This document shows positions 1-64,000 of a DNA stretch of 64,000 bases, in pieces (the stretch's first letter is position 1; every line of letters begins with the position of its first letter). A model generated the notes under the pieces. That model saw only the letters and a list, made by a program, of their open reading frames with translations, did no database searches and had not been told where the DNA came from. The position numbers and the translations under genes are program-made. The stretch is taken from the IMG/VR virus record IMGVR_UViG_3300012988_000001, positions 1-64,000 of that record; one strand, written 5' to 3'.

Positions 1-1
1 A

Positions 2-295
2 GAGATTCACGCAAAGGTTAACCGTAGCTCAAGCCGTTACAGTCACGAAAACACTGTAGGCGGCAGTGTAGAACTTGATTATAACATTGATTGGACTCCT
101 ACCCAAGAAGCGAACGCCGAACGGCTTGAAGAGTTTTTGACAGATACGATTCGCGACTTGTCACGCACTCTTTACCGCGAACTGGAAAAAGAGAATGATT
201 ATCAACAAAGCGATGAAGCACTTTGGGCTACTATCGAAGCGAACGAATACGATTTTAAAGTAAATCAGGATGGTGAAGTTTTGGGAATTGCATAA
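2..295 (+). CDS. Partial (3' end) conserved phage protein
   Basis: Hand translation gives an open frame from the window edge: ...TLYRELEKENDYQQSDEALWATIEANEYDF...; stop at 293-295. Confidence 0.75.
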   Translation, partial: EIHAKVNRSSSRYSHENTVGGSVELDYNIDWTPTQEANAERLEEFLTDTIRDLSRTLYRELEKENDYQQSDEALWATIEANEYDFKVNQDGEVLGIA

Positions 296-298
296 GAA

Positions 299-380
299 AG
301 TACTTGCATTACTCCCTGATAAGCGTATAATGATTTGCATAGGGGGAAACAACTTCCCCCGCTATTAAGAGAAACGAAAA
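299..380 (+). repeat. Promoter-stem-loop-RBS cassette (PeSL-like), copy 1
   Basis: AGTAC-TTGCAT N16 TATAAT, GGGGGAA-acaac-TTCCCCC hairpin, TAAGAGA RBS. Confidence 0.85.
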
Positions 381-827
381 ATGACTATCTACTACCTGAC
401 TTTCAAAACTCCAGACGGCAACGTAACCGACGCGAACGTAACCGCAAACACTGTACATGAAGCAATGGCAGTACTGCAAGCCGAAGAGAAAGAAGCCGTG
501 ATCGTGTCGGTAGTAGATACTGACACAAATCTGGAAACGGTCATTGATCACTTCAATTTTTACAAAGGCCGCCCGTTACAAGACTGGTATCATATCGAGA
601 TTGAGACTCGCCAACTACCAGAAGAACAACAGCACTTTGAGTTAGGTACTAGCATTTGGGTTACTACCAGTAAGCAAGTATTTTTCTGTTCACGTATTCA
701 CGTTGAAAAGCGTATTAAGATCGGTGCAGACTCTTACAGTGGTCTGTTCACTACCAATGAGCTTATGAATTGTAATTATGTCAGTACTAGCATTTGCCAG
801 AAGATTGGCGGCAGTATCTGGGCGTAA
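381..827 (+). CDS. Hypothetical early protein
   Basis: ORF behind its own cassette, followed by a hairpin terminator. Confidence 0.8.
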   Translation: MTIYYLTFKTPDGNVTDANVTANTVHEAMAVLQAEEKEAVIVSVVDTDTNLETVIDHFNFYKGRPLQDWYHIEIETRQLPEEQQHFELGTSIWVTTSKQVFFCSRIHVEKRIKIGADSYSGLFTTNELMNCNYVSTSICQKIGGSIWA

Positions 828-834
828 CGATAAC

Positions 835-960
835 ACAAGGGGAGGCAATGCTTCCCCTGTTTATTTGTACAGTACTAAATCCTATAGACGGACTGCTGCA
901 CCCTATGGGTTAGCTTGTTTTCATGAGATACATAATACAGGATTTGATCAGTACTGTCAA
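835..960 (-). ncRNA. CCCACAGGGTGC-family non-coding element, copy A (putative ~90 nt sRNA)
   Basis: Minus-strand TTGACA(955-960) N17 TATTAT(932-937); core at 897-909 (CCCATAGGGTGCA variant); GC hairpin at 839-857; no ORF with an RBS. Confidence 0.6.
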
Positions 961-1132
961 CATCTTTTTCAAATGAATTTAAACGCTCTGTATCGCTCTA
1001 TAAGCCGTTCAACGAATAAGGCAAGCAAACATATTAGGGCAGTACTTTAAACGCGTTATAGGCTTGCTGGTGGCGTTATGCTTTAGTACTGAAATATAAG
1101 GAAAATGAAAAAAGATTGTCAATCTCTTAAAA

Positions 1133-1307
1133 AGTACTTGACGGATGATCGCAGTACTGGCATAATGTATCACATAGAGCGGCGGGACAGGTTAACTTCC
1201 CTAAGTAGACAGCCAGTAAGTCAGACGAAAATCTGGTGTCGCACTGAAAGAAAGATTGAAAAGAGTTTTAAAAAGTACTTGACAAGCTGGTGGGAAATTG
1301 AGATAAT
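1133..1307 (+). promoter_or_regulatory. Tandem sigma70-type promoters upstream of gene 1358
   Basis: TTGACG(1138) N17 CATAAT(1161) and TTGACA(1279) N17 GATAAT(1302); the second has a Chi site in its spacer. Confidence 0.8.
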
Positions 1308-1357
1308 GACCCCGTAGACAGCAAACAACCTAACTAAACCTTAAGAGGAAATATACA

Positions 1358-1954
1358 ATGACTACTACTAACAACGCAACCGAAGCACGTGTAACCCTGA
1401 AATCTGCTCTTGAAGCTGGCGACGTAAAAGGCTTGGGTGCAATCCTCGCTAAAATCGGTGGCGATAAAGACGGCGTATCAAAATTGGGCTTGACTTTCTC
1501 CCTCGCAGTAACGGCGGCGAAAGATGTACTCAAAGATCAGGCTAAACAGGCCGCCCTTAACGCAGAAGCCGCAGCGAAACGCCGCGAAGATAAAAAGGCA
1601 GCACGTCAGGCAGAGATCGAAGCACAGAACGCAGAGATCAAGGCAGAGAAAGAAAACATGATCAAGTTCCTCATGGACACCGTGAACGGCCTCGGCCTTG
1701 ACCTTGAAGCGGCAGAAGTAGCAGCACAGGCAGCCGTTGACAAAAAATACGGCGTAAGCGAAAAGGCTAAAAAGTACACCTTTACCCGCGTGGCAGTGGT
1801 TGTAGACGGTAAAGAATACGATATGCCAACGTCCGGTAACATGGTTCAAGTGCTTAAAGATGCCATGACCAAAGGCGGCTACGCAACACACAAAGACTTC
1901 ATTCTTGCACACGCTAAAAACGCAGAAGAAGCCGCAGCAGCTTTCGCTGAATAA
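1358..1954 (+). CDS. Ala/Lys-rich coiled-coil protein, probably highly expressed
   Basis: GAGGA RBS, two promoters, own terminator, AAA/GCA/GGC-biased codons. Confidence 0.85.
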   Translation: MTTTNNATEARVTLKSALEAGDVKGLGAILAKIGGDKDGVSKLGLTFSLAVTAAKDVLKDQAKQAALNAEAAAKRREDKKAARQAEIEAQNAEIKAEKENMIKFLMDTVNGLGLDLEAAEVAAQAAVDKKYGVSEKAKKYTFTRVAVVVDGKEYDMPTSGNMVQVLKDAMTKGGYATHKDFILAHAKNAEEAAAAFAE

Positions 1955-1971
1955 GTCAAGTAATTAAAACT

Positions 1972-2000
1972 AAAAGCCTCGCATAATGTGGGGCTTTTTT
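1972..2000 (+). terminator. Intrinsic terminator
   Basis: AAAAGCCTCGCA-TAA-TGTGGGGCTTTTTT. Confidence 0.8.
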
Positions 2001-2020
2001 TATTATAAAAGATTGTAGAA

Positions 2021-2100
2021 AGTACTTGCAATACTTTTCTAGTACTGTATAATGGTTTGCATAGGGGGAAACAACTTCCCCACTAATTAAGGAAAGAATC
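2021..2100 (+). repeat. Promoter-stem-loop-RBS cassette, copy 2
   Basis: AGTACTTGCAA...AGTACTGTATAAT, GGGGGAA/TTCCCC hairpin, TAAGGA. Confidence 0.85.
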
Positions 2101-2466
2101 ATGACACCTTTACAACTGATGGCTGACTCTTATATCACGGCGATGCATTGGGCTAGTACTGATGAAAATGGTGATCCACTCGACAACTACCCTACAGCAG
2201 CAGAGGCAAAAGATATTGCGGCAACTACCTGCAATAACTTCCTGAAAGTCCACGGTGATGATCTATCAATCGTAATGGGGTTACATCCTCATTATGGTTA
2301 TGAGCAAGCGGGGCATGATTTGTTTTTGACTCGCGAAGGTCATGGGGCTGGTTTCTGGGATCGTGATCTTGGTCACTATGGGGACGTGTTTACAAAGTAC
2401 TGTCAATCTATTGGTACGGCTGATCCGTATGTGGGCGATGATGGTTTTGTTTACGTTAATGTTTAA
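2101..2466 (+). CDS. Conserved phage protein (GHDxxLTRxGHGAGFWDR motif)
   Basis: AGHDLFLTREGHGAGFWDRD motif, recalled from phage hypothetical proteins; function unknown. Confidence 0.75.
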   Translation: MTPLQLMADSYITAMHWASTDENGDPLDNYPTAAEAKDIAATTCNNFLKVHGDDLSIVMGLHPHYGYEQAGHDLFLTREGHGAGFWDRDLGHYGDVFTKYCQSIGTADPYVGDDGFVYVNV

Positions 2467-2467
2467 A

Positions 2468-2548
2468 AGTACTTGCATTACTTCTTAAGTACTGTATAAT
2501 GATTTGCATAGGGGGAAACATCTTCCCCCATTAATTAAGGAAATGAAA
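2468..2548 (+). repeat. Promoter-stem-loop-RBS cassette, copy 3
   Basis: Same consensus as copy 2. Confidence 0.85.
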
Positions 2549-2767
2549 ATGGATCTGAATATCAAGATCAACCTCACAGTGAAACAAGTCAATGGTGATG
2601 AAGTTCTCCCACACCACGTAGACGGCCTGCGAGAAAATGCCATTGCTTATATTCTGGAAATGGTTAGCGATGATTGCCGTGAAGGGGAATTTAATGAAGT
2701 AATGGAAAACATCTGTGATGATGAAGAAACAGAATATCGCGGGTACTGGTCGGTTGTAGAGGAATAA
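2549..2767 (+). CDS. Acidic hypothetical protein; paralogue of 11064..11303
   Basis: Shared EVLxHH..L.E.A...I..M...GE...Y.G.WSV pattern; start moved to the RBS-supported ATG. Confidence 0.75.
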   Translation: MDLNIKINLTVKQVNGDEVLPHHVDGLRENAIAYILEMVSDDCREGEFNEVMENICDDEETEYRGYWSVVEE

Positions 2768-2769
2768 TC

Positions 2770-3030
2770 GTGGCTGTCGGATTTGCTAAAGACGGGGCAG
2801 AACAAAACGAGATTATAGCGGTCGTGGAGGCCGCTGTAAGCCACGCAAGGAATCAGCTAGGGGATAACACTACCCCATCGCTTACGCATTGCCTAGACTG
2901 TTCTAAGGCCATTCCTGAGCGTAGGCGTGAAGCTGTTAAGGGTTGCAAATATTGTATTGATTGTCAAGCTGAGTATGATACAATATTCAAACGCAATCCA
3001 CGTAACTGCTGGCACAGGAGTATGAGATGA
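2770..3030 (+). CDS. DksA/TraR-family C4 zinc-finger protein (YbiI-like)
   Basis: CLDCSKAIPERRREAVKGCKYCIDCQ; N-terminus MAVGFAKD resembles YbiI. Confidence 0.9.
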   Translation: MAVGFAKDGAEQNEIIAVVEAAVSHARNQLGDNTTPSLTHCLDCSKAIPERRREAVKGCKYCIDCQAEYDTIFKRNPRNCWHRSMR

Positions 3031-3124
3031 TCTTTAAGTATAACATGGGTTGCTGTTCGCGTCAAGGGTTTTATGCAGTATATTCTGACGGGGTAAACTA
3101 TCGTTATCGGTTTGTCAAGTACTT

Positions 3125-3246
3125 TATGTAGGGGAGAGATCCCCTGTTTATTTGTACAGTACTAAATCATAAGGACGGACTGCTGCACCCTGTGGGCCTG
3201 TTTTTGTCTATGCGTGTATTATGCCAGTACTCCACCAGCTTGTCAA
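3125..3246 (-). ncRNA. CCCACAGGGTGC element, copy B
   Basis: TTGACA(3241-3246) N17 CATAAT(3218-3223); core 3184-3196; hairpin 3131-3144. Confidence 0.6.
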
Positions 3247-3339
3247 CATCTTTTTTTCTGAATATTATTTGAAGAAAGTACTTGCATTACTTTTGCAGTA
3301 CTGTATAATACTTACATCAACCACAGAGAGGAAAGCAAA

Positions 3340-3561
3340 ATGACTAAGTACCTGATGGAAGTTTTTACTACTGAAAACGTAGCAACCAATGTAAAGCGTT
3401 ATTACAAGGTTGTTTGTGGTGTAGGCCGCAGAATCAGTAAGGCAGACTATCAGAAGCTGGAAGATAACGCGGAGGGGGCTTGCTGCTTTAGTACTGTAAA
3501 CACGAAAACCCATATTAAGCAATACAAAACTTTAGAGTTCTATACTGATTTAGTTTTGTAA
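3340..3561 (+). CDS. Hypothetical early protein
   Basis: Own promoter (3282-3309) and GAGGA RBS. Confidence 0.8.
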   Translation: MTKYLMEVFTTENVATNVKRYYKVVCGVGRRISKADYQKLEDNAEGACCFSTVNTKTHIKQYKTLEFYTDLVL

Positions 3562-3562
3562 A

Positions 3563-3642
3563 AGTACTTGCATTACTTCTTAAGTACTGTATAATGATTT
3601 GCATAGGGGGAACAACTTCCCCCACTAATTAAGGAAACGAAA
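3563..3642 (+). repeat. Promoter-stem-loop-RBS cassette, copy 4
   Basis: Promoter nearly identical to copy 3. Confidence 0.85.
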
Positions 3643-3867
3643 ATGGCACTTATCAAGATTATCGAATCAAACGTAGCAGGTCAAGAAAGCACTTTCATTG
3701 AATATGATACTGATTCGTTTGACGAACGTTATGCGGTGCAATACGGTGGATCTGGTATCACGTTCAATGGCACAAAGGAAGGTTGGAAATGTGCGGTTGA
3801 AGATTATTTGTCAAACGTTAAACACCAATTAGAAAGTGCCGCACAAGAAGGTGGCTACCTCGCATAA
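3643..3867 (+). CDS. Hypothetical early protein
   Basis: ORF behind cassette. Confidence 0.8.
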   Translation: MALIKIIESNVAGQESTFIEYDTDSFDERYAVQYGGSGITFNGTKEGWKCAVEDYLSNVKHQLESAAQEGGYLA

Positions 3868-3948
3868 AGTTTTACTCCAGTACTTGACATACTAATCGAG
3901 TACTGGCATAATGACTTTATCGAAACGAAACACTATTAAGGAATTATC

Positions 3949-4242
3949 ATGGCTAAGTATTGCAGAGAGTGCGGCGGGTTGTGTGTAGTAGATGATTTTG
4001 GTGTATCGAATCATATCTATGAAAACGGTGATATTCACCACGTGCTGGATGGTGATCATGTGGCTATCCCTGAGATGGAAGAAACATTGATCAATGAGGA
4101 AGTTTTCGACTTCTGCAAAGATCATTATGAATGTTTCAACGCATACCCTACTGAGTGCGAATTGTCAAACGGTGATGTTTATTCTTTTGCCGAAATGATG
4201 AAAGTACTTTCAGAGGAACAAAAGCAAGAAATTGAAAAATAG
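3949..4242 (+). CDS. Hypothetical protein with N-terminal CxxC
   Basis: CRECGG; own promoter TTGACA(3884) N17 CATAAT. Confidence 0.8.
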   Translation: MAKYCRECGGLCVVDDFGVSNHIYENGDIHHVLDGDHVAIPEMEETLINEEVFDFCKDHYECFNAYPTECELSNGDVYSFAEMMKVLSEEQKQEIEK

Positions 4243-4323
4243 TACTTGCATTACTTTCTGATTACTGTATAATGTTTTGCATAGGGGGAAACATCTTCCC
4301 CCATTAATTAAGAGAATAATATC
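4241..4323 (+). repeat. Promoter-stem-loop-RBS cassette, copy 5
   Basis: Consensus cassette. Confidence 0.85.
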
Positions 4324-4704
4324 ATGGCTAACCAAATCACTCCAGCACAGATCTTTAACAAGTACGAAATTCAGATTGTACTGGTAGAGTATGTTCCATC
4401 CTATGGATGGTCTGACGCTTGCGTAGCCGAAGATGTAGCCGATGCAAAGCGTATCATTAAAGAGTATGCCGCAGAAGGTATCAGCCTGAAAAGTGTTCGC
4501 CGCTGGGTGCTTAACAAAGATGCGTTTCTCTGTCAAGCCCTGTTGAACTTCTGCCGTGACTACTATCGCCGTACTGGTGGACTTTGGCCTAATGAGGTTG
4601 AAGTACTGAAAGCTAACGGGGTGAAGAAATTCACCTTGACTTTGAAAGAAATCGAAGAAGTACTGGGTAATGATTGCCGTTTAGTTACTTCTCAGGCAGT
4701 ATAA
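4324..4704 (+). CDS. Hypothetical early protein
   Basis: ORF behind cassette. Confidence 0.8.
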   Translation: MANQITPAQIFNKYEIQIVLVEYVPSYGWSDACVAEDVADAKRIIKEYAAEGISLKSVRRWVLNKDAFLCQALLNFCRDYYRRTGGLWPNEVEVLKANGVKKFTLTLKEIEEVLGNDCRLVTSQAV

Positions 4705-4769
4705 AAAGTACTTGACACTATACGGGGATATGATATTATATCCCCATCTTAAGCAAAGAAGGTAATACA

Positions 4770-4961
4770 ATGTCTAGAATCTCAAACGCCGCCTTAGATG
4801 CTTTCGCACTGAAAGTAATGGCTGTTAGTACTAACAAGTCATGGGGTACTGATCAGTTTAAACGTCTGGTAATTTGTGCGGGTAACGGCATGACTGTAGA
4901 AGAAACCGCCAAAGAAATCGATGCAATGACTATTGACAAAGATCAGGATAATGGACTATAA
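4770..4961 (+). CDS. Hypothetical early protein
   Basis: Own promoter (TTGACA at 4712) and GAAGG RBS. Confidence 0.75.
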   Translation: MSRISNAALDAFALKVMAVSTNKSWGTDQFKRLVICAGNGMTVEETAKEIDAMTIDKDQDNGL

Positions 4962-5142
4962 TAAGGTTAACAAGCGAGTACTGGAGTTATCAAGGAAAGC
5001 ACGTAAAGAGTACACCTTAGATCGTTCAATTAGCAACTATCATTTAATGCAAGGTGATAAGTTTATTGTTATTGACGAACCGCTGGAAGTAGTGTATATT
5101 GTAGTTAATGCGATGATTCGCGACAAAACGAGGATTAAGTAA
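4933..5142 (+). CDS. Hypothetical protein
   Basis: Overlapping operon ORF. Confidence 0.6.
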   Translation: MTKIRIMDYNKVNKRVLELSRKARKEYTLDRSISNYHLMQGDKFIVIDEPLEVVYIVVNAMIRDKTRIK

Positions 5143-5390
5143 TGCGTACTATCTTTGACCTGCAAGACAAAGGAACTATGGCACGTAGATCAATGGTTAC
5201 TGTAGGCGGGAAACAACACTGGAGCGGTTATGTATGCTTCATTGTTGGCGGGAAAATGTATGAGCGGGTAGTATACCACAAAGAGCTTAATTACATTCTT
5301 TTCCGTAAAGAAGTGATCGCTATCGAACCAGAAGCCCTCAAACCGATTGCAGGGGCTTGGAATAAAGAATCGCTGAATGTATCAGCTTAG
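5142..5390 (+). CDS. Hypothetical protein
   Basis: TAATG coupling; hairpin at 5399-5417 follows. Confidence 0.7.
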   Translation: MRTIFDLQDKGTMARRSMVTVGGKQHWSGYVCFIVGGKMYERVVYHKELNYILFRKEVIAIEPEALKPIAGAWNKESLNVSA

Positions 5391-5440
5391 TTAATTAAAG
5401 GCCGCACAGAGCGGCCTATCGCTCATATGGGGGTATTATA

Positions 5441-5584
5441 ATGAATCCACGCAACATATTAATCAAACCACCAGCAACAAAGGCAGAACGGGCAGAACGC
5501 CGACGCAACCGCATGAAGTCACTTGTAAAGGCTGGCTATTCACGTTCACACGCTTTCAAACTTGCAAAGGAAGAAATAAAATGA
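5441..5584 (+). CDS. Small basic protein (47 aa, not in ORF track)
   Basis: GGGGG RBS; hand translation MNPRNILIKPPATKAERAERRRNRMK... Confidence 0.55.
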   Translation: MNPRNILIKPPATKAERAERRRNRMKSLVKAGYSRSHAFKLAKEEIK

Positions 5585-5704
5585 AACTTTGTCAAGTACT
5601 GGACGAGATTGAAAATATTGTTGACAGAAAACAACAATATGATACACTGTTATCAAGAAGTCAGGCAAATGAAGTTGAAAGGCAACGGATAGAAGGGGCA
5701 GAAT

Positions 5705-6007
5705 GTGAATCGTTATACGCAACCGCAGCACAGGGGAATAAGTACAGCAGCACAACGTCGCAAGCCAGCAAAGACTAAACACAGAAAGTACTTAAGAGAA
5801 CCCGTTCCCGTAGATACTAGCTGGCTGATGGATTATGACGTACAGCATATGTATTTGAATGGGGGATGGTCATTTGGTAACGGTATGATCTGGGGTAGTA
5901 CTGGCAGTGGTAAGAGTAATATCGGTGCAATGTATTTTAGTAAATTGAATGGCTGGACTTCTGCCGCCCCGAAAAAAGATTTTGAATCCCCGTTCAAAAA
6001 GGCTTGA
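5705..6007 (+). CDS. Hypothetical protein
   Basis: GTG start; start uncertain; overlaps ORF 5581..5778. Confidence 0.4.
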   Translation: MNRYTQPQHRGISTAAQRRKPAKTKHRKYLREPVPVDTSWLMDYDVQHMYLNGGWSFGNGMIWGSTGSGKSNIGAMYFSKLNGWTSAAPKKDFESPFKKA

Positions 6008-6072
6008 CACAATACCGGCTTAGTGAGATAATACTTACAAGCCGGAACAAAGGCACATACCCACAGGGTGCG
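6004..6072 (+). ncRNA. CCCACAGGGTGC element, copy C
   Basis: TTGACA(6004) N17 GATAAT(6027); core 6060-6071; converges on copy D. Confidence 0.55.
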
Positions 6073-6109
6073 GAAAAGTATTCAGTACTTGAGAATGATA
6101 ATCATTTAC

Positions 6110-6188
6110 ATCAACAGACGGATTCCTGCACCCTGTGGGCTAGTTGTTTTCATGGCTTTATCATGCCAGTACTGGATAGGTTTGTCAA
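6110..6188 (-). ncRNA. CCCACAGGGTGC element, copy D
   Basis: TTGACA(6183-6188) N17 CATGAT; core 6127-6139 followed by TCCGTCTG. Confidence 0.55.
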
Positions 6189-6220
6189 CTACTTTTTAAT
6201 GAAAAGAATTTGAAAATAAT

Positions 6221-6298
6221 GCTTGCAGTACTTTTAAATTAGCGTATAATGTTTTGCATAGGGAGAGATAATCTTTCCCACTAATTAAGGAAATGAAA
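6221..6298 (+). repeat. Promoter-stem-loop-RBS cassette, copy 6
   Basis: TTGCAG..TATAAT; hairpin variant GGGAGA/TTTCCC. Confidence 0.8.
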
Positions 6299-6664
6299 AT
6301 GGAACGTATCGTTTATGGTCGTGGTGCAAGTGCTGAAGTTGTTCCTGTAGAACTGCTGGCGATGTTAACCGAAATGATTCGCCGTAGTGATATTAGTTTT
6401 CCTCCGTCCGTAATGCCGTATGCTATCAGCTACGAAGTACGCAAGACTCCTAAGTACTGGAAGATTGACCGTGTAGAACTGGATAAAGATACAGGAGAAA
6501 TCCGTCAATATGGGCGTAGCTCTGCTGGTGCTGTAGACTTTGACGGAAACGTGTTTAAGTCTGCTAGTTATAACGCGGTGGCTAAAGGTATTCGCGGGAA
6601 TATCTTTGTTAATAACGGATTTAATGCAATTACTGGTGATGGTTATATCCGTTATTTAAATTAA
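6299..6664 (+). CDS. Conserved phage protein (GNVFKSASYNAVAKGIRGNI motif)
   Basis: Motif resembles a widespread phage hypothetical family (G.v.K.AS..A.AK..R.N); function unknown. Confidence 0.75.
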   Translation: MERIVYGRGASAEVVPVELLAMLTEMIRRSDISFPPSVMPYAISYEVRKTPKYWKIDRVELDKDTGEIRQYGRSSAGAVDFDGNVFKSASYNAVAKGIRGNIFVNNGFNAITGDGYIRYLN

Positions 6665-6667
6665 GAA

Positions 6668-6750
6668 AGTACTTGCAAAGTAATCAAAACAGCGTATAAT
6701 GTTTTGCATAGGGGGAGATAAACTCCCCCACTATTAAGAGAAGAAATATC
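6668..6750 (+). repeat. Promoter-stem-loop-RBS cassette, copy 7
   Basis: Consensus cassette. Confidence 0.85.
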
Positions 6751-6990
6751 ATGGCACAGAAAATCACTCGCACCGAAGTTAATCATTATCTGGCAGTACT
6801 GAATGGTGTATTGGCAGCGATGGGTGCAAAGTATCGTTATAAATTGCAACCTGTTGCTGGTGGTTATACACTGGAGAAGTACAATACAGAGGGCGATCTG
6901 GTCGATACTTGTATTGGTGGTCAATCTTTACGTGCAGTATATGAGATCATTCGTTTTTCTGCAAACATGATCGGGGATAACGTGAAGTAA
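6751..6990 (+). CDS. Hypothetical early protein
   Basis: ORF behind cassette. Confidence 0.8.
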   Translation: MAQKITRTEVNHYLAVLNGVLAAMGAKYRYKLQPVAGGYTLEKYNTEGDLVDTCIGGQSLRAVYEIIRFSANMIGDNVK

Positions 6991-7038
6991 TTATTATCAA
7001 AAGTACTCTTGACAATACTTTGAGAGTACTTTATAATA
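6987..7038 (+). repeat. 52-bp promoter block identical to 10981-11032
   Basis: GTAATTATTATCAAAAGTACTCTTGACAATACTTTGAGAGTACTTTATAATA occurs at both sites. Confidence 0.85.
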
Positions 7039-7069
7039 CTTACATCACTTAAGCAAAGAGAGAAACAAA

Positions 7070-7378
7070 ATGGAAAAGACTAAACTGTTCGTAGCTCAGA
7101 TTACCCTGCGTCATGGCGAATATGAAACGCAAGTTCGAAAACTGATCCTTGCGAAGTCGCAAATTGAAGCCGAACTGTTCGCCCGTAGCAATGAAGGAAT
7201 GGCGATCTATGACGGCTCATGCATCGAAGATGGTAACAGCTATCAGGAAGAAGGTCAACCAAATACATGGTACTTCTGCGGCGGGGATTGGTGCGTTACT
7301 CTGGGCGTGATCTGGGAGATGGAAGATCGCGAAATGGCGAAACAAGTAATTGCTAGCGGCTTAGTATCTTTCTTGTAA
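7070..7378 (+). CDS. Hypothetical early protein
   Basis: Own promoter and RBS. Confidence 0.8.
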   Translation: MEKTKLFVAQITLRHGEYETQVRKLILAKSQIEAELFARSNEGMAIYDGSCIEDGNSYQEEGQPNTWYFCGGDWCVTLGVIWEMEDREMAKQVIASGLVSFL

Positions 7379-7390
7379 TTACTTTCAAAA

Positions 7391-7474
7391 AGTACTTGCA
7401 TTACTTTCTGATTACTGTATAATGTTTTACATAGAGAGGGGAAACGGTTCCCCTCCTAAATTAAGGAAAGTCCC
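7391..7474 (+). repeat. Promoter-stem-loop-RBS cassette, copy 8
   Basis: Hairpin variant GAGGGGAA-acgg-TTCCCCTC. Confidence 0.85.
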
Positions 7475-7900
7475 ATGAGCAACAAAGTTAACATGACCGG
7501 TTTCGCTAACGACGCAAATTCCCCTACCATCCGTGCAGAAGGGTTGATCGGTGAAACGCAAGTGTTTATCGAGTACGATAAACTTACTGGCACTATTGTT
7601 GACAGTACTTTCAGGGAGTCATCCGATCTGTTCAAAGATATGGATAAGCAAGCCCGTCAGATTCTGGTGTTTAAAGTTCCTGTAGATCTGGCTGGTGATT
7701 CTTACACAGTACGCCAGTACAATCAAATGAATGAATGGCATGACAAACTGAAAGCGGCTGAGAAAGTACTTTCAGAAATGGATCGCCTTGTTACTTCTGA
7801 GGACTGGATGTATAACCAGTTAGGCCAAACTACTGGAAGCATTATCGACGCATTAAACGAGGTACGCATTGCACTGGATGCCCGTATAAGCAATTTATAA
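7475..7900 (+). CDS. Hypothetical early protein
   Basis: ORF behind cassette. Confidence 0.8.
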   Translation: MSNKVNMTGFANDANSPTIRAEGLIGETQVFIEYDKLTGTIVDSTFRESSDLFKDMDKQARQILVFKVPVDLAGDSYTVRQYNQMNEWHDKLKAAEKVLSEMDRLVTSEDWMYNQLGQTTGSIIDALNEVRIALDARISNL

Positions 7901-7911
7901 AGTTTAAAAAG

Positions 7912-8015
7912 GGGTTGACTTCGGTTAGCCCTTTTGCTATTATATAGTCATTGGCAGATAAGCTACTAACCCACAGGGTGCAATAGTCTGTCTGTTAAAA
8001 AGATATTAGTACTTT
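7912..8015 (+). ncRNA. Terminator/promoter hybrid plus CCCACAGGGTGC element, copy E
   Basis: GGGTTGAC-TTCG-GTTAGCCC-TTTT; TTGACT N17 TATTAT; core 7970-7982; 45 nt identical to copy H. Confidence 0.6.
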
Positions 8016-8094
8016 AATCTTTTATGAAAATAGTACTTGCATTACTTTCTGAATAGCGTATAATTACTTTATTGAAACAAACGAGGGTAAAGAG

Positions 8095-8346
8095 ATGGAA
8101 GATTTTAAAATTGTTAAACAGTTCTCACTAGCACAGAAAGGTAATCAATTCTTCTGTACTATTTCACGTAGAGAAACCCCAAATACAGAAACTGGTCTGA
8201 CTTGGGAAGTGTTAAAACAGACTAACACAGAAAAGCCAGTACTTGAAACTTATGATCGTTATGCGATTGCGGAAATGGATTTTACTCACTACGTTATCGA
8301 GTCATTGAATACAGATCATTTTTATCAGTTTTCAGCAACAAAATAG
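8095..8346 (+). CDS. Hypothetical early protein
   Basis: Own promoter and GAGG RBS. Confidence 0.75.
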   Translation: MEDFKIVKQFSLAQKGNQFFCTISRRETPNTETGLTWEVLKQTNTEKPVLETYDRYAIAEMDFTHYVIESLNTDHFYQFSATK

Positions 8347-8423
8347 TTGACTTACTTCTGAATAAGCGTATAATGGTTTGCATAGGGGAGATAGTGTCTC
8401 CCCACTAATTAAGGAAATGAAAA
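8345..8423 (+). repeat. Promoter-stem-loop-RBS cassette, copy 9
   Basis: TTGACT..TATAAT; GGGGAGA-tagtg-TCTCCCC. Confidence 0.85.
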
Positions 8424-8696
8424 ATGATCACTCTGTTAACTCGTGAAGAAATCGAAACAGTACTGACTACTAACATTCAGGACTGGAAACTAAACGCAGA
8501 CGTATGCGAGGCACAGGATCTTAACGAGGAACTAACGGAGGATGATATTAGTACTATTATCTCCCCTGAGTTCTATGATGATATTCATAGCATGGATGAT
8601 ACATGGAACGTATTAGAAAAACACTTCCTTGACACTGAGCTAGACATTTACTCGCGAGATACTTTTATTTTGATTCATAACATTTATAATCGTTAA
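8424..8696 (+). CDS. Acidic hypothetical early protein
   Basis: Very D/E-rich; ORF behind cassette. Confidence 0.8.
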   Translation: MITLLTREEIETVLTTNIQDWKLNADVCEAQDLNEELTEDDISTIISPEFYDDIHSMDDTWNVLEKHFLDTELDIYSRDTFILIHNIYNR

Positions 8697-8697
8697 A

Positions 8698-8778
8698 AGT
8701 ACTTGCATTATTTTCTGATTACTGTATAATGTTTTGCATAGGGGGAAACATCTTCCCCCACTATTAAGAGAATGAATT
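8698..8778 (+). repeat. Promoter-stem-loop-RBS cassette, copy 10
   Basis: Nearly identical to copy 5. Confidence 0.85.
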
Positions 8779-9246
8779 ATGAATAGCAAAGAATTTACCG
8801 CAAAAGTTACCGCCGCTTTCCTCGCAGTATTCCCTAACGGTTGGGTACATGTTGGACGCCTCGCATTGGGTGGTGATGTTTGCATGGCGTTTGGTTTGAC
8901 TCGCGATCAAAAAGATTGCAGTTCAAACATTCGCGAAAATGATACTATGCGTATGACTTTCGCGATCCACGGCATGAAGTTTGGCAGTGATGATAATATC
9001 ACCGAAAAGCTGGAAATGGAACCGTACTACTCCGCGATAAGCACGATTCCACGCAAGCAATACTATGCTATGGGGCATGACAAGATCAAGACACGTAAAA
9101 CTACTAATACACCAGAAAAGCTCTTAGAAACGCTTGCACGCTATTTTAAAGCGGCTGGTGTTCAAGTACAGACATTAGCAGAAGCAAACGAGCTTTACAA
9201 TCAGGATCGCATTAAGCCGGAATATCTGCAAATTAATGTGAAATAG
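8779..9246 (+). CDS. Hypothetical early protein
   Basis: ORF behind cassette. Confidence 0.8.
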   Translation: MNSKEFTAKVTAAFLAVFPNGWVHVGRLALGGDVCMAFGLTRDQKDCSSNIRENDTMRMTFAIHGMKFGSDDNITEKLEMEPYYSAISTIPRKQYYAMGHDKIKTRKTTNTPEKLLETLARYFKAAGVQVQTLAEANELYNQDRIKPEYLQINVK

Positions 9247-9310
9247 TACTAGACAACCTAACGGGGCTATTATATAATAGTCCCATCTTAAGCAAACAGG
9301 AATAAAGAAA

Positions 9311-9541
9311 ATGTCAAATCGTGAAATCATTGCAACAGTACTGGTGCGTACACTGAATGCTTCGCGTTTAACCCAAGTTCGTAATATCGCCACTGCACAC
9401 GAAAACTGCTGGCGGGAGTTTTTGAATGGTAGTACTAGCTCACAGAATGCCGCTGATCATAAACTGACTGAGGCAGTTACTGCTGCGGTGGCAGAACTGG
9501 ATGATAAAGCAATTGAATATATTGCTACATTATTAAAATAA
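9311..9541 (+). CDS. Hypothetical early protein
   Basis: Own promoter with the -10 inside an inverted repeat (9263-9284). Confidence 0.75.
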   Translation: MSNREIIATVLVRTLNASRLTQVRNIATAHENCWREFLNGSTSSQNAADHKLTEAVTAAVAELDDKAIEYIATLLK

Positions 9542-9626
9542 GTACTTGCATTACTTCTGAATTCGCGTATAATGTTTTATATCGAGAGGGGGAAATGGTT
9601 CTCCCTCCGAACTTAAGGAAAGTATC
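9541..9626 (+). repeat. Promoter-stem-loop-RBS cassette, copy 11
   Basis: GAGAGGGGGAA-atgg-TTCTCCCTC variant. Confidence 0.85.
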
Positions 9627-9944
9627 ATGACTATCTCCAACGTTCAAGCTAACTTCGAAAACGAAATCATTGCTCAAGCCCTGCGTTTAGATGACGGTGT
9701 AGCAAGAATTAACTACGGTTTCAATTCAGGTGGTTACGAACAATATCAGTACTTCATTACTGCTGATGGCGGTATTCTGGGGATTAATACTGTGATGGTA
9801 AACATCCAGAGCATTAACTTCAATGATCCCGATGATAGCCAGTGGTACATTGTAGGGGTAGACGTGAACTATGAAGACGACACCCTAACCGATGACCACA
9901 CAGGGGAACGTCTGGAAAGTGCTTACGGCGAACCTGAAGAATAA
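9627..9944 (+). CDS. Conserved acidic phage protein
   Basis: GGYxxY..T.DGG.L...QW..VG.DVN.ED..L.DD.TGER.ESAYG pattern; function unknown. Confidence 0.8.
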   Translation: MTISNVQANFENEIIAQALRLDDGVARINYGFNSGGYEQYQYFITADGGILGINTVMVNIQSINFNDPDDSQWYIVGVDVNYEDDTLTDDHTGERLESAYGEPEE

Positions 9945-9947
9945 CAC

Positions 9948-10070
9948 GAAAGGGGGCAGATAGCCCCCTGTTTATTTGTACAGTACTAAAACCTATAGAT
10001 ACATTTGTGCACCCTGTGGGCTAGTGTTCTCTATGGGATACATTATGCCAAAATGCTGGTGGCTTGTCAA
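9948..10070 (-). ncRNA. CCCACAGGGTGC element, copy F
   Basis: TTGACA(10065-10070) N17 CATAAT(10042-10047); core 10008-10020; hairpin 9951-9969. Confidence 0.6.
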
Positions 10071-10162
10071 CAACTTTTTTAACGAGTTAATTAAAATAAA
10101 GTACTTGCATTACTTTGGTAGTACTGTATAATGTTTATATCAAGACGAGAGGACGAAACAAA

Positions 10163-10702
10163 ATGATTACTACACTGTACCACGGCAGCAGCAATTTTGA
10201 CCACAGACCGGGTTACCTCGGCGGGAAGAAAGATAACTTTCAATACGGTGTAGGGCTGTACACTACCAACTCTTACAACTGGGCAGAACTTTACGGGCGA
10301 TCTGTGTATGCTCTTACAGTAGAACTGAATGAAGCACAACACGCGAACAACGTAGAAATTAGCATTGAAAATCTTATGTACTGGACTAAATGCTATTGCT
10401 CGCAAAAGGTTGCGAAGCTCTTTGTAAAAGAGTTTAGCCAACGCGAAACAATGTCAGGGCAGCGGTTTGAATTGTGGCTGTACTGGAATGTAAGACGCTT
10501 GCACTTGATTGCAAAAGAGTTAGCCGCTTTCTTTACTGCTCAAGGCATCACACACAACAGCGATGCGGGGAACTACGGCGGCAAACTGATCCGAATCTAT
10601 GATTTCGATATTATCACACAAAGCACTAAAGATAAGAAAGTACTTAAAGATCTACAATATGCAACAACAGAACTACCTCAATATATCTTAGAAAGGGCTT
10701 GA
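10163..10702 (+). CDS. Putative ADP-ribosyltransferase-fold protein
   Basis: TLYHGSS...GVGLYTT...YG..VY match ART strand motifs; own promoter. Confidence 0.5.
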   Translation: MITTLYHGSSNFDHRPGYLGGKKDNFQYGVGLYTTNSYNWAELYGRSVYALTVELNEAQHANNVEISIENLMYWTKCYCSQKVAKLFVKEFSQRETMSGQRFELWLYWNVRRLHLIAKELAAFFTAQGITHNSDAGNYGGKLIRIYDFDIITQSTKDKKVLKDLQYATTELPQYILERA

Positions 10703-10759
10703 CGGTATAACGGGGCTATTATATAATAGTCCCATATTAAGCAAACAAGGAATTAAATT

Positions 10760-10984
10760 ATGTCTCTGTACTCATTAGATATTCAAACACCAGATTTCAT
10801 CACTAAAATAATTGTATCATCGGAACAGCGAGAATTAGATGATGCAAAGGCTGAAGTTCTGGAATGGGCGAAAGGTTTTTATCCTGCTGGTACTAACTTA
10901 CAGGTAAAATGGATCTCGCACGAAACGAAAATTGATTTACATTATTTTGTATCAGGTGGTTATTCCGCTATTAAAATTCTGTAA
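10760..10984 (+). CDS. Hypothetical early protein
   Basis: Own promoter and RBS. Confidence 0.75.
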   Translation: MSLYSLDIQTPDFITKIIVSSEQRELDDAKAEVLEWAKGFYPAGTNLQVKWISHETKIDLHYFVSGGYSAIKIL

Positions 10985-11063
10985 TTATTATCAAAAGTAC
11001 TCTTGACAATACTTTGAGAGTACTTTATAATAATCACATCACTTAAGCAAAGAGGCAAGACAA

Positions 11064-11303
11064 ATGGAAAGAGTACTGAAAATCTCCTACAACTGGACTA
11101 ACAACGACAACGAAAGTGGTGAAGTTCTGGAGCATCATAAAGAGTACTTAGAAGAAAGTGCTTTTGACCGGATCGGTTATATGATGAAACAGGGCTACAC
11201 AAGCGGGGAATTGTCTGATAACATTCATTCGCAGGAAGATCCCGCAGATCATGAAGGTACTAGTTATAGTGGCTGGTGGTCTGTAAGTAAAGAGGATTCG
11301 TAA
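11064..11303 (+). CDS. Acidic hypothetical protein; paralogue of 2549..2767
   Basis: EVLEHHKEYLEESAFDRIGYM...GEL...YSGWWSV. Confidence 0.8.
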   Translation: MERVLKISYNWTNNDNESGEVLEHHKEYLEESAFDRIGYMMKQGYTSGELSDNIHSQEDPADHEGTSYSGWWSVSKEDS

Positions 11304-11453
11304 ATGAAAAAAGAATTCATTCTACGCGTACAAATGAAATCAGGGGGAACCCGCACATTTCGCGAATGGGGATGGTCGGCGGGTGATGCATACCAGACTT
11401 TAAAAAAGAATAACCCCGATGTACAGTACAAGATAGAAGGAAAGGCGGCGTAA
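11304..11453 (+). CDS. Small hypothetical protein (49 aa)
   Basis: TAAATG junction; hand translation MKKEFILRVQMKSGG... Confidence 0.55.
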   Translation: MKKEFILRVQMKSGGTRTFREWGWSAGDAYQTLKKNNPDVQYKIEGKAA

Positions 11454-11546
11454 TTATTATCAAAAGTACTTGTATTACTGGAGCGAGTACTTTATAATAC
11501 TTACATCAACTAAGCAATAACGCTTAATTAAACCGAGGACAGGAAA

Positions 11547-11684
11547 ATGAAAGAATCTCAATACGAAGCAGTACTGGCACAGACTGGTGAAGACCTGACG
11601 CCTGAGCAGTACGCGAAAATTGAGGAACTGCTGCTGGCTGGTAAGTCGGTTAAAGACACTGTGAAAGCCGTCCGTAAAATGTAA
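11547..11684 (+). CDS. Small hypothetical protein (45 aa)
   Basis: Own promoter (~11465-11497), AGGA RBS. Confidence 0.6.
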   Translation: MKESQYEAVLAQTGEDLTPEQYAKIEELLLAGKSVKDTVKAVRKM

Positions 11685-11892
11685 TAAAGGGGCGTACAAT
11701 GATTAAACCAATAGATCCTATTGTACGCCTTTATTACAACACGTACAAACCATCAGATCTCAAAAGGCTGGTGGAGGAAAGAAAAGAAGTACAAAAAGAT
11801 TTAAAAAGTACTTGCAATAAAATCGATATCAAAGTATAATGTTTACATCAGCTAGGGAATGGTCCACTAGCTAACTAACAGGAAATAAAATC

Positions 11893-12258
11893 ATGGCTAT
11901 CATCTCCGCTTTCTTCTCTTCTCGTAAACTGGCTCGTGATGCTAAAGTTGATCTGGGTGGTAAGATTGTTGATAATGGTACAACCGCACCAGCGGGACAG
12001 CGTTGGGAACTCCAGTACGAAGCAGCCCCGAAATCAGCAGCCATCGCAGAACTGGCGGCGATCATGGAAGCTGAAGTAGTGGACATGAAACTTGAAGAGG
12101 TTAAACCTCGTGATCTGATGGGCTTGCCACGCCCTGTAAGTAAACACCAAACGGCTCGCGAATATGTACTCAAGGATCGCAAAAACAATCCGGTACGCGT
12201 ACAGGTTCGCCGCAGTAAAACCAATGCCCTGTTAGCCGCTCACATGGCGAAAGCATAA
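11893..12258 (+). CDS. Hypothetical early protein
   Basis: Own promoter TTGCAA N17 TATAAT, AGGA RBS, host-like codons. Confidence 0.85.
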   Translation: MAIISAFFSSRKLARDAKVDLGGKIVDNGTTAPAGQRWELQYEAAPKSAAIAELAAIMEAEVVDMKLEEVKPRDLMGLPRPVSKHQTAREYVLKDRKNNPVRVQVRRSKTNALLAAHMAKA

Positions 12259-12304
12259 CCGAACATGGGGGAGAACTTTCTCCCCCTCTTTTAAGAGAAA
12301 GAAC

Positions 12305-12556
12305 ATGAAAAAGAAAGTACAGTTAGTTAACGGTAGTTTCATGCGATTGCATTATAAACCCATTCAAAGAGTCATTGATCGAGGTGTAGAAGTAGCTAAT
12401 AAGTATGTACTAGGAGAGATCCGACCTCGCAAACTTAATAACGGAAAGTTTGAAGTACTGGAAGTTTCACGCACAGAACGTATTGTAATTGACAAAGACA
12501 AAAACATCCACTTTCTGAGCCACGAAAAGTACAATGATTTCATCGAAAAATATTGA
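12305..12556 (+). CDS. Hypothetical protein
   Basis: Preceded by a promoterless hairpin-RBS half-cassette (GGGGGAGAA/TTCTCCCCC). Confidence 0.75.
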   Translation: MKKKVQLVNGSFMRLHYKPIQRVIDRGVEVANKYVLGEIRPRKLNNGKFEVLEVSRTERIVIDKDKNIHFLSHEKYNDFIEKY

Positions 12557-12563
12557 TAAAAAA

Positions 12564-12645
12564 GGGTTGACTTCGGTTGGCCCTTTTGCTATTATATACG
12601 CATAGAAACAAACTAGCCCACAGGGTGCATAAATACGTCTATAAT
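12564..12645 (+). promoter_or_regulatory. Terminator/promoter hybrid plus CCCACAGGGTGC element, copy G (leader of gene 12666)
   Basis: TTGACT(12567) N17 TATTAT(12590); core 12617-12629. Confidence 0.65.
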
Positions 12646-12665
12646 TTACCGAAAGGAGAAACCAT

Positions 12666-13202
12666 ATGCCCGGACAATTCCGATCAAAAGCAGGTGCTAC
12701 GCTCGCAGGTCATAGCGACAAGTGGAGCGACGAGAACCGCAGAACAAACAGCCACAACGCAGGACAGGGTTCACGAGGTTCCCGCAACCAAGGCACTGGT
12801 GCACAAGGCAAAGCAAACACCGTAGCATCACAAGGTATCGACACATCCAGAATGAAACCAGAAGAGAAGCTACGCTATTTTAATTCTCTTGGATTACTTG
12901 GGAACAAACCAGAACCAGAAATCGAAGTAGAGCCACCAAAACACCACCAGCAAGCACCAGTAGACAGCAAGACACTAATCAGTAACCTACGCGAACAATG
13001 GTCCGAGATCTTCGGAGAGAACGCAGGACTGATGAAAGGCATCATTAACACAATGAAGCAAGTCCCACCAGCTAAGTTTAAGAAAGCAGCACAGGCAGCA
13101 TATAGAGCCACCGCAGAGATCACAGCAAAGACTGATGATATCTATGATATACAAGAATACATCCAGAACGCAATCAATGAGATTGCCTATCAAGATCTAT
13201 AA
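12666..13202 (+). CDS. Hypothetical protein with disordered G/N/Q-rich N-terminus; T-poor coding strand
   Basis: AGGAG RBS; only 2-6 T per 60 nt in several lines. Confidence 0.8.
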   Translation: MPGQFRSKAGATLAGHSDKWSDENRRTNSHNAGQGSRGSRNQGTGAQGKANTVASQGIDTSRMKPEEKLRYFNSLGLLGNKPEPEIEVEPPKHHQQAPVDSKTLISNLREQWSEIFGENAGLMKGIINTMKQVPPAKFKKAAQAAYRATAEITAKTDDIYDIQEYIQNAINEIAYQDL

Positions 13203-13269
13203 AAAATAAAGGGTTGACTTCGGTTAGCCCTTTTGTTATTCTATCAGTACAACAACAGAGGACAACACA

Positions 13270-13551
13270 ATGAAACATATACTCACCATTCTCGCAGTAC
13301 TGGCATCATTCAACGCAGCAGCCACGACACCACCGCATGAAGTTAGATGTACGTCCTCCGGTATTCCTAGCATCATTGTATTAGCTGATGGTGTACTGAT
13401 GGATGATATGGAGCGTCTTATTGCAACAGAGATTCACACTGGAATCTTTGAATCTATTGACGAATACGGCAAAGTAACATATACTATTCATGGTAACAAT
13501 ATTATCATGAAAGGAAACGGATTCACTAAAGAGTATGTCTGTGATCTATAA
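13270..13551 (+). CDS. Putative exported protein
   Basis: Signal-peptide-like MKHILTILAVLASFNAAA. Confidence 0.7.
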   Translation: MKHILTILAVLASFNAAATTPPHEVRCTSSGIPSIIVLADGVLMDDMERLIATEIHTGIFESIDEYGKVTYTIHGNNIIMKGNGFTKEYVCDL

Positions 13552-13726
13552 AATTGTACTCAAAGGCTTAATGCCCGGTAGCGAAGTCTGGGAACAGCAC
13601 ACAGCATTCATCTCATCACAACCCGGTGATGACATAGATGGCATGATACTTGCACACATCTATGAATGGCGTAGCAAAGCAGGATACTACAAAGTGAAAT
13701 ATATGTCAAAAGAGGTAATCCAATGA
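13535..13726 (+). CDS. Hypothetical protein
   Basis: Operon ORF. Confidence 0.55.
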   Translation: MSVIYKIVLKGLMPGSEVWEQHTAFISSQPGDDIDGMILAHIYEWRSKAGYYKVKYMSKEVIQ

Positions 13727-13751
13727 GATAACTTTACAGAGGATTATCTTA

Positions 13752-13967
13752 ATGCCAACTCATTCTATTATTTTAAATGGTAAACGTTTCAAGATGACTG
13801 AGGGAGTTTTACAAAGTACTAACACACAATTGATCCTTGACAAATTGACTAAGGATGAATGTGATGCTATACTACGTGAAGCAAATAAAATTAAATCCAC
13901 CGTAGCAGCACATCCGGTCAAACGTCAACTGTTACAGGGAATTATTATGGGGTGTTTGCGTAAATGA
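13752..13967 (+). CDS. Hypothetical protein
   Basis: GAGGA RBS. Confidence 0.65.
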   Translation: MPTHSIILNGKRFKMTEGVLQSTNTQLILDKLTKDECDAILREANKIKSTVAAHPVKRQLLQGIIMGCLRK

Positions 13968-14142
13968 TTTATCAAGAGATTGTCAAGCGATTAAAAGAGC
14001 TTGACTTTGGTAATGCAATACGTTATGCTAGTGCAAATGCATTCGAACTGCAAGCACTGCACGATCAAGGTCATAGCATTGAGTCGCTGGTGGAGATCTG
14101 TTTAAACCATAAATAACCTTGTAACCTTACAAGGAGTATAAC

Positions 14143-14412
14143 ATGGTTAAAACAGATTTAAACACGGTCCAATCATGGCACAAAGTCCAGTTAGACCAAC
14201 TGCCCCAACTTTTAAAAGATCAAGGGTTCCAATATGTAAAAGCATTCAGTACTGATGAACATAGAATCTTTGTATCACAGGATGGTAACTACAAATTGAT
14301 TATACATAAAAACGTAGGGAAACTATATCCTACTAAAAATAATCAGTGCTTGCACACATTTGCAATTGTTGCACCAATGCCAAAATTAAATGACGTTAAA
14401 AGGGTTGACTAA
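14143..14412 (+). CDS. Hypothetical protein
   Basis: AAGGAG RBS. Confidence 0.75.
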   Translation: MVKTDLNTVQSWHKVQLDQLPQLLKDQGFQYVKAFSTDEHRIFVSQDGNYKLIIHKNVGKLYPTKNNQCLHTFAIVAPMPKLNDVKRVD

Positions 14413-14461
14413 GGTCGGCCCTTTTGCTATTATAACTACATCGAAACGAAGGAGTTAAATC

Positions 14462-15052
14462 ATGTACGTCACTAAAGCAGCCAAAGCACATCTTAAAGCA
14501 CTGGACCTGTTACCTACTAATAACCAAATGCTTAAGTACTGTAGAGAGAATCTTACTCGTTTGGGTAAAGGTTCTAGTCGTGAAGTGTTTGCACTCTCCG
14601 ATACGCTGGTGGTCAAGGTGGCACTGGGCGGCGTAGGTGTGAAGCAGAACGAGAATGAGATCCGAGTGTGGAATCTCGTCAGCTATGACTACATCGGAAT
14701 GAAACGTTCCTTTGCTAAAGTACTGGTAAATGAAGGACACTGGAAGGACTTCTATATTGTAATGGAACGTCTGGAAACTAACACAGTGTCACGCAGCATC
14801 TTTAATACTAAAACAGTGCAGCAATGGCGTACTGATCGCAAAGCAATGCATCCTACTGCCAAGCGTATTTTTAAAGATGTACAAGACACCGACGACAACG
14901 CGTTTACCAATAACATTGCAGACATTACGCCTCGCAATATGGGAACATCAAAATCAGGTGTTGTCAAGATGCTTGACTATGGTTTTAGTACTCCCATATG
15001 GAATGGTATCGCGAAAGGCAAACTAAAAAATCGCGAATTACTTATTCGTTAG
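14462..15052 (+). CDS. Protein-kinase-like (Ser/Thr kinase fold) protein
   Basis: LGKGSSREVF Gly loop, VVKVA Lys, NENE Glu, VMERL hinge, DITPRNMG catalytic loop, LDYG (DFG-like). Confidence 0.75.
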   Translation: MYVTKAAKAHLKALDLLPTNNQMLKYCRENLTRLGKGSSREVFALSDTLVVKVALGGVGVKQNENEIRVWNLVSYDYIGMKRSFAKVLVNEGHWKDFYIVMERLETNTVSRSIFNTKTVQQWRTDRKAMHPTAKRIFKDVQDTDDNAFTNNIADITPRNMGTSKSGVVKMLDYGFSTPIWNGIAKGKLKNRELLIR

Positions 15053-15113
15053 TACTTGACAGATAATAGCTGGTGGGATATAATTATCCCATCAACTACA
15101 GAGGAAAGCAATC

Positions 15114-15335
15114 ATGGGATTCAAAGTTCGCCAGTGGTCAACAACAAACGCTCGCCCATTCGATGTAGTGTACGAAGACCACGCACTAAACAACGTACAC
15201 TATCAGCCAAACGTAGAGTTTAGTACTCCAGAACTGGCAGAGCATCACATGCAATCACTGGTTAAAAACTTCACAGATGATAGTCTATCATTCATTCGTG
15301 ATCACTGGCCTACCGATGGTGCAGTAACAGAATAA
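15114..15335 (+). CDS. Hypothetical early protein
   Basis: Own promoter with a Chi site in the spacer; GAGGA RBS. Confidence 0.75.
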   Translation: MGFKVRQWSTTNARPFDVVYEDHALNNVHYQPNVEFSTPELAEHHMQSLVKNFTDDSLSFIRDHWPTDGAVTE

Positions 15336-15661
15336 CAAAAGAAAGGGTTGACTTCGGTCGGCCCTTTTGTTATTATATCAGTACATCCAAAGGGGGACAT
15401 ATGAAATATATTTTGATGGTAGGTATGATGATTTTATATCAACGCCAAACAGCATTCCCATTGCTGGGAATTATTGCAATTCTTACTGGTTTATTGATTT
15501 GGAGATGGTAACATGGCTAAGGTCACGATTGAAACAGTAAAAGAAACCATTAAGTTAATGGATGAATTGAACGGCACGGATCATTATAATACTATTGATT
15601 GGGATAATCCCAGTACTGAATTACCTGCTTTCTTAACTGATAAGAAAGATGATAAAAAGGA

Positions 15662-15760
15662 TTGACACATAACTGCCAATGAGATATTATATAGTCATTG
15701 GCAGATAAGCTACTAACCCACAGGGTGCAGTAGTCCGTCTATAGTTTGAGTACTTACAAT
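15662..15760 (+). ncRNA. CCCACAGGGTGC element, copy H
   Basis: TTGACA(15662) N17 TATTAT(15685); core 15717-15729 then TCCGTCTATAG. Confidence 0.6.
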
Positions 15761-16153
15761 ATTGTAAATGATCTTGACCGCCGAGGCAATTTGATCAATA
15801 ATTGATCAAGAAATTTTAGAGTACTGGATTATGGTTGAAATTATGAAACAATATGGTAATGTATTACTGAAAACGGAGAACGACTATTATGTAGTAAGAT
15901 CGGGCCGCGAAAGTATTCAAACACAAAACGCTTTCCATGCTCTGGTATGGTATGCAAAATTTATCATGAAGGAAAACAAATGAGAATACCTGCTCTTATC
16001 CTTCTAGTACTCGTCGTGCTGTATGTAGCTAATGCTATACAGGATGAAAGCAGTATTCAGTACTGGAATGAAATGAAATATTATTGGAATAAGTCTTGAC
16101 ATAGCTGGTGGACTATCCTATAATATATACATCTTAACAAAGAGGATTACCAA

Positions 16154-16333
16154 ATGGTACACGTAGATCTGGAAGTACAAAAGAAAGTCTGGTACGATAT
16201 CGGCCTGAAAGGTATTAACTGGTCTGACGCTCAATACGCTGCACTCAAAGCACTTGACCGTTATCAACGTGAACAAGTACTTGAGGCACACAAGAAAGGT
16301 GTGAATGACCGCATCGATCTTGAAGTACTGTAA
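16154..16333 (+). CDS. Small hypothetical protein (59 aa)
   Basis: Own promoter with Chi in the spacer, GAGGA RBS, terminator at 16341-16378. Confidence 0.7.
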   Translation: MVHVDLEVQKKVWYDIGLKGINWSDAQYAALKALDRYQREQVLEAHKKGVNDRIDLEVL

Positions 16334-16450
16334 ATCCTAAAAGGCCAATAACACATTGGCCTTTTTTTCGTTTATACACTAAATCAATTACGATTTCAAG
16401 AAATTTTAGAAAGTACTTTAAATCGAAAATAGTTTATATAAATTTCAGAA

Positions 16451-16536
16451 AGTACTTGCAATCAATATTAGAAAGCGTATAATGTATTACATCGAGAGGG
16501 GAAATGGTTCTACTCTCAAACGTTAAGGAAATGATT
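16451..16536 (+). repeat. Promoter-stem-loop-RBS cassette, copy 12
   Basis: GAGAGGGGAA..TTCTACTCTC variant. Confidence 0.8.
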
Positions 16537-17067
16537 ATGTACTCTTCAGTTCAAACTATGGTTAACGTCAACGCTGCTACTGGTATCGCTTATGGTTACA
16601 TCAACGCTAACAATGTAAACGGTGATGTACTGCATGATATCTTCTGCAATGGCATCGATTCACGCAGATTAGAATGTGATATCGAGTTTGCTTCAAAACA
16701 TGGTTTCGTTACTCCTGAGCAGGAAGAGAATGAATTATTCAGTACTTACCTCGCTCGCATTCAAGATGTAATGCTTGACTTCCTTAACAATCTGCAAGAT
16801 GAGGAAGGTAATGATCTCACAGAACTGGTGGAAGAACATGATCGCCAGTACGAAGAGTTTACAGGTGATATCCACGTAGCAACAATCGATGACACTACTG
16901 TTATCTATAACACTGACAGTAATACTATCTGCGTGATGGATAGCAAAACTGTAGGGAAGTACTTCTTATGCTCCCCTTGCTGCCCTAACGCTGGTGATTT
17001 GGATAGTGCTGGTGGCGATGTAGAAACTTACGATGTACCAGCTAGCTGGCGTGAAATGGACTACTAA
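16537..17067 (+). CDS. Acidic conserved phage protein (C-terminal CSPCCPNAGDLD)
   Basis: ORF behind cassette. Confidence 0.8.
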   Translation: MYSSVQTMVNVNAATGIAYGYINANNVNGDVLHDIFCNGIDSRRLECDIEFASKHGFVTPEQEENELFSTYLARIQDVMLDFLNNLQDEEGNDLTELVEEHDRQYEEFTGDIHVATIDDTTVIYNTDSNTICVMDSKTVGKYFLCSPCCPNAGDLDSAGGDVETYDVPASWREMDY

Positions 17068-17103
17068 TATAGCGAATGAGCGATGATATGTCAAGTCTAA
17101 AAA

Positions 17104-17186
17104 AGTACTTGCAATCATCGCTCAGTACTGTATAATGATTTGCATAGGGAGAGAATAGTTTTCTCCCAATAGTAAGGAATACTGTT
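17104..17186 (+). repeat. Promoter-stem-loop-RBS cassette, copy 13
   Basis: GGGAGAGAA-tagtt-TTCTCCC variant. Confidence 0.85.
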
Positions 17187-17471
17187 ATGTTTAACGGTCA
17201 TATTGCAAACTTCGCATTACGTCGCGGTGTAGAGATTCAAGTAGTCGAAGCAAATGAAATCGACAATGAATACAATGAATTGTGGTTCTACGCCGCAGAC
17301 AATGACTGTGAGCCAGAAATGATGTACATCCAAAACAATGATGGTACTTTATCATTCAAAGGTAAGTTAAACAAATCACTTGAAGATCTGCCAGCGTGGA
17401 TCGATAGCAAAGATAAACTGAAAAAAGTTATCTGCTATCTGTCAGATATGCTCGCTGCCGAAGCAATGTAA
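17187..17471 (+). CDS. Hypothetical early protein
   Basis: ORF behind cassette. Confidence 0.8.
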   Translation: MFNGHIANFALRRGVEIQVVEANEIDNEYNELWFYAADNDCEPEMMYIQNNDGTLSFKGKLNKSLEDLPAWIDSKDKLKKVICYLSDMLAAEAM

Positions 17472-17483
17472 TCTTTACAAAAC

Positions 17484-17585
17484 AGTACTGGACATAACAA
17501 GCCAGTACTGTTAATATGTAGTCATTGGCAGATAAGCCGTAGCCCACAGGGTGCAGAGATCCGTCTATAGCTTTTAAGTACTAAT
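17484..17585 (+). ncRNA. CCCACAGGGTGC element, copy I
   Basis: TGGACA(17489) N17 TAATAT; core 17543-17555 then TCCGTCTATAG. Confidence 0.55.
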
Positions 17586-17607
17586 TAATTTTAAAAAGAA
17601 TGTAGAA

Positions 17608-17694
17608 AGTACTTGCAAGGTAGTTTGGTTAGTGTATAATGTTTTACATCGAGAGGGGGAAATGGTTCTCCCTCCGGTCACTAGGAGATTCACC
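17608..17694 (+). repeat. Promoter-stem-loop-RBS cassette, copy 14
   Basis: Leader nearly identical to copy 11. Confidence 0.85.
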
Positions 17695-18093
17695 ATGTTC
17701 ACATTAAATCATTTCTCTGATGTTGTTGCTGTTGCTAAAACTTTCGGCATCGATGCTCTGAGATACGCGATGGATAACCGTACTGTATCACCGGGTGCGA
17801 CTCGTACCATCTGTGAATGCATGGCGTGGTCTAAAAACCAAACCATCAACATTGATAACTTCAATGATGGCAATAACGAATTCAGCATTGATGCTGTGTT
17901 TACCAGCGAGAAGATTGCAGGTCTGTACATCACTGGCCTGAATGAGATCCGTATCTCTCGTACTGGCTTAGGCTCATTCTACGGCGAAGTACGTGAAGCA
18001 ATTGAGCAGGGTGTCATTACTCCTGAGCAGTTAAACACTGTACTGAAAGAGATCGCGTTGCGTAATGAAGCAGCGAAAGCGTTTGGGTTCTAA
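17695..18093 (+). CDS. Hypothetical early protein
   Basis: AGGAG RBS. Confidence 0.8.
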   Translation: MFTLNHFSDVVAVAKTFGIDALRYAMDNRTVSPGATRTICECMAWSKNQTINIDNFNDGNNEFSIDAVFTSEKIAGLYITGLNEIRISRTGLGSFYGEVREAIEQGVITPEQLNTVLKEIALRNEAAKAFGF

Positions 18094-18158
18094 TACCAAA
18101 CATCAAACACAAGGCCACTAGCACAACGCTGGTGGCTTTATCTATTGGAGGTAATACC

Positions 18159-18365
18159 ATGACAGCATATAGGGTAGAAGGTTGCTTAGGCGTAACTGTA
18201 GGACGTGTGAGCACTATCAATGAGGCAACTGCTTTAGTACTAAAGCAGATACCTATCAGCAATAAGACTATGAGCCAGCTAGCGGGTAAGCTATCCCGTA
18301 AGGCAGTAGGGCAACGGGTACACGTTGACTATGGCGGCACAGGATGTACTGTATTTGTGGAGTAG
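18159..18365 (+). CDS. Hypothetical protein
   Basis: GGAGG RBS. Confidence 0.7.
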   Translation: MTAYRVEGCLGVTVGRVSTINEATALVLKQIPISNKTMSQLAGKLSRKAVGQRVHVDYGGTGCTVFVE

Positions 18366-18571
18366 TGATTTAGTACTAACTTAGTTTTAAACTCATTCAT
18401 TCTAAAAACGGGTGAGTTTTAAAATGAATAGTGTACTGGTTAACATTTTCTAAAATAAAATCGATGGACTATGCAAAAAAAATTTGACGTACTGAAGGCC
18501 AGTCCCCTTAGCACGTCTTAAAAATCGTATATATAGAATATAACTTATTAAAATAAATCCTAGGAGGTATT

Positions 18572-19099
18572 ATGAGGTGGAAGACCCTTAACGAATGTAA
18601 TAGATATGAAATTTCGGAATATGGTGATATACGCAATATTGAAACCGGAAAATATAGAACATCGACAACTAATAATCATGGTTATAAGGTTCTTTCCTTA
18701 TACTTCGGTGATGGAACAAAGAAAATGTATCAGGTTCATCGGTTGGTTGCATTGAATTTTCTTGCACCACCATCTCAAGAAATTATTGATTCGTATTCAA
18801 ATTCAAAAGACAAAACCGTGAAAGTTGATCATATCAATAGAAATAAACTTGATAATCACGTTTCTAATTTACGATGGTGTACTACTTCCGAAAATAACAC
18901 AAATACATCCTTTATCCGCAAGGGAGGTAACTGCCCTTACGCTTTACTTTCTGAAGAACAAATAGATGAAATTGTTGCTGCTTACAATTGTGGTACTTTG
19001 GATACAAAGCACTTCGCAACTAAGTTTAACGTGAATCAGTCAACCATAAACAAAAAACTAAGGTCACGTGGAATTCGACGTGCTGCAAAACGTTCTTGA
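18572..19099 (+). CDS. NUMOD4-HNH homing endonuclease
   Basis: WKTL..YEISEYG.IRN (NUMOD4); VHRLVA..F; VDHINRNKLDNHVSNLRW...EN. Confidence 0.9.
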   Translation: MRWKTLNECNRYEISEYGDIRNIETGKYRTSTTNNHGYKVLSLYFGDGTKKMYQVHRLVALNFLAPPSQEIIDSYSNSKDKTVKVDHINRNKLDNHVSNLRWCTTSENNTNTSFIRKGGNCPYALLSEEQIDEIVAAYNCGTLDTKHFATKFNVNQSTINKKLRSRGIRRAAKRS

Positions 19100-19124
19100 C
19101 AGGTAGAATCAATTGTTGTATACT
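19096..19124 (+). promoter_or_regulatory. Sigma70-type promoter for paralogue array 1
   Basis: TTGACA N17 TATACT. Confidence 0.75.
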
Positions 19125-19151
19125 GTTGTCTACACTTTAATCGGGGGAACT

Positions 19152-19682
19152 ATGTCTTTATTTCAGGAACATATGAAGTTTGCTAATGATGTATTGCGTA
19201 TACGTAATGCAATGGTTGATGAAGAACTTAATGAAAGTCTTCGCATATTTTGGGAATATCGCAGTAATTATACGATTCGTATGTTTAAAATTCATGGCAA
19301 TACTTCATCAAGACCCATGTTATTTGGTGACTGTAGCACTATGCATTACACATTAGGCGATGACCAACTTGGTTCCGTCATTACTTCTAAAAGCATTGTT
19401 TACATACATGATGATAAACCAGCGTGGCTAACATTAGAAAGCATACCCGAACAATCAGTTGATATTGTTGAATATGATGAATCAACACACTTTCAGCATA
19501 GCTTGATTTACTCTGACACACAATTAAAAGCCTTGGTAGTCGCTTCTGTACTTCGGGCAAACCCTATTATGACTAAACGTAACAACACACCATCACATTT
19601 TGGAATGCGTTTTAAAATATACTGGTATTATGTTCCCATCCTAGCAAAACTATTGAGGTATAAAGATAATGGCATCTTATGA
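19152..19682 (+). CDS. FQxS-family paralogue
   Basis: DESTHFQHSLI. Confidence 0.8.
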   Translation: MSLFQEHMKFANDVLRIRNAMVDEELNESLRIFWEYRSNYTIRMFKIHGNTSSRPMLFGDCSTMHYTLGDDQLGSVITSKSIVYIHDDKPAWLTLESIPEQSVDIVEYDESTHFQHSLIYSDTQLKALVVASVLRANPIMTKRNNTPSHFGMRFKIYWYYVPILAKLLRYKDNGIL

Positions 19683-20148
19683 AGAAGACGTAGCATACGC
19701 GAACAAGATACTTCGGGTACGAACGGCAATGATTGACGGTACTCTATTCAAAGACTCGGCGTTCCAATGTATCAATATTGGTGATGGTAATTATGAAATT
19801 ACTTTTGACCATAATGGCGGCGTAGGAATAGCTACAATTGCTTACTTAGAAAACCGACCATTCGTTGATGATGACTGTTCATATGCAGGGTATGCACGAA
19901 TCTTATTCAATAGCGAAAGCGATCTCTTTACTGTTATGGGTAGCGGTGAACAATATCGTTATATTCCAACTGCCCCAGATGAGGAATGGTACTTTCAGGC
20001 AAGTTTGGTTTCGAATGATAAGGTGCTAAGGGGAGCCACTATTATGAAAACGCTTTCGGCAACACCAATGCCGGAATTCAAACAATTCATTATTCTTCCA
20101 AATATATTGGATAAAATATTAAAACGTATGGATGATTCAGGAATATGA
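19669..20148 (+). CDS. FQxS-family paralogue
   Basis: DEEWYFQASLV. Confidence 0.8.
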   Translation: MASYEEDVAYANKILRVRTAMIDGTLFKDSAFQCINIGDGNYEITFDHNGGVGIATIAYLENRPFVDDDCSYAGYARILFNSESDLFTVMGSGEQYRYIPTAPDEEWYFQASLVSNDKVLRGATIMKTLSATPMPEFKQFIILPNILDKILKRMDDSGI

Positions 20149-20609
20149 CATTTGAAGAAGACTTAGAATACGCCCATAAGGTTTTGCGGGTTCGCACTAT
20201 TTTGGAAAATCAAACTTATCTTTCGAATTCACGCTTTCGGCACTTCTCTTTGCGACCTGATGTTTTCGAATATCATATGAAACGCGGTGTCGGTGATGAG
20301 ATTGTTATTGGTTACCATGAAAAACGACAAGATGCAAAACATATCAATTACTACTCATGGGAACTATTGATTTACAATAATAGCAAACTTAACCGGATGC
20401 AGATTCCTATGACTAATAAAGCATTCATGTATCAGACTGATGAACTATGTGAGGAATGGCATTTCCAACAAAGTCTGGTTCATGAGCCTGATGTACTAAC
20501 GGGAATGGTTATCTTCAATGTCTTGGACAGCGTTCCAACAGATTTTGATTACTTTCAACTCAAGGTTCGGAACTTAGACGATATTATTATGAGGTATGAA
20601 CTACCATGA
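20145..20609 (+). CDS. FQxS-family paralogue
   Basis: CEEWHFQQSLV. Confidence 0.8.
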   Translation: MTFEEDLEYAHKVLRVRTILENQTYLSNSRFRHFSLRPDVFEYHMKRGVGDEIVIGYHEKRQDAKHINYYSWELLIYNNSKLNRMQIPMTNKAFMYQTDELCEEWHFQQSLVHEPDVLTGMVIFNVLDSVPTDFDYFQLKVRNLDDIIMRYELP

Positions 20610-21061
20610 CATTCCAAGAGACTTTTAAATTAGGTAACGATATTGTATCCATCATGAAAGCAATGGATGATGGAAAGTTTAATGACTGTCCCAATATTCG
20701 GAGGGTTGTTAATTATGATTTAACTTTTTATTACATTGACAAAAGAAGGATTGGTGGACTTAGCCATTCAAAATATGATAACGAAACAACCATCAGGCAT
20801 CATGGTAAGATTGTCCATCACCGCCAACATGCACAACGAGTTTGTATCTTTCATGGTGGTGAAATAAAAGAATTCTTTGCAGGTGATCCTATGTTGACAC
20901 CAACAGCGGAACAATACTTTCAAAACTCATTGGTATATGAACAAGATGCACACCTACGTATATTACTATGGTATGGTCTACTTTCACAACATACATTTAA
21001 ACATAATGACGTTATGATTGATTACACTCATTTAGACACTATTCGCGAGGCATTACTATGA
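20606..21061 (+). CDS. FQxS-family paralogue
   Basis: TAEQYFQNSLV. Confidence 0.8.
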   Translation: MTFQETFKLGNDIVSIMKAMDDGKFNDCPNIRRVVNYDLTFYYIDKRRIGGLSHSKYDNETTIRHHGKIVHHRQHAQRVCIFHGGEIKEFFAGDPMLTPTAEQYFQNSLVYEQDAHLRILLWYGLLSQHTFKHNDVMIDYTHLDTIREALL

Positions 21062-21555
21062 CGTTCCAAGATGATTTAGACTTTGCTAAACGACTTGTAG
21101 ATCTCCGGGATGCATTTGTTAATGGTGAAATGGATGCATATGGTTACCTTAAGCATATCGATTATGGTGATTCTGATGTATACAAATACACACTCAAAAA
21201 CAACTATCAACCACCAATGGTTTTCAGGGTTAACAAATATGGGTTTGATGGTGTAAGCAGTTTTCAATTCAGTGATGAAGGTTATATGTTATTTCACCAT
21301 AACAAACCAACTAAAATTTGGATGCCTACTCTTGAAGATTGGATACCAGCCAGCGAGTTTGTTTGCACTGAGGAATTTCACTTCCAACAATCATTGGTGC
21401 ACAATGAATACACGGTGAGGGAAATGTTAACTATTGCATATCTGATTGAAAACCCTTTACCAGAACAATATGAATACTTTAAATTGAACATGGTATACCT
21501 CTTCGAGATGCAACAGATCCTAATCAAGCTAAGAGACAAATTAAATGCCAAATGA
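21058..21555 (+). CDS. FQxS-family paralogue
   Basis: TEEFHFQQSLV. Confidence 0.8.
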   Translation: MTFQDDLDFAKRLVDLRDAFVNGEMDAYGYLKHIDYGDSDVYKYTLKNNYQPPMVFRVNKYGFDGVSSFQFSDEGYMLFHHNKPTKIWMPTLEDWIPASEFVCTEEFHFQQSLVHNEYTVREMLTIAYLIENPLPEQYEYFKLNMVYLFEMQQILIKLRDKLNAK

Positions 21556-22153
21556 ATACATCGATAAATTAGAACGTGTTCTGTACTTTGTTTCAACATT
21601 CCACAAGCGTGGTATAGAAATGAAGAAGCATTGGAATGGGACCAAAGAACTTTACATCTGCGAGCACTTAAAGATTGAACAGCCATACTATGAACCGAAC
21701 GGTGAAGTTACTATTCTTCTGTACGCTCATGACAAAGGTAATGAGGGAATAAGCATTGACCATGTTGTAAAAACTTACCCTCACAATTACCCCCATCCAA
21801 ATAATCCAAACGAAAAACTAGCAAATACTTATTACGATACCAGTTACTATCATCAATTCTTATTCTATAACAAAGATTGTGATACTATTGAATACCAACC
21901 TGAAACTCAACATGAAGCTAAACTGGATATCCCATCGTATGATGTGAACAGTGAGGGTGGAGAATTTCAATACAGCCTATTGCACGACGATGAAATGCTT
22001 GGTATAATGCAAGTTGTTCAACATTTTAAACGCAAGGGTCATCACTCTTTTGGCGATTGGATGCACCCTGCCTTTGATAAAATCTACGAGGAACTTAATG
22101 AATACTATGACATTGGGCGAGAAGATTACTTACTTGGCGACGGAATTTCATAA
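21545..22153 (+). CDS. FQxS-family paralogue
   Basis: SEGGEFQYSLL. Confidence 0.8.
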   Translation: MPNEYIDKLERVLYFVSTFHKRGIEMKKHWNGTKELYICEHLKIEQPYYEPNGEVTILLYAHDKGNEGISIDHVVKTYPHNYPHPNNPNEKLANTYYDTSYYHQFLFYNKDCDTIEYQPETQHEAKLDIPSYDVNSEGGEFQYSLLHDDEMLGIMQVVQHFKRKGHHSFGDWMHPAFDKIYEELNEYYDIGREDYLLGDGIS

Positions 22154-22622
22154 GAATCCACAACCGTTCGTAGCAGCGTTCAAAGCAACTTGTAATTTCA
22201 CACATTCATTCCGTGACTTACAAGGAATGGATGATACAGACGATGAGTACATAGAATGTAGTACAGGAGGACAAGTACTAATCTGTACTGGAAAGTTTAA
22301 CAACAAGCTACAGAACGAACGGTGGCATTGGGCTGCTGTACAAGACGATTTACTCATGTTTTCACCTCAAAGTACTTACAACCCTCATCTTTATTATCAA
22401 GTACCCTTTGGTGGAGACAAGATACAATTTGACAACTTCCTTACTCATGATTACACAGAAGAAGAAATGTTTCAGTACTCAACAACTCTAAGCAATGGTG
22501 CTTTGGAAACGCTAGAAGCATTCGTGTATTGCAAGGAGCACTGTACTGTTCCTTTTAAGATTAACTTAGCTAAGGTGAATTTAGACTTAGCAGTAGAGGT
22601 GTATAAACGATGTCAAGCCTAG
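22098..22622 (+). CDS. FQxS-family paralogue
   Basis: TEEEMFQYSTT. Confidence 0.8.
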   Translation: MNTMTLGEKITYLATEFHKNPQPFVAAFKATCNFTHSFRDLQGMDDTDDEYIECSTGGQVLICTGKFNNKLQNERWHWAAVQDDLLMFSPQSTYNPHLYYQVPFGGDKIQFDNFLTHDYTEEEMFQYSTTLSNGALETLEAFVYCKEHCTVPFKINLAKVNLDLAVEVYKRCQA

Positions 22623-23245
22623 AACCAATAACAGCAATTACAAAAGTCGTCCCTCGCAAAAGTAAAATTAACACTATTGATACTTTTGAAGAACTTGACA
22701 AATACATTACAGTACTAACTTCAATTCTAGATTACATAGATCGATTTGTAGGTCATCCGTTCTTTACAGACTACTCACATAATGGTAGGTATAATATTGT
22801 TAAGAAGACGCACGGTGTAGATGGTTATTGTTTAACTCTAGTAAAAGATGGAATAGAATTGGCCTCAGTTGGATACTATAATTTAGACCCAGAAGATACT
22901 TCATGGACTAAGGTTGACTTATCTGGTACTACTCATATCTATGGTTTTCCACAAGAGAATCAGAGTACATATTCTTATTACGATGCATGTGATTCATTAG
23001 AAGCAGATGTGGAATATAATATTGCAGATTACAATGAAACCATGTATACTCAGTTAGAGTTTGTCTATTCTAAAGCACAAGTTAATGGTGCAATGTGTAT
23101 GGCTAAGTTAGCACAAAGTGATCCTAATCGTAAGTACAGGCAGTTTGTGATTTATGAATATCCTTCAAGGGATTTTAATGTTTTACTTGAAGACCTAAAA
23201 GATTATATATTCGAACGTACCGTCATGCTGGCTAAGGGGTTTTAA
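22610..23245 (+). CDS. FQxS-family paralogue (variant)
   Basis: YNETMYTQLEFVY at the equivalent position. Confidence 0.7.
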   Translation: MSSLEPITAITKVVPRKSKINTIDTFEELDKYITVLTSILDYIDRFVGHPFFTDYSHNGRYNIVKKTHGVDGYCLTLVKDGIELASVGYYNLDPEDTSWTKVDLSGTTHIYGFPQENQSTYSYYDACDSLEADVEYNIADYNETMYTQLEFVYSKAQVNGAMCMAKLAQSDPNRKYRQFVIYEYPSRDFNVLLEDLKDYIFERTVMLAKGF

Positions 23246-23770
23246 ATGATTTTAACTGAAGAGTTCCAAGAAGCACACGATATATTATTATTTGTCTGTT
23301 CCAAGATTCCAGTACTGGAGCAAGGTTTCAAAGATGGACTACTACAAGGTAAGACTCCAAGTATCATGTTTTATGAGTACAATATACAGTATATTAGTAC
23401 AGGAAGTGGTACTTCAGATGCAGTCCAGAGTAATATAAAATTTGCTTCATTGAACAACTATAGTTTTATCAGAAGTGAAGATCATCGTAGGTCTAATGTG
23501 AATATTCATCTTGTATATAATACGGGTCCACATTTACGCTTAGGTAAAACAGTTATTGACAACTTTGATTACAGTGAAGAGAATGTGTTTCAGCAATCTT
23601 TAGTACTTGATAACGAATCAGCATTAGATTTAGATTTCATTACGTTCCTGAAGAATAAGAAGTTCAAGCAAACATTAATGTTCAAGCGTAGGGGATATTC
23701 TCTTGATGGATTGAAGATGATTAAAGAACGAGTAGAGGAAGCACTATGTTACCTATCCGACCAGAAATAG
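23246..23770 (+). CDS. FQxS-family paralogue
   Basis: SEENVFQQSLV. Confidence 0.8.
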   Translation: MILTEEFQEAHDILLFVCSKIPVLEQGFKDGLLQGKTPSIMFYEYNIQYISTGSGTSDAVQSNIKFASLNNYSFIRSEDHRRSNVNIHLVYNTGPHLRLGKTVIDNFDYSEENVFQQSLVLDNESALDLDFITFLKNKKFKQTLMFKRRGYSLDGLKMIKERVEEALCYLSDQK

Positions 23771-24288
23771 TTGAGTACAGTGAAGAATTAAAAAAGACAA
23801 TTCAGCTAATTAAAGAAACCAATGCAATAGCACATTTAGTTCACAAAACAGGAATGTGGTCTAATAATAATGTACAGATCAGTATTGACAATTATGAAGT
23901 ATTCTGTATTAATGATTGGGAAAGTACCTTTAAATTCTTTGTAAGTAATTACGATATGATTAGTGGTACAAGTGATTATAAAGAACATAATGACGGTTCA
24001 GTAGTTAAGTACAGAGATAGTTCAAAAGAAATCAACATATGTGGTACGTTGTACACAATGGAAGAAGCCTTTAGTAATTACGAAGAGATTTATTTCCAAC
24101 ACAGTACCTTAAATCATCAATGTGCTTTAGATGCTTTTGATATGTTAATGTATTTGCACCAAGATGGTTTAGAGGGTTCATTCTTATTGACAACCCCTAT
24201 GGACATTAAAGTACTTAAGGTGTTCAACATTGATTATGATATAATGATGCAAGATTCATACGAAAGGTTTGGGAGGTACAGAACATGA
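23746..24288 (+). CDS. FQxS-family paralogue
   Basis: YEEIYFQHSTL. Confidence 0.8.
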   Translation: MLPIRPEIVEYSEELKKTIQLIKETNAIAHLVHKTGMWSNNNVQISIDNYEVFCINDWESTFKFFVSNYDMISGTSDYKEHNDGSVVKYRDSSKEINICGTLYTMEEAFSNYEEIYFQHSTLNHQCALDAFDMLMYLHQDGLEGSFLLTTPMDIKVLKVFNIDYDIMMQDSYERFGRYRT

Positions 24289-24839
24289 GTGAAGCATATG
24301 AGTACGCAAGGAAGTTCATCAAGATTAGTAAATTGATGGACGAATGTATGCACACGATGACACCAACACAACGCACCATACAAATCCTTCCTTATATTAC
24401 AATGCATGAGTTCAACGATAAGATGGACGTGTTGTATTATAACGATTATCCTGTATTAGATCATAAGATCGCATGGGGTGAGGATGCGTTCAATTACAAT
24501 TTCGTGACGAATAAGCCCATAGCTCGTGGGAGTATGGATTACAAAGATGCGATAATTGTTGACACGAGTACGAATATGTTTTATGCTAATAGGGATGATA
24601 TACAGTCGGATGGTTCAGTACCGTACAGTATGGAGTTTCTTGACGCTGAAGAACATCTATTCCAGATGGAAATAATGTTAGGTGAACGCTACGAGTTATA
24701 TAGTATATTACACGCATTGCATATGCTTGGTTACGATAACCGAGCGTATGTGCACGTACATTCATTAAACGTCTTAGATAAGATTATAGATGACGTGGAG
24801 ACATACCTTGAAAACCACCGTTACAACAAAGAATTTTAA
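24285..24839 (+). CDS. FQxS-family paralogue
   Basis: AEEHLFQMEIM. Confidence 0.8.
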   Translation: MSEAYEYARKFIKISKLMDECMHTMTPTQRTIQILPYITMHEFNDKMDVLYYNDYPVLDHKIAWGEDAFNYNFVTNKPIARGSMDYKDAIIVDTSTNMFYANRDDIQSDGSVPYSMEFLDAEEHLFQMEIMLGERYELYSILHALHMLGYDNRAYVHVHSLNVLDKIIDDVETYLENHRYNKEF

Positions 24840-25371
24840 CATCCAAGAAGTTCATGCATATGCGATAAAGATGAAGGAGTTGGTAGATTATATGTTTGCC
24901 AACATCTATTCGTGTAGGAATTTCGGTTCCTTCCATTTTAATAAAAAGATGGGTTCGGTGCAGTTCAAGAACAACGACCCAGAACGAGAGAATCAAATTT
25001 TTTCAGTACAAAGAGTATCACAAGGAGTATGGAATGGTAAACATAGTAAGGTAGCCCACAAACCATTTCCTTTCAAATTAGAGTATTTTGAGAATGGTAC
25101 AGACCTGTGTATAGAAGTATCTACAATCAAGGGTAAAGAAGAACAGCATTGGGGATTAGATTACCACAAATATTATTCGAAAGAACAATTAGAAGATGAA
25201 GGTTTTTTATTCCAGCAATCATTGGTAATGGAAGAAGAAGCCTTATTTGGTATATGCTGTGCTTCGTGGTTATATCATATGAAGATGCAGTTCACATATA
25301 TCATTTGTGAATTAGATGTAGATGAAATGAACCGAGTACATAAGGTGGTGTTCGATGATGACCGACCGTGA
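24790..25371 (+). CDS. FQxS-family paralogue
   Basis: DEGFLFQQSLV; start uncertain. Confidence 0.78.
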   Translation: MTWRHTLKTTVTTKNFNIQEVHAYAIKMKELVDYMFANIYSCRNFGSFHFNKKMGSVQFKNNDPERENQIFSVQRVSQGVWNGKHSKVAHKPFPFKLEYFENGTDLCIEVSTIKGKEEQHWGLDYHKYYSKEQLEDEGFLFQQSLVMEEEALFGICCASWLYHMKMQFTYIICELDVDEMNRVHKVVFDDDRP

Positions 25372-25999
25372 AGTAATTCAAGCTGCTGATTATGTAGAGG
25401 AAGCGGTATTCCTTTTAGTAGAGATGGAAGAAATGATGGGACAGAAGATGAAGATATATGTTCCAGCAGACGGATTAATATTACACAATGAAGAACCAGT
25501 TAATCAAGCACATGTATTAATCAATTACAGCAATAACATGTATGAGGTATTTGATAATTGTGAGTGCAGTGTGAATTTAGGAATGTTCACATGGTTGAAG
25601 TATAAAATAGATGGCAAAGCAGAGAAGACCGCTAATACGATGCTACGTTCAGAATCAAATAAGTACAGTATAATTTTGAGTACAAATGCTGGTAGTAATG
25701 ATATAGTAAAATTAGTCCGAGCTAGTATGAATGTAAAATACGAAATGCATAAAATTGGCACACCTGAATGTGATGAGTATTTGTTTTTACGTTCATTAGA
25801 AGAAGAAGATTTCGAAATGAATGTTTTATTGTTTATGTACGAATGGCGTAGGCGTTATGGTCGTAATATAGTATTGCGAATTGGACGTGACCCAGTACAG
25901 ACATGTTCATTAATATTACAAACAGTTAAGGATGCATATGAAAAGTACATTGAATATAGCAGGAATCCAGAGAACGATACGAGCTTTAGAACAATATAA
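25355..25999 (+). CDS. FQxS-family paralogue (variant)
   Basis: CDEYLFLRSLE. Confidence 0.72.
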   Translation: MMTDREVIQAADYVEEAVFLLVEMEEMMGQKMKIYVPADGLILHNEEPVNQAHVLINYSNNMYEVFDNCECSVNLGMFTWLKYKIDGKAEKTANTMLRSESNKYSIILSTNAGSNDIVKLVRASMNVKYEMHKIGTPECDEYLFLRSLEEEDFEMNVLLFMYEWRRRYGRNIVLRIGRDPVQTCSLILQTVKDAYEKYIEYSRNPENDTSFRTI

Positions 26000-26618
26000 T
26001 TCAGCGAACAATGCTAGGATTGAAGTTGGTTATTTCATTGTAGATGGTAAATCATATGGAATTCGGTTGCGTAAGAATTATTACGATACCAATTACGGCG
26101 ATGAGCGTTATACGATTTTAGTAGAGATTCAGTACCCAAGTACAAGTGGATTAGTGTGGGTGAGCTTAGGTGAATTCAGTGCAGTACATCCAGATTCATT
26201 TACATCATATACCCCAAAGATTCGTATTGATCGGAATTGGATTACCTACAAAGCGGCTCCAGAGCAAGATCAATGCAGTGCTGAAGTGACAGTTACCCCA
26301 ATTAAGAGTGTTGTTACGAAGCGGCTCTTTCATGTTTCCGGGGAAGAGATACACGAGATTGCTGATGATTTTGAGAGTCAGCAGTTTCAGCACAATTTAG
26401 TATGTGATGATGATGAATTAATGGATGAAGAGTACAATGCACAGTGCATGGAATTGGTGCTTAGTGAGTTCCAATTAATGTACGAAGGTAAAGCTGAAAT
26501 CACATGTATTGACATTATGCCGACACACATTATTGGTGCTGATGTTAATTTCGCAATTCCTTATGATAGTATTGCAACGGAGATTGAAAATTATGTCCAA
26601 GTCCACAAAAGTAAGTAA
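25938..26618 (+). CDS. FQxS-family paralogue
   Basis: FESQQFQHNLV. Confidence 0.78.
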   Translation: MKSTLNIAGIQRTIRALEQYNSANNARIEVGYFIVDGKSYGIRLRKNYYDTNYGDERYTILVEIQYPSTSGLVWVSLGEFSAVHPDSFTSYTPKIRIDRNWITYKAAPEQDQCSAEVTVTPIKSVVTKRLFHVSGEEIHEIADDFESQQFQHNLVCDDDELMDEEYNAQCMELVLSEFQLMYEGKAEITCIDIMPTHIIGADVNFAIPYDSIATEIENYVQVHKSK

Positions 26619-27225
26619 AGAAGCCAAGAAGTTTAGTGAAGCATATGAGATTGGTAAGGTATGGTTACCGAGGATAGTGAATGGTTTGTATATGATTCGT
26701 GATATGCGTTGTAGGAATGATAGTATTGAAGCGAGTGAAGTATTCCATATGTTTGACGAATTGAATTATTTCATTTCATATAGGGATGAGCTTCCTGAGT
26801 GTGAGAATATTTCATTAGGTAAAGGTAATAGTATGTACCTTAGTCTAAATCGTGGTATGCCAATTATTCCAACCAAACCATTGTGCGTTCATAGTATTGT
26901 TAAAGAGTTTCATGGTGATAAGAATTACGTCCAGTACGTTAATCGTAATACACCAGTATTTGGCGTAGTGAAGTATGATAATTTTCCAGTACAGTTACCG
27001 GAAGGTTTAGACATTATGGAATTACCGGAAGAGTCAATGTTTCAGACCGAAATGTGTATTGATTCGAAATTAGTTAATGGTGCTGCGGTGTGGATGGGTT
27101 TGCGTGATTTTGGATACAAGTTTGGTGAGATAATTTATTACGGAGATAGTTTGTTGAAGATTTATCGCCTTAATGATGCTGTAGAAACCGTTGTCAAGAA
27201 ATTACGTGAAAAATACGAAGCATAA
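26593..27225 (+). CDS. FQxS-family paralogue
   Basis: PEESMFQTEMC. Confidence 0.78.
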   Translation: MSKSTKVSKEAKKFSEAYEIGKVWLPRIVNGLYMIRDMRCRNDSIEASEVFHMFDELNYFISYRDELPECENISLGKGNSMYLSLNRGMPIIPTKPLCVHSIVKEFHGDKNYVQYVNRNTPVFGVVKYDNFPVQLPEGLDIMELPEESMFQTEMCIDSKLVNGAAVWMGLRDFGYKFGEIIYYGDSLLKIYRLNDAVETVVKKLREKYEA

Positions 27226-27252
27226 ATAAATGTTACCCTTTATCGGGGGATA

Positions 27253-27333
27253 GGTGCACCGGGGCCAAAAAAAATTTCGCTTCACAAAGTGAAAAATAAG
27301 GTTTAACAACAATGAAATCGGCCCCCACGCACC
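27253..27333. other. GC-clamped long-range inverted repeat enclosing an A-tract
   Basis: GGTGC..GGGGCC (27253-27266) pairs with GGCCCC..GCACC (27320-27333); inner TTCAC-AAA-GTGAA hairpin and C-A8-TTT. Confidence 0.6.
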
Positions 27334-27383
27334 AACGCTGCAATTAGATTGCATTTAAGTTGTATTTGATTTTGGAGTCCAGA

Positions 27384-28004
27384 ATGAATTTATTTGATTT
27401 GCCCGAAAAAGAATTATTTGATATTAAAGAAGTAGGTTTAGTTATTCGTGATATAGCATTGTCTCGCATTCCTGATCGTATGTTGTCAGCCAGTGATCAA
27501 GTCATTTATAGTACAGAAGATTTCGAAGTACTGTTAATTAGTAATAGTGTAGTACTAAAGAAACACATTCAAGATGGAAGTCATAATAAATGGAAGACGC
27601 GATTCTGTTTCGCTGCTAACTATGATGATATGATAGATGAAAGACCTTGGAGTACTCGCTATAATGTAGACCGTGACCGATATGTTATTCGTTATACTTG
27701 GGCTAATAGTATCATTAAAGTAAATGACCGTAACGTTTTCTTCAGTTCTGTACAAGGAAACGAAGAGTACATTGATGTTATTGAAGAACATATTCACTAT
27801 AGTGATATGGAACCTGAGATATTTCAACGTGCACTTATTGAATCCCCAATGCAGATGAATGTCATTATGTTGAATTATCTATTCCGAAGGGATCTTCCAT
27901 ATCATCAAGCAGAACCTGAAATCACTTTACATGGCTATTTAACTGAGTTAGAATTGTTGTCTAAGGTTGTTCCACATATTGCGGAGTTACGTAAATTATG
28001 CTAA
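27384..28004 (+). CDS. FQxS-family paralogue
   Basis: MEPEIFQRALI. Confidence 0.78.
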   Translation: MNLFDLPEKELFDIKEVGLVIRDIALSRIPDRMLSASDQVIYSTEDFEVLLISNSVVLKKHIQDGSHNKWKTRFCFAANYDDMIDERPWSTRYNVDRDRYVIRYTWANSIIKVNDRNVFFSSVQGNEEYIDVIEEHIHYSDMEPEIFQRALIESPMQMNVIMLNYLFRRDLPYHQAEPEITLHGYLTELELLSKVVPHIAELRKLC

Positions 28005-28576
28005 CAATGGAAAAAGTTACTGCAATATATCGTCTATTGGATGTTCTATTGTATATGTACAAAGAGAAGGTTGGTGCAGTAAGGACAAGTGCTTTCAGTA
28101 CTAACATGTCTGCAATGAATAATACTTACATTATAGAGTCAGACACCAAACTTGCGTGGAGTGTTATTCTACGGGATAGTGAAGATGATTGGTTCATTGC
28201 ATCTATTCATCCAGATTCGGAACCGGGTTGTAGGCGTAGGTGGAATGCGTATACTAATAAAACACAGACTAACCAAATGTCATGTACCTTCTGTACAAAT
28301 GCTCCTAGTGCTTTGAATCATGGAGAGAAAGATGTAGTAATTCAAACACTTCCTAGTACAGTTGTTGATGAAGGTGATATCTTCAGTCTACAAACGTTGT
28401 ATGAAGATTGTTATGTACTGTGTCTAGTAATTGAGGCGTATTTACGTAATAAGATTGAAGAAGAGTTTTATATACCTTTGAACATTGATAAGTTAATGAA
28501 GATGGAAGTATATCACATTGAAGCTGTTACTCAATTCTGGGAAGAGTATATTGACGCACATGAGGAAATGCAATGA
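27998..28576 (+). CDS. FQxS-family paralogue (variant)
   Basis: DEGDIFSLQTLY. Confidence 0.72.
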   Translation: MLTMEKVTAIYRLLDVLLYMYKEKVGAVRTSAFSTNMSAMNNTYIIESDTKLAWSVILRDSEDDWFIASIHPDSEPGCRRRWNAYTNKTQTNQMSCTFCTNAPSALNHGEKDVVIQTLPSTVVDEGDIFSLQTLYEDCYVLCLVIEAYLRNKIEEEFYIPLNIDKLMKMEVYHIEAVTQFWEEYIDAHEEMQ

Positions 28577-29142
28577 TTAGTTATATGCAGTGCATCGACC
28601 ATGCTATTATGGTTAAGGAAGCAATGTCATTTATGACACTCAACGGTGATAAGTACAGAGCAAATACGGCTAAGATGGGCGATACAGAGATTGACTATAC
28701 TTCTTCTCAGATTATAATTTTTCATGAAGGTTTGCAGATTGGTCATATTGAAACATTGATTAACTTGAGGTTACGTTTATCCATACCTAAGCACTTATCA
28801 TTTGCTACATTCTACACACAGACACCAGAGAATGGGATTGGTGAAGTTAATAAGCGTCCCGCAAACTTACAGACTGATACTTCCGAAGTGATTGATTTAT
28901 TACCGCAAACTTCAGAAGAAGAGTGGGATGCAGTTGCTTTCCAGTTAGAAACGATGTATGATAACAAAATTGCTTCATCATTGATGCTAGAACCTTTCTG
29001 TACTCAGGAATTGACCACATGGTATCCAACTAGGCATTTCCGGTACAAACAGTACACAATCAGTGATTCATGGGTTGATTTACCGTTTGAATTAATTGCA
29101 CAAAACATATTCGAGATGAACACTCGATTTAACAAAGAATAA
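28573..29142 (+). CDS. FQxS-family paralogue
   Basis: WDAVAFQLETMY. Confidence 0.75.
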   Translation: MISYMQCIDHAIMVKEAMSFMTLNGDKYRANTAKMGDTEIDYTSSQIIIFHEGLQIGHIETLINLRLRLSIPKHLSFATFYTQTPENGIGEVNKRPANLQTDTSEVIDLLPQTSEEEWDAVAFQLETMYDNKIASSLMLEPFCTQELTTWYPTRHFRYKQYTISDSWVDLPFELIAQNIFEMNTRFNKE

Positions 29143-29144
29143 AC

Positions 29145-29183
29145 TTGACAGGGACGGTGTACTGATGTATACTGTCCCTTTCT
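29145..29183 (+). promoter_or_regulatory. Promoter overlapping a terminator-like hairpin
   Basis: TTGACA N17 TATACT; AGGGACGGT/ACTGTCCCT inverted repeat spans the -10. Confidence 0.75.
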
Positions 29184-29198
29184 TATATGGGGGTTATT

Positions 29199-29798
29199 AT
29201 GTCCAAGATGGTTAAGTTATATAATGAAATCTTCAAGTTGATGATTCTCATTGATTCAAAATGGGATGAAATTCTTGCTCGCAAAGAAGATGTAATTGAG
29301 GTTGGTTCCTATGTAATTAGCAAAGAGAAAGCTAAGTGGGATGACCATCACGAGTACTGGAGGGTTTCTATCGACAAACCTAATATATACTCGAACAAGT
29401 ACACTAACATCGTATGTTTTTATGAACGTGGTCAACGTAGTGCTATTGGTGGTATCCCGTACAATGTCAGTAAATTTGACGCTTTAGTTGTGTCAAAGTA
29501 CACAGACAGTGTTATGTTTTATAAAGAAGATCGTTGGGGTAAAGACGAAGAGTACACTTGTACTATCCCCTATGACCGTTCTGCTTCGGCTGAGGAACGT
29601 AAATTCAGTGTAGATTTGGCATTTGAGAGTCCCGGTGAACGCGAACTGTTGAATCGCATGATTGACTTCCAGAATATGGATTTGAAACACATCGATTTAT
29701 TTTCATATGCATTCGATTTATTTGTTGTCCTCACTGATGGATACGTGTATAATGATCTCATCAGCCGTCCTTTCTTTAAAATAGGAGCACCAAAATGA
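29199..29798 (+). CDS. FQxS-family paralogue (variant)
   Basis: AEERKFSVDLAF. Confidence 0.7.
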   Translation: MSKMVKLYNEIFKLMILIDSKWDEILARKEDVIEVGSYVISKEKAKWDDHHEYWRVSIDKPNIYSNKYTNIVCFYERGQRSAIGGIPYNVSKFDALVVSKYTDSVMFYKEDRWGKDEEYTCTIPYDRSASAEERKFSVDLAFESPGERELLNRMIDFQNMDLKHIDLFSYAFDLFVVLTDGYVYNDLISRPFFKIGAPK

Positions 29799-30436
29799 AC
29801 CAGCATTCACTAGTACAGCACTACGAAATCCTTAAGTCTCTTAAGGAAATCAGCCATGCACTCTTCCTATCTGAGAGTAATGAACTTCCATTCCGCATGA
29901 AATGGGATCTAATGGAAACTGAAACAGATACTTATGTATTATTCAGTACTAAAAAGTCGGCTGCACTACAACTGGTACGTGTGAACAAAACAAAGCAAGC
30001 TGGGTATACTATTGCTCGCTTTTCTGTTGAGACAAAGAACTACCAACGGCAACCTAACAAAATTTACAAAGATGGCACTGGCTTCTTGTATGCAGGTGAT
30101 GAAACTACTCTACGTTTTGTCGAACCGGGAAAGAAAGAACCTGAAGTACTAGAATGTCTTCCACTCTATACGGTTCGCAACCTACTACTTGATGATAGTT
30201 TAGAAGAGTTGGAATTCCAGTACGGTACACTACATAACTTTGTTGGTGATTCATTTGAGATGTATTGCTTATTCAGTCTATTACACAACGTAGATGATAT
30301 TGGTAATGAAGTGAAAAGTGGTTATCACAACCGTCTATCCTTTTTGGATGTAGTGGGTGATGGTGTACTTGATTCTCTAGTACAGTCTATTAGTGAACTT
30401 AAAGTGAAAGTACTACAGGATTTAGAAAATGCTTAA
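29795..30436 (+). CDS. FQxS-family paralogue
   Basis: LEELEFQYGTLH. Confidence 0.78.
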   Translation: MNQHSLVQHYEILKSLKEISHALFLSESNELPFRMKWDLMETETDTYVLFSTKKSAALQLVRVNKTKQAGYTIARFSVETKNYQRQPNKIYKDGTGFLYAGDETTLRFVEPGKKEPEVLECLPLYTVRNLLLDDSLEELEFQYGTLHNFVGDSFEMYCLFSLLHNVDDIGNEVKSGYHNRLSFLDVVGDGVLDSLVQSISELKVKVLQDLENA

Positions 30437-30977
30437 TAAGTATTATCAAATCTACGAACTACTTCAGAAGATATTGAAGATATCTCAATTCAATGATGTT
30501 GCGTTTACTTACCCTATGATTTCGGATCATAAACTAGTAGGTATGCGTCGTAAGGAAGGGTACTTGATTGGCGTTTATAGTGAACGTCATTCAATGAATG
30601 TCTTCTCATTACAGACTCAGAATGTCTTTAGTGATAAAGATTATAAAGCATCTTCCGTGAATGTTCGTACTAAAAATGGCGGTAGTAGTAATATTCAGAC
30701 ATGTTGTGTTATGGATGTATATGCATACAAAGAAGATATCCAAACACTACAATTGAGTACTGGTATAAATCTCGGTACTGGTGAAGGGTCGGATGAGATA
30801 TTCCAGATGAGTACTTTGCACCCTGACGTTGTTACTGATTGTTGGGCGTTATTGTCTCATTACAAAATGCATGGTTTAAGTGATTTATATCATTTAGGCT
30901 GGAGTGGTCATCTACCAGAAGCTGTACTTGGTATGTTGATTCTTAAACTACAAGTTATTTTGAAGGAAATAGAATGA
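30429..30977 (+). CDS. FQxS-family paralogue
   Basis: SDEIFQMSTLH. Confidence 0.78.
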   Translation: MLNKYYQIYELLQKILKISQFNDVAFTYPMISDHKLVGMRRKEGYLIGVYSERHSMNVFSLQTQNVFSDKDYKASSVNVRTKNGGSSNIQTCCVMDVYAYKEDIQTLQLSTGINLGTGEGSDEIFQMSTLHPDVVTDCWALLSHYKMHGLSDLYHLGWSGHLPEAVLGMLILKLQVILKEIE

Positions 30978-31486
30978 AACTACTAAACTTTATGGAATCA
31001 GTTGTTCGTGCTCATAAGAAGTGCTATAAGACGTTTGAAGATACTCAAACTTTACACAGTGATAATTTCATGCTAGAGATTGGTCTTGGTGGGATTGATG
31101 TTATTCGTAAAGAACGTGATGAACCAGAGTATGGTCGCAGTAATGCACATAGTGTCTTTACTATGAATACAAATTCTGCGAAAATTTCACATCCAAACAA
31201 CGCACGTGCTTTCACATATGGTATAAGTTCCTTCTTCCGGGCATCGTCTGAAGAAGTTTTTAAAGTTCTAGATATCAATGGAACTCATCAGGAATTAGCA
31301 TTACCTCGTTACAATGACAACGAAGAAGAGTTATTGTTCACGTTAGATACTGTTACTGATTGCTCCATGCCAATTGTTCTCGCTGCGATTCTAATGACAC
31401 TTGACACTGAGCTTGCATCCATGTATACTTTTCGTCTATCCGATTCTGATTTAGATGAAATCATTGAACTATTGGGGAAAGTTTAA
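30974..31486 (+). CDS. FQxS-family paralogue (variant)
   Basis: EEELLFTLDTV. Confidence 0.72.
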   Translation: MKLLNFMESVVRAHKKCYKTFEDTQTLHSDNFMLEIGLGGIDVIRKERDEPEYGRSNAHSVFTMNTNSAKISHPNNARAFTYGISSFFRASSEEVFKVLDINGTHQELALPRYNDNEEELLFTLDTVTDCSMPIVLAAILMTLDTELASMYTFRLSDSDLDEIIELLGKV

Positions 31487-32083
31487 ATGGAACACATCAA
31501 GTACAGTAATCTTGTAAAAGCCATCTTGCACTGTCATATGACGGTGCATTCATTTTATTCTGATATATCAGTGATATATGAAAGAACGATGGAATTAATT
31601 CAAATTCAGTTGTTTGTAGATCGTTATGAAACACATTTAGACATATTCACTGGTGAGGGTACTAAAAAGATGAACCTCATCAAATTACGCATAGTGAACT
31701 TTCATGTACTGAACAATATCACTTGGGAAGAATCTGTCACTAAACACAACAGTTACGTGAATATTACACCTCGTGGTGAGTTTGATGTTATTAACTACAT
31801 CGAACTTAATCCTGAAGTTATTCAGTTATATAGGCGTGTAGTGGATAAGGAGATGATTGACCGGGATTGTATTGATGAACAACACTTTCAGTTCAGTACT
31901 GTAAAAGATATTGGACCAATTGAAGACTATCATTATATGTCTGGTATGTACGATCATTATCATGAATTTGTACCACAGGGTAAAGGTGTAATGGTTCGTT
32001 ATAATACTGACAATTTGTACTGTACTGATGAGTTCCGTGACTTTGTGGCGAAGAAAGTATGGGGGTTAATTGCGTTAGCATGA
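31487..32083 (+). CDS. FQxS-family paralogue
   Basis: DEQHFQFSTV. Confidence 0.78.
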   Translation: MEHIKYSNLVKAILHCHMTVHSFYSDISVIYERTMELIQIQLFVDRYETHLDIFTGEGTKKMNLIKLRIVNFHVLNNITWEESVTKHNSYVNITPRGEFDVINYIELNPEVIQLYRRVVDKEMIDRDCIDEQHFQFSTVKDIGPIEDYHYMSGMYDHYHEFVPQGKGVMVRYNTDNLYCTDEFRDFVAKKVWGLIALA

Positions 32084-32754
32084 AAACATTATATGAAAAA
32101 ACAAGCAATCTAGCGAATTACATACGAGACATTATGTACATGCAGAAGTACTGGATGGATAGTTATTCAGATGTTGCAAAGATACGTACTGCACGTATGA
32201 CTATTACACCACAGTCTTGCTATGAAACAGTTCGGGGTTATGCATTTGATACTACCAACCCTGAATTAGAAGATGGTAAAATCTTCCAAAGTCTTCAACG
32301 TAAAAGTGATTACAGTACTGATTATGTAATGACACTTACTAGCTCTTATACTCACATTAATAACAATACTAAGGGTAAAGTTGCTAAGTATCATTACGTA
32401 CAATACGTCCATAATCACCCTAATGATTTAGAGCAAGTTCTTAGTGGTGAATTACGAGATTTATTTCAAGCGTTACGTACTGGTATCAGTACTGATACTG
32501 TTCGGGAAACAGAATTTCAACAAACGTTGGTGCATAAAGATTACATAATTAATGGGTTCTATTTGTTCTTATTATTATATGAGGACTTAAAGAAAGTTCA
32601 GTTTGAACACAAAGATGTTATGTTATGTTTAGGTGATACTGACATTCGGGCTTTCATTCCTGCACGGAAAGCATTTATTGATTTATTGGATAAGAAGGTG
32701 GACAATGACTGGCGGCAAGCTATACTACAGCGTTATGGACATGATATTGGATGA
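32080..32754 (+). CDS. FQxS-family paralogue
   Basis: RETEFQQTLV. Confidence 0.78.
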   Translation: MKTLYEKTSNLANYIRDIMYMQKYWMDSYSDVAKIRTARMTITPQSCYETVRGYAFDTTNPELEDGKIFQSLQRKSDYSTDYVMTLTSSYTHINNNTKGKVAKYHYVQYVHNHPNDLEQVLSGELRDLFQALRTGISTDTVRETEFQQTLVHKDYIINGFYLFLLLYEDLKKVQFEHKDVMLCLGDTDIRAFIPARKAFIDLLDKKVDNDWRQAILQRYGHDIG

Positions 32755-33286
32755 TGAGATGTACTTAAAAATACATCATTTACTTGAGCGTTGTAACAAT
32801 TTCTTTGGTCATAATCAAAGTATGAGTCATCATTATTTTGGTAAACCAGATGCAAATGAACGTGGTTGTACTATTGATATTACACACGAGAATATGTATT
32901 TTGGTCAGTACCGGAATGATAATGTTGCATTATCGTATTTGTACGACGATCAGTACAGTCATCAGAACTCAGTAACTTCTAAACATATTATTGTCAGTCA
33001 TGGTGCTAAACATACGGACTTTTCACCTTTCAAGAAAGTAGTGCATGATAAGATGTATGACCAAATTGGTTGGTTCGTAACGAACAATGTCATTACTGAT
33101 GAAATGGAAGGTGAACTATTCCAAGAGAGTACTGTATCTGATGTATATTCATTGTACGAGATGCAAGAAATCATGAACAGGATTCAAAACTTACCCATTC
33201 GTGAAAAGAAATCGTTGACAATCGATTCGATGTTAATGTATCCTAATATAAACAAATACCTAGACGAACTACTAAAAGGTTACTAA
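32741..33286 (+). CDS. FQxS-family paralogue
   Basis: EGELFQESTV. Confidence 0.78.
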   Translation: MILDDEMYLKIHHLLERCNNFFGHNQSMSHHYFGKPDANERGCTIDITHENMYFGQYRNDNVALSYLYDDQYSHQNSVTSKHIIVSHGAKHTDFSPFKKVVHDKMYDQIGWFVTNNVITDEMEGELFQESTVSDVYSLYEMQEIMNRIQNLPIREKKSLTIDSMLMYPNINKYLDELLKGY

Positions 33287-33694
33287 ATGATTCTCTACCA
33301 TGCTAGTACTGTAAAAATTGAGGAATTCTACATCCCATATGGTGGCTTGCATGTGGGAGGTCTTCATAGTGCTCTTGAGGCGGCTTTACGCAAGATCAGG
33401 AGCTATGATGGTCCGTTTGAACAGCATGTCTATGTGCACCGCGTAGAGGTCGATACAGGCCGTGTGATGGCATATGATGATATGGGTGATGACCACGGCT
33501 GGCGTTGTGCAATTGTCTGCTATGGTAAAGATTACGATAGTATTGAGTACAATAATAAGTTTGAGCCTGATGTGGTGAATTCTTTTGTACTATGGGATGC
33601 AAAACGTGTTAAAATTTTGGACGTGGATATTTTGAGCCACGATGAAGCAGAGGACAAACTTAATGAGTTTTACGAAGAAAACAACCTTTACTGA
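33287..33694 (+). CDS. Hypothetical protein, possible ART-like fold
   Basis: ILYHAST...GLHVG...A...YVHRVEV; lacks the FQxS motif. Confidence 0.4.
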   Translation: MILYHASTVKIEEFYIPYGGLHVGGLHSALEAALRKIRSYDGPFEQHVYVHRVEVDTGRVMAYDDMGDDHGWRCAIVCYGKDYDSIEYNNKFEPDVVNSFVLWDAKRVKILDVDILSHDEAEDKLNEFYEENNLY

Positions 33695-34277
33695 TAAGCT
33701 AGATGCAGAGATTTACGTATTCAGACTAATGCTTAATTTAGCAGAACAAGTGTGGGGTAGATGTAATGATGCAGAATTCAAGTTCAAAGGTTTCGATGTA
33801 GAAATTCAAACTAACACTGGTAGTGGGGAACGCGATGAATATTTTCTAGTACGAGTGAGAACACCAGATGAACGCTATGATATTTGTGAAATGGCTGGTG
33901 AAAATTATTTGGATATCATGAATTGCTGGCTACCTGAACGTGCTATGATAGTTCGTGATCCAGCATCAAGATACTTTGGTAAGTTCAGTGTAACTGATGC
34001 TCAAGGTGAAGAAGAGTTCATGCCAAGTGATGAGCTACTTGATTCATATCTTGTTGAAGGTATCAATAATATGCCAGAGGATGTATACTTTCAAGAGATG
34101 CTAGTACGACCACATCATATGTATAAGTATGAGGATATTGATCGTCTTCTTGATGCGTTGAAAACACCTAGTACTATTAGTGGTTCTTTCTTCCATGCTA
34201 AAGTTCCGGGGTTCACAGTAGATGATTATGAAAAACTATATCATATTGTTTTGGGGATGAAACATGACACTAAATGA
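33663..34277 (+). CDS. FQxS-family paralogue
   Basis: PEDVYFQEMLV. Confidence 0.78.
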   Translation: MSFTKKTTFTDKLDAEIYVFRLMLNLAEQVWGRCNDAEFKFKGFDVEIQTNTGSGERDEYFLVRVRTPDERYDICEMAGENYLDIMNCWLPERAMIVRDPASRYFGKFSVTDAQGEEEFMPSDELLDSYLVEGINNMPEDVYFQEMLVRPHHMYKYEDIDRLLDALKTPSTISGSFFHAKVPGFTVDDYEKLYHIVLGMKHDTK

Positions 34278-34848
34278 AGAAGTGGAATTAATACACTTCA
34301 CTCTCAAGATGGCTGAAGTACTTCAGAAGAATATCCACGATGTACATGATACGTTTATTGATCTCAAAAATGGTGCTTCACTTTCTATCATCAATGATGA
34401 AGGTAATATGTATGTGAAGTGGAAACCAGATCACAGTGCAGATCGCCATACAGTATTCGCATTTGATGCGAGTGATTATACGAACGTTCGTGGTAATGAT
34501 TGCTGGACAGTTAACTTCTACAAAGATGGCGATTTTGCCAATTATTACAGTGTAGTTAATTCCGTTAAGGATGAACTAAAAATAGAAGAAGAGTTCATTG
34601 ATAAACACTGTGAAAATGGTCGTATCATGACAGAGGATGAGTACTTTCAAGCTGTTCTAGTGCATCCTGAAATGCCAGATACTTACGAAGATACAGTACT
34701 CATTTTGAAAACTCTAAAAGAGTGCAGGGAGAAGTACAAGTTAGAAGAGTGTTCATTTGTTATCTATAACAGTGAGCAAGTCACAATGAAGTTGATGCGT
34801 ATGATTCGCCGTCAGCTAATGTTTCGTTTAGGGATTAAATTTTTATGA
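34264..34848 (+). CDS. FQxS-family paralogue
   Basis: TEDEYFQAVLV. Confidence 0.78.
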   Translation: MTLNEEVELIHFTLKMAEVLQKNIHDVHDTFIDLKNGASLSIINDEGNMYVKWKPDHSADRHTVFAFDASDYTNVRGNDCWTVNFYKDGDFANYYSVVNSVKDELKIEEEFIDKHCENGRIMTEDEYFQAVLVHPEMPDTYEDTVLILKTLKECREKYKLEECSFVIYNSEQVTMKLMRMIRRQLMFRLGIKFL

Positions 34849-35297
34849 TTTCAGTACTTGACAACATAGACACAGTGAATTATATTATCCAGAACTGCGT
34901 ATCCGAGGGGCGTTCAAAGCCTCTCCGTGGTATGAATGCGTTCGTGGTGGGTGATGGTTATGCAATGGATGTGATTACTTCAAAGGGTAATACCATTCAG
35001 TTAACGGTGCGTACCAGTACTTTACAGACGTTATGCCGTATTACATTCACACCTACACAAATGCTTGTTCGTTATGGTCCGAAGTTTATGTTCCTATACA
35101 ACAAGAAGACAAACCTTTTCACCACCAATTTATTCGATGATGCATTTACATTAGAAGAGATGGAGGGTGCATTCTTTACACAGAATTTAGTTGTCGATTG
35201 GGGTTTACAAGTACAATTCGACTTTGCTATAATGTCTGAAACATTAACACAATGCTGGAGTCTCTATAATGATTTCTTGGTTTCTATCAAAAAATAA
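34845..35297 (+). CDS. FQxS-family paralogue (variant)
   Basis: MEGAFFTQNLV. Confidence 0.72.
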   Translation: MISVLDNIDTVNYIIQNCVSEGRSKPLRGMNAFVVGDGYAMDVITSKGNTIQLTVRTSTLQTLCRITFTPTQMLVRYGPKFMFLYNKKTNLFTTNLFDDAFTLEEMEGAFFTQNLVVDWGLQVQFDFAIMSETLTQCWSLYNDFLVSIKK

Positions 35298-35736
35298 AAC
35301 CCGGACAACGACCTGTGATGAACTAGTTGATGTACTGGTACAAAACAAAGACCTTCTATATAAAGAAGGTATTACTAACATTGGTGGTATCAACCTTTAT
35401 CATTTCAAGAATGATAGTGATGCGGCTGAGTTCTCCTATGGTTCAGTATCACTAACTGTTGCTAAATTGAGTGGACGGTCGGCTCACGGACGTGCTGTAG
35501 TTGGTATTAGTACTATTGATAACAAGAACGATCTACTCGAATGTTTAATTCGGGAAGAAGACGTGTACTTTACCTGTAAGAATGGCAGTGGTGCAGACGT
35601 ACCAATCTCTGCATTCGAAAGTGATGTTGATTTCTTCCAGTACACACTACTGAATCTAAAATACGAATGCAGTGATGCATCTCTAATCAAACTAATCAAA
35701 TTTATTTCGGAGTTCATAAATGAGCAGTCTAAATAA
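35269..35736 (+). CDS. FQxS-family paralogue
   Basis: SDVDFFQYTLL. Confidence 0.75.
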   Translation: MISWFLSKNKTRTTTCDELVDVLVQNKDLLYKEGITNIGGINLYHFKNDSDAAEFSYGSVSLTVAKLSGRSAHGRAVVGISTIDNKNDLLECLIREEDVYFTCKNGSGADVPISAFESDVDFFQYTLLNLKYECSDASLIKLIKFISEFINEQSK

Positions 35737-36199
35737 TCTATTTTCCGCATTCTCTTCGTATCTAGGTGGTTCTCGTACAAGTGGAGTGCATCTAAGCGGA
35801 TCTATCTACCAGATTACAACTGGTACTGAAACAATGATCATTGGTCGTGATACACTACGTTTTACCTACAGTGATAATGAAAAGAATGCTATGATTTCAT
35901 TTACCCCTGTAAAAGCGACTGTAGGCTCGTTTGAGCAGCCTTTGAACTTGACCCTATCTTGCTTCGAATCAGGGTTAAACGAGCCGTATAGTCGCTTGCA
36001 CGTCGATGGCGGAGAGCTATTTCAGTACAGTACAGTACATGATTTCGACTTCGCAATCCTCCCTGATCTTTACACTAAATACCTAGAGCTTCTAAAAGAA
36101 ATGAAAGAATCTCCAGTGGTAAAAGGTGAAAAGCTACTCATCGATGAGGCTATTCAAAATCTATCCGATACCGTGGAGCTTTATAACAAAGAAGCATAA
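35720..36199 (+). CDS. FQxS-family paralogue
   Basis: GGELFQYSTVH. Confidence 0.78.
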   Translation: MSSLNNLFSAFSSYLGGSRTSGVHLSGSIYQITTGTETMIIGRDTLRFTYSDNEKNAMISFTPVKATVGSFEQPLNLTLSCFESGLNEPYSRLHVDGGELFQYSTVHDFDFAILPDLYTKYLELLKEMKESPVVKGEKLLIDEAIQNLSDTVELYNKEA

Positions 36200-36249
36200 T
36201 ATGGTAGAGAGCACAAGGATATGTGCTCATTAGGTTCAAGGAGTGAACT

Positions 36250-36723
36250 ATGATCGGATTAAATGAGAGTGGTCCCGTACAAGATATCATCACTCAAGAT
36301 GCCTTTGAGATTCATGACACAATGTTTAGTGTCAAAGATGTGATACAATGTTTATTTTTATGCAGTAAGTCAATGCATGACTTATTTCATTCAGACAAGT
36401 GTAATATTTTTATTGTTACTATCAGTACTGAAAATGCGTGGGTCATGGGTATGCCAATGTATACCAATCAGGATTATAACGAAAGGGTTTGTCGCAATAC
36501 TGAAGGTGACACTGCACAAAGCAATGTCCAAAATCGTCGTAATACGTACTTGATTAAAGATGAAAATAAGTATATGCTATTCCTTACTAAAGGATACATT
36601 CTCGATAACTTCACAGTAAAAGATAGTTATCACGATTTCAAGATCGCAGAAGACAAACCACATGTAATGATACATGCTGCTGATATTGAGAGCCTAACCG
36701 TTAAAAACCCAACATTGGAGTAA
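36250..36723 (+). CDS. Hypothetical protein
   Basis: AAGGAG RBS. Confidence 0.75.
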   Translation: MIGLNESGPVQDIITQDAFEIHDTMFSVKDVIQCLFLCSKSMHDLFHSDKCNIFIVTISTENAWVMGMPMYTNQDYNERVCRNTEGDTAQSNVQNRRNTYLIKDENKYMLFLTKGYILDNFTVKDSYHDFKIAEDKPHVMIHAADIESLTVKNPTLE

Positions 36724-36726
36724 ACA

Positions 36727-36879
36727 ATGGCAAATAAGAAAAAGAAACCTGTGCAGAACAACCCGGTTGCGAAGTACATGGAAACTTTCAACAAACCTAA
36801 GACGTTTGAAGATCGTAAACAAGCAGCCAAGAATGGCAAGATTAAACATAAAGGACGTGGCTGGGACACGTCCTTTTAA
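36727..36879 (+). CDS. Small basic phage protein (50 aa)
   Basis: GGAG RBS; hand translation MANKKKKPVQNNPVAKYMETFNKPKTFEDRK... Confidence 0.65.
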   Translation: MANKKKKPVQNNPVAKYMETFNKPKTFEDRKQAAKNGKIKHKGRGWDTSF

Positions 36880-36895
36880 CATTTGTGGGGTACGC

Positions 36896-37780
36896 ATGAT
36901 AGAAATGATGGACTACAAAAAATACTCAGTACATGAGTACAATACAATACTTCGTGATTGGTACTATGGTAAACCACCGGAAGATACTAACATCTTTAAG
37001 TACTCAATCAATCACGTCAAACGAAATGTAGATAACATGCTGATAATGTTCGACAATAATCACTGGCTCAAAGTCGATAGTGAAGGTTGGTGGGCTGAAG
37101 CATATTCGGACGATACTCGTGATGTTATTAGTAATCGCCATTTCTACACGAAGAATCGCACTTCTGAATCTTTGGGGTTGGGTAATATTGCGTTCACTTC
37201 ACGTCCAGCAAAGGGTATTACTTACAAGAATATAGTACTTAAAGGTGTTAATATTACACGCAATGACCACACTATAGTACGTGTGAACTGCCGTAATCAT
37301 TACCACTTCAACACTCAACAATTCAAGAAGTATAAAGAGATTCAGTTCAATACGAATTGCGGTCTATCTTACTTTGAGAAAATTAATAACAAAAATGAAG
37401 TACTCAAGACTGTTATCAGGGTGTCAGATAAGGAATCCAAGGATACTTATAGCTGTAATCTAGAGTGGGATCGCAATCGTAATGTAGTTAACATGCAATT
37501 GTATAAGAACTTCCAGCGTGAAAAGTTATTCCCCATGAAGTTTAAAGATTGTAGTATTGATAACATCTTTAACAAGTATATTATGTTTGAATTTGAACTC
37601 ACGACTGATCAAAAGAATTTTGAGGCTTTAGAGAATGTACGTACTCTATTGAAGAAACACATCCAAAATACGTACACAAAAGTAAAGGAAGATGGACTCA
37701 ATACTACACTAATTAGTCATGTATTGAAACGGATTGAGGTAATTGAAAGTGATGAACATCAAGTTCAAAGACGGCCCTAA
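36896..37780 (+). CDS. Hypothetical protein
   Basis: Long ORF; start moved to the GGGG-RBS ATG. Confidence 0.7.
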   Translation: MIEMMDYKKYSVHEYNTILRDWYYGKPPEDTNIFKYSINHVKRNVDNMLIMFDNNHWLKVDSEGWWAEAYSDDTRDVISNRHFYTKNRTSESLGLGNIAFTSRPAKGITYKNIVLKGVNITRNDHTIVRVNCRNHYHFNTQQFKKYKEIQFNTNCGLSYFEKINNKNEVLKTVIRVSDKESKDTYSCNLEWDRNRNVVNMQLYKNFQREKLFPMKFKDCSIDNIFNKYIMFEFELTTDQKNFEALENVRTLLKKHIQNTYTKVKEDGLNTTLISHVLKRIEVIESDEHQVQRRP

Positions 37781-38075
37781 GTTCCCAAATTTGGGACACA
37801 GGATTAAACCAAAAAATGCGAAAGAAGTAGTTCACCCGGACGGTAAAGTACTATACTTATTGGATGCACCAAGCGAAAAGGCTGCATTGGATACGTTGGT
37901 AATTACTTCTCGCTTTAACAAAAGTACAGTCGATGTACCGTACTTAACCTATCTGTACTGCGAGCATATTATTGACTTCGATGAAGCTGATGAAAAAATG
38001 TTCGCGATGCTCTTGGATGACTTCAATGAATGGTGGAAACATATTGAAGGAAAACTTGGGACAGATGACCAATAA
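37752..38075 (+). CDS. Hypothetical protein
   Basis: GAGG RBS. Confidence 0.7.
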   Translation: MNIKFKDGPKFPNLGHRIKPKNAKEVVHPDGKVLYLLDAPSEKAALDTLVITSRFNKSTVDVPYLTYLYCEHIIDFDEADEKMFAMLLDDFNEWWKHIEGKLGTDDQ

Positions 38076-38120
38076 TGTGATATAATAACGCATCATAAAA
38101 AAACGAAAGGAGTCGAAATT

Positions 38121-38504
38121 ATGAACGCAACTCATTCTCAAAATCTAAAGGCAGTTGGTGGTGTAGTTCTAATTAACCATGAAGGTAGTGAAAAACTATG
38201 TTGTCTTGAAGATATGCAGCACACCAAATATTTTACTATCGGTCAATTATTCAATGCTATCCGAGTACTAAACAACAAAGAAGTACATGAATACGGTGAC
38301 CTATGGCCCTCCTATCGCAATCGCAAAACTGGCGAAGTTTCTGCTGATTGGGAAACACTAAAAGCAGTACTTGAGAACTGCGAATCTGACTACGACTTCA
38401 TGGTAGAAGTTTGTGCACAATTGAACGAAGAAGTTCCAGAGATTGTTGAACGTAAGATTGTTCTAGAGAATCTAGAAAAACTACGCCACGGCACTCTAAT
38501 CTAA
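38121..38504 (+). CDS. Hypothetical protein
   Basis: AAGGAG RBS. Confidence 0.8.
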   Translation: MNATHSQNLKAVGGVVLINHEGSEKLCCLEDMQHTKYFTIGQLFNAIRVLNNKEVHEYGDLWPSYRNRKTGEVSADWETLKAVLENCESDYDFMVEVCAQLNEEVPEIVERKIVLENLEKLRHGTLI

Positions 38505-38514
38505 TAGGTAAATT

Positions 38515-38772
38515 ATGGAATTTAAAACACAACAAGTTATCGATGCAATAAACGCTGCTGGTATTACAGCAGTAAAAATCGATGCACCAATATTTGAATT
38601 GAAAGTTGGGACTGGTACAACTCCAGTTACTGTATATTCAGCTAAAGGTGATTCAATCGAAGAAGGGATCGAGTACATCATCGGTTTTAAACCGCTAGTT
38701 GTATTTGTAAAAGATGTATTCATTGAAGGTGACGGGACCGTTATCTTCAGGTATGCAACTATAGCACTATAA
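38515..38772 (+). CDS. Hypothetical protein
   Basis: AGGT RBS. Confidence 0.75.
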   Translation: MEFKTQQVIDAINAAGITAVKIDAPIFELKVGTGTTPVTVYSAKGDSIEEGIEYIIGFKPLVVFVKDVFIEGDGTVIFRYATIAL

Positions 38773-38806
38773 AATCTAATAACATTTATTAAAAGGGAAT
38801 TTAAAA

Positions 38807-39115
38807 ATGGAAAACGAAAACAAATTTGATATGTTCGCAAGCCTAGCTGACCGTGATTTCAACGAAATCGAAAATGAAGAAGTTGAGCTAGTAAGTGTAA
38901 CTGCTAAAGCTGAAGGTAACAGTTCTAAGAAATTACGTACCGTTACTGTTCGCTCTCAAGAAGAGTACGAAACCTTTATTGAAAGTGTTCATTTCGAAAC
39001 GCTAAAGCACCCAACTACTGGAGAAGAATATCAAGTTAAAGTTACAGTACTTAAACCTGAAGTCAATCCACTAGAGAACATGCGTCCTGTATTTGCTTAC
39101 AGCACAAATCACTAA
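38807..39115 (+). CDS. Hypothetical protein
   Basis: Followed by terminator ATAGCAGGGA-TT-TCCCTGCTAT-T6 (39121-39148). Confidence 0.8.
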   Translation: MENENKFDMFASLADRDFNEIENEEVELVSVTAKAEGNSSKKLRTVTVRSQEEYETFIESVHFETLKHPTTGEEYQVKVTVLKPEVNPLENMRPVFAYSTNH

Positions 39116-39169
39116 GACAAATAGCAGGGATTTCCCTGCTATTTTTTTAATTAAAAAACGGAGGATACT

Positions 39170-39952
39170 ATGAAAAGCCTTAAAGAGATTCGCGACTATC
39201 AAGAAAGCGAATACGTTAAAATTAAAGATTTGAGTAGGAAGATTCACCACAAACTACTATCCAGATTATCCTTCCATGAATTAATGGATGATAATTTTGA
39301 TGCTATTGGTATAGAAGATAAGTACAATAAAACCATTCGTCCTTTAATTGTAGAGTACAAAAAGAATCTACGCGAGATGATCAATGATCACTTAGTGAAA
39401 TTCATTGAGGGATGGGCGTTTGTGCATCCTGAAGGTCGTTGGGGGATTTGGAAAGAAGATGGTAATATTTGTAGTGTTACCGATTATAGTATTGTTGATA
39501 ACTTCAATGATTATATTTTTGATCTAGAAATTGACGAGTACTGTCAACTTGTTTATGACATGCTAGATGATTACAAAATCCAACCATTCTGGCAACAATC
39601 TTATACTCTATATGGTGATGGTTATCGTAAGTATATCAGTAGTGCAAACAATGCTGAGTACTATATCAAAAACAATCGTAACCAGTTCAAGGGATATAAA
39701 GCCAATTATGAAGTACTTGCAGAGTTGGCAGAGCATACTAATAGTCTTCCTTATAAGATGAACCTACCCCCAATGCCGAATGATGTTTGCAGTTCGTTAC
39801 GCAGTAATGAATTACAAGATTGTGTTAAACACCATCGAGTACTCCATGCGTTCTTTGAGAAATATGGAGATGATCCAAAAGCGGGGGCATATTATAGTAG
39901 TGACCACAAAGATGGTACAATAACATTCTGTAGGAGTGATATAGATTTATGA
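39170..39952 (+). CDS. Hypothetical protein
   Basis: GGAGG RBS. Confidence 0.8.
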   Translation: MKSLKEIRDYQESEYVKIKDLSRKIHHKLLSRLSFHELMDDNFDAIGIEDKYNKTIRPLIVEYKKNLREMINDHLVKFIEGWAFVHPEGRWGIWKEDGNICSVTDYSIVDNFNDYIFDLEIDEYCQLVYDMLDDYKIQPFWQQSYTLYGDGYRKYISSANNAEYYIKNNRNQFKGYKANYEVLAELAEHTNSLPYKMNLPPMPNDVCSSLRSNELQDCVKHHRVLHAFFEKYGDDPKAGAYYSSDHKDGTITFCRSDIDL

Positions 39953-40830
39953 AGTTAAAATTGATTTATGATTCTGATGCATATTGTGGTGTTGGTGATG
40001 ATATTTGCATGGAAGAAGATGATGATCCGGGATATTGCTCGGACCAGTATGTAAACAGTCGTCATGACCATGAGCGTACTGATTACCGAGAATTACTACA
40101 TCGTCAAATGAATAAGTACTGCCGCAGTAAGGCCAGAACCCAAGACATGCATTTGGTTGATGTACCAGATGAGATTATGTTGCAATACATGCTCGAAGGG
40201 GTTTACGATTTGGATTGGATTGCTTTCAATCTAAAAGACTATCGCATCAGTATCTCGAATACTGCATGGGGTGCGTTACGCTATGGTGAAGAACGTCGCT
40301 ATGGTCGTGGTGGTTCAGTTTCTGCCAATGGGGGTGTCCCTAACCAGCGTTTCTTTGAGTTCAACATCTCTGCAACCAGTGCGTATGATGCACAGAACTC
40401 TGCTAGAGAGGATTATATGCTTGTCCCTGATGGGGAGCACTATAAGAATATCAAAGAGGCTCTAGAGCCTTACGTGCAGTTTAGATTGGCACAACATTTC
40501 TCTACGTGTAGTGATATGATTCGCAGTACTCAAGATTTTGGAAAAAGCGACTGTCGTTACGGTGGTTATGAGATAGAAGAAGATGGTTTGTGGTATGAGG
40601 ACCAAACTCTTGATACTATGCTTTCCATGAAGCGTGTATTCCAACCGGACGAGCATAAGTGTCGTGATTCTTGGGATATTCGCTATGATACATTCTTGAT
40701 GTGTATGGAGTTCTGGAGAGAGGACCATCCATCTTTCCTAGCGATCCGTCAATATTTGTCGGATTACGAAATTGAGTCCTTCCGTCTTCTTGATGAGCGT
40801 ATCAAGCGTAAGGTTTCTGGGACAAACTAA
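39949..40830 (+). CDS. Acidic hypothetical protein
   Basis: ATGA coupling; terminator at 40850-40880. Confidence 0.8.
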   Translation: MKLKLIYDSDAYCGVGDDICMEEDDDPGYCSDQYVNSRHDHERTDYRELLHRQMNKYCRSKARTQDMHLVDVPDEIMLQYMLEGVYDLDWIAFNLKDYRISISNTAWGALRYGEERRYGRGGSVSANGGVPNQRFFEFNISATSAYDAQNSAREDYMLVPDGEHYKNIKEALEPYVQFRLAQHFSTCSDMIRSTQDFGKSDCRYGGYEIEEDGLWYEDQTLDTMLSMKRVFQPDEHKCRDSWDIRYDTFLMCMEFWREDHPSFLAIRQYLSDYEIESFRLLDERIKRKVSGTN

Positions 40831-40880
40831 TAAAAATGTGATATAATATAGGGGTAGAGTCGTGCAGTCTCTACCCTTTT

Positions 40881-41480
40881 TCAATTCTGAATGGCTCCAG
40901 TTCTGGAGATTAAAAAGCACCTGATTCACTCGAAAATGTAGAGGACAGTTGAGTAGTTCATTCAGTACGATTTGCAGAAGATACCCGTTAGGAGATGGCA
41001 TAGTTAATACCACCCACGGCAATGCGGCAAATAAAACTGGGATTCGTAATACTAATACTCCCAGCGTGTACACGGCACGATAGACATATAGGACTCGCAC
41101 CTACCAAATGTATAAGGGAATCACCTTATTTTGTGCGACGTTATTTTAGGGCTAGCCCTAGTTGCGTCCAGAATTTGAGTGATAAGTACAGTAACAGTTC
41201 ATGTTGTTATTGTATTAAGCGTACTAAGACTACGACCGTTGCATAGAACCGCGATAGGAAGAAACCGGGCAACCCGCTTCCGTTCTGTATGAAATTCGTG
41301 ACATGAAATGATGACACCACCAGCGTCAAAGCATTTATCTTCCCCACCCAGTGGGGGGATGAAATTGAATCAACAAACCTCGTCAATAACTAAAGTACAA
41401 ACAATTCAAAAGAATGAGATGGAATGAACGAAGTGAATTTCAACTCGTTCTAAATCATTACGCAAGTAATGATTCATTGC
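40881..41480. ncRNA. Candidate large structured ncRNA or origin-like region
   Basis: About 0.6 kb with no RBS-supported ORF and several perfect hairpins. Confidence 0.35.
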
Positions 41481-41507
41481 TTTGTATATCAACAAAGAGA
41501 AATAGCA

Positions 41508-42017
41508 ATGTTAAAAGTGGTATATAAACAGAAAGATGGTACTGAATTCAATTCACTACCTGAGTCCTTTACTGGCTATATGATTTCCAAATACGAGATC
41601 TCAACGCATTCTATAATTGAGTACCGTAAAGGTGAAATCATAGGGAATATAAAATTCCGTCCCACAAAAACACCTGTTATCTTTACTGTAGAGTATAATG
41701 GATATAATGAAATGCGTTATACTAATGGAAAAATACTAACCGTCTGGAACCAGAATGGAAAAATAATGGAAGGTGAGTGTCGTCAATTTTCGGCTGACGG
41801 TGATCTCACCGGAATTGAGTACTACCATAAGGGCAATAAAGTAACACAAGATATTCAATCATTCTTAGGTACTGATAAACCACTCAAGGATTATCGATTC
41901 GGAGAAGATGATATCTTTAACCTATACATGTTGTATGGGAGTAAATTTAAATTTTATAATGAATATAAACAGGATAGTAAGTACTTCGATGAGGTAGCAA
42001 ACTTCTGTTTAAAATGA
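41508..42017 (+). CDS. Hypothetical protein (possible distant FQxS relative)
   Basis: C-terminal GEDDIFNLYMLY. Confidence 0.7.
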   Translation: MLKVVYKQKDGTEFNSLPESFTGYMISKYEISTHSIIEYRKGEIIGNIKFRPTKTPVIFTVEYNGYNEMRYTNGKILTVWNQNGKIMEGECRQFSADGDLTGIEYYHKGNKVTQDIQSFLGTDKPLKDYRFGEDDIFNLYMLYGSKFKFYNEYKQDSKYFDEVANFCLK

Positions 42018-42028
42018 AAGGAAACTAT

Positions 42029-42550
42029 ATGGCAGACAAGGATATGTCAATACATTATAGTTCAGGCAACGACCACTGGACCACTCCTATTGAGTTGTTC
42101 AACGCATTAAATGCGTTATGGGGATTTACAGTAGATGTTGCTTGCGAAATAGAAACAGCGTTGTGTCATAAATTCTACACACCCGCTGAAGATGGGCTAA
42201 TGCAAGATTGGAGTAATGAAACATGGTGGATGAATCCCCCATACTCCGATTTAAAACCTTGGCTACAAAAAGCATCTGCATCACACAGGTACAATGAAAA
42301 CAGTAATGGACTTATATTAGTTCCATCCAGAACTGATACAAAAGCATTTCAAGATTACGCTGTACCTGATTGCACATGCATGTGTTTCATTAAAGGTCGT
42401 ATTAAATTTGGTGATCCAAATAATACAGACCCAAATAAGAAACAACACCCAGCACCCTTCCCAAGTGTTATCATCGTATTTGATAATGACTTAACGGAAG
42501 AAAAACTTAATTACCTACGCAGTATTGGAAGAGTAATGAAAAATGTCTAA
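42029..42550 (+). CDS. Phage DNA N6-adenine methyltransferase (Dam-like phage family)
   Basis: DHWTTP..LF..L..WGFTVDVA; DGLMQDW; WMNPPYS catalytic motif. Confidence 0.9.
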   Translation: MADKDMSIHYSSGNDHWTTPIELFNALNALWGFTVDVACEIETALCHKFYTPAEDGLMQDWSNETWWMNPPYSDLKPWLQKASASHRYNENSNGLILVPSRTDTKAFQDYAVPDCTCMCFIKGRIKFGDPNNTDPNKKQHPAPFPSVIIVFDNDLTEEKLNYLRSIGRVMKNV

Positions 42551-43076
42551 ATGCGTTTTTATATACGGACGTATGAATCCATGCCATTTGGGTCATGGTA
42601 AAGTTTTTGAACAAGCCTTGGGATTACGAGATACTAATACTGATGTTCGTTTATATTTAAGTTCATCACAGGATAGTACTAAAAATCCTTTACCAAGAGA
42701 TTTACGTCAGTACTTTATTAGTAAGTTCTTTCCTAATATGGAAAGTACTATACAAGATGTAGATGTTAAAAATTTATTTGAAATCATGACTTCACTTGAT
42801 GGTGAATATGATGAAATTATATTTGTCGGTGGTTCTGATAGAGCCGAAGATTTTCAAAAAACACTTGACCGATATAACGGAACGTTGTATAATTTCAAAT
42901 CAATACAAACCGTTCTTGCTGGTGAAGATAGAACTGGATGTATATACAGTAGTACGTTGATGCGTCAGTCGGTACAGAATGATGATTTCCAAACATTCAA
43001 GATTTGTTTACCGGGAGATGATGAGTACTTAAAGTATGAGATGTTCTGTGGTGTTCAAACTTATATGAGGAAATGA
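42543..43076 (+). CDS. HIGH-motif nucleotidyltransferase (cytidylyltransferase-like)
   Basis: YGRMNPCHLGH; KNPL; VGGSDR; SSTLMR. Confidence 0.8.
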   Translation: MSKCVFIYGRMNPCHLGHGKVFEQALGLRDTNTDVRLYLSSSQDSTKNPLPRDLRQYFISKFFPNMESTIQDVDVKNLFEIMTSLDGEYDEIIFVGGSDRAEDFQKTLDRYNGTLYNFKSIQTVLAGEDRTGCIYSSTLMRQSVQNDDFQTFKICLPGDDEYLKYEMFCGVQTYMRK

Positions 43077-43077
43077 T

Positions 43078-43371
43078 ATGGATCTAGATTTAGCACCAGC
43101 TCCTGCTGTACTATGGGCTGAAAATGAGAGTACTGGATACCGTCACGTTGGGGTAATGAGTGAAGGTCGAAAGATATTTGTTGTTGCTTCGCACTTGACA
43201 GATGGTTACTGGACGTGTAAAGTAATCCCTATGGGCTATTCATACACGAAAGATGAAATGTCAGATTTGGCATATCTTTTCAATGGTTTTATGCGTGAGC
43301 TAATGGATTTCCTAGAGCGTGATGAAGAAATCACCCACGACGATATCCTTGAATTCTTGGGGCATATATGA
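43078..43371 (+). CDS. Hypothetical protein
   Basis: GAGGA RBS. Confidence 0.75.
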   Translation: MDLDLAPAPAVLWAENESTGYRHVGVMSEGRKIFVVASHLTDGYWTCKVIPMGYSYTKDEMSDLAYLFNGFMRELMDFLERDEEITHDDILEFLGHI

Positions 43372-43607
43372 GTCTAGTAATTGACGGAGTTGAAATCCAA
43401 GATGACTGTACTGTACTTGAGGGATTGTCCTTTTTGCATGTGTACTTTAAAGGGCTACGTAACAGTACTAAAGAATTTTTAGAGAGTGTTCAGAATGAAA
43501 CAGTTTACGTTAGTTATACTAACGAAGATGAATTCTATGAATATCCTCAAGCAATGATTATATACCTAGGCAACAATACGCTTTACGTATCTAGCTGGTT
43601 AAACTAA
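43368..43607 (+). CDS. Hypothetical protein
   Basis: ATGA coupling. Confidence 0.7.
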   Translation: MSLVIDGVEIQDDCTVLEGLSFLHVYFKGLRNSTKEFLESVQNETVYVSYTNEDEFYEYPQAMIIYLGNNTLYVSSWLN

Positions 43608-43616
43608 GGAGCACCA

Positions 43617-44234
43617 ATGTTATTATCTTCTGAAACTTTTGCACGGTATCATCGCATGGGACTTTCCCCGCGTCCGGTTCGTGGAAAAGCCAAAGACCAA
43701 GACCTAGCTGTGGCTTATTACTTCGATAATGTACAATATGTATTCAATGATTACGGTACATACGAAGAAGAGTCGAATGCTGAAGACATGAACCTAGCTG
43801 TTCAAAATCTTCAAGAAATCATTAACAGTGAACGTCATGACAAAGTTAAATCGGTACTTGAGCACATTCAGTCTCAGATGAAAGTACCACTATGGGTTGA
43901 GATTGCTTTAGACCCACAACTCGGAGTCACTTTCGGAAGTTCGGAAGGTAGTATTGCTGAGATGATTATGGATTTCCCAAGTGTTGAGAAGTTCGAAGAG
44001 TACAAAGAACGTATCATTGAACAACTTCGTTCATTAGGTGCAGACCTTGATAAAATGCCACCAATTGAAGATGTAAAAGAATTCATTGTAATCCCAACTG
44101 ATTCGAAGTATGATGTTGTTTTCAAAGACATGAAAGTAGATGGTGTAATCGTTGAAATCATGGATGACGACGATGGGTACTATATCGAAATCGATATGGA
44201 TGGTGATGATGACGACGATGATGAGGATGACTAA
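43617..44234 (+). CDS. Acidic protein with poly-Asp C-terminus
   Basis: AAGGAG RBS; ends DMDGDDDDDDEDD. Confidence 0.8.
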   Translation: MLLSSETFARYHRMGLSPRPVRGKAKDQDLAVAYYFDNVQYVFNDYGTYEEESNAEDMNLAVQNLQEIINSERHDKVKSVLEHIQSQMKVPLWVEIALDPQLGVTFGSSEGSIAEMIMDFPSVEKFEEYKERIIEQLRSLGADLDKMPPIEDVKEFIVIPTDSKYDVVFKDMKVDGVIVEIMDDDDGYYIEIDMDGDDDDDDEDD

Positions 44235-44935
44235 TGCCAAAAACTGACTATTCCAAACTACGCACTAAAGTACTAGGCATCATTGAAGGGTTGGCTTTAG
44301 CTGACCCGGACTACAATGAACTACGTCGCCTACTTACTTTCTGTGAAGGTATTCATACAAATACCCGCAAAGATGGCTCACGTGAGTTCAGCCACCAGCT
44401 AGAAATGATTGCTTATGCAATCACTTTCCACTCCCAATTAACAGACCCATTATCGGTGTACTGTGCTATTTTAGTACATGATGTTCTTGAAGACTATCCA
44501 GAACAGCGTGGTTCTATGTTAGCTGAATTCCCAAGTGTAGTGGACTTGAGTACTCGCCTATCTAAGTTCAAAGATTCATCACATGATGAAGATACTTACT
44601 ACGGATATTTTTCAAGTCTTGCTAATTGTCCAGTTTGTAGTATTGTGAAACTAATTGACCGTGTTCACAATCTCAGTACTGCACCGGGTGTATTCAGTGT
44701 AGCTAAACTACGTGAGTATATTCGCGAAACCGAGAACTATTACTTCGGGTTAATTCGTGAATGTAAATTGCGTTATGAGAATCGTAGTGTGTATGAGAAT
44801 TTGAAATTTGTATTGACTACTCAAGTTAATACTATTAGTGCTCTACTACCACTACCACCAGCTAATGCACACCCACAACCTGACCCGGAACCAACTGAAA
44901 AGCGGAAGTTGGACTGCAACTACAATAGCCTATGA
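44234..44935 (+). CDS. HD-domain hydrolase, RelA/SpoT (Mesh1/SAH)-like (p)ppGpp hydrolase
   Basis: RKDG..EFSH; AILVHDVLED; IVKLIDRVHNL. Confidence 0.8.
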   Translation: MPKTDYSKLRTKVLGIIEGLALADPDYNELRRLLTFCEGIHTNTRKDGSREFSHQLEMIAYAITFHSQLTDPLSVYCAILVHDVLEDYPEQRGSMLAEFPSVVDLSTRLSKFKDSSHDEDTYYGYFSSLANCPVCSIVKLIDRVHNLSTAPGVFSVAKLREYIRETENYYFGLIRECKLRYENRSVYENLKFVLTTQVNTISALLPLPPANAHPQPDPEPTEKRKLDCNYNSL

Positions 44936-45150
44936 GAACGTTCAAAAATAAATTTAGGATTTTGATTAACAAATTACTAATTGTTATTATTTGGTTTATT
45001 ATGTTAATCTACTTTTGTGGACTATCTATTATTCCAATTAGTTCCATGTACATATTGTATGCGATTTCATGTGTGGTTGTAGTGTATGGTGGGTGTTGGT
45101 TCATGCATTTATTGGATGAAGCTAATAAAAAAATACGAAATCGTAATTGA
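44932..45150 (+). CDS. Small membrane protein
   Basis: Two hydrophobic stretches. Confidence 0.6.
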   Translation: MRTFKNKFRILINKLLIVIIWFIMLIYFCGLSIIPISSMYILYAISCVVVVYGGCWFMHLLDEANKKIRNRN

Positions 45151-45188
45151 CAAGACGATACAAACCCACTATAATGTGGGTTTTCTTT
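45147..45188 (+). promoter_or_regulatory. Promoter whose -10 box is the loop of a perfect hairpin
   Basis: TTGACA N17 TATAAT; AAACCCAC-TATAAT-GTGGGTTT followed by a T-rich tract. Confidence 0.8.
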
Positions 45189-45208
45189 TAACTGAAAAGT
45201 GAGGTTGT

Positions 45209-45847
45209 ATGAATAGCATTGAAGCATCAGAAATCAATGTCCCTAGTATTCTGAATTCTATTGAATTTATGATCAAGATGAGTACTAAAGGTATCTTCTT
45301 GGACGCTCTTGGGTTTCGCGTTTATGGTGATAGTTCCTATCAGAAACTAGAAACTGAATCACATCCATATGAAAGTGGACGCCCATCAATTAAAACTGAA
45401 TATTTATACTGTGCTCAACCAACTATCCGAACATTTTTTGGTGGTAGTAGACCAGCACTTATGTACTGTTCCACCCGTTTTGTGGGTGATATTCGTGGTC
45501 TACGTTCTAACCTAATCTCATACGATTACCGAGATAAAGAATGGGCGATCAAGGTTGAACAACCAAACCAACATTTCACAGTAACCCACAAGATTGAACC
45601 CGGTAATGTACCAACTGATCAAATTCAGGATATCAATGATGAAGCTGAAATGTTCCAGTACTCATTGACAAATCCATCAGTACCTGATATTGTATTTCAA
45701 GCTGCTCGTCGGATGATGGAGCTAATTCAGATCAGTCCACAAGTTGATGCAATTACTATGCGTATGGATAGTGTAGTTGTAGATTTGGAGTACTTGGATC
45801 TAGAAGAAGAATTTAACAGGAAGCAACAAGGCTTCCAGAACTTTTAA
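45209..45847 (+). CDS. FQxS-family paralogue
   Basis: DEAEMFQYSLT. Confidence 0.8.
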   Translation: MNSIEASEINVPSILNSIEFMIKMSTKGIFLDALGFRVYGDSSYQKLETESHPYESGRPSIKTEYLYCAQPTIRTFFGGSRPALMYCSTRFVGDIRGLRSNLISYDYRDKEWAIKVEQPNQHFTVTHKIEPGNVPTDQIQDINDEAEMFQYSLTNPSVPDIVFQAARRMMELIQISPQVDAITMRMDSVVVDLEYLDLEEEFNRKQQGFQNF

Positions 45848-45886
45848 GGAGTAGTAAGGCAAGTTTATTCACAAGGATCGTGAACT

Positions 45887-46618
45887 ATGTTAGATAGAAT
45901 TAAATTTGCACAAGAACTCGCAAACGAGCTAAACATGGCTAGTTTCCAAGCACTAAATCCAATCATGGCAGAATACGCAACTGCGGCGGCTTCGTCAGGG
46001 GTACAGTGCGGTCAAGCTAATCTATTGGCTGATGTTTATAGTGAAGTACAGGGTATGCAGTACTCGGTAAAATCATATAAAGATAAGTTTGTGGGGATGT
46101 ATATGAAAGGGGAAGTAGAAGAGGAAAGACGTTTCACGGACTTCATTATTGAAAGACGTGTGTCTGGAGTCTCGAATCCTAATGCTGAACCTGATTTAGT
46201 ACTTAAGGAAGTACTACAGGATATCATGGAAAATGAACAAAAAAGTAAAGAAAAGTACAATGTACACACTACAGAGACTGTCTTGCTTGGATATTCCGAA
46301 GATGAACAGTATTATTATTTCCGACTAACGGAAGTACCTTACGTATACGATTTCCCTGAGAGTGTAAGTGAGAAGACTTTTACTGAACGTAGTAAGAACT
46401 TCCATAAGCACGAAGGGAACAGGAGAAGTATTGACGGCTACAATGAAGATGGTGTTCAAGTGTACGAATGGGTACACCCAAACAACTCAACTTATACCCG
46501 TTGTTTGAAGAAGCGTTATGACTTACAAGATGCTGATTCATTCTACTTCAAAATAGAAAAACAAAAATACCAACGACCAGATGAAAGTACTCTAATGGGT
46601 ATGGTTTCATTGATGTAG
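45887..46618 (+). CDS. Hypothetical protein
   Basis: AAGGA RBS; terminator GTACACGC-TTCG-GCGTGTAC at 46628-46647. Confidence 0.8.
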   Translation: MLDRIKFAQELANELNMASFQALNPIMAEYATAAASSGVQCGQANLLADVYSEVQGMQYSVKSYKDKFVGMYMKGEVEEERRFTDFIIERRVSGVSNPNAEPDLVLKEVLQDIMENEQKSKEKYNVHTTETVLLGYSEDEQYYYFRLTEVPYVYDFPESVSEKTFTERSKNFHKHEGNRRSIDGYNEDGVQVYEWVHPNNSTYTRCLKKRYDLQDADSFYFKIEKQKYQRPDESTLMGMVSLM

Positions 46619-46666
46619 TTTTATTATGTACACGCTTCGGCGTGTACTTCTTTCTGGAGAATACAA

Positions 46667-47242
46667 ATGTTAGAGAACTACAAGAAGTTAATTGAATTCA
46701 TGCAAGTACTAGAAGGTTTTGAGAATTATCGTATGAGCAATGGGTATGGTGCACGTTTGAAACCATTCGCTTATATTAAATTATTCGGTAGTATTACATA
46801 TGATAATGGGAAATTGTCTATCAGGAACGAAAAAGGAATTGAGTATAAATTCAATAATTTTTTACACACAGATCGTAATCGTACATCAATTGCAAGTAAT
46901 AAATTGAGGGTTGGATCTAAAACCGGGCTACCAGTACCGTACTTTAATATTCAGTACAGTGATGATTTCTTACAACTAACTTCCCCGGAACTCTTTAAGT
47001 TTAACTTGGAATTACAAGATTTATTTGATGAAGAAGCACATTTCCAGCACTCTATGCTTGAGGATATTCCTAGTATTGAAGTACTGAAGGAAGCACAAGA
47101 AATCTTTGAAATGTTATTGAATGAAGACATTGGTTATAATGGACCAATGGAACTACCGGAAATAGATTATGATGGATTCTTACGTTGGATGCGGGATCAA
47201 ACAATTTACGTATCAGGATATTGGGAGCTTTTAGATGTATAG
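46667..47242 (+). CDS. FQxS-family paralogue
   Basis: DEEAHFQHSMLEDIP. Confidence 0.8.
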   Translation: MLENYKKLIEFMQVLEGFENYRMSNGYGARLKPFAYIKLFGSITYDNGKLSIRNEKGIEYKFNNFLHTDRNRTSIASNKLRVGSKTGLPVPYFNIQYSDDFLQLTSPELFKFNLELQDLFDEEAHFQHSMLEDIPSIEVLKEAQEIFEMLLNEDIGYNGPMELPEIDYDGFLRWMRDQTIYVSGYWELLDV

Positions 47243-47762
47243 TACAGCTATTAGGCAGATGATTGAATTTATCTTGCACTTACAACGTTCTAACGTTCAC
47301 ATCAAAACAGTACATCGCCGCATTGAATTTGTAGCAATGAATCACCAGTACATTTGGGACGGATCAGAATTAAAGATAACAACAAATACAAGTACTGTAA
47401 AAATAAAACTTGGATTGGTAAATTCTGAAAACCCAAACTATATTAGCATTAACACCAAACGTTTGAATATTAAATTCGCTCATAAGAATTTCTTAACATT
47501 CCTTTGTCCAGATATGACTGTTCCAACACATGAAATGATGGTTGATGAAGGTACATATCAGCAACATATGGTCTTCACTGATTTGCCAGATTACGATGAA
47601 GTACTAGAAATATATAAAGTGGCTCACGAATTAGTGGAAAATGATTTACGTTACTTTGGTTCTTATAAGATTCCAGTACTGGACATGGGTCATATTGCTC
47701 GCCAGATGGAATGGAAGTACCCAGAAACAAAAGGTTATTGGGGGAGGTATCTAAATGAATAA
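47235..47762 (+). CDS. FQxS-family paralogue (variant)
   Basis: DEGTYQQHMVFTDLP. Confidence 0.78.
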   Translation: MYSTAIRQMIEFILHLQRSNVHIKTVHRRIEFVAMNHQYIWDGSELKITTNTSTVKIKLGLVNSENPNYISINTKRLNIKFAHKNFLTFLCPDMTVPTHEMMVDEGTYQQHMVFTDLPDYDEVLEIYKVAHELVENDLRYFGSYKIPVLDMGHIARQMEWKYPETKGYWGRYLNE

Positions 47763-48336
47763 AGTACTAGAATTAAAACGTCATATTCGTAATATCCTTG
47801 CTGCTTTAAGTGCTGGTGAGTACAGGAAGGGTACAATTCGTTGTGAATATAAAGTGCCTGATACTGAGATTGTCCATAAACATCTCATAACTTATTTCCA
47901 TCGTGGTCAAGATATTTGCTACGATTATAATTATATGTCGTATGGACTTGATGAATCCCGTACTGTGCACTTGGACATTGATACAACTGTTGATGATGCT
48001 CGTGAGGAAGATTCCTTTATCATTATCACAGAGAAAAAACAATTGGCATACAAGTTCGTTCCTTCTACAATGGATCATATTAAGGTTTTGATTCGGTTCG
48101 ATGGTGGAGTTACAGAACGAATTCCTCTAAAAGATATCTTGACAGAAGAACAGTTCTTCATGTATAGTACTCTCTATGACCTTCCTGAATTTGATGAAGT
48201 TAAAGAGTTGGCAGTCATGGGACAACAACTTCGTGGTGAGATGATGCGTAAGCGTATCAAAATTCAGGGGATGTTTGCACAAGAAATAGTTGATATGGAA
48301 AGTGAAGCATTTTTATACGAGGCGAAATACGGATGA
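47755..48336 (+). CDS. FQxS-family paralogue (variant)
   Basis: TEEQFFMYSTLYDLP. Confidence 0.78.
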   Translation: MNKVLELKRHIRNILAALSAGEYRKGTIRCEYKVPDTEIVHKHLITYFHRGQDICYDYNYMSYGLDESRTVHLDIDTTVDDAREEDSFIIITEKKQLAYKFVPSTMDHIKVLIRFDGGVTERIPLKDILTEEQFFMYSTLYDLPEFDEVKELAVMGQQLRGEMMRKRIKIQGMFAQEIVDMESEAFLYEAKYG

Positions 48337-48872
48337 ATCTATATGAAGTGTATTTAAGTCTATCAGCATTGTATGCTAATAGTCTTTTAGACAACAGTCC
48401 ATTCTTCAATAAACAGGTTGGTGATCTATGGATATCCGTAACTCATAAGCAAGCATCTGTACTTAGTCTTTCTGACCGGACGTGTATAATGATGCTGATG
48501 GACGTTTCTGGTTATCATGGTGTTTACACAGAGAATAAGATTATGTTCAGTGAACAACACGGCAACCCTAGTTCTTCGGTTGAAATTGGTAACAGCCTAA
48601 CTGATTATTTTGAGTTTATCACTGAACTACCTATGTACAGACCACCGGGAACGAATTTGGAAAGCCCACGATGGCACATTGACGATATCTCAGAAGAGTT
48701 TATCTTTCAGCAGAGTACCATGTATAATCTATTAGAGTACAAGTACTTTGAACAAATCAAACATTATTATCATGATATAAGCCGTCTAAATCGTGCAGCT
48801 AAAACTTCCTGCATGATGCATTTAGATTACGATTGGCATAATATTCCATTAACGGAGAACGACTTCCTATGA
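48333..48872 (+). CDS. FQxS-family paralogue
   Basis: SEEFIFQQSTMYNLL. Confidence 0.8.
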   Translation: MNLYEVYLSLSALYANSLLDNSPFFNKQVGDLWISVTHKQASVLSLSDRTCIMMLMDVSGYHGVYTENKIMFSEQHGNPSSSVEIGNSLTDYFEFITELPMYRPPGTNLESPRWHIDDISEEFIFQQSTMYNLLEYKYFEQIKHYYHDISRLNRAAKTSCMMHLDYDWHNIPLTENDFL

Positions 48873-49516
48873 AGAACATTCAACCTGTGTTGTTTTTCTT
48901 TGAAACAATTAATCAGTGGAACTATCATACTTATGTTGACTTATTCGACATGAAACCGTCTGTACGTTATAAAGATATGTTTCATGAAGTACTAGGAGGA
49001 TTTTCACATCCTTTAAGTAAGTATGAAATGTACATTACTACCACTAAACAAAATCAGGGTATTGGATTTATGATGGAAGACCGTCATACAAATCAACCAG
49101 TACTATTCGCTGGTTTACAAGAGTGGGGTGGTACAGCAGTTATGTGGCCTGATTGGATGTATATTCCAATGAATGCTAACAAACTTGTATTTGATGATCG
49201 CGATCCAAACACACCAGAAATGGAAGTAGTAATTATGAGTGAGGAAGAACATTTCCAAACTATGATGCTACGTGACTTACCTGATCATCATGTAATTGAA
49301 CCAGCGATAGAAGTCTACCAGTACTTAAAGCCTATTGCAGCTAATCACAAGATTGGTTTCTCAATAGATTATAATCACATGGATATGGACTTTAAAGATT
49401 TTATTCCAGCAGAAAGTGCTTTTCAAACCATTGAACAATTGTTTGGTAATGCACTTGAGCTATACTATGAGGCAGAAGAACATGGAAACCCATTCAGTTA
49501 TTACACTTTATCATGA
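48869..49516 (+). CDS. FQxS-family paralogue
   Basis: SEEEHFQTMMLRDLP. Confidence 0.8.
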   Translation: MKNIQPVLFFFETINQWNYHTYVDLFDMKPSVRYKDMFHEVLGGFSHPLSKYEMYITTTKQNQGIGFMMEDRHTNQPVLFAGLQEWGGTAVMWPDWMYIPMNANKLVFDDRDPNTPEMEVVIMSEEEHFQTMMLRDLPDHHVIEPAIEVYQYLKPIAANHKIGFSIDYNHMDMDFKDFIPAESAFQTIEQLFGNALELYYEAEEHGNPFSYYTLS

Positions 49517-50633
49517 TCTACTCAAGCTAGTTGAAACAAACGAAGCATTTGAGTACAAAGACGCTCGTTCGGTAGCTGGTGGGCTTTATCGTGCCTTTTC
49601 CTACCGCCTTGCTTCTTACTCTGATTTCTTATTGCCGGGTGCAGTAGAATGTCGTGGAGTTTTATTTGAGATTCGCGAAGACGGTTCTATGATCCGTTGT
49701 GCGGCTCGTCCACAAAATAAGTTTTTCAATGCTTATGAGAACCCGTTAGTTATGTTCCCTAACGATATGTTGAGTACTGAAATTGTGTTAGCAATGGATA
49801 AACGCGACGGTTCTATCATTAGCAGCTTTATGGATAACGATAATGTTATTCGCACGAAGTCACATACGTCTATGCACAGTGACCATGCATATAACACCAC
49901 AGCAATGCTCCACGCTGATGATGAATTATATGGTGCGGTTGTTGAGGCTGATTTACAGTACTGTACAGTGAACTTCGAATATACTTCACCGGAGTACCGC
50001 ATTGTGTTACCATACCAGAAAGATGAGTTGGTAGTGCTAAACGTGCGTAATCGTCAGACAGGTGAAATGATCCTCGGTGATGAGTTGAAAAAGCGTTTCC
50101 CAATTTTGTATCGCCGTTCGGTGTTTGCAAAATCAGGAAATATTGACAGCACGTTCCCAATGTGTCATACTCTTCGTGATTCAATTTATGCAGCATATGA
50201 AATGAAAGATATTGAGGGCTTTGTCCTTCAGTTGAAAGATGGTACAATGGCTAAAGTTAAAACCCATTGGTATTGTGCATTGCACTTATCAAAGGACAGC
50301 ATTAACATTGACTCTCGTTTATATGATGTAGTACTTCAAGATGGTTCAGATGATTTACGTCAAATGTTCAGTAATGACCCGTACTGCTTAGATAAAATTG
50401 ATCGTATGGAGAAGCTAGTATTTTCAACACATAACAAACTCAAACAAACAGTTGTGGACTTCGTTGAGGCGAATAAACATTTGGACCGTAAAGAGTTTGC
50501 TTTGGCAGTACAGGATGGATTGCCAAAGGATTTGAACCATCAAGGTTTAGCTTTCTCGTTGTATAACGGCAAGCCTGTTAACTACAAAGAAACTATGTTG
50601 AAGTACATGAAGGATGTATTAGCTAACTTCTAA
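49482..50633 (+). CDS. rnlA: RNA ligase 1 (T4 Rnl1-like)
   Basis: KRDGS motif I, KFFN, FEYTSP..RIV, EGFVL, KVKT.WY. Confidence 0.92.
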   Translation: METHSVITLYHDLLKLVETNEAFEYKDARSVAGGLYRAFSYRLASYSDFLLPGAVECRGVLFEIREDGSMIRCAARPQNKFFNAYENPLVMFPNDMLSTEIVLAMDKRDGSIISSFMDNDNVIRTKSHTSMHSDHAYNTTAMLHADDELYGAVVEADLQYCTVNFEYTSPEYRIVLPYQKDELVVLNVRNRQTGEMILGDELKKRFPILYRRSVFAKSGNIDSTFPMCHTLRDSIYAAYEMKDIEGFVLQLKDGTMAKVKTHWYCALHLSKDSINIDSRLYDVVLQDGSDDLRQMFSNDPYCLDKIDRMEKLVFSTHNKLKQTVVDFVEANKHLDRKEFALAVQDGLPKDLNHQGLAFSLYNGKPVNYKETMLKYMKDVLANF

Positions 50634-50661
50634 TACAATACAGCCAATACAAGGAATGTTT

Positions 50662-50922
50662 ATGGCTAACACAAAATATAAACTTGCTAAAGGGGCTGTT
50701 CGTTCTCCAGAGGAACATAGAAAGATACTTCAAGAAATTGACACCTTACAACATGATCGCTCTCACCGGGGCGTGAAGAAGAGTAAGAAGCGGATTGCCA
50801 GTACTGGAATCAGTAGCACTATGTATAAGAAAGCGAACAAGCCCAAGAAGCCAAAAACCGAACGAATCTATGACCAAAATAGATTTATTCAAAATATGGG
50901 GAGAACTGATTACCGTGACTAA
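50662..50922 (+). CDS. Small basic protein
   Basis: K/R-rich; AAGGA upstream. Confidence 0.7.
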   Translation: MANTKYKLAKGAVRSPEEHRKILQEIDTLQHDRSHRGVKKSKKRIASTGISSTMYKKANKPKKPKTERIYDQNRFIQNMGRTDYRD

Positions 50923-51142
50923 CAGGACAGTCAGTATTAAAACCATTGCACACTACGATGAGTTATGGTATTGTATTGAAGCTGGTTCTGGTTGTACAAA
51001 CAAAGATATGATGGATATCTACCAGCATTGTAAAGGTGTTGGTGACAAAATTCATTGTATTGATGGACACTTGTACTTCAATCAGGATGCGTTTTTCAAT
51101 ATTGATTTGATGTTCACAAACTACGACTTTATTACAAATTAG
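50915..51142 (+). CDS. Hypothetical protein
   Basis: Probable GTG start inside ORF 50795..51142. Confidence 0.55.
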   Translation: MTNRTVSIKTIAHYDELWYCIEAGSGCTNKDMMDIYQHCKGVGDKIHCIDGHLYFNQDAFFNIDLMFTNYDFITN

Positions 51143-51152
51143 GAGATTTATT

Positions 51153-51407
51153 ATGAAAGTAGACGTATCTCACAGCATTGTTCAAGACATGACCGTGATT
51201 AAATTTTCAAGCCTAAGTGATTATCGTCGTTGTATATCGTTCCTACAATCAGCTAAACTCGAATGGATTCCATTAAAGTATAGTTCAGCAAACGACACAG
51301 CGAGTATTCGCGTCGGGGAAACAGTTTTGAACACTATTGTAAACAAATTTGGAGTAAACAAAGATGCCAGTACTAACACTAACGGTGGGACTTCCGGGGT
51401 GCGGTAA
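51153..51407 (+). CDS. Hypothetical protein
   Basis: AGGAG RBS. Confidence 0.7.
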   Translation: MKVDVSHSIVQDMTVIKFSSLSDYRRCISFLQSAKLEWIPLKYSSANDTASIRVGETVLNTIVNKFGVNKDASTNTNGGTSGVR

Positions 51408-52293
51408 AAGCACTTGGGCTAATGAACAAGTTCGCACTGCTAAGTCAAAAACGGTAAACGTCAACCTTGATGACGTGCGTCAGACGATGGCGGGTACACA
51501 TCAGAACTATAAATTCCGTAAAGATAACGAACAGTACGTACAATCGGTACAGTGCAGTGCAGCGGAGTTTGCAGTACAGAAGAAGTGGAACATCATCGTA
51601 TCCGATACGAACCTCAACCCAGAGGTTCGTAAGAAATGGAAAGAATTTGCTAAAGAACATGGTTATACTTATAAAGAGCAGAACTTCTTTACTGAATTCA
51701 AGAAGGGTAAAAACTTCGAGCACGAATTCTTTGCAATCAAAGGTTTTGTGAAACTCTGTAAAGAGCGTAACATCAACCGTGAGAAAGCAGTACCGGAATC
51801 AGTGATCGATGACATGGCAACTAAGTACCTTTACACTTTTGATAAGGTAATGAACACTCCTGAAGTACTTAAGTCTGAAGATGAGTATATCATCGTTGAC
51901 GTTGACGGTACTTTGGCTCATATGTGGAACCGTGGCCCATATGATGAAACTAAAGTGTATGATGACCGCCCTGACCCAGAAGTAATCCTTTCTGTTATCG
52001 CAGAAGCGAAGTATCTTGGTCGTAAGGTAATCATCATGAGTGGTCGCCATGAAACTTGTATGCCTGATACCATCCGTTGGTTGGAGAAGCACAACGTACC
52101 GTTTGATCATATCTTCATGCGTGAAGCTGATGACAACCGTAGTGATGATATCGTGAAATATGAGTTGTACATGAAGCACGTGTATGGTAAATTCAACGTC
52201 AAGAAAGTTTACGACGACCGCAACCAAGTGTGCGTCATGTGGCGTAATCTCATCGGCCTACAGGTTTTTCAGGTGGCTGAGGGTAACTTTTGA
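51364..52293 (+). CDS. pseT: Polynucleotide 5'-kinase/3'-phosphatase (T4 PseT-like)
   Basis: GLPGCGKST P-loop; DVDGTL HAD motif; YDDR; terminator at 52298-52320. Confidence 0.95.
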   Translation: MPVLTLTVGLPGCGKSTWANEQVRTAKSKTVNVNLDDVRQTMAGTHQNYKFRKDNEQYVQSVQCSAAEFAVQKKWNIIVSDTNLNPEVRKKWKEFAKEHGYTYKEQNFFTEFKKGKNFEHEFFAIKGFVKLCKERNINREKAVPESVIDDMATKYLYTFDKVMNTPEVLKSEDEYIIVDVDGTLAHMWNRGPYDETKVYDDRPDPEVILSVIAEAKYLGRKVIIMSGRHETCMPDTIRWLEKHNVPFDHIFMREADDNRSDDIVKYELYMKHVYGKFNVKKVYDDRNQVCVMWRNLIGLQVFQVAEGNF

Positions 52294-52336
52294 TCGTAGG
52301 GTAGATTCGTCTACCCTTTTTAAGTAAGGAGGGCAT

Positions 52337-52744
52337 ATGTCTGAACCAGATTATTCTATTCTAATTGGAGCCGATGGTGAAGAAGGTCTTATTGACCTAA
52401 TCAAGATGATTCGCTTCGATACAACAATACAGGTATACATGGTTCCAGTACTGATTACTGATGAATCATTTGAAGTGAATAAAAGTGATAATCCAGAAGA
52501 TGGAACAACTAAGTACGAATATGTACGAGAAGTAAGTATTCGTCAAGGTTCGCGTTGTTATAAAACTCAAGTATTTTATTCTGACGAGTCCAATCGCTAT
52601 TATATTAGTGTTGCTCGCGTTGCTCCATATCTTCAGGATCGAACTCGGAGATTCTTAGAACATAATATTAACGGAAAGTACGGTAATTATTTCCTTGATG
52701 TTGTTGATGGGCGACCATTGTTACTTAAGGGTTTATCACGATGA
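52337..52744 (+). CDS. Hypothetical protein
   Basis: GGAGG RBS. Confidence 0.75.
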   Translation: MSEPDYSILIGADGEEGLIDLIKMIRFDTTIQVYMVPVLITDESFEVNKSDNPEDGTTKYEYVREVSIRQGSRCYKTQVFYSDESNRYYISVARVAPYLQDRTRRFLEHNINGKYGNYFLDVVDGRPLLLKGLSR

Positions 52745-53265
52745 CATTATTTGAAGATCCTTTATATCAGAAGTTCGTCATTCTTGGTAATGCTGAATAT
52801 GAGCTACGTCAACCATATCTAAGGTGGATTAACACACTTATTCCATATTTCGATTTATCTAATTCTGTGCACTATAAAGATGTTATTGAAATTAAAACAG
52901 TCAATTATGTATATGACGCACTAAATTCCGGTGCTGTTAAACCAACCATTCTCCCAAGTGCAATTATTCGTGTTCTTGTTAAAACAGAGTATGGGTTTAA
53001 CGATACTATTCGTCGTGTACCACTTGATAAATTTGGTCAGATTGGTGAACAGTTGATTGAAGAATTCCAGTACTTCATGAGTTTTAGAAAATTCCATTAT
53101 GAATTGTGTGAAGAGATTAATGAGAAGTATATGCGTAAACATGTCACCAATGGAACAGATACTTACAAGATAACAAAAATAGAATATCATTCGATGCCAT
53201 TGTTTTATGCAAGGCCAAATGTTCTAGATGTACGAATTAATGAGAAGGAGTACTGGCTACAATGA
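52741..53265 (+). CDS. Hypothetical protein (possible paralogue of 53262)
   Basis: IRRVPLDKF vs YCRIPLSEF. Confidence 0.72.
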   Translation: MTLFEDPLYQKFVILGNAEYELRQPYLRWINTLIPYFDLSNSVHYKDVIEIKTVNYVYDALNSGAVKPTILPSAIIRVLVKTEYGFNDTIRRVPLDKFGQIGEQLIEEFQYFMSFRKFHYELCEEINEKYMRKHVTNGTDTYKITKIEYHSMPLFYARPNVLDVRINEKEYWLQ

Positions 53266-53741
53266 AACATGAACTAATACAAAAATTTGAGGCGTTGACG
53301 AGAATTGCAAACGAGCACAGAAATATACGTCACAAGGTTGCTATCCAACGACAATTAACACATAATACATTCTTGATTGACAAAATGTATGGTGTTGCAT
53401 ATTTTGAAACTGATTTGAATATGTACTGTTACTATCGCCCTGATACAAACTCAGAACACAGCTACTGTCGTATTCCTTTGAGTGAATTCAGTACTGAAGA
53501 CCAATCGTATTATCGCGAACTGTATCACCCTTATATTACTATTCGCAAGGAGATTGAAGATCTTCATGAAGTAATGAAGAAGGAACTAATCGGCCTATCT
53601 GTAATTCGTTTGGGTAACGAAGATGAAGCAAGTGAAGATGAAGAAGTTGTCATTGACGATTTAAACTTCAGTGATGATTTATGCATTGTAATCAAAGGCA
53701 AACCACTTGATCACGTACTCCCACATGGACATTTCAAATGA
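53262..53741 (+). CDS. Hypothetical protein
   Basis: AAGGAG RBS, ATGA coupling. Confidence 0.75.
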   Translation: MKHELIQKFEALTRIANEHRNIRHKVAIQRQLTHNTFLIDKMYGVAYFETDLNMYCYYRPDTNSEHSYCRIPLSEFSTEDQSYYRELYHPYITIRKEIEDLHEVMKKELIGLSVIRLGNEDEASEDEEVVIDDLNFSDDLCIVIKGKPLDHVLPHGHFK

Positions 53742-53998
53742 TTAAAATAACAATTGAAGGCCCGGTTAATTCAGGAAAATCCTTAATTGCCATGCGTATT
53801 GCTAATATGCTTCAACAAGAGGGAGTGGACGTTACAGTACTAACAGAGTCTGTTCCAGTTGATATTACAACAATGTTTTATAATACACCGATTAATGAAT
53901 TAACTCCAAAGTTCTTTGCGTGTGAAATTCATGATTTGAATAGTAATACATTCTTTCCTGTGATCCATAATAAAATTGGATTTAAGGGGATGCGATGA
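53738..53998 (+). CDS. Small protein with a P-loop-like N-terminus
   Basis: ITIEGPVNSGKS; too short for a full kinase. Confidence 0.6.
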   Translation: MIKITIEGPVNSGKSLIAMRIANMLQQEGVDVTVLTESVPVDITTMFYNTPINELTPKFFACEIHDLNSNTFFPVIHNKIGFKGMR

Positions 53999-54273
53999 GT
54001 TTCGAAAGTGATCTAAATCAATATTGTGTGTACGAAAGAATGAAAGAAGATTATCGTATTCGTTTGAATAAAAAGTATGTTGGAAGAACATTTACAGTTT
54101 TAACACCACCGTTTGCCAAATCACACTTTCGTGTTGGTGAATCATACTCTATTGACGGTTTCAGTGTTTATAACAATGAGACATATATTATCAATCGCGA
54201 AGGTGGAATGAATCGAACAATACGAATGTGTGAAATTCGATTAAATCCGCTTGACAAGCCAGTGGGTGAATGA
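53995..54273 (+). CDS. Hypothetical protein
   Basis: ATGA coupling. Confidence 0.7.
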   Translation: MSFESDLNQYCVYERMKEDYRIRLNKKYVGRTFTVLTPPFAKSHFRVGESYSIDGFSVYNNETYIINREGGMNRTIRMCEIRLNPLDKPVGE

Positions 54274-54289
54274 TATAATTTTCACTCAC
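54251..54289 (+). promoter_or_regulatory. Promoter with the -10 inside an inverted repeat
   Basis: TTGACA N17 TATAAT; GTGGGTGAA/TTCACTCAC. Confidence 0.75.
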
Positions 54290-54303
54290 AAAGGAGAATC
54301 TAA

Positions 54304-54507
54304 ATGACAATTTTAGCAATTTATGCAATCGTGATGTTGGTAGTATTTGTGATATATGCACTTCCATATGCATTTGGTGGTGACGGGTTAGAAGTAGTAG
54401 GAGTAGTTCTCTCTGCTATTATTGCAGTATTTTGGCCTGTTGTATATGTAATCTTAATCTGGGACGGAATTAAAATATGCCTCAAGAAGTTATCTATTAT
54501 CTCATAG
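54304..54507 (+). CDS. Small membrane protein
   Basis: Two TM-like segments; AVFWP. Confidence 0.75.
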   Translation: MTILAIYAIVMLVVFVIYALPYAFGGDGLEVVGVVLSAIIAVFWPVVYVILIWDGIKICLKKLSIIS

Positions 54508-54689
54508 CAGTTGTCGTAGTTTGGGTTGTACTCTTTACAATTGATTATTGGAGTTGTGAAGAAATGACAGTAGCCGATTTACTCATTGATGGTGTCATGG
54601 CAGCATTCTTCCCAATCACCTTGATAATCATATTCTTCTGCTTCCTCAGTGAATCTAATAAGATTTATATCAAACGGAAGAAACGATGA
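54477..54689 (+). CDS. Small membrane protein
   Basis: Two TM-like segments; AAFFP. Confidence 0.72.
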   Translation: MPQEVIYYLIAVVVVWVVLFTIDYWSCEEMTVADLLIDGVMAAFFPITLIIIFFCFLSESNKIYIKRKKR

Positions 54690-54955
54690 GTAATCTTGAA
54701 ATATTTTTATATATTGCCCTAATATGGTTCACTGGATTTATCGGTGGTATGTGGGTACTCATATACGATTATCGATCTTATGATCGAGATGTAAAAATGA
54801 TGGAGTTTTTGGAGAATACATTATGGACATTCATCGCATGGCCTACTATTATCCATTACATCATTCTCTATGCTTTCAAACCAATAACCAATATGTTTGA
54901 CATAGATTTTAGTAAATTTAAAGATATAACAATAGTAAAAGGAAAAAAGAAATGA
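54686..54955 (+). CDS. Small membrane protein
   Basis: Two TM-like segments; FIAWP. Confidence 0.72.
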   Translation: MSNLEIFLYIALIWFTGFIGGMWVLIYDYRSYDRDVKMMEFLENTLWTFIAWPTIIHYIILYAFKPITNMFDIDFSKFKDITIVKGKKK

Positions 54956-55182
54956 GCAATAAAACTGAAGTACAGAAAGAAATTGATCTACGTATCGAAG
55001 AAATCACACAGAAGATTCGCGAACTAGAACGTATCGCAGATGCGAACGATATCAACTTCTCTCTACCTGTAATTGATAAAGAATACTACTGTGAGAAACA
55101 TATCGAAGAAGACGAATGGCTTCGCGATTCTTGGGGTGGTAATGGTTGTGGTCAATGGCTATCTAGCTCTGACTTCTGCTAA
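54952..55182 (+). CDS. Hypothetical protein
   Basis: Coiled-coil start, C-terminal GQWLSSSDFC. Confidence 0.75.
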   Translation: MSNKTEVQKEIDLRIEEITQKIRELERIADANDINFSLPVIDKEYYCEKHIEEDEWLRDSWGGNGCGQWLSSSDFC

Positions 55183-55225
55183 TAAAACAGGGGGAGAATC
55201 CCCCAATTAATTTAAAGGGGTAATT

Positions 55226-55795
55226 ATGGATCTCTCACAGTACAGTACTGAAGAATTAAAACTAAAACTAGCTTGCTCTACTTCTGAAATAGATATGATT
55301 TCTAGACAGATTAAACGTCTTCAAAATAATCAGCTAGAAGCGTGTGATCAAGAATTAGAATATCAAACTGAAATAGATAAGCGTGAAATTGAATACATCA
55401 TCGATGCTCCGTTTGAAGAACAAGTACAGTACTTCCTATATAATTATAGTATGAAACGTTCTGCGAAACATATTAGTACTTGTGATAAGTTCTTTGATAT
55501 GCTTTCGATTAAAATCCATCCACGTGACAGAACTGTTCGTTTCAAAGCACATCAAGATTTCATCAAATCCAATTATGATGTAATCTTAAGGTACTTACCG
55601 ATGTTGTTTGAGTTCTGTTATGAGCGTATTCAACTGGAAACTAATAAGTACCATATGATTACGGTAGAGAATAACCAGATGGTTGACCGAATCAACTATT
55701 ACCCAGCCACCAAAAGTTACTTTACTGATGGTGTATATATCCGTTCACATAAAACACTAGAGTCTGTTCTAGACCACATGATGGAGGTTGCATAA
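55226..55795 (+). CDS. Hypothetical protein
   Basis: N-terminal coiled coil. Confidence 0.75.
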   Translation: MDLSQYSTEELKLKLACSTSEIDMISRQIKRLQNNQLEACDQELEYQTEIDKREIEYIIDAPFEEQVQYFLYNYSMKRSAKHISTCDKFFDMLSIKIHPRDRTVRFKAHQDFIKSNYDVILRYLPMLFEFCYERIQLETNKYHMITVENNQMVDRINYYPATKSYFTDGVYIRSHKTLESVLDHMMEVA

Positions 55796-56697
55796 TGTTA
55801 CAGATTGGTTCACGAGCACTAAAACAATATATCCCACAAATCGTACCTAACGATTTTGATTTCATGATCACCGCCGATGAACTATCTGACGTTATCAAAC
55901 AACACTCGGTTGATGATATGAAGTTCACTATGTTCAAACAGACTGATACGTACTGTTGTTATGAATATAATGACCATATGTATGAGTACTACATTGCTAA
56001 AGACAATAATAGTACTGAACAGATTCTCCGTTACTGTAATGCTATTGGTGATAATGTAGTAATGAATGCTTCTCTTGAAGTACTATACATGATTAAACTA
56101 TCTCACCGTTACTTGCGTAATAGTCCACACTTCATCAAAACTCGTGGTCATATCCGTGATATGGAAAAGTTTGGGGCGACATTGACATGCCCGGAGTTAA
56201 AGCGTATCCTAGCATTGCGTGAGAAAGAAACGTATAATTACACCCACCCAGTACTTGATCAATCCAAAGAAACCTTCTTCCAAGATGAAGTGGGTTATAT
56301 CTATGACCATGATACTATTCATGAGGCGATTGCTATCATGGATGCACCTGCGTACAAAGAGTACATGAAAGATGGTGCGGAAGTAATGGTAGATAAAGAG
56401 AAGTTCTTCGCTCTTTCCGAGATTAAACAATTACTAGGAGTATATGAAGAGACTTGTGTACTTGCATTAGAACGTTGTTTAATCCCATTCGATTATCAAC
56501 CGACACCTAAGCAAGCATTCGTTATGGCTCTTTCTAAAGTCTGTACTAGCATTACTTCAGGTTGGTTCCGGGAATTCGCTTATCAGAACTTCTATAAAGT
56601 AATTGCTTTGTACCGTGAGTTTGGTGAAGATGATTATGTTAATCGTTTCAAAGCAAATCAACACATGATTAAACCTTTCAAAGAGGAAATGAAATGA
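55795..56697 (+). CDS. Conserved phage protein, possible nucleotidyltransferase fold
   Basis: IGSRAL...NDFDF (GS..DxD); YDHDTIHE. Confidence 0.55.
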   Translation: MLQIGSRALKQYIPQIVPNDFDFMITADELSDVIKQHSVDDMKFTMFKQTDTYCCYEYNDHMYEYYIAKDNNSTEQILRYCNAIGDNVVMNASLEVLYMIKLSHRYLRNSPHFIKTRGHIRDMEKFGATLTCPELKRILALREKETYNYTHPVLDQSKETFFQDEVGYIYDHDTIHEAIAIMDAPAYKEYMKDGAEVMVDKEKFFALSEIKQLLGVYEETCVLALERCLIPFDYQPTPKQAFVMALSKVCTSITSGWFREFAYQNFYKVIALYREFGEDDYVNRFKANQHMIKPFKEEMK

Positions 56698-57029
56698 AAG
56701 AATCAAAAATCTATTACTCCGATTCTGGTCAGTTATTCTATGACATTGATGAAGCAGTAATGAATGATAAGATGGAAGAACTACGTAAGCAATCTGCTGA
56801 AATTTATAACAAGATGCAACAACTTCAAGAAAATTGTTCACATAAGCACATGACTGTTAGTGCATACTCTGATACTGGAAACTATTGTCGTTCCGATGAC
56901 TCGTTCTGGTACGAAGGGACTTGTCGTGCGTGTGGTCAAACCTTCCGGGAAGATCAATCTTACGGTGGAATCCTTGACAAGCGTTATACTGCAATCGGTC
57001 GTGATCCACGAGTGGAGAAGAAAAAGTGA
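56694..57029 (+). CDS. Hypothetical protein, Cys/His-containing
   Basis: CSHKH; CRACG. Confidence 0.7.
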   Translation: MKESKIYYSDSGQLFYDIDEAVMNDKMEELRKQSAEIYNKMQQLQENCSHKHMTVSAYSDTGNYCRSDDSFWYEGTCRACGQTFREDQSYGGILDKRYTAIGRDPRVEKKK

Positions 57030-57709
57030 CACGTGATGAGCACACTAGGCTTATACGAGAACACAGAGAGGCTCAGAAAGCGTTATTCGATAAAACTATT
57101 GCTTTGTATGACAAACATATAAGGCCGCTAGAGATGAATCGTACAGACGCTGAGTGCCATGTTGCTGAATGTAGGTACAGTGGTGACGTAGATAAAGTCA
57201 ATGAGTTGGAAGTCGAGATTGATGAGTACACAAGAGATATTAAGTCTCTTGAAATATCAATTGGCCTCACTGACTTGGTTGAAGAAGGGGATCGCATGGA
57301 AGAAATACTTAATACCATGAAAGCCAATGCTCAATATGAATTAACAGAGTATGAGTACTGGACAAGTTCTATACCCGATGTTCATGACCGTGGCCTATAC
57401 TTTTCTGATTTTGGCTTAGTCTGTAGTACAATCTTCGGTATAACTAATGTTATAACCGTGAATAATTTGAATAAGAAATTCAATCAGGATGAACATATTC
57501 CATTCTTAGAAGGTATTTCACCCTTCATGCCATATAACCACGTATTAGATGGTATGGATGTTGTTCATTATGTATTTGAGATGAACACTGCCTGTACTAT
57601 TGCATACAGTAAAGAAAAAACAACTTGGTACTTACTAATGGAAGGGGATATCGTATTTGAAAGCGAGAACCTTAAAGACATTTTCGAGTACAGAAATATA
57701 GTAGGTTAA
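57026..57709 (+). CDS. Hypothetical coiled-coil protein
   Basis: GTG start, GGAG RBS. Confidence 0.7.
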   Translation: MTRDEHTRLIREHREAQKALFDKTIALYDKHIRPLEMNRTDAECHVAECRYSGDVDKVNELEVEIDEYTRDIKSLEISIGLTDLVEEGDRMEEILNTMKANAQYELTEYEYWTSSIPDVHDRGLYFSDFGLVCSTIFGITNVITVNNLNKKFNQDEHIPFLEGISPFMPYNHVLDGMDVVHYVFEMNTACTIAYSKEKTTWYLLMEGDIVFESENLKDIFEYRNIVG

Positions 57710-57710
57710 T

Positions 57711-58337
57711 ATGGAATTTATAAACGACGCTGGTTATAAAGTATCGTTGTATGAAACCGTTGATGGGAAGTACAAGCAGACGTGGCAATGTCCGATATAT
57801 AAGAAATGGCATGATATGAAAACTCGTATTGTAAATGAGAAATATCACGACAAGAAGCCAACATACATAGGCTCAGATATACATGAGGATTGGCTATACT
57901 TTAGTAAATTCAAAATGTGGATTGATAATCATCAGGTTGGATCTTATATAAATGAATTGGAACTTGACAAAGACTTAAAAACCCATTTACATACATATTC
58001 ACCAGACACATGTCTTTTAGTCCCAATGTATATCAACAATGCATACCGAATTAGTGCTGGTAGTAGGGGCGTATTACCCCTTGGTGTTTCACTGGACCGA
58101 AATTTGTATAAAACATCAGTGAGAATGTTTGGAGTACTGAAAAATAAAGGTAGATATAAAACACCCGAAGAAGCACATCGTGTATGGCAATTGGGTAAAA
58201 TAGAATATACCGATATGATAATTGAAAAATATCAAACAGAACCTTTCTATTATAAAGATGTGGAAGATGCTTTGATGAAGATTAAAAATCAGTTATCATA
58301 TGAATATCTTAATAATATTGAGACTAAAAAAATATGA
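57711..58337 (+). CDS. Putative HNH-related homing endonuclease
   Basis: Y..W.DM..R...PTY.G....W.YFS.F..W...LDKDL...YSP.TC..VP..IN pattern. Confidence 0.55.
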   Translation: MEFINDAGYKVSLYETVDGKYKQTWQCPIYKKWHDMKTRIVNEKYHDKKPTYIGSDIHEDWLYFSKFKMWIDNHQVGSYINELELDKDLKTHLHTYSPDTCLLVPMYINNAYRISAGSRGVLPLGVSLDRNLYKTSVRMFGVLKNKGRYKTPEEAHRVWQLGKIEYTDMIIEKYQTEPFYYKDVEDALMKIKNQLSYEYLNNIETKKI

Positions 58338-59077
58338 ATCATTTTCAAAAAATAGTCATCCCAGATGACAAAAACTTATACTTTGTAGGAGATCTTCATG
58401 GTAACGCAGACCTCTATGACCGGACTCTTCATGAGTTCGGAATTACTGATAATGATGTGGTTGTAAGTGTTGGGGATGTAATAGATCGTGGTCCAAGAAG
58501 TGCACGTTTGTTATTCGAATTTCTATTCAAACCAAATCGCTATATGATTATCGGAAATCACGAGGACATGTGCATTCGTGGTGAAACACGCCGTGACTTC
58601 TATCATTGCTGGCAGTCTAACGGTGGTAATGTTTTCCTTGACGAAGTGGGTGATAGTGGTATACAATTCTTCCGCCAATACTTAGACCAACTACCTCTCA
58701 TCCTAGAAGTACACCACCGTGGCAAGAAATATGGTGTTGTACATGGTGGCGTTCCTACACGCTTCACTGATTGGGATACATTCGTAGCTGCTGTTAAGCC
58801 TATGCAATGGAATATCATTGAAGAAATTATCTGGGACCGGAAAGTATTTGACGACTGCCGTAATAACAATTCCCCTCAAGCCCCACACATCGCTGGGATT
58901 GATTATGTACTCTCTGGTCACACTGGAGTGGTAGACCCACTTGTATATGGTAACCGAATCTGGATTGATAGTCAGTTCTTGAGTGGTGATTTAACCTTCA
59001 GTACTTTCAATGGTAATACCCCACGTCATTTCCGTAGAGAGAAAGACCAATATAGTTTTAACCGCTTCACGAGGTAA
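58334..59077 (+). CDS. Ser/Thr protein phosphatase (lambda NinI/PphA-like)
   Basis: GDLHG, GDVIDRGP, GNHE, HGG, SGHT motifs. Confidence 0.92.
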   Translation: MNHFQKIVIPDDKNLYFVGDLHGNADLYDRTLHEFGITDNDVVVSVGDVIDRGPRSARLLFEFLFKPNRYMIIGNHEDMCIRGETRRDFYHCWQSNGGNVFLDEVGDSGIQFFRQYLDQLPLILEVHHRGKKYGVVHGGVPTRFTDWDTFVAAVKPMQWNIIEEIIWDRKVFDDCRNNNSPQAPHIAGIDYVLSGHTGVVDPLVYGNRIWIDSQFLSGDLTFSTFNGNTPRHFRREKDQYSFNRFTR

Positions 59078-59078
59078 T

Positions 59079-59366
59079 ATGAGTAATCAACTGGAGTTTG
59101 AGATTGGATTGGATCGAGTTAAGATGTATTATGAATTGGCATCGCAAACGCTAAAGAAAACTGAGAAGTTCTTAAAAGATGAAGAAGTATTCATAGACTT
59201 CGATTCTAATCGATCAACTATGTTCGCTGAACTAATTGGAAAGAAAACTTTCTTCAATCGTTTTACAGATGCTGGATTACATTGTGTAATTTATTATTAT
59301 GATGGTCAAGAAGTTGAAGAATGCTGGCATGTTCCAGTTGAACTGATTAAATTCAAGGAATACTAA
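59079..59366 (+). CDS. Hypothetical protein
   Basis: GAGG RBS. Confidence 0.72.
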   Translation: MSNQLEFEIGLDRVKMYYELASQTLKKTEKFLKDEEVFIDFDSNRSTMFAELIGKKTFFNRFTDAGLHCVIYYYDGQEVEECWHVPVELIKFKEY

Positions 59367-59653
59367 TGAAAGAATTAAAACATAATGATAATTGGAACGG
59401 TGGAAGTTTCAATTTCAGTACTGAAGAAGTACTCAATAAAGAAATTGTAATTCGTTCCCCGGCAAATGCTGGTGTTGGAACAGGTAAAATTGTCAAAGAA
59501 ATAAAACGTTTCGGAACTGATCATGGTCATGGTCATGAGTATCGTTGGGAAAGTGTAGATTATCTTTATCAAATGCCTGATGATATGTTCGACCGCAACA
59601 CTAAATTACTAGACTTACTCAATCGTGGTTATCTAGTCTTTCTAAAGGATTAA
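59366..59653 (+). CDS. Hypothetical protein
   Basis: TAATG coupling. Confidence 0.72.
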   Translation: MKELKHNDNWNGGSFNFSTEEVLNKEIVIRSPANAGVGTGKIVKEIKRFGTDHGHGHEYRWESVDYLYQMPDDMFDRNTKLLDLLNRGYLVFLKD

Positions 59654-59654
59654 T

Positions 59655-60143
59655 ATGAAACTATATCTACTAACAAATATGTACATGGGCGGTACTCATC
59701 CGGGTGTACAAGGCGTTCACTCCGCTATTGAACTAGTCACAAAGTACACATATGATGGTCGTGACTTCCCTGAACTCGAACAGCAAGTAGTAGAGTTCAC
59801 AGAGCAGCATAAGACCGTAATCATGCTACGTAGTGGTATGGACCACAATGGTCTTCAAGAATTAGTTGACAGTCTAGACCAACTTCAGGGTGCAGTATCT
59901 TTTGCTCGTAGTCGCATGGAAGATTATCAACCAGACTTCCCACTACTACCATTCGCTGAGTTCAAAGAGCCGGGTCTAAACAACTCAATCACTAGTGTTG
60001 CAGTACTATGCACCGCTGAAATGGTTAATGACATGGCTGAACTAAGAAAAGGTGAGCTAAGTGAACGATACATGGTATCGGTGTATGGTGAAGTGGTAGG
60101 TGAACTACTAATGAAAATGGCTTATATGGGACTAGTATCATGA
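59655..60143 (+). CDS. Peptidyl-tRNA hydrolase 2 (PTH2)-like protein
   Basis: LYLLTNMYM.G..PGVQGVHSA.E; KTVIML; EPGLN...TSVAV. Confidence 0.55.
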   Translation: MKLYLLTNMYMGGTHPGVQGVHSAIELVTKYTYDGRDFPELEQQVVEFTEQHKTVIMLRSGMDHNGLQELVDSLDQLQGAVSFARSRMEDYQPDFPLLPFAEFKEPGLNNSITSVAVLCTAEMVNDMAELRKGELSERYMVSVYGEVVGELLMKMAYMGLVS

Positions 60144-60367
60144 AAGAAATTGAAGTAACAGTAATCAAATACCAAACAGAAGATGGTAAAATCTTCGAAA
60201 ACCCAAATGAAGCAGAACACCACGAGCGTATGTTAAATGGTTCACGCCGTGTATGTACGTCCTGTAAAGGTTCGGGGCGTGTTCTAAGTGTTGATATGCG
60301 TTCAACTGAACCATGTCATGATTGTAACCAAAAAGGCTGGCAAGAAAAAGTAGAGGTGTGGAAATAA
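60140..60367 (+). CDS. Small DnaJ-type zinc-finger protein
   Basis: CTSCKGSG...CHDCNQKG. Confidence 0.65.
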   Translation: MKEIEVTVIKYQTEDGKIFENPNEAEHHERMLNGSRRVCTSCKGSGRVLSVDMRSTEPCHDCNQKGWQEKVEVWK

Positions 60368-61572
60368 TGGCAATTCCTAAGAAGTTTTATGTATCCCGTA
60401 ACTATCGCGGGACCGAAGAAGTACTAGGCTTTATGGTTGTCGCAGATGCGGAACATACTAAAGCATTCCAGAAGAAGAAAGAAACTGCTGACCGTTGGGC
60501 GAGAGGAAGTCAAGTTGAACCAATCTACGTTGACAACGTTCCTCGTACTGGTTTCCAAATCGTAACTAATGTATCTAGATATAGTACTTCTAACGTAGTT
60601 TGGCGTTGTTATCACCCTGAAGGTTTTGAGTTTGAAATTACTTCAGATAACTTTATGGATCTAATTCAAACAAGTACAATCATTGAGGGTGCAATCCAAG
60701 AAGAACTATTCTTCACTGATAACAAGAAACTTGTTAGTACTAAGACAAAACTATTTGCAAAAGAAATCGCACTAGAAGAGAAGAAAGCAGAACAAGCAAC
60801 TCTACTATCTACTATCGAAGAAGGTGATATCTTTGAGTTTGCTGAAGAAAATTATCGGGAAATGTACAAAGACAAATATCAGTACTGTGGAAAGTACCAC
60901 GTTCTAGTAATGAACAAAACCAAACCACTATGCGTTCCAGAAAAGTCTTCTAAGAAAGAAGTTATTCAAAACCTAACTACTGGTAAGTATCATATTCGTT
61001 CTAAGATCTCACACATTTCTATTCGTAAATGTGGTAGTGGTAAAATTGATCGTTCTCAAGTTGTTGAAGCACTAAACGTCACACTACGTGATCCATTTAC
61101 TTCAACTGGTGGACGTGCATATGACCCACTAAACGATCATTACCATCTATTTGTGGCGGGTGATGCAAAACCATTCAAGAAGAGTGATTGTACTGTTGAG
61201 TACAAAGATATTGACCCACGCACAATTCGATGCTATACCGATGAGTACTTTATGTACTATGAATATCGTGGTAAAACCATGCGTATTCTAGGGGCATATT
61301 CTGACGACACTGGCTATTATCGAAATGAGAAAGCACAGAAAGAAACTTGGGCTGCTGCAAGTGGTATATTCGCATTTGATGCAGAACTACTAGAGAATGG
61401 ACAGTTGGATATGGTTGGTGTGGACTTAGAAGCACACAAAGGCTTCAGTGGCTGGCGTAATGAAACACCATTCTATGGTTTCGGACGTTATCATAGTGAT
61501 GCACCACATAAGCTACATTTCGACAAAATGCCAGAAACAATCAAGTTTGGGACGATTAAAATTGGGAAGTAA
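60367..61572 (+). CDS. Conserved phage protein
   Basis: Long ORF; DNVPRTGF, HPEGFEFEI motifs; function unknown. Confidence 0.8.
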   Translation: MAIPKKFYVSRNYRGTEEVLGFMVVADAEHTKAFQKKKETADRWARGSQVEPIYVDNVPRTGFQIVTNVSRYSTSNVVWRCYHPEGFEFEITSDNFMDLIQTSTIIEGAIQEELFFTDNKKLVSTKTKLFAKEIALEEKKAEQATLLSTIEEGDIFEFAEENYREMYKDKYQYCGKYHVLVMNKTKPLCVPEKSSKKEVIQNLTTGKYHIRSKISHISIRKCGSGKIDRSQVVEALNVTLRDPFTSTGGRAYDPLNDHYHLFVAGDAKPFKKSDCTVEYKDIDPRTIRCYTDEYFMYYEYRGKTMRILGAYSDDTGYYRNEKAQKETWAAASGIFAFDAELLENGQLDMVGVDLEAHKGFSGWRNETPFYGFGRYHSDAPHKLHFDKMPETIKFGTIKIGK

Positions 61573-61599
61573 ATACTTCCCAACTCATGGAGGATAAAC

Positions 61600-63030
61600 A
61601 TGAAAGATATTCTATCAATTCTAACTGAGATCAAAAATGATCCCAGTACTCTAGCTAAGAAACGTATTCTTACTGAGAACAAAGATAATCCAGTACTAGC
61701 ACGTGTACTCAAGCTCGCTCTTGATCCGGGCATTGTAAGTGGTTATAAAAAGATACCAGCACCACTACATGGTTTTTGTGATGAAATGGATTTAAATACT
61801 GCTCTAGATGAGTTAGATGCAATCTATTCTCGTAAACTTACAGGCCACACAGGTCGGGATTTCATTGCAAACATCCTTGGTTCAGTTTCAGATAACGATG
61901 CAGAAGTAATCCGTCGCGTACTAACCAAAGATCTAGAATGTGGTGCAAGTGACAAGATTACCAATGACGTATTCGGTAAAGGTTTTATCAAAGATGAACC
62001 TTACATGCGTTGTTCACTAGTAGATACTAAAACTATTCGTAACATTGATTTTGCAACTTACGGATATGCAGTATCTGAAACTAAGATGGATGGTCAGTAC
62101 TTAAACCATACAATCATCAATAACCAATTGACCTGTACTTCCCGTAATGGTAAAGTATATGACTTCCTCGGTGCTCGTGATGAGCTAATGGCAAACCTAG
62201 CACAGTCCGTACAGAAGCGTGATAATCGTTTCGGTAGCGGCGTTGTGTTCAACGGTGAATGCCTAATGATGGACGAAAGTGGACGTATTCTACCTCGCGA
62301 AACTGGTAATGGTATTATCCAGAAAGCGGGCAAAGGTACTATGACACCATTTGATTCTATGCGTGTGGTATTCGTTCTATGGGATGTTCTACCTTATGAT
62401 GCATTCCAAGAAGGTATTTGGGAAGTATCCCGTAAAGAGCGTCGTGAGCTATTAGAATCGGCTATTCAAGATATCGACTCTGAGTTTATTCAGATGGTTG
62501 AGTACCAAAAAGTACTAAACGTTACGGAAGCATTCGAGCATAACACACTTCTAATGGAACGTGGTGAAGAGGGTTCAGTACTAAAATGTGAAAGTGCTAT
62601 TTGGAAGTCTCACACATCTCCTAAGCAGTTGAAGATGAAACTCAAGATGCAACTCGACCTACGTATTGTCGGTTTCAATGAAGGTGAGAAGAAGCGTACC
62701 GGGATGCTTGGTTCATTGATTCTAGAATCTGAAGATGGTCAATTGACCACAAACTGCGGTACTGGTATCAAAGAGAAAGATGCTGAGTGGACATTCAAAA
62801 GTATCTGGGAAAAACGCGATGAGCTAATGGGTAAAGTTGTTACTATTGAATGTAACGAACTAACCAAAGACAAGAACTCTCTAATTCCAAAAGTGTTCCT
62901 ACCTGTATTCGTGGAATTCCGTTTTGACAAAGAAACCTGCGATACGTATGAACGTATTCTAGAAATCCGTGAAAGTGCAGTAGAAGTATTTGCTCAGACT
63001 ATTTCGGAGTCACTAAAAGGTAAAAAATAA
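61600..63030 (+). CDS. lig: ATP-dependent DNA ligase (T4 gp30-like)
   Basis: KMDG motif I, FNGE, LWDV, EGSVLK, OB-fold PVF..FR.DK. Confidence 0.95.
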   Translation: MKDILSILTEIKNDPSTLAKKRILTENKDNPVLARVLKLALDPGIVSGYKKIPAPLHGFCDEMDLNTALDELDAIYSRKLTGHTGRDFIANILGSVSDNDAEVIRRVLTKDLECGASDKITNDVFGKGFIKDEPYMRCSLVDTKTIRNIDFATYGYAVSETKMDGQYLNHTIINNQLTCTSRNGKVYDFLGARDELMANLAQSVQKRDNRFGSGVVFNGECLMMDESGRILPRETGNGIIQKAGKGTMTPFDSMRVVFVLWDVLPYDAFQEGIWEVSRKERRELLESAIQDIDSEFIQMVEYQKVLNVTEAFEHNTLLMERGEEGSVLKCESAIWKSHTSPKQLKMKLKMQLDLRIVGFNEGEKKRTGMLGSLILESEDGQLTTNCGTGIKEKDAEWTFKSIWEKRDELMGKVVTIECNELTKDKNSLIPKVFLPVFVEFRFDKETCDTYERILEIRESAVEVFAQTISESLKGKK

Positions 63031-63485
63031 TGCAAGTATTCACCGTGTATATTTTCAATGAACGATTGAGAAGTGATAAAAAGCAAGGGGATTTGGCAAT
63101 CGTCGTCCCCTTTGCCATGATTGATAAGTACTCTGTTCCAATTCCCGGTTATTCTAAAATGGCTGCAATGGCAGATGCTGTGTACGGGTATGATATTGAT
63201 AAAGGTCATTTCACTACGTATAAGAATCGTCAAATCGGTTCTGGTTACAATCATAACGTACCTTTTGAGTACTTAGTAAATTCTCGTAGTATCTGGTTCA
63301 TGAATGATTACATTGGTGAAGGAATGATGCTTAACCAATTGCTTGTGGGGCAACCAACGCCCCCACAAATGTATGGTAAAAAATATTGTGAAATATCACT
63401 TGCTGGGATGAGCCATATTGAGCTATACTTGTCAGCATTGAGTGGCTACTATGGAGAAGACGATGAAATTTGCAGTGATATCTGA
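63030..63485 (+). CDS. Hypothetical protein
   Basis: TAATG coupling. Confidence 0.7.
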   Translation: MQVFTVYIFNERLRSDKKQGDLAIVVPFAMIDKYSVPIPGYSKMAAMADAVYGYDIDKGHFTTYKNRQIGSGYNHNVPFEYLVNSRSIWFMNDYIGEGMMLNQLLVGQPTPPQMYGKKYCEISLAGMSHIELYLSALSGYYGEDDEICSDI

Positions 63486-64000
63486 TATTCACGGCGGGGT
63501 GGACTATCTTCATAGCGGAGACTTCAGTGATGTAGTACTAATCATTGCTGGAGACTTCGATGAAGCAAAGCGTTCCCGTTATCGGACAGAAATTGAAAAG
63601 TTGTGTGCTGTATTCAAGAATGTAGTACTAGTTCCCGGTAACCACGAGTACTATGGATCTAACATTCATAAGACTCACAAAGTACTGGAGCGTATGGATA
63701 TCGAAATCGATAACTTTATTTTTCTACAAAATAACTTTGTGTGGATTGATGATGTACTGGTTGTTGGTTCCACATTGTGGACGGACTACAACAATGATCC
63801 ATTGGTGAAGTTTGATGCTCGTATGAAGATGAATGATTACAAGCATATCCGTCATGGTACAGAATCTGAACCGTGGAAGAAAAAGCTCACAGTCGATGAC
63901 GTTGAGTTTATGCATTATGTTTCTAAGAAATATATCAAAGAAACTATTGACAGCATACGGATTCGGGTGCATAATGATATCAAGGTTGTGGTCGTCACAC
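63463..64000 (+). CDS. Calcineurin-like metallophosphoesterase (partial, runs off the window)
   Basis: Hand translation: ISDIHG, IAGD, VPGNHEYY, GSTLWTD. Confidence 0.88.
   Translation, partial: MKFAVISDIHGGVDYLHSGDFSDVVLIIAGDFDEAKRSRYRTEIEKLCAVFKNVVLVPGNHEYYGSNIHKTHKVLERMDIEIDNFIFLQNNFVWIDDVLVVGSTLWTDYNNDPLVKFDARMKMNDYKHIRHGTESEPWKKKLTVDDVEFMHYVSKKYIKETIDSIRIRVHNDIKVVVVT

What the first reader, a model, noticed from the sequence alone, without database searches (positions are those of the whole stretch)
1066..18135. Dense, strand-biased cluster of RecBCD Chi sites confined to the early module
Seen: 15 GCTGGTGG in the first 18.2 kb (12 on +, 3 on -). Nine + copies occur between 10.0 and 18.2 kb, about one per kb. 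By eye I found only 3 in the remaining 46 kb (41317-, 44855-, 49575+). The random expectation at about 42% GC is roughly 0.3 for 18 kb. Five sit in promoter spacers (1286, 3232, 10055, 15069, 16104) and one forms a hairpin arm (18128), so they were placed where sequence is free. Established: RecBCD recognises Chi when approaching from its 3' side, which attenuates degradation and loads RecA, and Chi limits CRISPR spacer acquisition. Inference: + strand Chi sites would act on RecBCD entering from a DNA end to the right of 18.1 kb. This suggests host-self mimicry protecting a genome terminus, or stimulation of recombination between the repeated cassettes.
Basis: partly seen in the sequence, partly recalled or inferred. 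Interest (0 to 1): 0.8.

Follow-up and report, generated by a model that had tools for sequence, protein, structure and literature searches.

The report
Chi hotspots packed into phage terminal repeat
The first 18.5 kb of this jumbo-phage genome is most likely its long terminal repeat, and it is loaded with the host's RecBCD "Chi" signal, probably to stop the host nuclease at the DNA ends and make the two repeat copies recombine.

Summary
The window has 20 exact GCTGGTGG sites. Sixteen lie in 1066-18135 (12 on +, 4 on -), against 0.2-0.8 expected. Chi is the most over-represented octamer there.

The window is the first 64 kb of a circularly closed, 366-kb uncultivated jumbo-phage contig. The Chi-rich stretch matches the PhageTerm-mapped 19.7-kb direct terminal repeat (DTR) of Klebsiella phage fENko-Kae01, and similarity stops within 4 nt of that repeat's end. 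The "early module" is therefore the DTR, predicted at about window -2280 to 18508. A genome end is predicted about 370 bp right of the last Chi.

Four other related genomes also concentrate Chi in or around the DTR. In the complete fENko genome the density is 0.71/kb in the DTR and 0.056/kb elsewhere. Seven of nine alignable sites are conserved, against a 19% background.

The sites fall in all three reading frames, in promoter spacers and in a terminator stem, so codon bias does not explain them.

My best reading is a set of functional RecBCD Chi sites that protect the genome ends and promote recombination between the two repeat copies. Phage P1 and the LLS-type lambdoid phages are the known analogues. 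I found no report of this in jumbo phages. The + strand bias is no stronger than composition predicts. Function is untested.

The parts
1..18508 (+). Window part of the predicted ~20.8-kb direct terminal repeat (DTR). It continues ~2.28 kb upstream of position 1 across the circular contig junction. It holds early genes, all on +, most with their own sigma-70-like promoter.
   Evidence: Blastn colinearity with fENko-Kae01 positions 2158-19740, inside its PhageTerm-mapped DTR 1-19736; similarity ends at window 18512 (PMC11218385). GC is 0.405 against 0.373 beyond. Contig k-mer depth is 1.5-1.8x higher than in the DNA to the right. The contig is closed by a 123-nt overlap.
1066..1073 (+). Chi, intergenic
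   Evidence: Conserved at fENko 3490.
1286..1293 (+). Chi in the spacer of a + promoter-like site (1279-1307, TTGACA-17-GATAAT)
   Evidence: Conserved at fENko 3711.
3232..3239 (-). Chi in the spacer of a - strand promoter-like site (3246-3218)
5468..5475 (-). Chi, intergenic
6856..6863 (+). Chi inside ORF 6751-6990
   Evidence: Conserved at fENko 8065, inside ENKO_019, a protein detected by mass spectrometry.
10055..10062 (+). Chi on + lying in the spacer of a - strand promoter-like site (10070-10042). This promoter looks like a second copy of the 3246-3218 promoter (by eye), with the octamer inverted.
11272..11279 (+). Chi in the coding sequence of ORF 11064-11303 (read as W-W)
11767..11774 (+). 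Chi just upstream of a promoter, possibly inside a doubtful 46-aa ORF
12944..12951 (-). Chi on the antisense strand of ORF 12666-13202, a virion structural protein family
13065..13072 (-). Chi on the antisense strand of ORF 12666-13202, in a different frame from 12944
14086..14093 (+). Chi near the 3' end of ORF 13964-14116
   Evidence: Conserved at fENko 15834.
14605..14612 (+). Chi in the kinase-like ORF 14462-15052 (read as L-V)
   Evidence: Not conserved in fENko.
15069..15076 (+). Chi in the spacer of a consensus promoter (15056-15084, 12 of 12 matches)
   Evidence: Conserved at fENko 16840.
16104..16111 (+). Chi in the spacer of a consensus promoter (16096-16124, 12 of 12 matches)
17008..17015 (+). 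Chi in ORF 16537-17067 (read as A-G-G)
   Evidence: Conserved at fENko 17826.
18128..18135 (+). Chi nearest the predicted right terminus. It is the 3' arm of a 12-bp terminator-like hairpin (18111-18139).
   Evidence: Conserved at fENko 19354, where the 5' arm differs but still pairs with it.
18366..18571 (.). Non-coding, AT-rich stretch that contains the predicted inner DTR boundary and right genome terminus (~18508)
   Evidence: Gene layout changes from spaced, individually promoted genes to tightly packed genes.

Best explanation
The sites are functional RecBCD Chi sites that selection has concentrated in the phage's ~20-kb direct terminal repeat.

The virion DNA is linear and carries one repeat copy at each end. 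Host RecBCD loads on such ends.
- Entering at the right terminus, about 370 bp from Chi 18128, it meets up to 14 correctly oriented Chi before it leaves the repeat.
- Entering at the left terminus, it meets 4.

At Chi, RecBCD stops destroying the 3'-ended strand and loads RecA. The result has two parts. Unique DNA is spared. A recombinogenic 3' tail is also made, and its only homologous partner is the other repeat copy, on the same or a sister genome. Pairing gives circles or head-to-tail concatemers and can prime replication.

Shown: the enrichment, its restriction to the repeat, its conservation, and its placement in DNA free of coding constraint.
Inferred: the exact termini in this phage, RecBCD involvement, and the recombination outcome.
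For: - Enrichment: 18 Chi in the 20.8-kb repeat against 0.3 expected, the top octamer at z 32.5. Only the exact octamer is enriched.
- Restriction to the repeat: 4 Chi in the other 47.5 kb (p 9e-7). In the complete fENko-Kae01 genome, 14 in 19.7 kb against 18 in 320.6 kb (p 8e-10).
- Relatives: in vB_Ec-M-J, 11 in the DTR and 0 in the next 28.5 kb. In CBB, 9 in the DTR and 3 in the next 22.5 kb. In the uncultivated relative L005, 13 around the kinase gene and none in the last 7 kb of the locus.
- Boundary: homology to fENko ends within 4 nt of its mapped repeat end.
- Conservation: 7 of 9 alignable sites are kept at 71-78% nucleotide identity, against 19% for any octamer (p 2e-4).
- Placement: the sites lie in all three frames, on the antisense strand of a gene, in promoter spacers, and in a hairpin arm whose partner arm differs in fENko yet still pairs with an unchanged Chi.
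- Position: + sites lean toward the right end of the repeat and - sites toward the left (Mann-Whitney p 0.01).
- Precedents: phage P1 and the LLS-class lambdoid phages (bioRxiv 10.1101/2021.07.08.451572; PMC12315714). Authors of an Asteriusvirus genome paper already propose DTR-mediated circularisation (PMC13070987).
Against: - No functional data exist for any phage of this group.
- The termini of this particular phage are inferred by homology. Only assembled contigs, not raw reads, were available, and they gave a 1.5-1.8x depth ratio rather than a clean 2x with read-start peaks.
- Relatives carry their own recombination genes: RecA/UvsX-like and UvsY in fENko, and UvsX, gp46/47 and UvsW in CBB (PMC5259590). 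In lambdoid phages, Chi abundance goes with the absence of such genes (PMC12315714).
- The + bias is no greater than composition predicts and is not specific to the repeat.
- The repeat is also the host-transcribed early region, so 'repeat' and 'early' cannot be told apart by position.
- The host of this phage is unknown.
Confidence: 0.55

Rival explanations
1. Protection only. The Chi array simply blunts RecBCD degradation of the incoming ends during the first minutes, until phage functions take over. This would stand in for a T4 gp2-type end protector or a Gam-type inhibitor. Repeat-to-repeat recombination would be carried out by the phage's own UvsX/UvsY system, not by RecBCD and RecA.
For: - Relatives encode RecA/UvsX-like and UvsY proteins (PMC5259590).
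- No gp2 homologue is listed among the T4-core genes of CBB.
- No anti-RecBCD family was found among 20 DTR proteins.
- A Chi lies about 370-380 bp from the right end in the window phage and in fENko.
Against: - Protection alone needs Chi near the ends, not spread over the whole 20 kb and stopping at the repeat boundary.
- RecBCD that has recognised Chi still unwinds the DNA and still degrades the 5'-ended strand (established knowledge of the enzyme).
Confidence: 0.22
2. The octamer is recognised by something other than RecBCD, for example a phage or host regulator of the early transcription units. Its identity with Chi would then be a coincidence.
For: - Five of the 18 strongest promoter-like sites carry the octamer in their spacer (p 3e-7).
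- The cluster coincides with the host-RNA-polymerase early region.
Against: - The position inside the spacer varies, and in one of two look-alike promoter copies the octamer is inverted.
- About half the sites are inside genes, in different frames and on both strands, or in a terminator arm.
- The enrichment recurs in relatives from at least three named host genera of Enterobacterales, all with this exact octamer.
- No flanking consensus exists.
Confidence: 0.1
3. The main benefit is evasion of CRISPR adaptation. Chi close to the ends limits the RecBCD degradation products that feed Cas1-Cas2.
For: It is established that Chi bounds spacer-acquisition hotspots. The first Chi lies within about 0.4 kb of the predicted right end.
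Against: - One or two end-proximal sites would be enough; 18 sites spread over the whole repeat are not needed.
- Many Enterobacterales hosts have inactive or no CRISPR adaptation (general knowledge, not tested here).
Confidence: 0.05
4. The cluster is a by-product of composition, codon usage or amplification of a repeated cassette.
For: The repeat is slightly richer in G+C (0.405 against 0.373) and is full of repeated promoter cassettes.
Against: - Markov models up to order 3 expect fewer than 1 site.
- One-mismatch neighbours are not enriched.
- Flanks are unrelated.
- All three reading frames are used and most sites are non-coding.
- The sites are conserved beyond background.
Confidence: 0.02

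Closest known systems
Phage P1 (and P7, D6): about 50 Chi sites concentrated in or near the terminally redundant ends (Subramaniam and Smith, bioRxiv 10.1101/2021.07.08.451572)
   Same: - Chi density is well above that of the host genome.
- Chi is concentrated where the packaged DNA ends and terminal repeats lie.
- Both orientations occur, each denser toward its own end.
- The proposed role is RecBCD/RecA-dependent recombination of the terminal repeats into a circle.
   Different: - P1 is a temperate, headful-packaging phage with variable ends spread over 20-40 kb.
- Here the ends are fixed and the repeat is an exact ~20-kb block in a virulent ~390-kb jumbo phage.
- The Chi array stops at the repeat boundary.
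- These phages carry UvsX/UvsY-type recombination genes.
LLS-class lambdoid phages: 8-25 Chi clustered at the right cos end, about 7:1 in the active orientation, with growth aided by RecBCD (Genome Res 2025, PMC12315714)
   Same: - The cluster is terminal and mostly co-oriented.
- Chi ranks among the top octamers.
   Different: - LLS-type phages lack a recombination module and any anti-RecBCD function, and have cohesive ends with no long repeat.
- The jumbo-phage relatives have their own recombinase genes.
- Here the cluster sits in a duplicated region.
- RecBCD dependence has been shown for LLS and is untested here.
Phage T5 terminal repeat (10.2 kb; first-step-transfer DNA carrying pre-early genes)
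   Same: A long, exact direct terminal repeat that carries host-transcribed early genes.
   Different: T5 has only 2 Chi in its 10.2-kb repeat, about the E. coli average, with no cluster.
E. coli chromosomal Chi
   Same: The same octamer, with a bias toward the G-rich, co-directional strand.
   Different: The chromosome has roughly 0.2 Chi per kb (my own knowledge). The repeat has 0.87 per kb, about four times denser, in DNA of only 40% G+C.

Membership tests
Enterobacterial RecBCD Chi site | Exact octamer 5'-GCTGGTGG-3' | tested here: met
   20 exact matches. One-mismatch variants are not enriched.
Enterobacterial RecBCD Chi site | The host has a RecBCD enzyme that recognises this octamer | tested here: inconclusive
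   The host of this uncultivated phage is unknown. All cultured relatives examined infect Enterobacterales: Klebsiella, Escherichia, Salmonella, Pectobacterium.
Enterobacterial RecBCD Chi site | Orientation-dependent action on an enzyme entering from a double-strand end on the 3' side | not testable with these tools
   The geometry fits. The predicted right terminus at ~18508 lies 3' of all + sites. Activity needs an enzymatic or genetic assay.
Phage terminal Chi cluster (P1 / LLS type) | Chi far more frequent than chance and ranked among the top octamers | tested here: met
   18 observed against 0.30 expected, z 32.5, rank 1.
Phage terminal Chi cluster (P1 / LLS type) | Sites clustered at the packaged DNA end or ends | tested here: met
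   The cluster matches the region homologous to the mapped DTRs of fENko-Kae01, vB_Ec-M-J and CBB. The termini of this phage itself are inferred, not mapped.
Phage terminal Chi cluster (P1 / LLS type) | Orientation bias toward the open end beyond what composition gives | tested here: inconclusive
   The ratio is 14:4 here and 12:2, 9:2 and 7:2 in relatives. Markov models predict a ratio of 1.2-4.6:1 here. The fENko unique region is 12:6 (Fisher p 0.41). The window-phage contrast of 14:4 against 1:3 gives p 0.08. The positional skew of + against - sites is modest (p 0.01).
Phage terminal Chi cluster (P1 / LLS type) | No phage recombination module and no anti-RecBCD function (LLS class A) | tested here: not met
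   fENko-Kae01 is annotated with RecA-like and UvsY proteins and several nucleases. CBB has UvsX, gp46/47 and UvsW (PMC5259590). These genes lie outside the window, so they were not checked in this phage. No anti-RecBCD family was found among 20 DTR proteins.
Phage terminal Chi cluster (P1 / LLS type) | Phage growth or recombination depends on RecBCD and Chi | not testable with these tools
   No experiment on this phage group was found in the searchable literature.
Long direct terminal repeat of Rak2-like / Asteriusvirus-like jumbo phages | Homology and colinearity with an experimentally mapped DTR, ending at its boundary | tested here: met
   Window 1-18512 aligns with fENko 2158-19740. The upstream 2.3 kb, in L006, aligns with fENko 83-2280.
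Long direct terminal repeat of Rak2-like / Asteriusvirus-like jumbo phages | Two-fold read depth and read-start peaks at the boundaries | tested here: inconclusive
   Only assembled contigs could be laid on the window. K-mer depth is 13.5 against 7.4, 15.8 against 9.4 and 10.3 against 6.7 in three runs, a ratio of 1.5-1.8x. No read-start information was available.

The most novel reading that the evidence does not exclude
These jumbo phages may deal with RecBCD using DNA alone. A Chi array exactly as long as the 20-kb terminal repeat would turn the host nuclease into the enzyme that circularises or concatemerises the genome. That would make RecBCD a required host factor even though the phage has its own UvsX/UvsY. 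Because no protein inhibitor of RecBCD is used, the phage would also escape defence systems that fire when RecBCD is inhibited. The unexpected placement of Chi in the spacers of the strongest early promoters could then reflect a functional link between RNA polymerase occupancy and RecBCD at these sites.
Probability: 0.2. Interest if true: 0.75.

Novelty: new variant of a known kind. Interest (0 to 1): 0.6.

Why it matters
Long exact terminal repeats are typical of this large group of jumbo phages, several of which are being considered for therapy. How their ends survive host nucleases and how the repeats are joined is not known. Authors currently only speculate that the genome circularises (PMC13070987).

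A conserved, repeat-restricted Chi array gives a concrete hypothesis that can be tested by mutation. It predicts that RecBCD and RecA status will affect infection. It extends the recently recognised class of phages that use Chi beyond temperate P1 and lambdoid phages, to virulent phages that have their own recombinases.

It also offers a practical marker. A sharp step in Chi density locates the repeat boundaries in assemblies where the repeat has been collapsed into a circle.

Tried and rejected
- **Codon or peptide bias.** Rejected. Coding sites use all three frames and the antisense strand, and about half the sites are non-coding.
- **A longer motif or an amplified cassette.** Rejected. Flanks are 27% identical on average. 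Only the promoter-spacer sites share promoter consensus.
- **Degenerate Chi-like motifs and the Chi sequences of other bacteria.** Not enriched.
- **Strand bias as independent evidence for a right-end-only role.** Not supported. Composition predicts a similar ratio, and the fENko unique region also shows 2:1.
- **Mapping the termini from public reads.** Only assembled contigs were served. They span 18.5 kb, as expected for the left repeat copy, and give only a 1.5-1.8x depth ratio.
- **Window position 1 as a physical end.** Rejected. The contig starts inside a gene and closes on itself with a 123-nt overlap.
- **Search for a RecBCD inhibitor among the DTR proteins.** PHROGs scans of 20 proteins returned almost only 'unknown function'. 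About 30 smaller ORFs were not scanned.
- **T5 as a precedent.** It has no Chi cluster in its repeat.
- **The search for related loci with the kinase-like protein.** It returned only 2 loci, so a wide survey of IMG/VR was not possible this way.
- **Literature searches for Chi in jumbo-phage repeats.** Nothing found.
- **A relative on a non-enterobacterial host as a natural control.** Xanthomonas phage XacN1 was considered but not run.

Full report
**1. The observation**

An exact search finds 20 GCTGGTGG sites in the 64-kb window. Sixteen lie between 1066 and 18135.
- On +: 1066, 1286, 6856, 10055, 11272, 11767, 14086, 14605, 15069, 16104, 17008, 18128.
- On -: 3232, 5468, 12944, 13065.

Four lie in the remaining 46 kb: 41317-, 44392-, 44855-, 49575+.

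Dinucleotide shuffles of the whole window give 0.72 sites, with a maximum of 3. For the first 18.5 kb, Markov models of order 0-3 expect 0.13-0.69 on + and 0.06-0.15 on -.

**2. What the region is**

The kinase-like protein at 14462-15049 hits IMGVR_UViG_3300012988_000001, a 366,160-bp contig, at 100% identity and at the same coordinates. The window is therefore positions 1-64000 of that contig.

The contig starts inside a gene. Its last 123 nt repeat its first 123 nt. It is thus a circularly closed assembly, and position 1 is not a physical end.

The nearest cultured relatives share about 76-79% nucleotide identity over parts of the window. They are Klebsiella phage fENko-Kae01 and Salmonella phages Munch, PHA46, 7t3 and SE_PL. 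Asteriusvirus coliphages and Pectobacterium phage CBB are more distant.

In fENko-Kae01, a 19,736-bp direct terminal repeat (DTR) was mapped with PhageTerm and is annotated at both ends of the record (PMC11218385). Window 1-18512 is colinear with fENko 2158-19740, and detectable similarity stops there, 4 nt past the fENko DTR end. The 4.3 kb that precede window position 1 on the circle (locus L006) align with fENko 83-2280 and run across its left DTR boundary.

The DTR of this phage is therefore predicted at about window -2280 to 18508, roughly 20.8 kb. The upstream part holds two more + Chi. The 2.06 kb of unique DNA before it holds none.

Other evidence points the same way:
- G+C falls from 0.405 to 0.373 at the boundary.
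- Gene layout changes from spaced, individually promoted genes to tightly packed ones.
- In three public runs the k-mer depth of contigs lying in the repeat is 1.5-1.8 times that of contigs to the right.

Raw reads were not available, so the ends themselves were not seen.

**3. Strength and specificity of the enrichment**

Over the whole predicted repeat there are 18 Chi (14 on +, 4 on -) in 20,788 nt. An order-2 model expects 0.30. Chi has the highest z-score of all octamers, at 32.5.

The other 47.5 kb available for this phage hold 4 Chi (p = 9e-7).

All 24 single-substitution neighbours together occur 14 times in the repeat. Of 20 CTGGTGG heptamers, 18 are full Chi sites. The 30-nt flanks are unrelated, with a mean identity of 27%; only the promoter-embedded sites resemble each other. 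The signal therefore belongs to the exact octamer.

**4. Placement**

Roughly half the sites are non-coding, in a region where about a quarter of the DNA is non-coding by my rough estimate from the fENko annotation. The coding sites are read as W-W, L-V, A-G-G, H-Q and P-P-A, so they use all three frames and both strands.

Five sites lie wholly inside the 17-nt spacers of promoter-like sites that match TTGACA-N17-TATAAT at 11-12 of 12 positions. That is 5 of the 18 strongest such sites. The expectation is 0.16 (p = 3e-7), or p = 7e-6 against a null restricted to non-coding DNA. A sixth spacer-embedded Chi lies in the upstream part of the repeat.

The offset inside the spacer varies. Two - strand promoters, at 3246-3218 and 10070-10042, look by eye like copies of one another and carry the octamer in opposite orientations in the same slot.

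Chi 18128 is the descending arm of a 12-bp hairpin (18111-18139; -19.3 kcal/mol; z = -5.4) followed by a U-rich tract. In fENko the partner arm differs at two positions yet still pairs with an unchanged Chi.

**5. Conservation and spread**

Nine window Chi fall in blocks that can be aligned to fENko at 69-78% identity. Seven are identical octamers at the same position. Only 19% of all aligned octamers are conserved (p = 2e-4). The remaining sites are lineage-specific, which suggests turnover under selection for number.

I rebuilt the complete fENko genome from eight fetched pieces. It has 14 Chi in the 19.7-kb DTR (0.71/kb) and 18 in the 320.6 kb of unique DNA (0.056/kb), a 12.6-fold difference (p = 8e-10).

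| Genome | Chi in DTR (+ / -) | Chi in adjacent unique DNA |
|---|---|---|
| vB_Ec-M-J (Asteriusvirus; DTR 1-21525) | 11 (9 / 2) | 0 in next 28.5 kb |
| CBB (Mimasvirus; DTR 1-22456) | 9 (7 / 2) | 3 in next 22.5 kb |
| Uncultivated relative L005 | 13 (11 / 2) around the kinase gene | 0 in last 7 kb of the locus |

Phage T5, which also has a long DTR, has only 2 Chi in 10.2 kb.

**6. Orientation and position**

Plus-strand sites dominate: 14:4 here, and 12:2, 9:2 and 7:2 in the relatives. The G-rich + strand alone predicts a ratio of 1.2-4.6:1 here. The unique part of fENko shows 12:6 (Fisher p = 0.41), and the window-phage contrast of 14:4 against 1:3 is also not significant (p = 0.08). Relative to expectation, both orientations are enriched about 20-50-fold.

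Across four genomes, + sites lean toward the right part of the repeat (median relative position 0.65) and - sites toward the left (0.35). The Mann-Whitney p is 0.01, or 0.03 without fENko.

The last + Chi lies 373 bp from the predicted right end here, 382 bp in fENko, and about 1.4 kb in vB_Ec-M-J and CBB. fENko and vB_Ec-M-J also share a palindromic pair, CCACCAGC-N4-GCTGGTGG, about 0.5 kb from the left end.

**7. Mechanism**

RecBCD loads at blunt duplex ends and recognises Chi on the 3'-ended strand. Afterwards it spares that strand and loads RecA (established knowledge; summarised in PMC12315714).

- A virion DNA with the repeat at both ends offers RecBCD entering at the right end up to 14 active Chi before it leaves the repeat. 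With an illustrative recognition chance of 30% per site, at least one is recognised 99% of the time.
- Entering at the left end, it meets 4 active Chi, giving about 76%.

The resulting 3' tail is homologous only to the other repeat copy. This explains why sites outside the repeat would be of little use and why the array stops at the boundary. Invasion of the other copy yields circles or head-to-tail concatemers and can prime synthesis into unique DNA.

This is the mechanism proposed for P1 (bioRxiv 10.1101/2021.07.08.451572). It is close to that shown for LLS-type lambdoid phages (PMC12315714). It would also provide a DNA-level basis for the circularisation that authors of an Asteriusvirus genome paper have suggested (PMC13070987).

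Which end enters the cell first, and whether the sites matter at injection, replication restart or packaging, cannot be decided from sequence.

**8. Difficulties**

- fENko carries RecA/UvsX-like and UvsY genes and several nucleases. CBB has UvsX, gp46/47 and UvsW (PMC5259590). In lambdoid phages, Chi abundance goes with the absence of such genes. A protection-only role in the first minutes is therefore a serious rival.
- The CBB paper lists no T4 gp2-type end protector. PHROGs scans of 20 repeat-encoded proteins found no anti-RecBCD family. Both results are weak negatives.
- The repeat is also the host-transcribed early region, and the strong association with promoter spacers is not fully explained. 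The simplest reading is that spacers are the least constrained part of very compact intergenic cassettes, but a functional link cannot be excluded.

**9. Novelty**

Terminal Chi clusters are known in P1 and in LLS-type lambdoid phages. I found no paper that mentions Chi or RecBCD in connection with the repeats of these jumbo phages. The genome papers for fENko-Kae01, CBB and fEgEco12 do not.

I rate it a new variant of a known kind. It has the same cis element and probably the same enzyme. The setting differs: virulent jumbo phages with exact 20-kb repeats and their own recombinases, an array that matches the repeat in extent, and sites built into promoters and a terminator.

Noticed in passing
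window 1-18500 (and fENko-Kae01 DTR, L001:1-19736): The palindrome AGTACT is extremely frequent. It occurs about 5 times per kb in the repeat and 2-3 per kb in the rest of the window, against about 0.24 per kb expected. fENko has 122 copies in its DTR and 7 in the next 6 kb. It often directly abuts the -35 hexamer (AGTACTTGACA or AGTACTTGCAA), which suggests an upstream promoter element or a protein-binding site.
   Followed up: partly
window 296-383 and dozens of other intergenic sites in 1-18500: Intergenic cassettes of 85-100 bp are repeated many times. Each holds a promoter, a 5'-UTR hairpin (for example GGGGGAA-loop-TTCCCCC) and a ribosome-binding site. They cause cross-matches all over the fENko repeat and create contig joints in public assemblies, for example 17149 to 17594.
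   Followed up: partly
window 3218-3246 (-) and 10042-10070 (-), with terminator-like hairpins at 3128-3147 and 9951-9969: Two look-alike minus-strand promoter-like sites score 11 of 12. Each points into a nearby, possibly bidirectional, terminator about 70-90 nt away. They could make short antisense or intergenic RNAs.
   Followed up: no
L001:484-503 (fENko-Kae01) and L003:588-607 (vB_Ec-M-J): A palindromic double Chi, CCACCAGC-N4-GCTGGTGG, lies about 0.5 kb from the left genome end. It can form an 8-bp hairpin and is shared by phages from two different groups. The window phage instead has a single + Chi in a promoter spacer at the corresponding place (L006:2377).
   Followed up: partly
window 1-18500: The motifs CACCCTGTGGG and CCCCTATGCA each occur about 10 times in the repeat, with z-scores of 16-20. 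Their role is unknown.
   Followed up: no
L002:25808-26052 (fENko-Kae01 ENKO_525c): Three Chi sites lie within 250 bp on the coding strand of one virion-associated gene. This is the only local cluster outside the repeat in that genome.
   Followed up: no
window 15500-21499 in public runs X2 and X16-X19: Nearly the same phage sequence (94-99% of sampled words) is present at about 10x depth in several runs from 2018-2020. They come from different studies, and all are labelled with one organism rather than as metagenomes. That organism may be the host or a carrier of the phage.
   Followed up: no
window 12666-13202: A protein of a 'virion structural protein' family (phrog_16530, E = 2e-61) is encoded inside the early, terminally repeated region. 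Its fENko counterpart was detected in virions by mass spectrometry.
   Followed up: no

What the first reader, a model, noticed from the sequence alone, without database searches (positions are those of the whole stretch)
1133..17510. Early promoters carry paired AGTACT sites exactly 20 bp apart (operator-like)
Seen: one AGTACT overlaps the first T of the -35 and a second ends just before the -10. Examples are 1133/1153, 2021/2041, 2468/2488, 3277/3297, 3563/3583, 3879/3899, 10100/10120, 17104/17124 and 17484/17504. The 20-bp spacing holds whether the -35/-10 spacer is 16 (TTGCAW class) or 17 nt (TTGACN class), so it is constrained independently. At 7001 and 10995 the pair forms a 10-bp inverted repeat (AAAGTACTCT/AGAGTACTTT). 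Inference: two sites about two helical turns apart for a phage regulator or methylation switch that coordinately controls about 30 early promoters.
Basis: partly seen in the sequence, partly recalled or inferred. Interest (0 to 1): 0.6.

Follow-up and report, generated by a model that had tools for sequence, protein, structure and literature searches.

The report
Signature AGTACT palindrome of RaK2-like phages
The paired AGTACT sites at the early promoters are real, but they are a special case: this 6-base palindrome is the most over-represented hexamer in the 366-kb jumbo phage genome and in all nine relatives counted, so an unidentified factor probably reads it.

Summary
All nine AGTACT pairs lie exactly 20 bp apart at the stated coordinates, where about 0.5 is expected. 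One copy overlaps the first T of the -35 hexamer and the other ends 1-2 nt before the -10 hexamer.

The window is the left 64 kb of a RaK2-like jumbo phage, and its first ~18.5 kb lie in the long terminal repeat that carries the early genes. AGTACT occurs 211 times in the window (18 expected) and 910 times in the genome (121 expected), the top hexamer of all. About 90% of copies lie inside ORFs, 3.6-fold above a synonymous-codon shuffle. Sites are twice as conserved as neighbouring hexamers. Flank preferences are strand-symmetric.

Nine related phages show the same enrichment. The more distant PA5oct, Atu_ph07 and XacN1 do not. These genomes have zero copies of at least 23 other palindromic hexamers.

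Across the clade the pair spacing is 20-23 bp, because each site is anchored to its own promoter element.

Best reading: AGTACT is the site of an unidentified symmetric reader specific to this clade, and at early promoters it acts as an operator. No reader or cognate methyltransferase was found. I found no published description.

The parts
1..64000 (.). Genome-wide layer: 211 AGTACT copies in the window (18 expected). Most lie inside ORFs, in all three frames.
1..18510 (+). Part of the long direct terminal repeat (early-gene region). It holds 98 AGTACT copies, 37 of them outside ORFs. The right edge is placed by homology to the fENko-Kae01 repeat end (19,736).
1133..1158 (+). Paired sites, 20 bp. 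-35 TTGACG, 17-nt spacer, -10 CATAAT; the downstream site ends 2 nt before the -10.
2021..2046 (+). Paired sites, 20 bp. -35 TTGCAA, 16-nt spacer, -10 TATAAT.
2468..2493 (+). Paired sites, 20 bp. -35 TTGCAT, 16-nt spacer, -10 TATAAT, followed by the G5/C5 5'-UTR hairpin cassette.
3277..3302 (+). Paired sites, 20 bp. -35 TTGCAT, 16-nt spacer, -10 TATAAT.
3563..3588 (+). Paired sites, 20 bp. -35 TTGCAT, 16-nt spacer, -10 TATAAT, plus hairpin cassette.
3879..3904 (+). Paired sites, 20 bp. -35 TTGACA, 17-nt spacer, -10 CATAAT. The orthologous fENko promoter keeps both hexamers with a diverged spacer.
7002..7030 (+). Paired sites, 23 bp, inside a 10-bp inverted repeat. -35 TTGACA, 17-nt spacer, -10 TATAAT; the downstream site ends 1 nt before the -10.
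10100..10125 (+). Paired sites, 20 bp. -35 TTGCAT, 16-nt spacer, -10 TATAAT.
10996..11024 (+). Paired sites, 23 bp, inside a 10-bp inverted repeat; a copy of the 7002 promoter.
11465..11491 (+). Paired sites, 21 bp. -35 TTGTAT, 17-nt spacer, -10 TATAAT.
17104..17129 (+). Paired sites, 20 bp. -35 TTGCAA, 16-nt spacer, -10 TATAAT.
17484..17509 (+). Paired sites, 20 bp, on a weak promoter-like sequence in front of a small non-coding conserved unit.
299..304 (+). Promoter with the upstream site only (AGTACT overlapping TTGCAT).
1274..1279 (+). Promoter with the upstream site only; a Chi octamer lies in its spacer.
4707..4712 (+). Promoter with the upstream site only.
6668..6673 (+). Promoter with the upstream site only.
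8032..8037 (+). Promoter with the upstream site only; a further AGTACT lies 24 bp upstream at 8008.
11807..11812 (+). Promoter with the upstream site only.
15051..15056 (+). Promoter with the upstream site only; Chi in its spacer.
16451..16456 (+). Promoter with the upstream site only.
17608..17613 (+). Promoter with the upstream site only.
42014..42550 (+). The only DNA methyltransferase detected (phage Dam family PF05869). It is clade-specific and its specificity is unknown. Listed as a candidate, not as a shown part.

Best explanation
AGTACT is the recognition word of an unidentified, two-fold-symmetric reader shared by the RaK2-like jumbo phages.

The word is kept at about one copy per 300-450 bp along the whole genome by selection acting on the DNA itself. 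This makes phage DNA about 29 times richer in it than E. coli K-12 DNA.

In the ~21-kb terminal repeat that carries the early genes, the same word is built into about 27 strong sigma-70-type promoters at fixed registers. One copy overlaps the first T of the -35 hexamer. In 12-13 promoters a second copy ends 1-2 nt before the -10 hexamer.

The 20-bp spacing is a consequence of promoter geometry (16-nt spacer), not a separate constraint.

Shown: enrichment, selection, symmetry, clade distribution, promoter register.
For: - Enrichment: 211 copies against 18 expected in the window. 910 against 121 in the genome, the top hexamer of all.
- A bare hexamer: flanks carry at most 0.1 bit per position. 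The weak flank preferences (C favoured and G disfavoured at -1; T at -3/-4) mirror each other on the two sides and recur in four genomes, although 86% of genes are on one strand. This points to symmetric recognition of duplex DNA, not RNA.
- Inside ORFs: 699 observed against 192 +/- 11 after synonymous-codon shuffling and 129 +/- 13 after codon-order shuffling. The ratio is uniform (3.1-5.5) along the genome and on both gene strands.
- Conservation: sites are 55% conserved against fENko-Kae01, versus 26-27% for flank-matched expectation and neighbouring hexamers. Early-region sites reach 79%.
- Clade distribution: enriched in Munch, fENko-Kae01, CBB, Hallingskeid, EJP2, XaC1, UB, RaK2 and GAP32. 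Depleted or absent in PA5oct, Atu_ph07 and XacN1.
- Promoter register and clade-wide two-site promoters. In this genome the downstream site never occurs without the upstream one.
- Genome end: the densest AGTACT cluster of the genome sits at the inferred physical left end in this genome, fENko and CBB.
- Host contrast: E. coli K-12 has 400 copies in 4.64 Mb.
Against: - No reader was found. There is no ScaI-type endonuclease or N4/N6 or C5 methyltransferase family hit.
- Pfam or PHROGs scans of 33 of the 103 clade-specific ORFs, plus 3 other early-region ORFs, gave no recognisable sequence-specific DNA-binding domain.
- The HTH regulator annotated in CBB is not conserved here.
- A sharp 6-bp word with almost no flank information is more typical of restriction-modification enzymes than of transcription factors.
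- Repression is inferred from position only. No transcription data exist for this phage.
- Why a promoter operator should also be needed about 800 times inside genes is unexplained.
Confidence: 0.45

Rival explanations
1. AGTACT is the target of a phage DNA modification (methylation or another base change). The mark labels phage DNA as self or protects it. At early promoters the fully modified incoming DNA and the newly replicated DNA differ in promoter activity, giving a methylation clock.
For: - A sharp 6-bp palindrome with near-zero flank information is the classic signature of type II modification enzymes.
- A clade-specific Dam-family methyltransferase exists at window 42014-42550, translationally coupled to a clade-specific ORF of unknown function.
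- A genome that has purged at least 23 other palindromic hexamers could tolerate about 900 ScaI-type sites more easily if they were modified.
- RaK2 DNA is reported to be methylated (PMC3622015).
- HIP1 in cyanobacteria is a precedent for a hyper-abundant palindrome (PMC5861425). Its link to a methyltransferase is from my own knowledge.
Against: - Modification alone does not explain why the number of targets should be raised 7-11 fold.
- This genome has no PF01555 or PF00145 enzyme. Dam-family enzymes characterised so far act on GATC (my knowledge).
- GGTACC and CGTACG are purged (0 and 1 copies), so GTAC is not generally protected.
Confidence: 0.2
2. AGTACT is a Chi-like self tag that restrains a nuclease (the phage's own host-DNA-degrading or recombination nuclease, or a host one). 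The tag is densest at the DNA ends, where exonucleases enter.
For: - Copies are evenly dispersed irrespective of genes (interval CV 0.86-0.95, fewer close pairs than Poisson).
- The density contrast with host DNA is 29-fold.
- The densest cluster lies at the physical genome end.
- E. coli Chi itself is about 17-fold enriched and concentrated in the same terminal repeat.
Against: - Known Chi words are asymmetric and are read on single strands.
- This model gives no reason for the exact registers at -35 and -10, which are conserved across the clade.
- The extra density in the repeat is mostly intergenic and promoter-linked. The density inside ORFs there is like that elsewhere.
Confidence: 0.15
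3. The promoter copies are intrinsic promoter elements contacted by RNA polymerase itself (host holoenzyme or the clade-specific phage sigma-70-family factor). The genome-wide enrichment has a separate cause.
For: - Each site is anchored to its own promoter hexamer rather than to the other site.
- In the 17-nt-spacer promoters the last T of the downstream site supplies the T of a TGn extended -10.
- A sigma-70-family gene is clade-specific (own genome 325,777-326,745).
Against: - The same palindromic word at two different promoter positions, and 800 times in ORFs, is not what RNA polymerase contacts predict.
- AGTACT at -19..-14 does not match the extended -10 in the 16-nt-spacer class.
- Half of the strong early promoters lack it entirely.
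Confidence: 0.1
4. There is no function. The pairs hitch-hike on a duplicated promoter cassette, and the genome-wide excess comes from mutation bias or biased gene conversion.
For: - Class-A promoters are clearly paralogous cassettes.
- Natural variants break and rejoin at these cassettes.
Against: - One-mismatch neighbours are not depleted.
- Sites are conserved two-fold above their neighbours.
- Hexamers stay intact while spacers diverge.
- The excess survives synonymous-codon shuffling.
- The trait is stable across nine phages and absent in outgroups.
Confidence: 0.05

Closest known systems
HIP1 (GCGATCGC), the highly iterated palindrome of cyanobacteria (PMC5861425)
   Same: A short palindrome that is hyper-abundant genome-wide, sits inside ORFs beyond what codon usage predicts, is conserved by selection, and has an unknown reader and function.
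   Different: AGTACT is 6 bp rather than 8 bp. It occurs in a virus clade rather than in cells. The excess is 7-11 fold, not 15-300 fold. It is additionally placed at fixed promoter registers and at the genome end. No cognate methyltransferase was identified.
Chi (GCTGGTGG) and other over-represented self words (DUS/USS, KOPS)
   Same: An over-represented, dispersed word that distinguishes own DNA from foreign DNA. It is enriched near the ends of this genome, alongside genuine Chi.
   Different: AGTACT is palindromic, so it has no orientation. It is also integrated into promoters.
Abundant phage DNA-binding proteins that coat the genome and repress early promoters: SPO1 TF1 and phi29 p6 (from my own knowledge)
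   Same: The concept of one phage protein with many genomic sites whose preferred sites overlap early promoters and shut them off.
   Different: Those proteins read hmU-DNA or bendability, not a discrete hexamer. No homologue was found here.
Classical paired operators (lambda, 434, LexA boxes)
   Same: Palindromic sites overlapping -35 and -10, about two helical turns apart.
   Different: Operators are 14-20 bp long and occur a few times per genome. AGTACT is 6 bp and occurs 910 times.
P1 pac site hexamer clusters (TGATCA/G, Dam-regulated; from my own knowledge)
   Same: A cluster of a palindromic hexamer at the place where packaging ends are made.
   Different: The P1 hexamer is not enriched genome-wide. 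A role in cleavage here is untested.
T4-type promoter-early stem-loop (PeSL) cassettes (from my own knowledge)
   Same: Repeated early sigma-70 promoter plus hairpin units between small early genes, used as recombination points.
   Different: T4 PeSLs carry no AGTACT pair.

Membership tests
Repressor operator pair | Palindromic sites overlapping RNA polymerase contact regions of the regulated promoters | tested here: met
   Offsets are -5 from the -35 start and -7/-8 from the -10 start.
Repressor operator pair | Sites confined to the regulated promoters | tested here: not met
   910 copies, about 90% inside ORFs.
Repressor operator pair | Cognate DNA-binding regulator encoded nearby or in the genome | tested here: inconclusive
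   No DNA-binding domain was found in 36 ORFs scanned, 33 of them from the 103 clade-specific ORFs. The CBB HTH gene is absent here.
Repressor operator pair | Binding lowers transcription | not testable with these tools
   No RNA data for this phage.
HIP1-like hyper-abundant palindrome | Short palindrome many-fold over-represented genome-wide | tested here: met
   7.5-11.5 fold; the top hexamer in four genomes.
HIP1-like hyper-abundant palindrome | Excess inside ORFs beyond codon and amino-acid usage | tested here: met
   699 against 192 (synonymous shuffle) and 129 (codon-order shuffle).
HIP1-like hyper-abundant palindrome | Positional conservation above background | tested here: met
   55% against 26-27%.
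HIP1-like hyper-abundant palindrome | Cognate methyltransferase | tested here: inconclusive
   Only a Dam-family enzyme of unknown specificity.
Chi-like nuclease-control word | Over-represented and dispersed; enriched towards DNA ends | tested here: met
Chi-like nuclease-control word | Asymmetric word with orientation bias | tested here: not met
   The word and its flanks are symmetric.
SlmA-binding site (GTGAGTACTCAC) | GT-N-AGTACT-N-AC context | tested here: not met
   2-4 of 910-1356 sites per genome; G at -1 is disfavoured.
ScaI-type restriction-modification target | ScaI endonuclease family or N4-cytosine methyltransferase encoded | tested here: not met
   PF09569 and PF01555 give no match in the genome.
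ScaI-type restriction-modification target | Discrete 6-bp palindrome without flank information | tested here: met
T4-type PeSL promoter cassettes | Repeated early promoter plus stem-loop units that serve as recombination joints | tested here: met
   Cassettes. Joints and loose ends at cassette positions in contigs of natural variants: (contig-level evidence only).

The most novel reading that the evidence does not exclude
RaK2-like jumbo phages carry a genome-wide cis-element system. A clade-specific reader recognises the hexamer AGTACT as a 'this is phage DNA' tag, helped by a 29-fold density contrast with the host. The same reader-word pair is used for three jobs: shutting off the early promoters of the terminal repeat, marking or protecting the genome end, and acting along the whole chromosome (protection, compaction or repair). 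This would be a viral counterpart of Chi or HIP1, with an identifiable reader.
Probability: 0.3. Interest if true: 0.85.

Novelty: new variant of a known kind. Interest (0 to 1): 0.72.

Why it matters
Phage genomes normally purge short palindromes, and this clade does so to an extreme: at least 23 palindromic hexamers have zero copies. One palindrome kept at 7-11 times expectation, under measurable selection, in every member of a widespread group of 350-kb phages implies an unrecognised reader and function.

The system is directly testable. ScaI digestion and a methylome of virion DNA would test modification.

It could explain three things: how these unmodified, AT-rich giant genomes tell self from host, how their roughly 50 terminal-repeat early genes are switched off, and how genome ends are handled.

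It also gives a simple sequence marker for the clade, and a class of early promoters that published annotations of these phages missed.

Tried and rejected
- SlmA sites: the SlmA consensus contains AGTACT, but the flanks do not fit.
- ScaI-like restriction-modification: no endonuclease and no N4/N6 or C5 methyltransferase family hit in the genome.
- Very-short-patch-type conversion: one-mismatch neighbours are not depleted.
- Dispersed repeat or codon-usage artefact: flanks carry no information, and the excess survives synonymous shuffling.
- RNA-level motif: flank preferences are strand-symmetric, and the promoter copies lie upstream of the start site.
- First terminal-repeat gene (window 1358-1954) as an H-NS-like reader. 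The model has mean pLDDT 73. The C-terminal hairpin-helix resembles the H-NS C-terminal domain only weakly (2l93, TM 0.45, E 1.2). There is no Pfam, PDB-sequence or Atlas support. Kept as a weak lead only.
- Pfam and PHROGs scans of 33 of the 103 clade-specific ORFs, plus 3 other early-region ORFs, gave no DNA-binding candidate.
- Public runs hold the phage only as contigs. No raw reads and no RNA were available, so methylation, transcript starts and physical ends could not be read. The list of differences was truncated, so I drew no substitution statistics from it.
- Literature: no paper in the library links AGTACT or these promoter strings to these phages. The CBB promoter tables do not list this promoter class.
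- No tRNA and no Rfam family in the window.

Full report
**What the window is**

The window is the first 64 kb of a single 366,160-bp viral contig. Its nearest relatives in the phage collection are Klebsiella phage fENko-Kae01 and Salmonella phages SE_PL, 7t3 and Munch, at about 77-80% identity. The major capsid protein is 99% identical to that of 7t3. It therefore belongs to the RaK2-like group of ~350-kb T4-superfamily jumbo phages.

fENko-Kae01 has a 19,736-bp direct terminal repeat (DTR) holding 50 small genes (PMC11218385). CBB has a repeat of 22,456 bp (PMC5259590). By homology, the repeat of this phage runs from about genome position 363,733 across the assembly junction to about window position 18,510. 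A motif conserved at the repeat start in fENko and CBB, CCCCTTCCGCTA|TATC, marks the left boundary. The finding's interval (1133-17510) therefore lies inside the early-gene terminal repeat.

- All nine 20-bp pairs are present at the stated coordinates. They are the only such pairs in the genome.
- Shuffles of the window give none. Even with 98 sites in 18.5 kb, only about 0.5 pairs are expected at one given distance.
- I picked sigma-70-like promoters without reference to AGTACT. The upstream site starts 5 nt before the -35 hexamer in 25 cases, so its last T is the first T of TTG. The downstream site starts 7 nt (10 cases) or 8 nt (2 cases) before the -10 hexamer.
- Of 63 promoter-like sites in the early region, 27 carry the upstream site and 12 carry both. 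None carries only the downstream site. In the rest of the genome 2 of 180 promoter-like matches carry a site.
- The two 10-bp inverted repeats are real, but their hexamers are 23 bp apart. A further pair at 11465 is 21 bp apart.

AGTACT is not a promoter word.

- It occurs 211 times in the window against 18 expected.
- It occurs 910 times in the genome against 121 expected, the highest observed/expected ratio of all 4096 hexamers.
- About 90% of copies lie inside ORFs, in all three frames.
- Positions outside the hexamer carry at most 0.1 bit each, so this is a bare 6-bp palindrome and not part of a dispersed repeat.
- Shuffling synonymous codons within each gene, which keeps the protein and the codon usage, leaves 192 +/- 11 copies against 699 observed. 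Shuffling codon order leaves 129.
- The excess is uniform along the genome and on both gene strands.
- In the genome body, copies are spread slightly more evenly than random and show no preference for gene starts or ends.

**Selection on individual sites**

- Against fENko-Kae01 (78% identity), 55% of aligned sites are intact. The flank-matched expectation is 26%, and neighbouring random hexamers are intact 27% of the time.
- Early-region sites are 79% intact.
- One-mismatch neighbours are not depleted, so a conversion-type repair bias is unlikely.
- The weak flank preferences are mirror-symmetric and reproducible in four genomes, although most genes share one strand. This points to two-fold-symmetric recognition of duplex DNA.

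**The trait defines a clade**

Each count below is AGTACT, followed in parentheses by the control word (the pattern read backwards).

| Phage | AGTACT | Control |
|---|---|---|
| Munch | 850 | 149 |
| fENko-Kae01 | 941 | 150 |
| CBB | 1235 | 187 |
| Hallingskeid | 1313 | 200 |
| EJP2 | 1312 | 159 |
| XaC1 | 1356 | 130 |
| UB | 905 | 135 |
| RaK2 | 937 | 142 |
| GAP32 | 1011 | 169 |
| PA5oct (outgroup) | 15 | 40 |
| Atu_ph07 (outgroup) | 25 | 82 |
| XacN1 (outgroup) | 0 | 127 |

The background makes this more striking. In the four RaK2-like genomes I assembled, at least 23 of the 64 palindromic hexamers have zero copies, which is extreme restriction-site avoidance. E. coli K-12 has one AGTACT per 11.6 kb and the phage has one per 0.4 kb.

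**Promoter architecture across the clade**

- The same two-site early promoters occur in fENko, CBB and XaC1. They also occur in RaK2, GAP32 and uncultured ~350-kb viral contigs.
- The modal pair spacing is 20 bp here, 18-21 in fENko, 21-22 in CBB and 21 in XaC1.
- In CBB the downstream site is always 7 nt before the -10, while its distance from the -35 is 15 or 16. Each hexamer is therefore anchored to its own promoter element. The 20-bp figure follows from the 16-nt spacer that is common here.
- In orthologous promoters (window 1133 against fENko 3558; window 3879 against fENko 5346) both hexamers are intact while about 40% of the bases between them differ.

**A third context**

The densest AGTACT cluster of the genome (8-10 copies in 500 bp) sits at the inferred left physical end in this phage, fENko and CBB. 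It lies next to Chi octamers.

**Mechanism**

The simplest single explanation is one symmetric reader of AGTACT. It would explain a discrete symmetric word, site-level selection, clade specificity, fixed registers overlapping the -35 and the region just upstream of the -10, and a cluster at the genome end.

- At the promoters, a bound reader would compete with RNA polymerase and shut off that promoter class. This step is inferred from position.
- The genome-wide copies suggest a second role. Possibilities are a self tag, protection, compaction or repair. That role is unknown.
The genome has no ScaI-type endonuclease and no N4/N6 or C5 methyltransferase family hit, only a clade-specific Dam-family enzyme.
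- There are 103 ORFs shared by the RaK2-like genomes and absent from PA5oct and XacN1. I scanned 33 of them, plus 3 other early-region ORFs, and found no DNA-binding domain.

Leads only:
- Two terminal-repeat proteins (12666-13199 and 14143-14409) belong to families annotated as virion proteins.
- The first repeat gene (1358-1954) has a weakly H-NS-like C-terminal fold.
- A sigma-70-family gene is clade-specific.

The rival explanations (modification target, Chi-like nuclease control, intrinsic promoter element, neutral hitch-hiking) are weighed in their own sections.

**Novelty**

Searches of the paper library found nothing linking AGTACT, or these promoter strings, to these phages. The RaK2, CBB, fENko-Kae01, PA5oct and Sharanji papers do not mention it. 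CBB's published promoter tables omit this promoter class. The closest described phenomenon is HIP1 of cyanobacteria, whose function is also unknown.

**Limits**

- Gene calls are my own crude longest-ORF calls.
- Public runs hold the phage only as contigs, so I have no methylation, transcript or end data.

Noticed in passing
whole genome; window 1066, 1286, 6856, 10055, 11272, 11767, 14086, 14605, 15069, 16104, 17008, 18128: The E. coli Chi octamer GCTGGTGG is about 17-fold enriched: 36 copies on the + strand and 21 on the - strand, against about 3.4 expected in total. It is concentrated in the terminal repeat, mostly in one orientation, and several copies lie inside promoter spacers. It is also enriched in fENko, CBB and XaC1. 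This suggests protection of the ends against RecBCD.
   Followed up: partly
whole genome and relatives: Extreme palindrome avoidance. At least 23 of the 64 palindromic hexamers (for example AAGCTT, CTGCAG, GGATCC, GGTACC) have zero copies in four RaK2-like genomes.
   Followed up: partly
window 7908-7943, 12560-12595, 14398-14433, 15341-15376: Composite terminator-promoter elements. A hairpin with a TTCG loop contains the -35 TTGACT and is followed by TATTAT. This second early promoter class carries no AGTACT.
   Followed up: partly
window 2055-2100, 2505-2545, 3600-3640; joints at 2031, 2067, 2543, 3868: Class-A promoters come as cassettes with a G5/C5 5'-UTR hairpin and a ribosome-binding site. 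Contigs of natural variants break and rejoin exactly at these cassettes, which indicates gene-cassette shuffling as in T4 PeSLs.
   Followed up: partly
window ~850-960 (-), ~3140-3250 (-), 17484-17600 (+): Three copies of a conserved small non-coding unit, each with its own promoter (two also next to a terminator-like hairpin). There is no ORF, no tRNA and no Rfam match. It is possibly a phage small-RNA family.
   Followed up: partly
genome 363,700-364,350 (outside the window): The inferred physical left end. It has the conserved CCCCTTCCGCTA|TATC junction shared with fENko and CBB, followed by non-coding DNA with the densest AGTACT cluster and repeated AAAGTACTCCATCCTAAATC-like units.
   Followed up: partly
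window 12666-13199 and 14143-14409: Terminal-repeat (early-region) ORFs fall in PHROG families annotated 'virion structural protein'. The fENko record marks three proteins in its repeat, of similar size and position, as detected by LC-MS/MS; I did not align them to these ORFs. They may be DNA-associated proteins that are packaged.
   Followed up: no
window 1358-1954: The first conserved gene of the repeat lies behind two tandem strong promoters. It encodes a long coiled coil plus a C-terminal hairpin-helix domain with an invariant SGN loop. Its fold is weakly like the H-NS DNA-binding domain, and the match is not significant.
   Followed up: partly
window 12305-12553; 14462-15049: A ParE-like toxin domain (E = 3e-7), and a weak protein-kinase-like match in an ORF in a position similar to the fENko gene annotated 'putative protein kinase'. 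Both are among the early genes.
   Followed up: no
window 18572-31500: An HNH_3/NUMOD4 endonuclease ORF lies just past the repeat edge. It is followed by about 20 tandem ORFs of 150-240 aa, which may be paralogues. The eight I sampled have no Pfam match except the first. AGTACT density is low here, with no copy between 18372 and 22274.
   Followed up: partly
window 41469-42550: The Dam-family methyltransferase gene overlaps the stop codon of a clade-specific 182-aa ORF of unknown function, so the two are likely translationally coupled.
   Followed up: no
CBB 10171-10208 (L026): Two AGTACT copies 18 bp apart form the stem of a hairpin that the CBB authors list as a terminator. Because the word is self-complementary, close pairs can double as RNA or DNA hairpins.
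   Followed up: no

What the first reader, a model, noticed from the sequence alone, without database searches (positions are those of the whole stretch)
19152..49516. 36-member paralogue family with variable N-termini and a shared C-terminal [DE]ExxFQxS[LT] motif
Seen: 25 consecutive genes (19152-33286), 5 more (33663-36199) and 6 more (45209-49516) encode 150-230 aa proteins that look unrelated over most of their length. All carry an acidic-x-aromatic-FQ-x-S/T-hydrophobic motif roughly 35-80 aa from the C-terminus, followed by a hydrophobic helix. 28 have a literal FQ and 8 are variants. Neighbours form subfamilies: M.F.ED...RVR at 19.1-21.5 kb, .ED.YFQ..LV.P at 33.6-34.8 kb, and FQ..L.D[LI]P at 46.6-49.5 kb. 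This pattern fits serial tandem duplication. Many are translationally coupled (ATGA) behind a few sigma70 promoters. Inference: a constant docking module fused to a diversified recognition domain, i.e. an adaptor arsenal (conceptually like poxvirus F-box/BTB adaptors). Candidate roles are recruiting many host or defence proteins to one phage partner, or a shared sorting signal. I know of no named family for this motif.
Basis: partly seen in the sequence, partly recalled or inferred. Interest (0 to 1): 0.87.

Follow-up and report, generated by a model that had tools for sequence, protein, structure and literature searches.

The report
Early paralogue array with one shared helix
A Rak2-like jumbo phage spends about 20 kb on 36 fast-evolving, early-expressed small proteins of one unknown fold that keep a single short helix (EExxFQxS) in common. 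They may be a host-takeover or anti-defence arsenal, but their function is untested.

Summary
Thirty-six + strand genes (25 + 5 + 6, at the stated coordinates) carry [DE][DE]x-hydrophobic-F-Q-x-S-[LT]-hydrophobic, 33-87 aa from the C-terminus; 28 have a literal FQ and 8 are variants. The motif is far above chance, and an HMM built here recovers the syntenic arrays of other phages with no decoy hits.

The window is a Rak2-like jumbo myophage. The family occurs across that clade (fENko-Kae01, RaK2, coliphage A4, Xanthomonas XbC2 and XaC1, metagenome relatives). It has no Pfam, NCBIfam or PADLOC match and no sequence match in the PDB. The member 24 model has no Foldseek match in the PDB.

AlphaFold models of two distant members are confident, single compact domains with the same order of elements: N-terminal helix, antiparallel sheet, motif helix, two further helices. 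The proteins are therefore not a docking module fused to unrelated domains.

Consensus sigma70 promoters head the blocks and T4-type late motifs are absent, so expression is probably early. In RaK2 no virion protein detected by mass spectrometry maps to the array.

Orthologues are syntenic but diverge faster than neighbouring genes. The motif has genome-specific forms: FQxS, FNxS in XaC1, FQx[LM]T in XbC2. This hints at a shared co-evolving partner.

Function is inferred, not shown. A one-sentence 2017 note recorded such an array in phage 121Q.

The parts
19096..19124 (+). sigma70-type promoter heading block 1
   Evidence: TTGACA, 17 nt, TATACT in the gap before member 1
19152..19682 (+). family member 1 (176 aa)
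   Evidence: F at aa 114; leave-one-out motif score 13.7; BLAST-linked to members 2, 3 and 5
19669..20148 (+). family member 2 (159 aa)
   Evidence: F at aa 109; score 13.9; orthologue ENKO_052
20145..20609 (+). family member 3 (154 aa)
   Evidence: F at aa 107; best motif score, 20.9; no orthologue in fENko-Kae01, so a lineage-specific duplicate
20606..21061 (+). family member 4 (151 aa)
   Evidence: F at aa 105; score 8.3; ATGA overlap on both sides
21058..21555 (+). family member 5 (165 aa)
   Evidence: F at aa 109; score 18.8; in the BLAST cluster with member 1
21545..22153 (+). family member 6 (202 aa)
   Evidence: F at aa 141; score 15.3; orthologues in L001 and L002
22107..22622 (+). 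family member 7 (171 aa; longest ORF starts at 22014)
   Evidence: F at aa 122; score 15.2; start moved to the ATG with a Shine-Dalgarno site
22610..23245 (+). probable member 8 (211 aa), variant TQ
   Evidence: motif not significant on its own; placed by MAFFT column, size and position
23246..23770 (+). family member 9 (174 aa)
   Evidence: F at aa 115; score 13.4; motif kept in 4 orthologues
23746..24288 (+). family member 10 (180 aa)
   Evidence: F at aa 117; score 7.7
24285..24839 (+). family member 11 (184 aa)
   Evidence: F at aa 126; FQ then M-E in all orthologues; score 1.8
24790..25371 (+). family member 12 (193 aa)
   Evidence: F at aa 141; score 11.5
25355..25999 (+). family member 13 (214 aa), variant FL
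   Evidence: the fENko-Kae01 orthologue has the canonical FQ, so Q was lost in this lineage
25938..26618 (+). family member 14 (226 aa; longest ORF starts at 25932)
   Evidence: F at aa 150; FQ then x-N-L in all orthologues
26593..27225 (+). family member 15 (210 aa; longest ORF starts at 26509)
   Evidence: F at aa 150; start chosen at the ATG with a Shine-Dalgarno site
27384..28004 (+). family member 16 (206 aa; longest ORF starts at 27360)
   Evidence: F at aa 147; follows the only long gap inside block 1 (134 nt)
27998..28576 (+). family member 17 (192 aa), variant FS
   Evidence: orthologues in L001-L004 have FQ
28573..29142 (+). family member 18 (189 aa)
   Evidence: F at aa 123; score 4.4
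29145..29173 (+). sigma70-type promoter inside block 1
   Evidence: TTGACA, 17 nt, TATACT in the 44-nt gap before member 19
29187..29798 (+). probable member 19 (203 aa), variant FS
   Evidence: the variant is kept in all 5 orthologues; motif not significant alone
29795..30436 (+). family member 20 (213 aa)
   Evidence: F at aa 141; score 5.0
30429..30977 (+). family member 21 (182 aa)
   Evidence: F at aa 125; score 8.7
30974..31486 (+). family member 22 (170 aa), variant FT
   Evidence: the variant is kept in orthologues; a consensus promoter lies in its 3' end
31401..31429 (+). sigma70-type promoter inside the coding 3' end of member 22
   Evidence: exact TTGACA, 17 nt, TATACT, 58 nt before the start of member 23
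31487..32083 (+). family member 23 (198 aa)
   Evidence: F at aa 134; score 6.9
32080..32754 (+). family member 24 (224 aa; longest ORF starts at 32059)
   Evidence: AlphaFold pLDDT 92.8, pTM 0.90; motif lies in helix 141-149; no PDB fold match
32705..33286 (+). family member 25 (193 aa; longest ORF starts at 32633)
   Evidence: F at aa 139; score 13.8
33287..33694 (+). embedded non-member gene (135 aa), context only
   Evidence: no motif; 73-90% identical to its relatives, more conserved than the family; phrog_11632
33663..34277 (+). family member 26 (204 aa)
   Evidence: F at aa 143; score 5.2
34264..34848 (+). family member 27 (194 aa)
   Evidence: F at aa 128; score 9.9; relatives L003 and L004 have an extra member after it
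34845..35297 (+). family member 28 (150 aa), variant FT
   Evidence: best-conserved member; orthologues in A4, RaK2 and XbC2 at E 1e-25 to 1e-34
35269..35736 (+). family member 29 (155 aa)
   Evidence: F at aa 123, only 33 aa from the C-terminus
35720..36199 (+). family member 30 (159 aa)
   Evidence: AlphaFold pLDDT 86.2, pTM 0.81; motif lies in helix 97-107; RaK2 orthologue at TM 0.79
36250..36723 (+). conserved 157-aa gene marking the end of the main array, context only
   Evidence: not a member; found at this position in 72 phage records
45147..45175 (+). sigma70-type promoter heading block 3
   Evidence: TTGACA, 17 nt, TATAAT before member 31
45209..45847 (+). family member 31 (212 aa)
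   Evidence: F at aa 149; score 11.6
46667..47242 (+). family member 32 (191 aa)
   Evidence: score 12.9; carries the [LIM]P signature of the RNA-ligase-proximal subfamily
47235..47762 (+). family member 33 (175 aa), variant YQ
   Evidence: motif weak alone, but BLAST-linked to members 32 and 36
47755..48336 (+). family member 34 (193 aa), variant FM
   Evidence: score 7.1; carries the subfamily signature
48333..48872 (+). family member 35 (179 aa)
   Evidence: score 14.8; hits in A4 and XbC2
48869..49516 (+). family member 36 (215 aa)
   Evidence: score 12.5; 53% identical to ENKO_101; directly upstream of the RNA ligase gene

Best explanation
The array is a multigene family specific to Rak2-like jumbo phages. 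Its products are acidic proteins of 150-226 aa, each a single domain.

Shown or directly read from sequence:
- The genes sit in three blocks just after the part of the genome that is the terminal repeat in a relative.
- Each block is headed by a consensus host sigma70 promoter, and the genes are packed as overlapping, coupled operons. Expression is therefore probably immediate-early and run by the host polymerase.
- The motif is under protein-level purifying selection.
- Close relatives keep most paralogues as one-to-one syntenic orthologues. These orthologues diverge about twice as fast as neighbouring genes.

Predicted:
- Two distant members fold into the same compact arrangement: an N-terminal helix, an antiparallel beta sheet, the short motif helix, and two more helices.

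Inferred:
- The motif helix is a contact site that all paralogues use for one common partner. The partner is most likely phage-encoded, or the family members themselves.
- The fast-evolving remainder, mainly the sheet, gives each paralogue its own host or defence target.
- On this reading the array is an early host-takeover or anti-defence arsenal.
For: Family and motif. Protein-level selection on the motif.

Clade and synteny.

Faster divergence than neighbours: 34% against 62% identity to fENko-Kae01. Gain and loss among close relatives.

One compact fold in two members. Foldseek hits from the member 24 model run full length to uncharacterised 170-215-aa proteins of Rak2-like phages, which I take to be paralogues. 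Probability is up to 0.98 and TM-score 0.35-0.46.

Early signals: 10 exact consensus promoters, all on the + strand, against 0.14 expected. The T4-type late motif occurs once against 7.3 expected.

Not a virion component in RaK2.

Shared-partner inference:
- The conserved positions include polar residues (acidic pair, Q, S) as well as F.
- In XaC1 position +1 is N in 17 of the 21 array proteins where the motif was located; two more read by eye are also N. No N appears among 155 members from the other phages.
- XbC2 has FQx[LM]T.
- The RNA-ligase-proximal subfamily signature is shared by the window, fENko-Kae01, A4 and XaC1: 11 of 18 proximal members against 4 of 159 main-array members. The Q or N state therefore follows the genome, not the paralogue lineage.
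Against: - No partner, target or phenotype is known.
- There are no transcript or protein data for this phage.
- Only two members were modelled, and no coordinates were available, so I could not check whether the motif residues are exposed.
- Cross-paralogue Foldseek TM-scores are low (0.35-0.46). The member 30 model did not hit the member 24 group.
- The genome-specific motif forms could instead reflect turnover, with re-expansion from a few founders in XaC1 and XbC2. One-to-one orthology is not traceable at that distance.
- XbC2 and XaC1 share a host species yet differ in motif. That argues against a host partner but does not prove a phage partner.
- Members 8 and 19 lack a significant motif.
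Confidence: 0.4

Rival explanations
1. The motif is only the structural keystone of the fold, for example a helix cap plus a buried Phe. The paralogues act independently as stand-alone binders or inhibitors of different host or defence proteins, with no common partner.
For: The motif is a helix inside a compact, confidently predicted domain. The rest of the sequence has diverged beyond recognition, as expected if only the fold core is constrained. Early promoters and fast evolution fit an arsenal of independent effectors equally well.
Against: Half of the conserved positions are polar. If Q and N were structurally equivalent, mixtures would be expected within a genome. Instead each genome has nearly one state, across two old subfamilies.
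Confidence: 0.3
2. The paralogues assemble with one another through the conserved helix into a mixed oligomer or larger early structure. The helix must then stay mutually compatible within a genome.
For: This explains concerted, genome-specific motif forms without a separate partner. Co-transcription in coupled operons gives co-expression.
Against: There is no evidence of oligomerisation and no multimer prediction was available. Copy number varies from about 10 in XbC2 to more than 30, and members are gained and lost between close relatives. That is unusual for a defined assembly.
Confidence: 0.12
3. They are proteins packaged in the head and injected with the DNA, and the motif is a sorting or protease-processing signal. 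This would resemble T4 internal proteins or phiKZ inner-body proteins.
For: Phage 121Q gives a bubblegram pattern consistent with an inner body (PMC5646251). The orthologue of member 30 was detected by LC-MS/MS in a fENko-Kae01 preparation.
Against: The RaK2 virions were CsCl-purified. All 54 detected proteins map to two structural clusters, while the RaK2 array (ORF397-439) is annotated hypothetical throughout. The fENko-Kae01 sample was an ultrafiltered lysate that also held DNA ligase, polymerases and kinases. The motif is internal and helical, not a terminal peptide. The promoters are early type and no late motif is present.
Confidence: 0.05
4. They are small enzymes and the acidic pair, Q and S form a catalytic or ligand-binding site.
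For: The conserved residues are polar.
Against: Q is replaced by N, A or S throughout XaC1, and S by L or M throughout XbC2. There is no match to any enzyme family or fold. Thirty-odd paralogous enzymes with unalignable bodies would be unusual.
Confidence: 0.05
5. The array is selectively neutral filler made by tandem duplication after capsid enlargement.
For: Hua et al. 2017 raised tandem duplication as a route to genome growth.
Against: All 36 ORFs are intact. The motif shows purifying selection with mixed codons. Close relatives keep most paralogues (members 6-30) as one-to-one syntenic orthologues, and the array itself is present across genera.
Confidence: 0.03

Closest known systems
[quoted passage not shown] 2017, mBio, PMC5646251)
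   Same: Same phage clade. Coliphage A4, of the same genus Asteriusvirus, has at least 29 members with the same motif at the syntenic locus. 121Q carries the conserved marker gene that ends the array.
   Different: The paper gives one sentence, calls the genes 'very similar' and uses them only as an example of genome growth. No motif, fold, timing or function is given. Here most paralogues are not detectably similar outside 12 residues. I did not read the 121Q array itself.
T-even internal proteins (IPI, IPII, IPIII, Alt) that share a capsid-targeting sequence (from my own knowledge)
   Same: A set of diverse, fast-evolving phage proteins that share one short conserved sequence. At least one of them counters a host defence.
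   Different: That signal is an N-terminal peptide of about 10 aa, cut off by the prohead protease, and the proteins are in the virion. Here the motif is an internal helix, the promoters are early type, and the RaK2 virion proteome does not include the array.
Multigene families of large eukaryotic DNA viruses: poxvirus ankyrin/PRANC and BTB-kelch adaptors, African swine fever virus MGF360/505 (from my own knowledge)
   Same: Tens of diverged tandem paralogues near a genome end next to the terminal repeat, with gain and loss between strains. For the poxvirus adaptors, a constant contact element is combined with a variable binding surface.
   Different: There is no sequence or fold relation. The poxvirus adaptors are two-domain proteins that dock to host cullin ligases, which bacteria lack. 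Here the protein is one compact domain.
Zinc-ribbon expansion of about 35 copies in Bacillus phage G (PMC7824862)
   Same: A lineage-specific expansion of one small domain in a jumbo phage, function unknown.
   Different: That is a recognisable zinc ribbon and a different fold. Nothing in this family has cysteine or histidine ligand patterns.
phiKZ-type inner-body paralogue families (from my own knowledge)
   Same: Paralogous families in a jumbo phage. 121Q may have an inner body.
   Different: Those are abundant virion proteins processed by the head protease. See the virion evidence above.
PHROGs clusters phrog_12674, phrog_9317, phrog_15293, phrog_32531 and phrog_38478
   Same: Nine member-to-cluster matches among the 36 members at E <= 0.001.
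   Different: All are labelled 'unknown function' and each covers only one orthologue group or subfamily. No existing profile unites the family.

Membership tests
Any Pfam, NCBIfam or PADLOC family | A significant profile match | tested here: not met
   No family at E <= 0.01 for any of the 36 members in Pfam or NCBIfam. PADLOC gave one chance-level DndG hit.
Any solved structure | Sequence-profile or fold similarity to a PDB chain | tested here: not met
   Profiles A1, A3 and A4 give nothing below E 0.08. Foldseek with the member 24 model gives a best E of 0.76 and TM-score below 0.2.
T4-type internal proteins with a capsid-targeting sequence | The shared signal is at the extreme N-terminus and is removed at a protease site | tested here: not met
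   The motif lies at residues 101-150, inside a predicted helix of a compact domain.
T4-type internal proteins with a capsid-targeting sequence | The proteins are present in purified virions | tested here: not met
   From the literature and the record annotation for RaK2 only. The 54 virion proteins map to two structural clusters, and array ORF397-439 is annotated hypothetical. This was not tested for the window phage.
Poxvirus-type F-box/PRANC or BTB adaptors | A PRANC/F-box or BTB domain plus ankyrin or kelch repeats | tested here: not met
   No such Pfam domains. The models show one domain without repeats.
Poxvirus-type adaptors, as a way of working only | All paralogues bind one common hub through the conserved element | not testable with these tools
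   There is only indirect support from genome-specific motif forms. It needs interaction data.
121Q-type tandem array of Rak2-like phages | More than 20 tandem same-strand genes of 110-230 aa between the terminal-repeat region and the RNA ligase / polynucleotide kinase genes, ending at the conserved 157-aa gene | tested here: met
   The same layout occurs in fENko-Kae01, RaK2, A4 and XaC1, with a shorter array in XbC2. The marker gene is in 72 phage records, including 121Q.
121Q-type tandem array of Rak2-like phages | The members carry the acidic-F-Q/N-x-S/L-[LT] helix motif | tested here: met
   Window 36; fENko-Kae01 at least 24; A4 at least 29; RaK2 at least 25; XaC1 about 21 with N at +1; XbC2 about 7 with L or M at +3.
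Early (host-polymerase) gene class | Consensus sigma70 promoters upstream and no late promoters | tested here: met
   This is sequence evidence only; no transcript data exist.

The most novel reading that the evidence does not exclude
The family is a hub-and-spoke adaptor set. Every paralogue uses the conserved helix to dock to one phage-encoded effector, for example a protease or a modifying enzyme. Each uses its own variable surface to bring a different host or defence protein to that effector. This would be a bacterial-virus counterpart of the poxvirus substrate-adaptor families. The hub and the helix would co-evolve, which would explain the FQxS, FNxS and FQxLT forms.
Probability: 0.15. 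Interest if true: 0.9.

Novelty: categorically new. Interest (0 to 1): 0.72.

Why it matters
The family has no annotation. It has no sequence relative among solved structures, and the one model searched has no fold relative. It has not been studied beyond one sentence in 2017.

The genes look immediate-early, evolve faster than their neighbours, and are gained and lost between close relatives. That is the usual signature of genes at the phage-host interface. These phages lack the protective nucleus of phiKZ-like jumbo phages, so a large set of early binders is a plausible way to meet many defence systems.

The work here gives a short defining motif, two confident structure models, orthologue sets and natural motif variants. 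Together these make the question directly testable. If a common partner exists, it would be a new organising principle for phage counter-defence.

Tried and rejected
- A nucleotide search of the array against GenBank phages found no match. A tblastn search with member 3 found none either.
- All-against-all BLAST of window ORFs links only two small subfamilies.
- Leave-one-out HMMs on the parts before and after the motif gave only a weak excess: 7 of 36 and 3 of 36 above the 99th percentile of decoys.
- hhalign of orthologue-group profiles without the motif did no better than reversed decoys. With the motif as anchor, the flanks add about 1.7 score units.
- A Gibbs motif search found only a faint N-terminal-helix pattern and nothing convincing in the sheet or the C-terminal helices.
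- A profile search of 1.84 billion representatives with the member 24 orthologue group returned only 11 orthologue clusters. It found no paralogues and nothing outside the clade.
- Word-index searches with members 24, 28 and 30 returned only unnamed orthologues.
- A Chou-Fasman segment test supports a helical C-terminal part (33 of 36), but it is too crude for the N-terminal helix.
- I considered the motif as a protease site of the 3C or TEV type, which cleave after Q. I rejected it because the residue after Q is unconstrained, Q is N in XaC1, and the motif is helical in a packed domain.
- I considered a DNA- or RNA-level element. I rejected it because the codons are mixed.
- A phmmer search of XaC1 array proteins against window members found no hits at E < 0.01, so deep orthology cannot be settled.
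- dN/dS was not computed, because synonymous sites are saturated at the available distances.
- Literature searches found no description of the family other than the 121Q sentence.

Full report
1. What is there.

The region is a run of same-strand, tightly packed genes. I translated all + strand ORFs and aligned the 36 candidates. MAFFT places one column with Phe in 34 of 36, flanked by an acidic pair before it and Q, x, S, [LT], [LVM] after it.

With corrected starts, the Phe lies 33-87 residues from the C-terminus.

The pattern FQ.[ST][LTMIV] occurs in 19 of 39 ORFs in the region. Outside it occurs in 1 of 91, and in shuffles 0.5 times on average.

In a leave-one-out test of a 17-residue motif HMM, 23 of 36 members beat every one of 2072 negatives and 29 of 36 beat the 99th percentile. 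The weak ones are members 8, 13, 16, 19, 22, 29 and 33:
- Members 13 and 16 have orthologues with a canonical motif.
- Member 33 is BLAST-linked to members 32 and 36.
- Member 22 keeps its own variant form in all orthologues read, and member 29 keeps FQ in all of them.
- Members 8 and 19 remain only probable.

Codons at the motif are fully mixed: Phe TTT 17 and TTC 17, Gln CAG 19 and CAA 11, Ser from both codon boxes. The constraint is therefore on the protein.

Outside the motif the paralogues are nearly unalignable. BLAST joins only members 1, 2, 3 and 5 and members 32, 33 and 36. Profiles of the flanks do not exceed decoys. The proteins are acidic, with mean pI 5.3.

2. Whose genome.

RNA ligase 1, polynucleotide kinase-phosphatase and an ATP-dependent DNA ligase lie downstream. 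The ligase is 77% identical to those of Klebsiella phage fENko-Kae01 and Salmonella phages Munch, 7t3 and PHA46, and 66-71% identical to those of coliphages of the 121Q group. The window is therefore a Rak2-like jumbo myophage. It is not itself in the GenBank phage set at nucleotide level. Its contig is 366,160 bp.

In fENko-Kae01 the syntenic array, ENKO_051 onward, begins 86 bp after the end of the 19.7-kb direct terminal repeat. Here an HNH homing endonuclease gene (18572-19099) sits just before the array.

3. Distribution and evolution.

An HMM of the 36 window proteins recovers the fENko-Kae01 array and no other ORF or decoy. The same motif fills the syntenic arrays of:
- three metagenome relatives;
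- coliphage A4 of the genus Asteriusvirus, with at least 29 members, some only 112 aa;
- RaK2, ORF397-439, with at least 25 members.

A conserved 157-aa gene (36250-36723) marks the end of the main array in 72 phage records, from Escherichia to Xanthomonas hosts.

A logo from 155 members reads [ED][EGD]x[LYHIF]-F-Q-x-S-[LT]-[VLIM]-[YH]-[DNP]. The members from loci other than the window were picked with the motif HMM, so the logo is partly circular.

Between the window and its relatives, most of members 6-30 have one-to-one syntenic orthologues aligned over their full length. Each orthologue group keeps its own version of the motif. Most of the array is therefore old.

Family orthologues diverge faster than neighbouring genes: 34% against 62% identity to fENko-Kae01, and 62-71% against 76-83% to closer relatives. 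The closest relative differs from gene to gene, which suggests exchange between lineages.

There is some turnover. Members 1-5 are five genes here and two in fENko-Kae01. Two relatives have one extra member after member 27. At the distance of A4, RaK2 and XbC2, only members 28, 29, 30, 35 and 36 keep traceable orthologues.

The profile of the member 24 group finds only 11 clusters among 1.84 billion representatives, all of them orthologues.

4. Fold.

I aligned member 24 with 20 orthologues (34-98% identity) and member 30 with 15 orthologues (45-99% identity), and ran AlphaFold on each. Both models are confident and compact: pLDDT 92.8 with pTM 0.90, and pLDDT 86.2 with pTM 0.81.

Both models have the same order of elements:
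- an N-terminal helix (residues 4-27 in member 24; 2-15 in member 30);
- an antiparallel sheet;
- a short helix that is the motif (141-149; 97-107);
- a long helix;
- a C-terminal helix.

Member 24 has extra helices before the motif and one extra strand after it.

The motif is therefore an integral helix of a one-domain protein, not a separate module. The parts before it share a topology even though their sequences do not align. A Gibbs search finds a faint common pattern in the N-terminal helix (10.4 bits against 9.5 +/- 0.2 in shuffles).

Foldseek finds nothing in the PDB for member 24; the best E-value is 0.76. In the viral library it finds the orthologue at TM-score 0.87. It then finds full-length matches of modest quality: probability 0.4-0.98 and TM-score 0.35-0.46. 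These are to 170-215-aa proteins with neighbouring accession numbers, and to proteins of Yersinia, Cronobacter, Serratia and Erwinia Rak2-like phages. I read these as paralogues, but I could not fetch their sequences.

Member 30 finds its RaK2 orthologue at TM-score 0.79 and GAP32 proteins at probability up to 0.97. It does not find the member 24 group. Sequence profiles find no solved structure.

5. Expression signals.

The exact pattern TTGACA, 16-18 nt, TATA[AC]T occurs 10 times in the window, always on the + strand, against 0.14 expected. Four copies serve the family: at 19096, 29145, 31401 and 45147. The T4-type late motif TATAAATA occurs once, on the other strand, against 7.3 expected.

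Junctions are mostly overlaps, ten of them ATGA. The CBB paper likewise assigns RpoD-like promoters and early function to these genome-end regions (PMC5259590).

6. Virion or not.

ENKO_077, the orthologue of member 30, is flagged as seen by LC-MS/MS. That sample was an ultrafiltered lysate in which DNA ligase, polymerases and kinases were also seen (PMC11218385). The detection therefore shows expression only.

For CsCl-purified RaK2, all 54 virion proteins map to two structural clusters (PMC3622015). The RaK2 array is annotated as hypothetical proteins throughout. A packaged-protein role is therefore unlikely, although 121Q may have an inner body (PMC5646251).

7. Genome-specific forms of the motif.

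In Xanthomonas phage XaC1 the syntenic arrays carry D-[DE]-x-F-N-x-S-[LT]. Position +1 is N in 17 of the 21 proteins where a regular expression located the motif; Q occurs once, A twice and S once. Two further proteins read by eye also have N. A scorer that ignores positions +1 to +3 gives N in 9 of 14 XaC1 proteins. The same scorer gives Q in 22-32 of 25-34 proteins in each of the window, fENko-Kae01, A4 and RaK2. No N occurs at +1 among the 155 members of the other phages.

Xanthomonas phage XbC2 infects the same host species. It has F-Q-x-[LM]-T in 7 of about 10 members, read by eye.

The small subfamily next to the RNA ligase gene carries an extra signature, [LIM]-P at +8/+9. This is seen in 11 of 18 such genes in the window, fENko-Kae01, A4 and XaC1, against 4 of 159 main-array genes. 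That subfamily is therefore older than the split of these phages. Yet in XaC1 both it and the main array have N, while elsewhere both have Q. The state follows the genome, not the paralogue lineage.

Two explanations remain. One is co-evolution of all paralogues with one shared partner, which could be the paralogues themselves. The other is re-expansion from a few founders plus coincidence.

These replacements also argue against Q and S being catalytic.

8. Most likely working.

Read from sequence or predicted: the family, its old age, its fast divergence, the common fold of two members, early-type promoters, and absence from the RaK2 virion proteome.

Inferred:
- The proteins are made first after infection.
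- The conserved helix is a common contact site.
- The variable surface gives each paralogue its own target among host or defence proteins.

I put 0.4 on this reading. I put 0.3 on the reading in which the helix is only a fold keystone and the paralogues act independently. The remainder is split between co-assembly, packaged proteins, enzymes and neutral filler.

9. Comparison with what is known.

No profile library holds the family. PHROGs holds five fragments of it, all of unknown function.

[quoted passage not shown] RaK2 and CBB papers note paralogues only in general terms.

By way of working, the nearest analogies are multigene families at the genome ends of large eukaryotic DNA viruses, and T-even internal proteins with a shared targeting peptide. 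These analogies rest on my own knowledge. The defining features of each are not met here; see the membership table.

10. Verdict.

The existence of the array in related genomes is on record, but as a protein family it is undescribed. It has no sequence relative among solved structures, no fold match for the one model searched, and unknown function. I therefore rate it categorically new as a kind, with the caveat that nothing functional has been shown.

Noticed in passing
L008 14192-19115 (Vibrio phage 2.275.O._10N.286.54.E11, MG592671.1, genes NVP2275O_157-173): This lies at the position syntenic with the FQ array, just upstream of the homologue of the 157-aa marker gene. The distant jumbo phage carries a different tandem family there. 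It has about 14 basic proteins of 100-130 aa with variable N-parts, an internal [IL]L.G[DN][FWY] motif and an identical C-terminal tail ending PNQRRRGIG. No FQ motif is present.
   Followed up: partly
window 1-19000: The left third of the window is a run of small genes, each separated by an intergenic spacer of about 80 nt. Five of the ten exact consensus sigma70 promoters lie here (4933, 7009, 11003, 15056, 16096). The 29-nt promoters at 7009 and 11003 are identical, and ORFs 2504-2767 and 11064-11303 are paralogues. In fENko-Kae01 the corresponding region is the 19.7-kb direct terminal repeat.
   Followed up: no
window 18572-19099: An HNH plus NUMOD4 homing endonuclease gene sits directly before the array. 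Its stop codon overlaps the first array promoter.
   Followed up: no
window 33287-33694 and 36250-36723: Two non-member genes are tied to the array. One is embedded in it (135 aa, phrog_11632) and one ends it (157 aa, phrog_16362). Both are much better conserved than the family (73-96% identity to relatives) and keep their positions in A4, RaK2 and XbC2. They are candidates for a shared partner, but nothing tests this.
   Followed up: partly
window 42014-43076, 44234-44935, 49416-52293, 58334-59077, 61600-63030: Downstream enzymes: Dam-type methyltransferase, cytidylyltransferase-like protein, HD-domain protein, RNA ligase 1, polynucleotide kinase-phosphatase (the last two form a T4-type tRNA repair pair), a metallophosphatase and an ATP-dependent DNA ligase.
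   Followed up: no
L003 12767-13327 and L004 12771-13331: Two metagenome relatives carry one extra family member (186 aa, canonical motif) between the orthologues of members 27 and 28. It is absent from the window and from L002. This is gene gain or loss among close relatives.
   Followed up: yes
window 27225-27384: This is the only long non-coding gap inside block 1. It holds a long imperfect inverted repeat (GGGGCC ... GGCCCC) around an A-rich stretch. It may be a terminator or a processing site and was not analysed.
   Followed up: no
L006 10672-12084 (coliphage A4 gene A4_379): A 470-aa gene annotated as a methyl-accepting chemotaxis protein interrupts the family array of coliphage A4. There is no counterpart in the window.
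   Followed up: no
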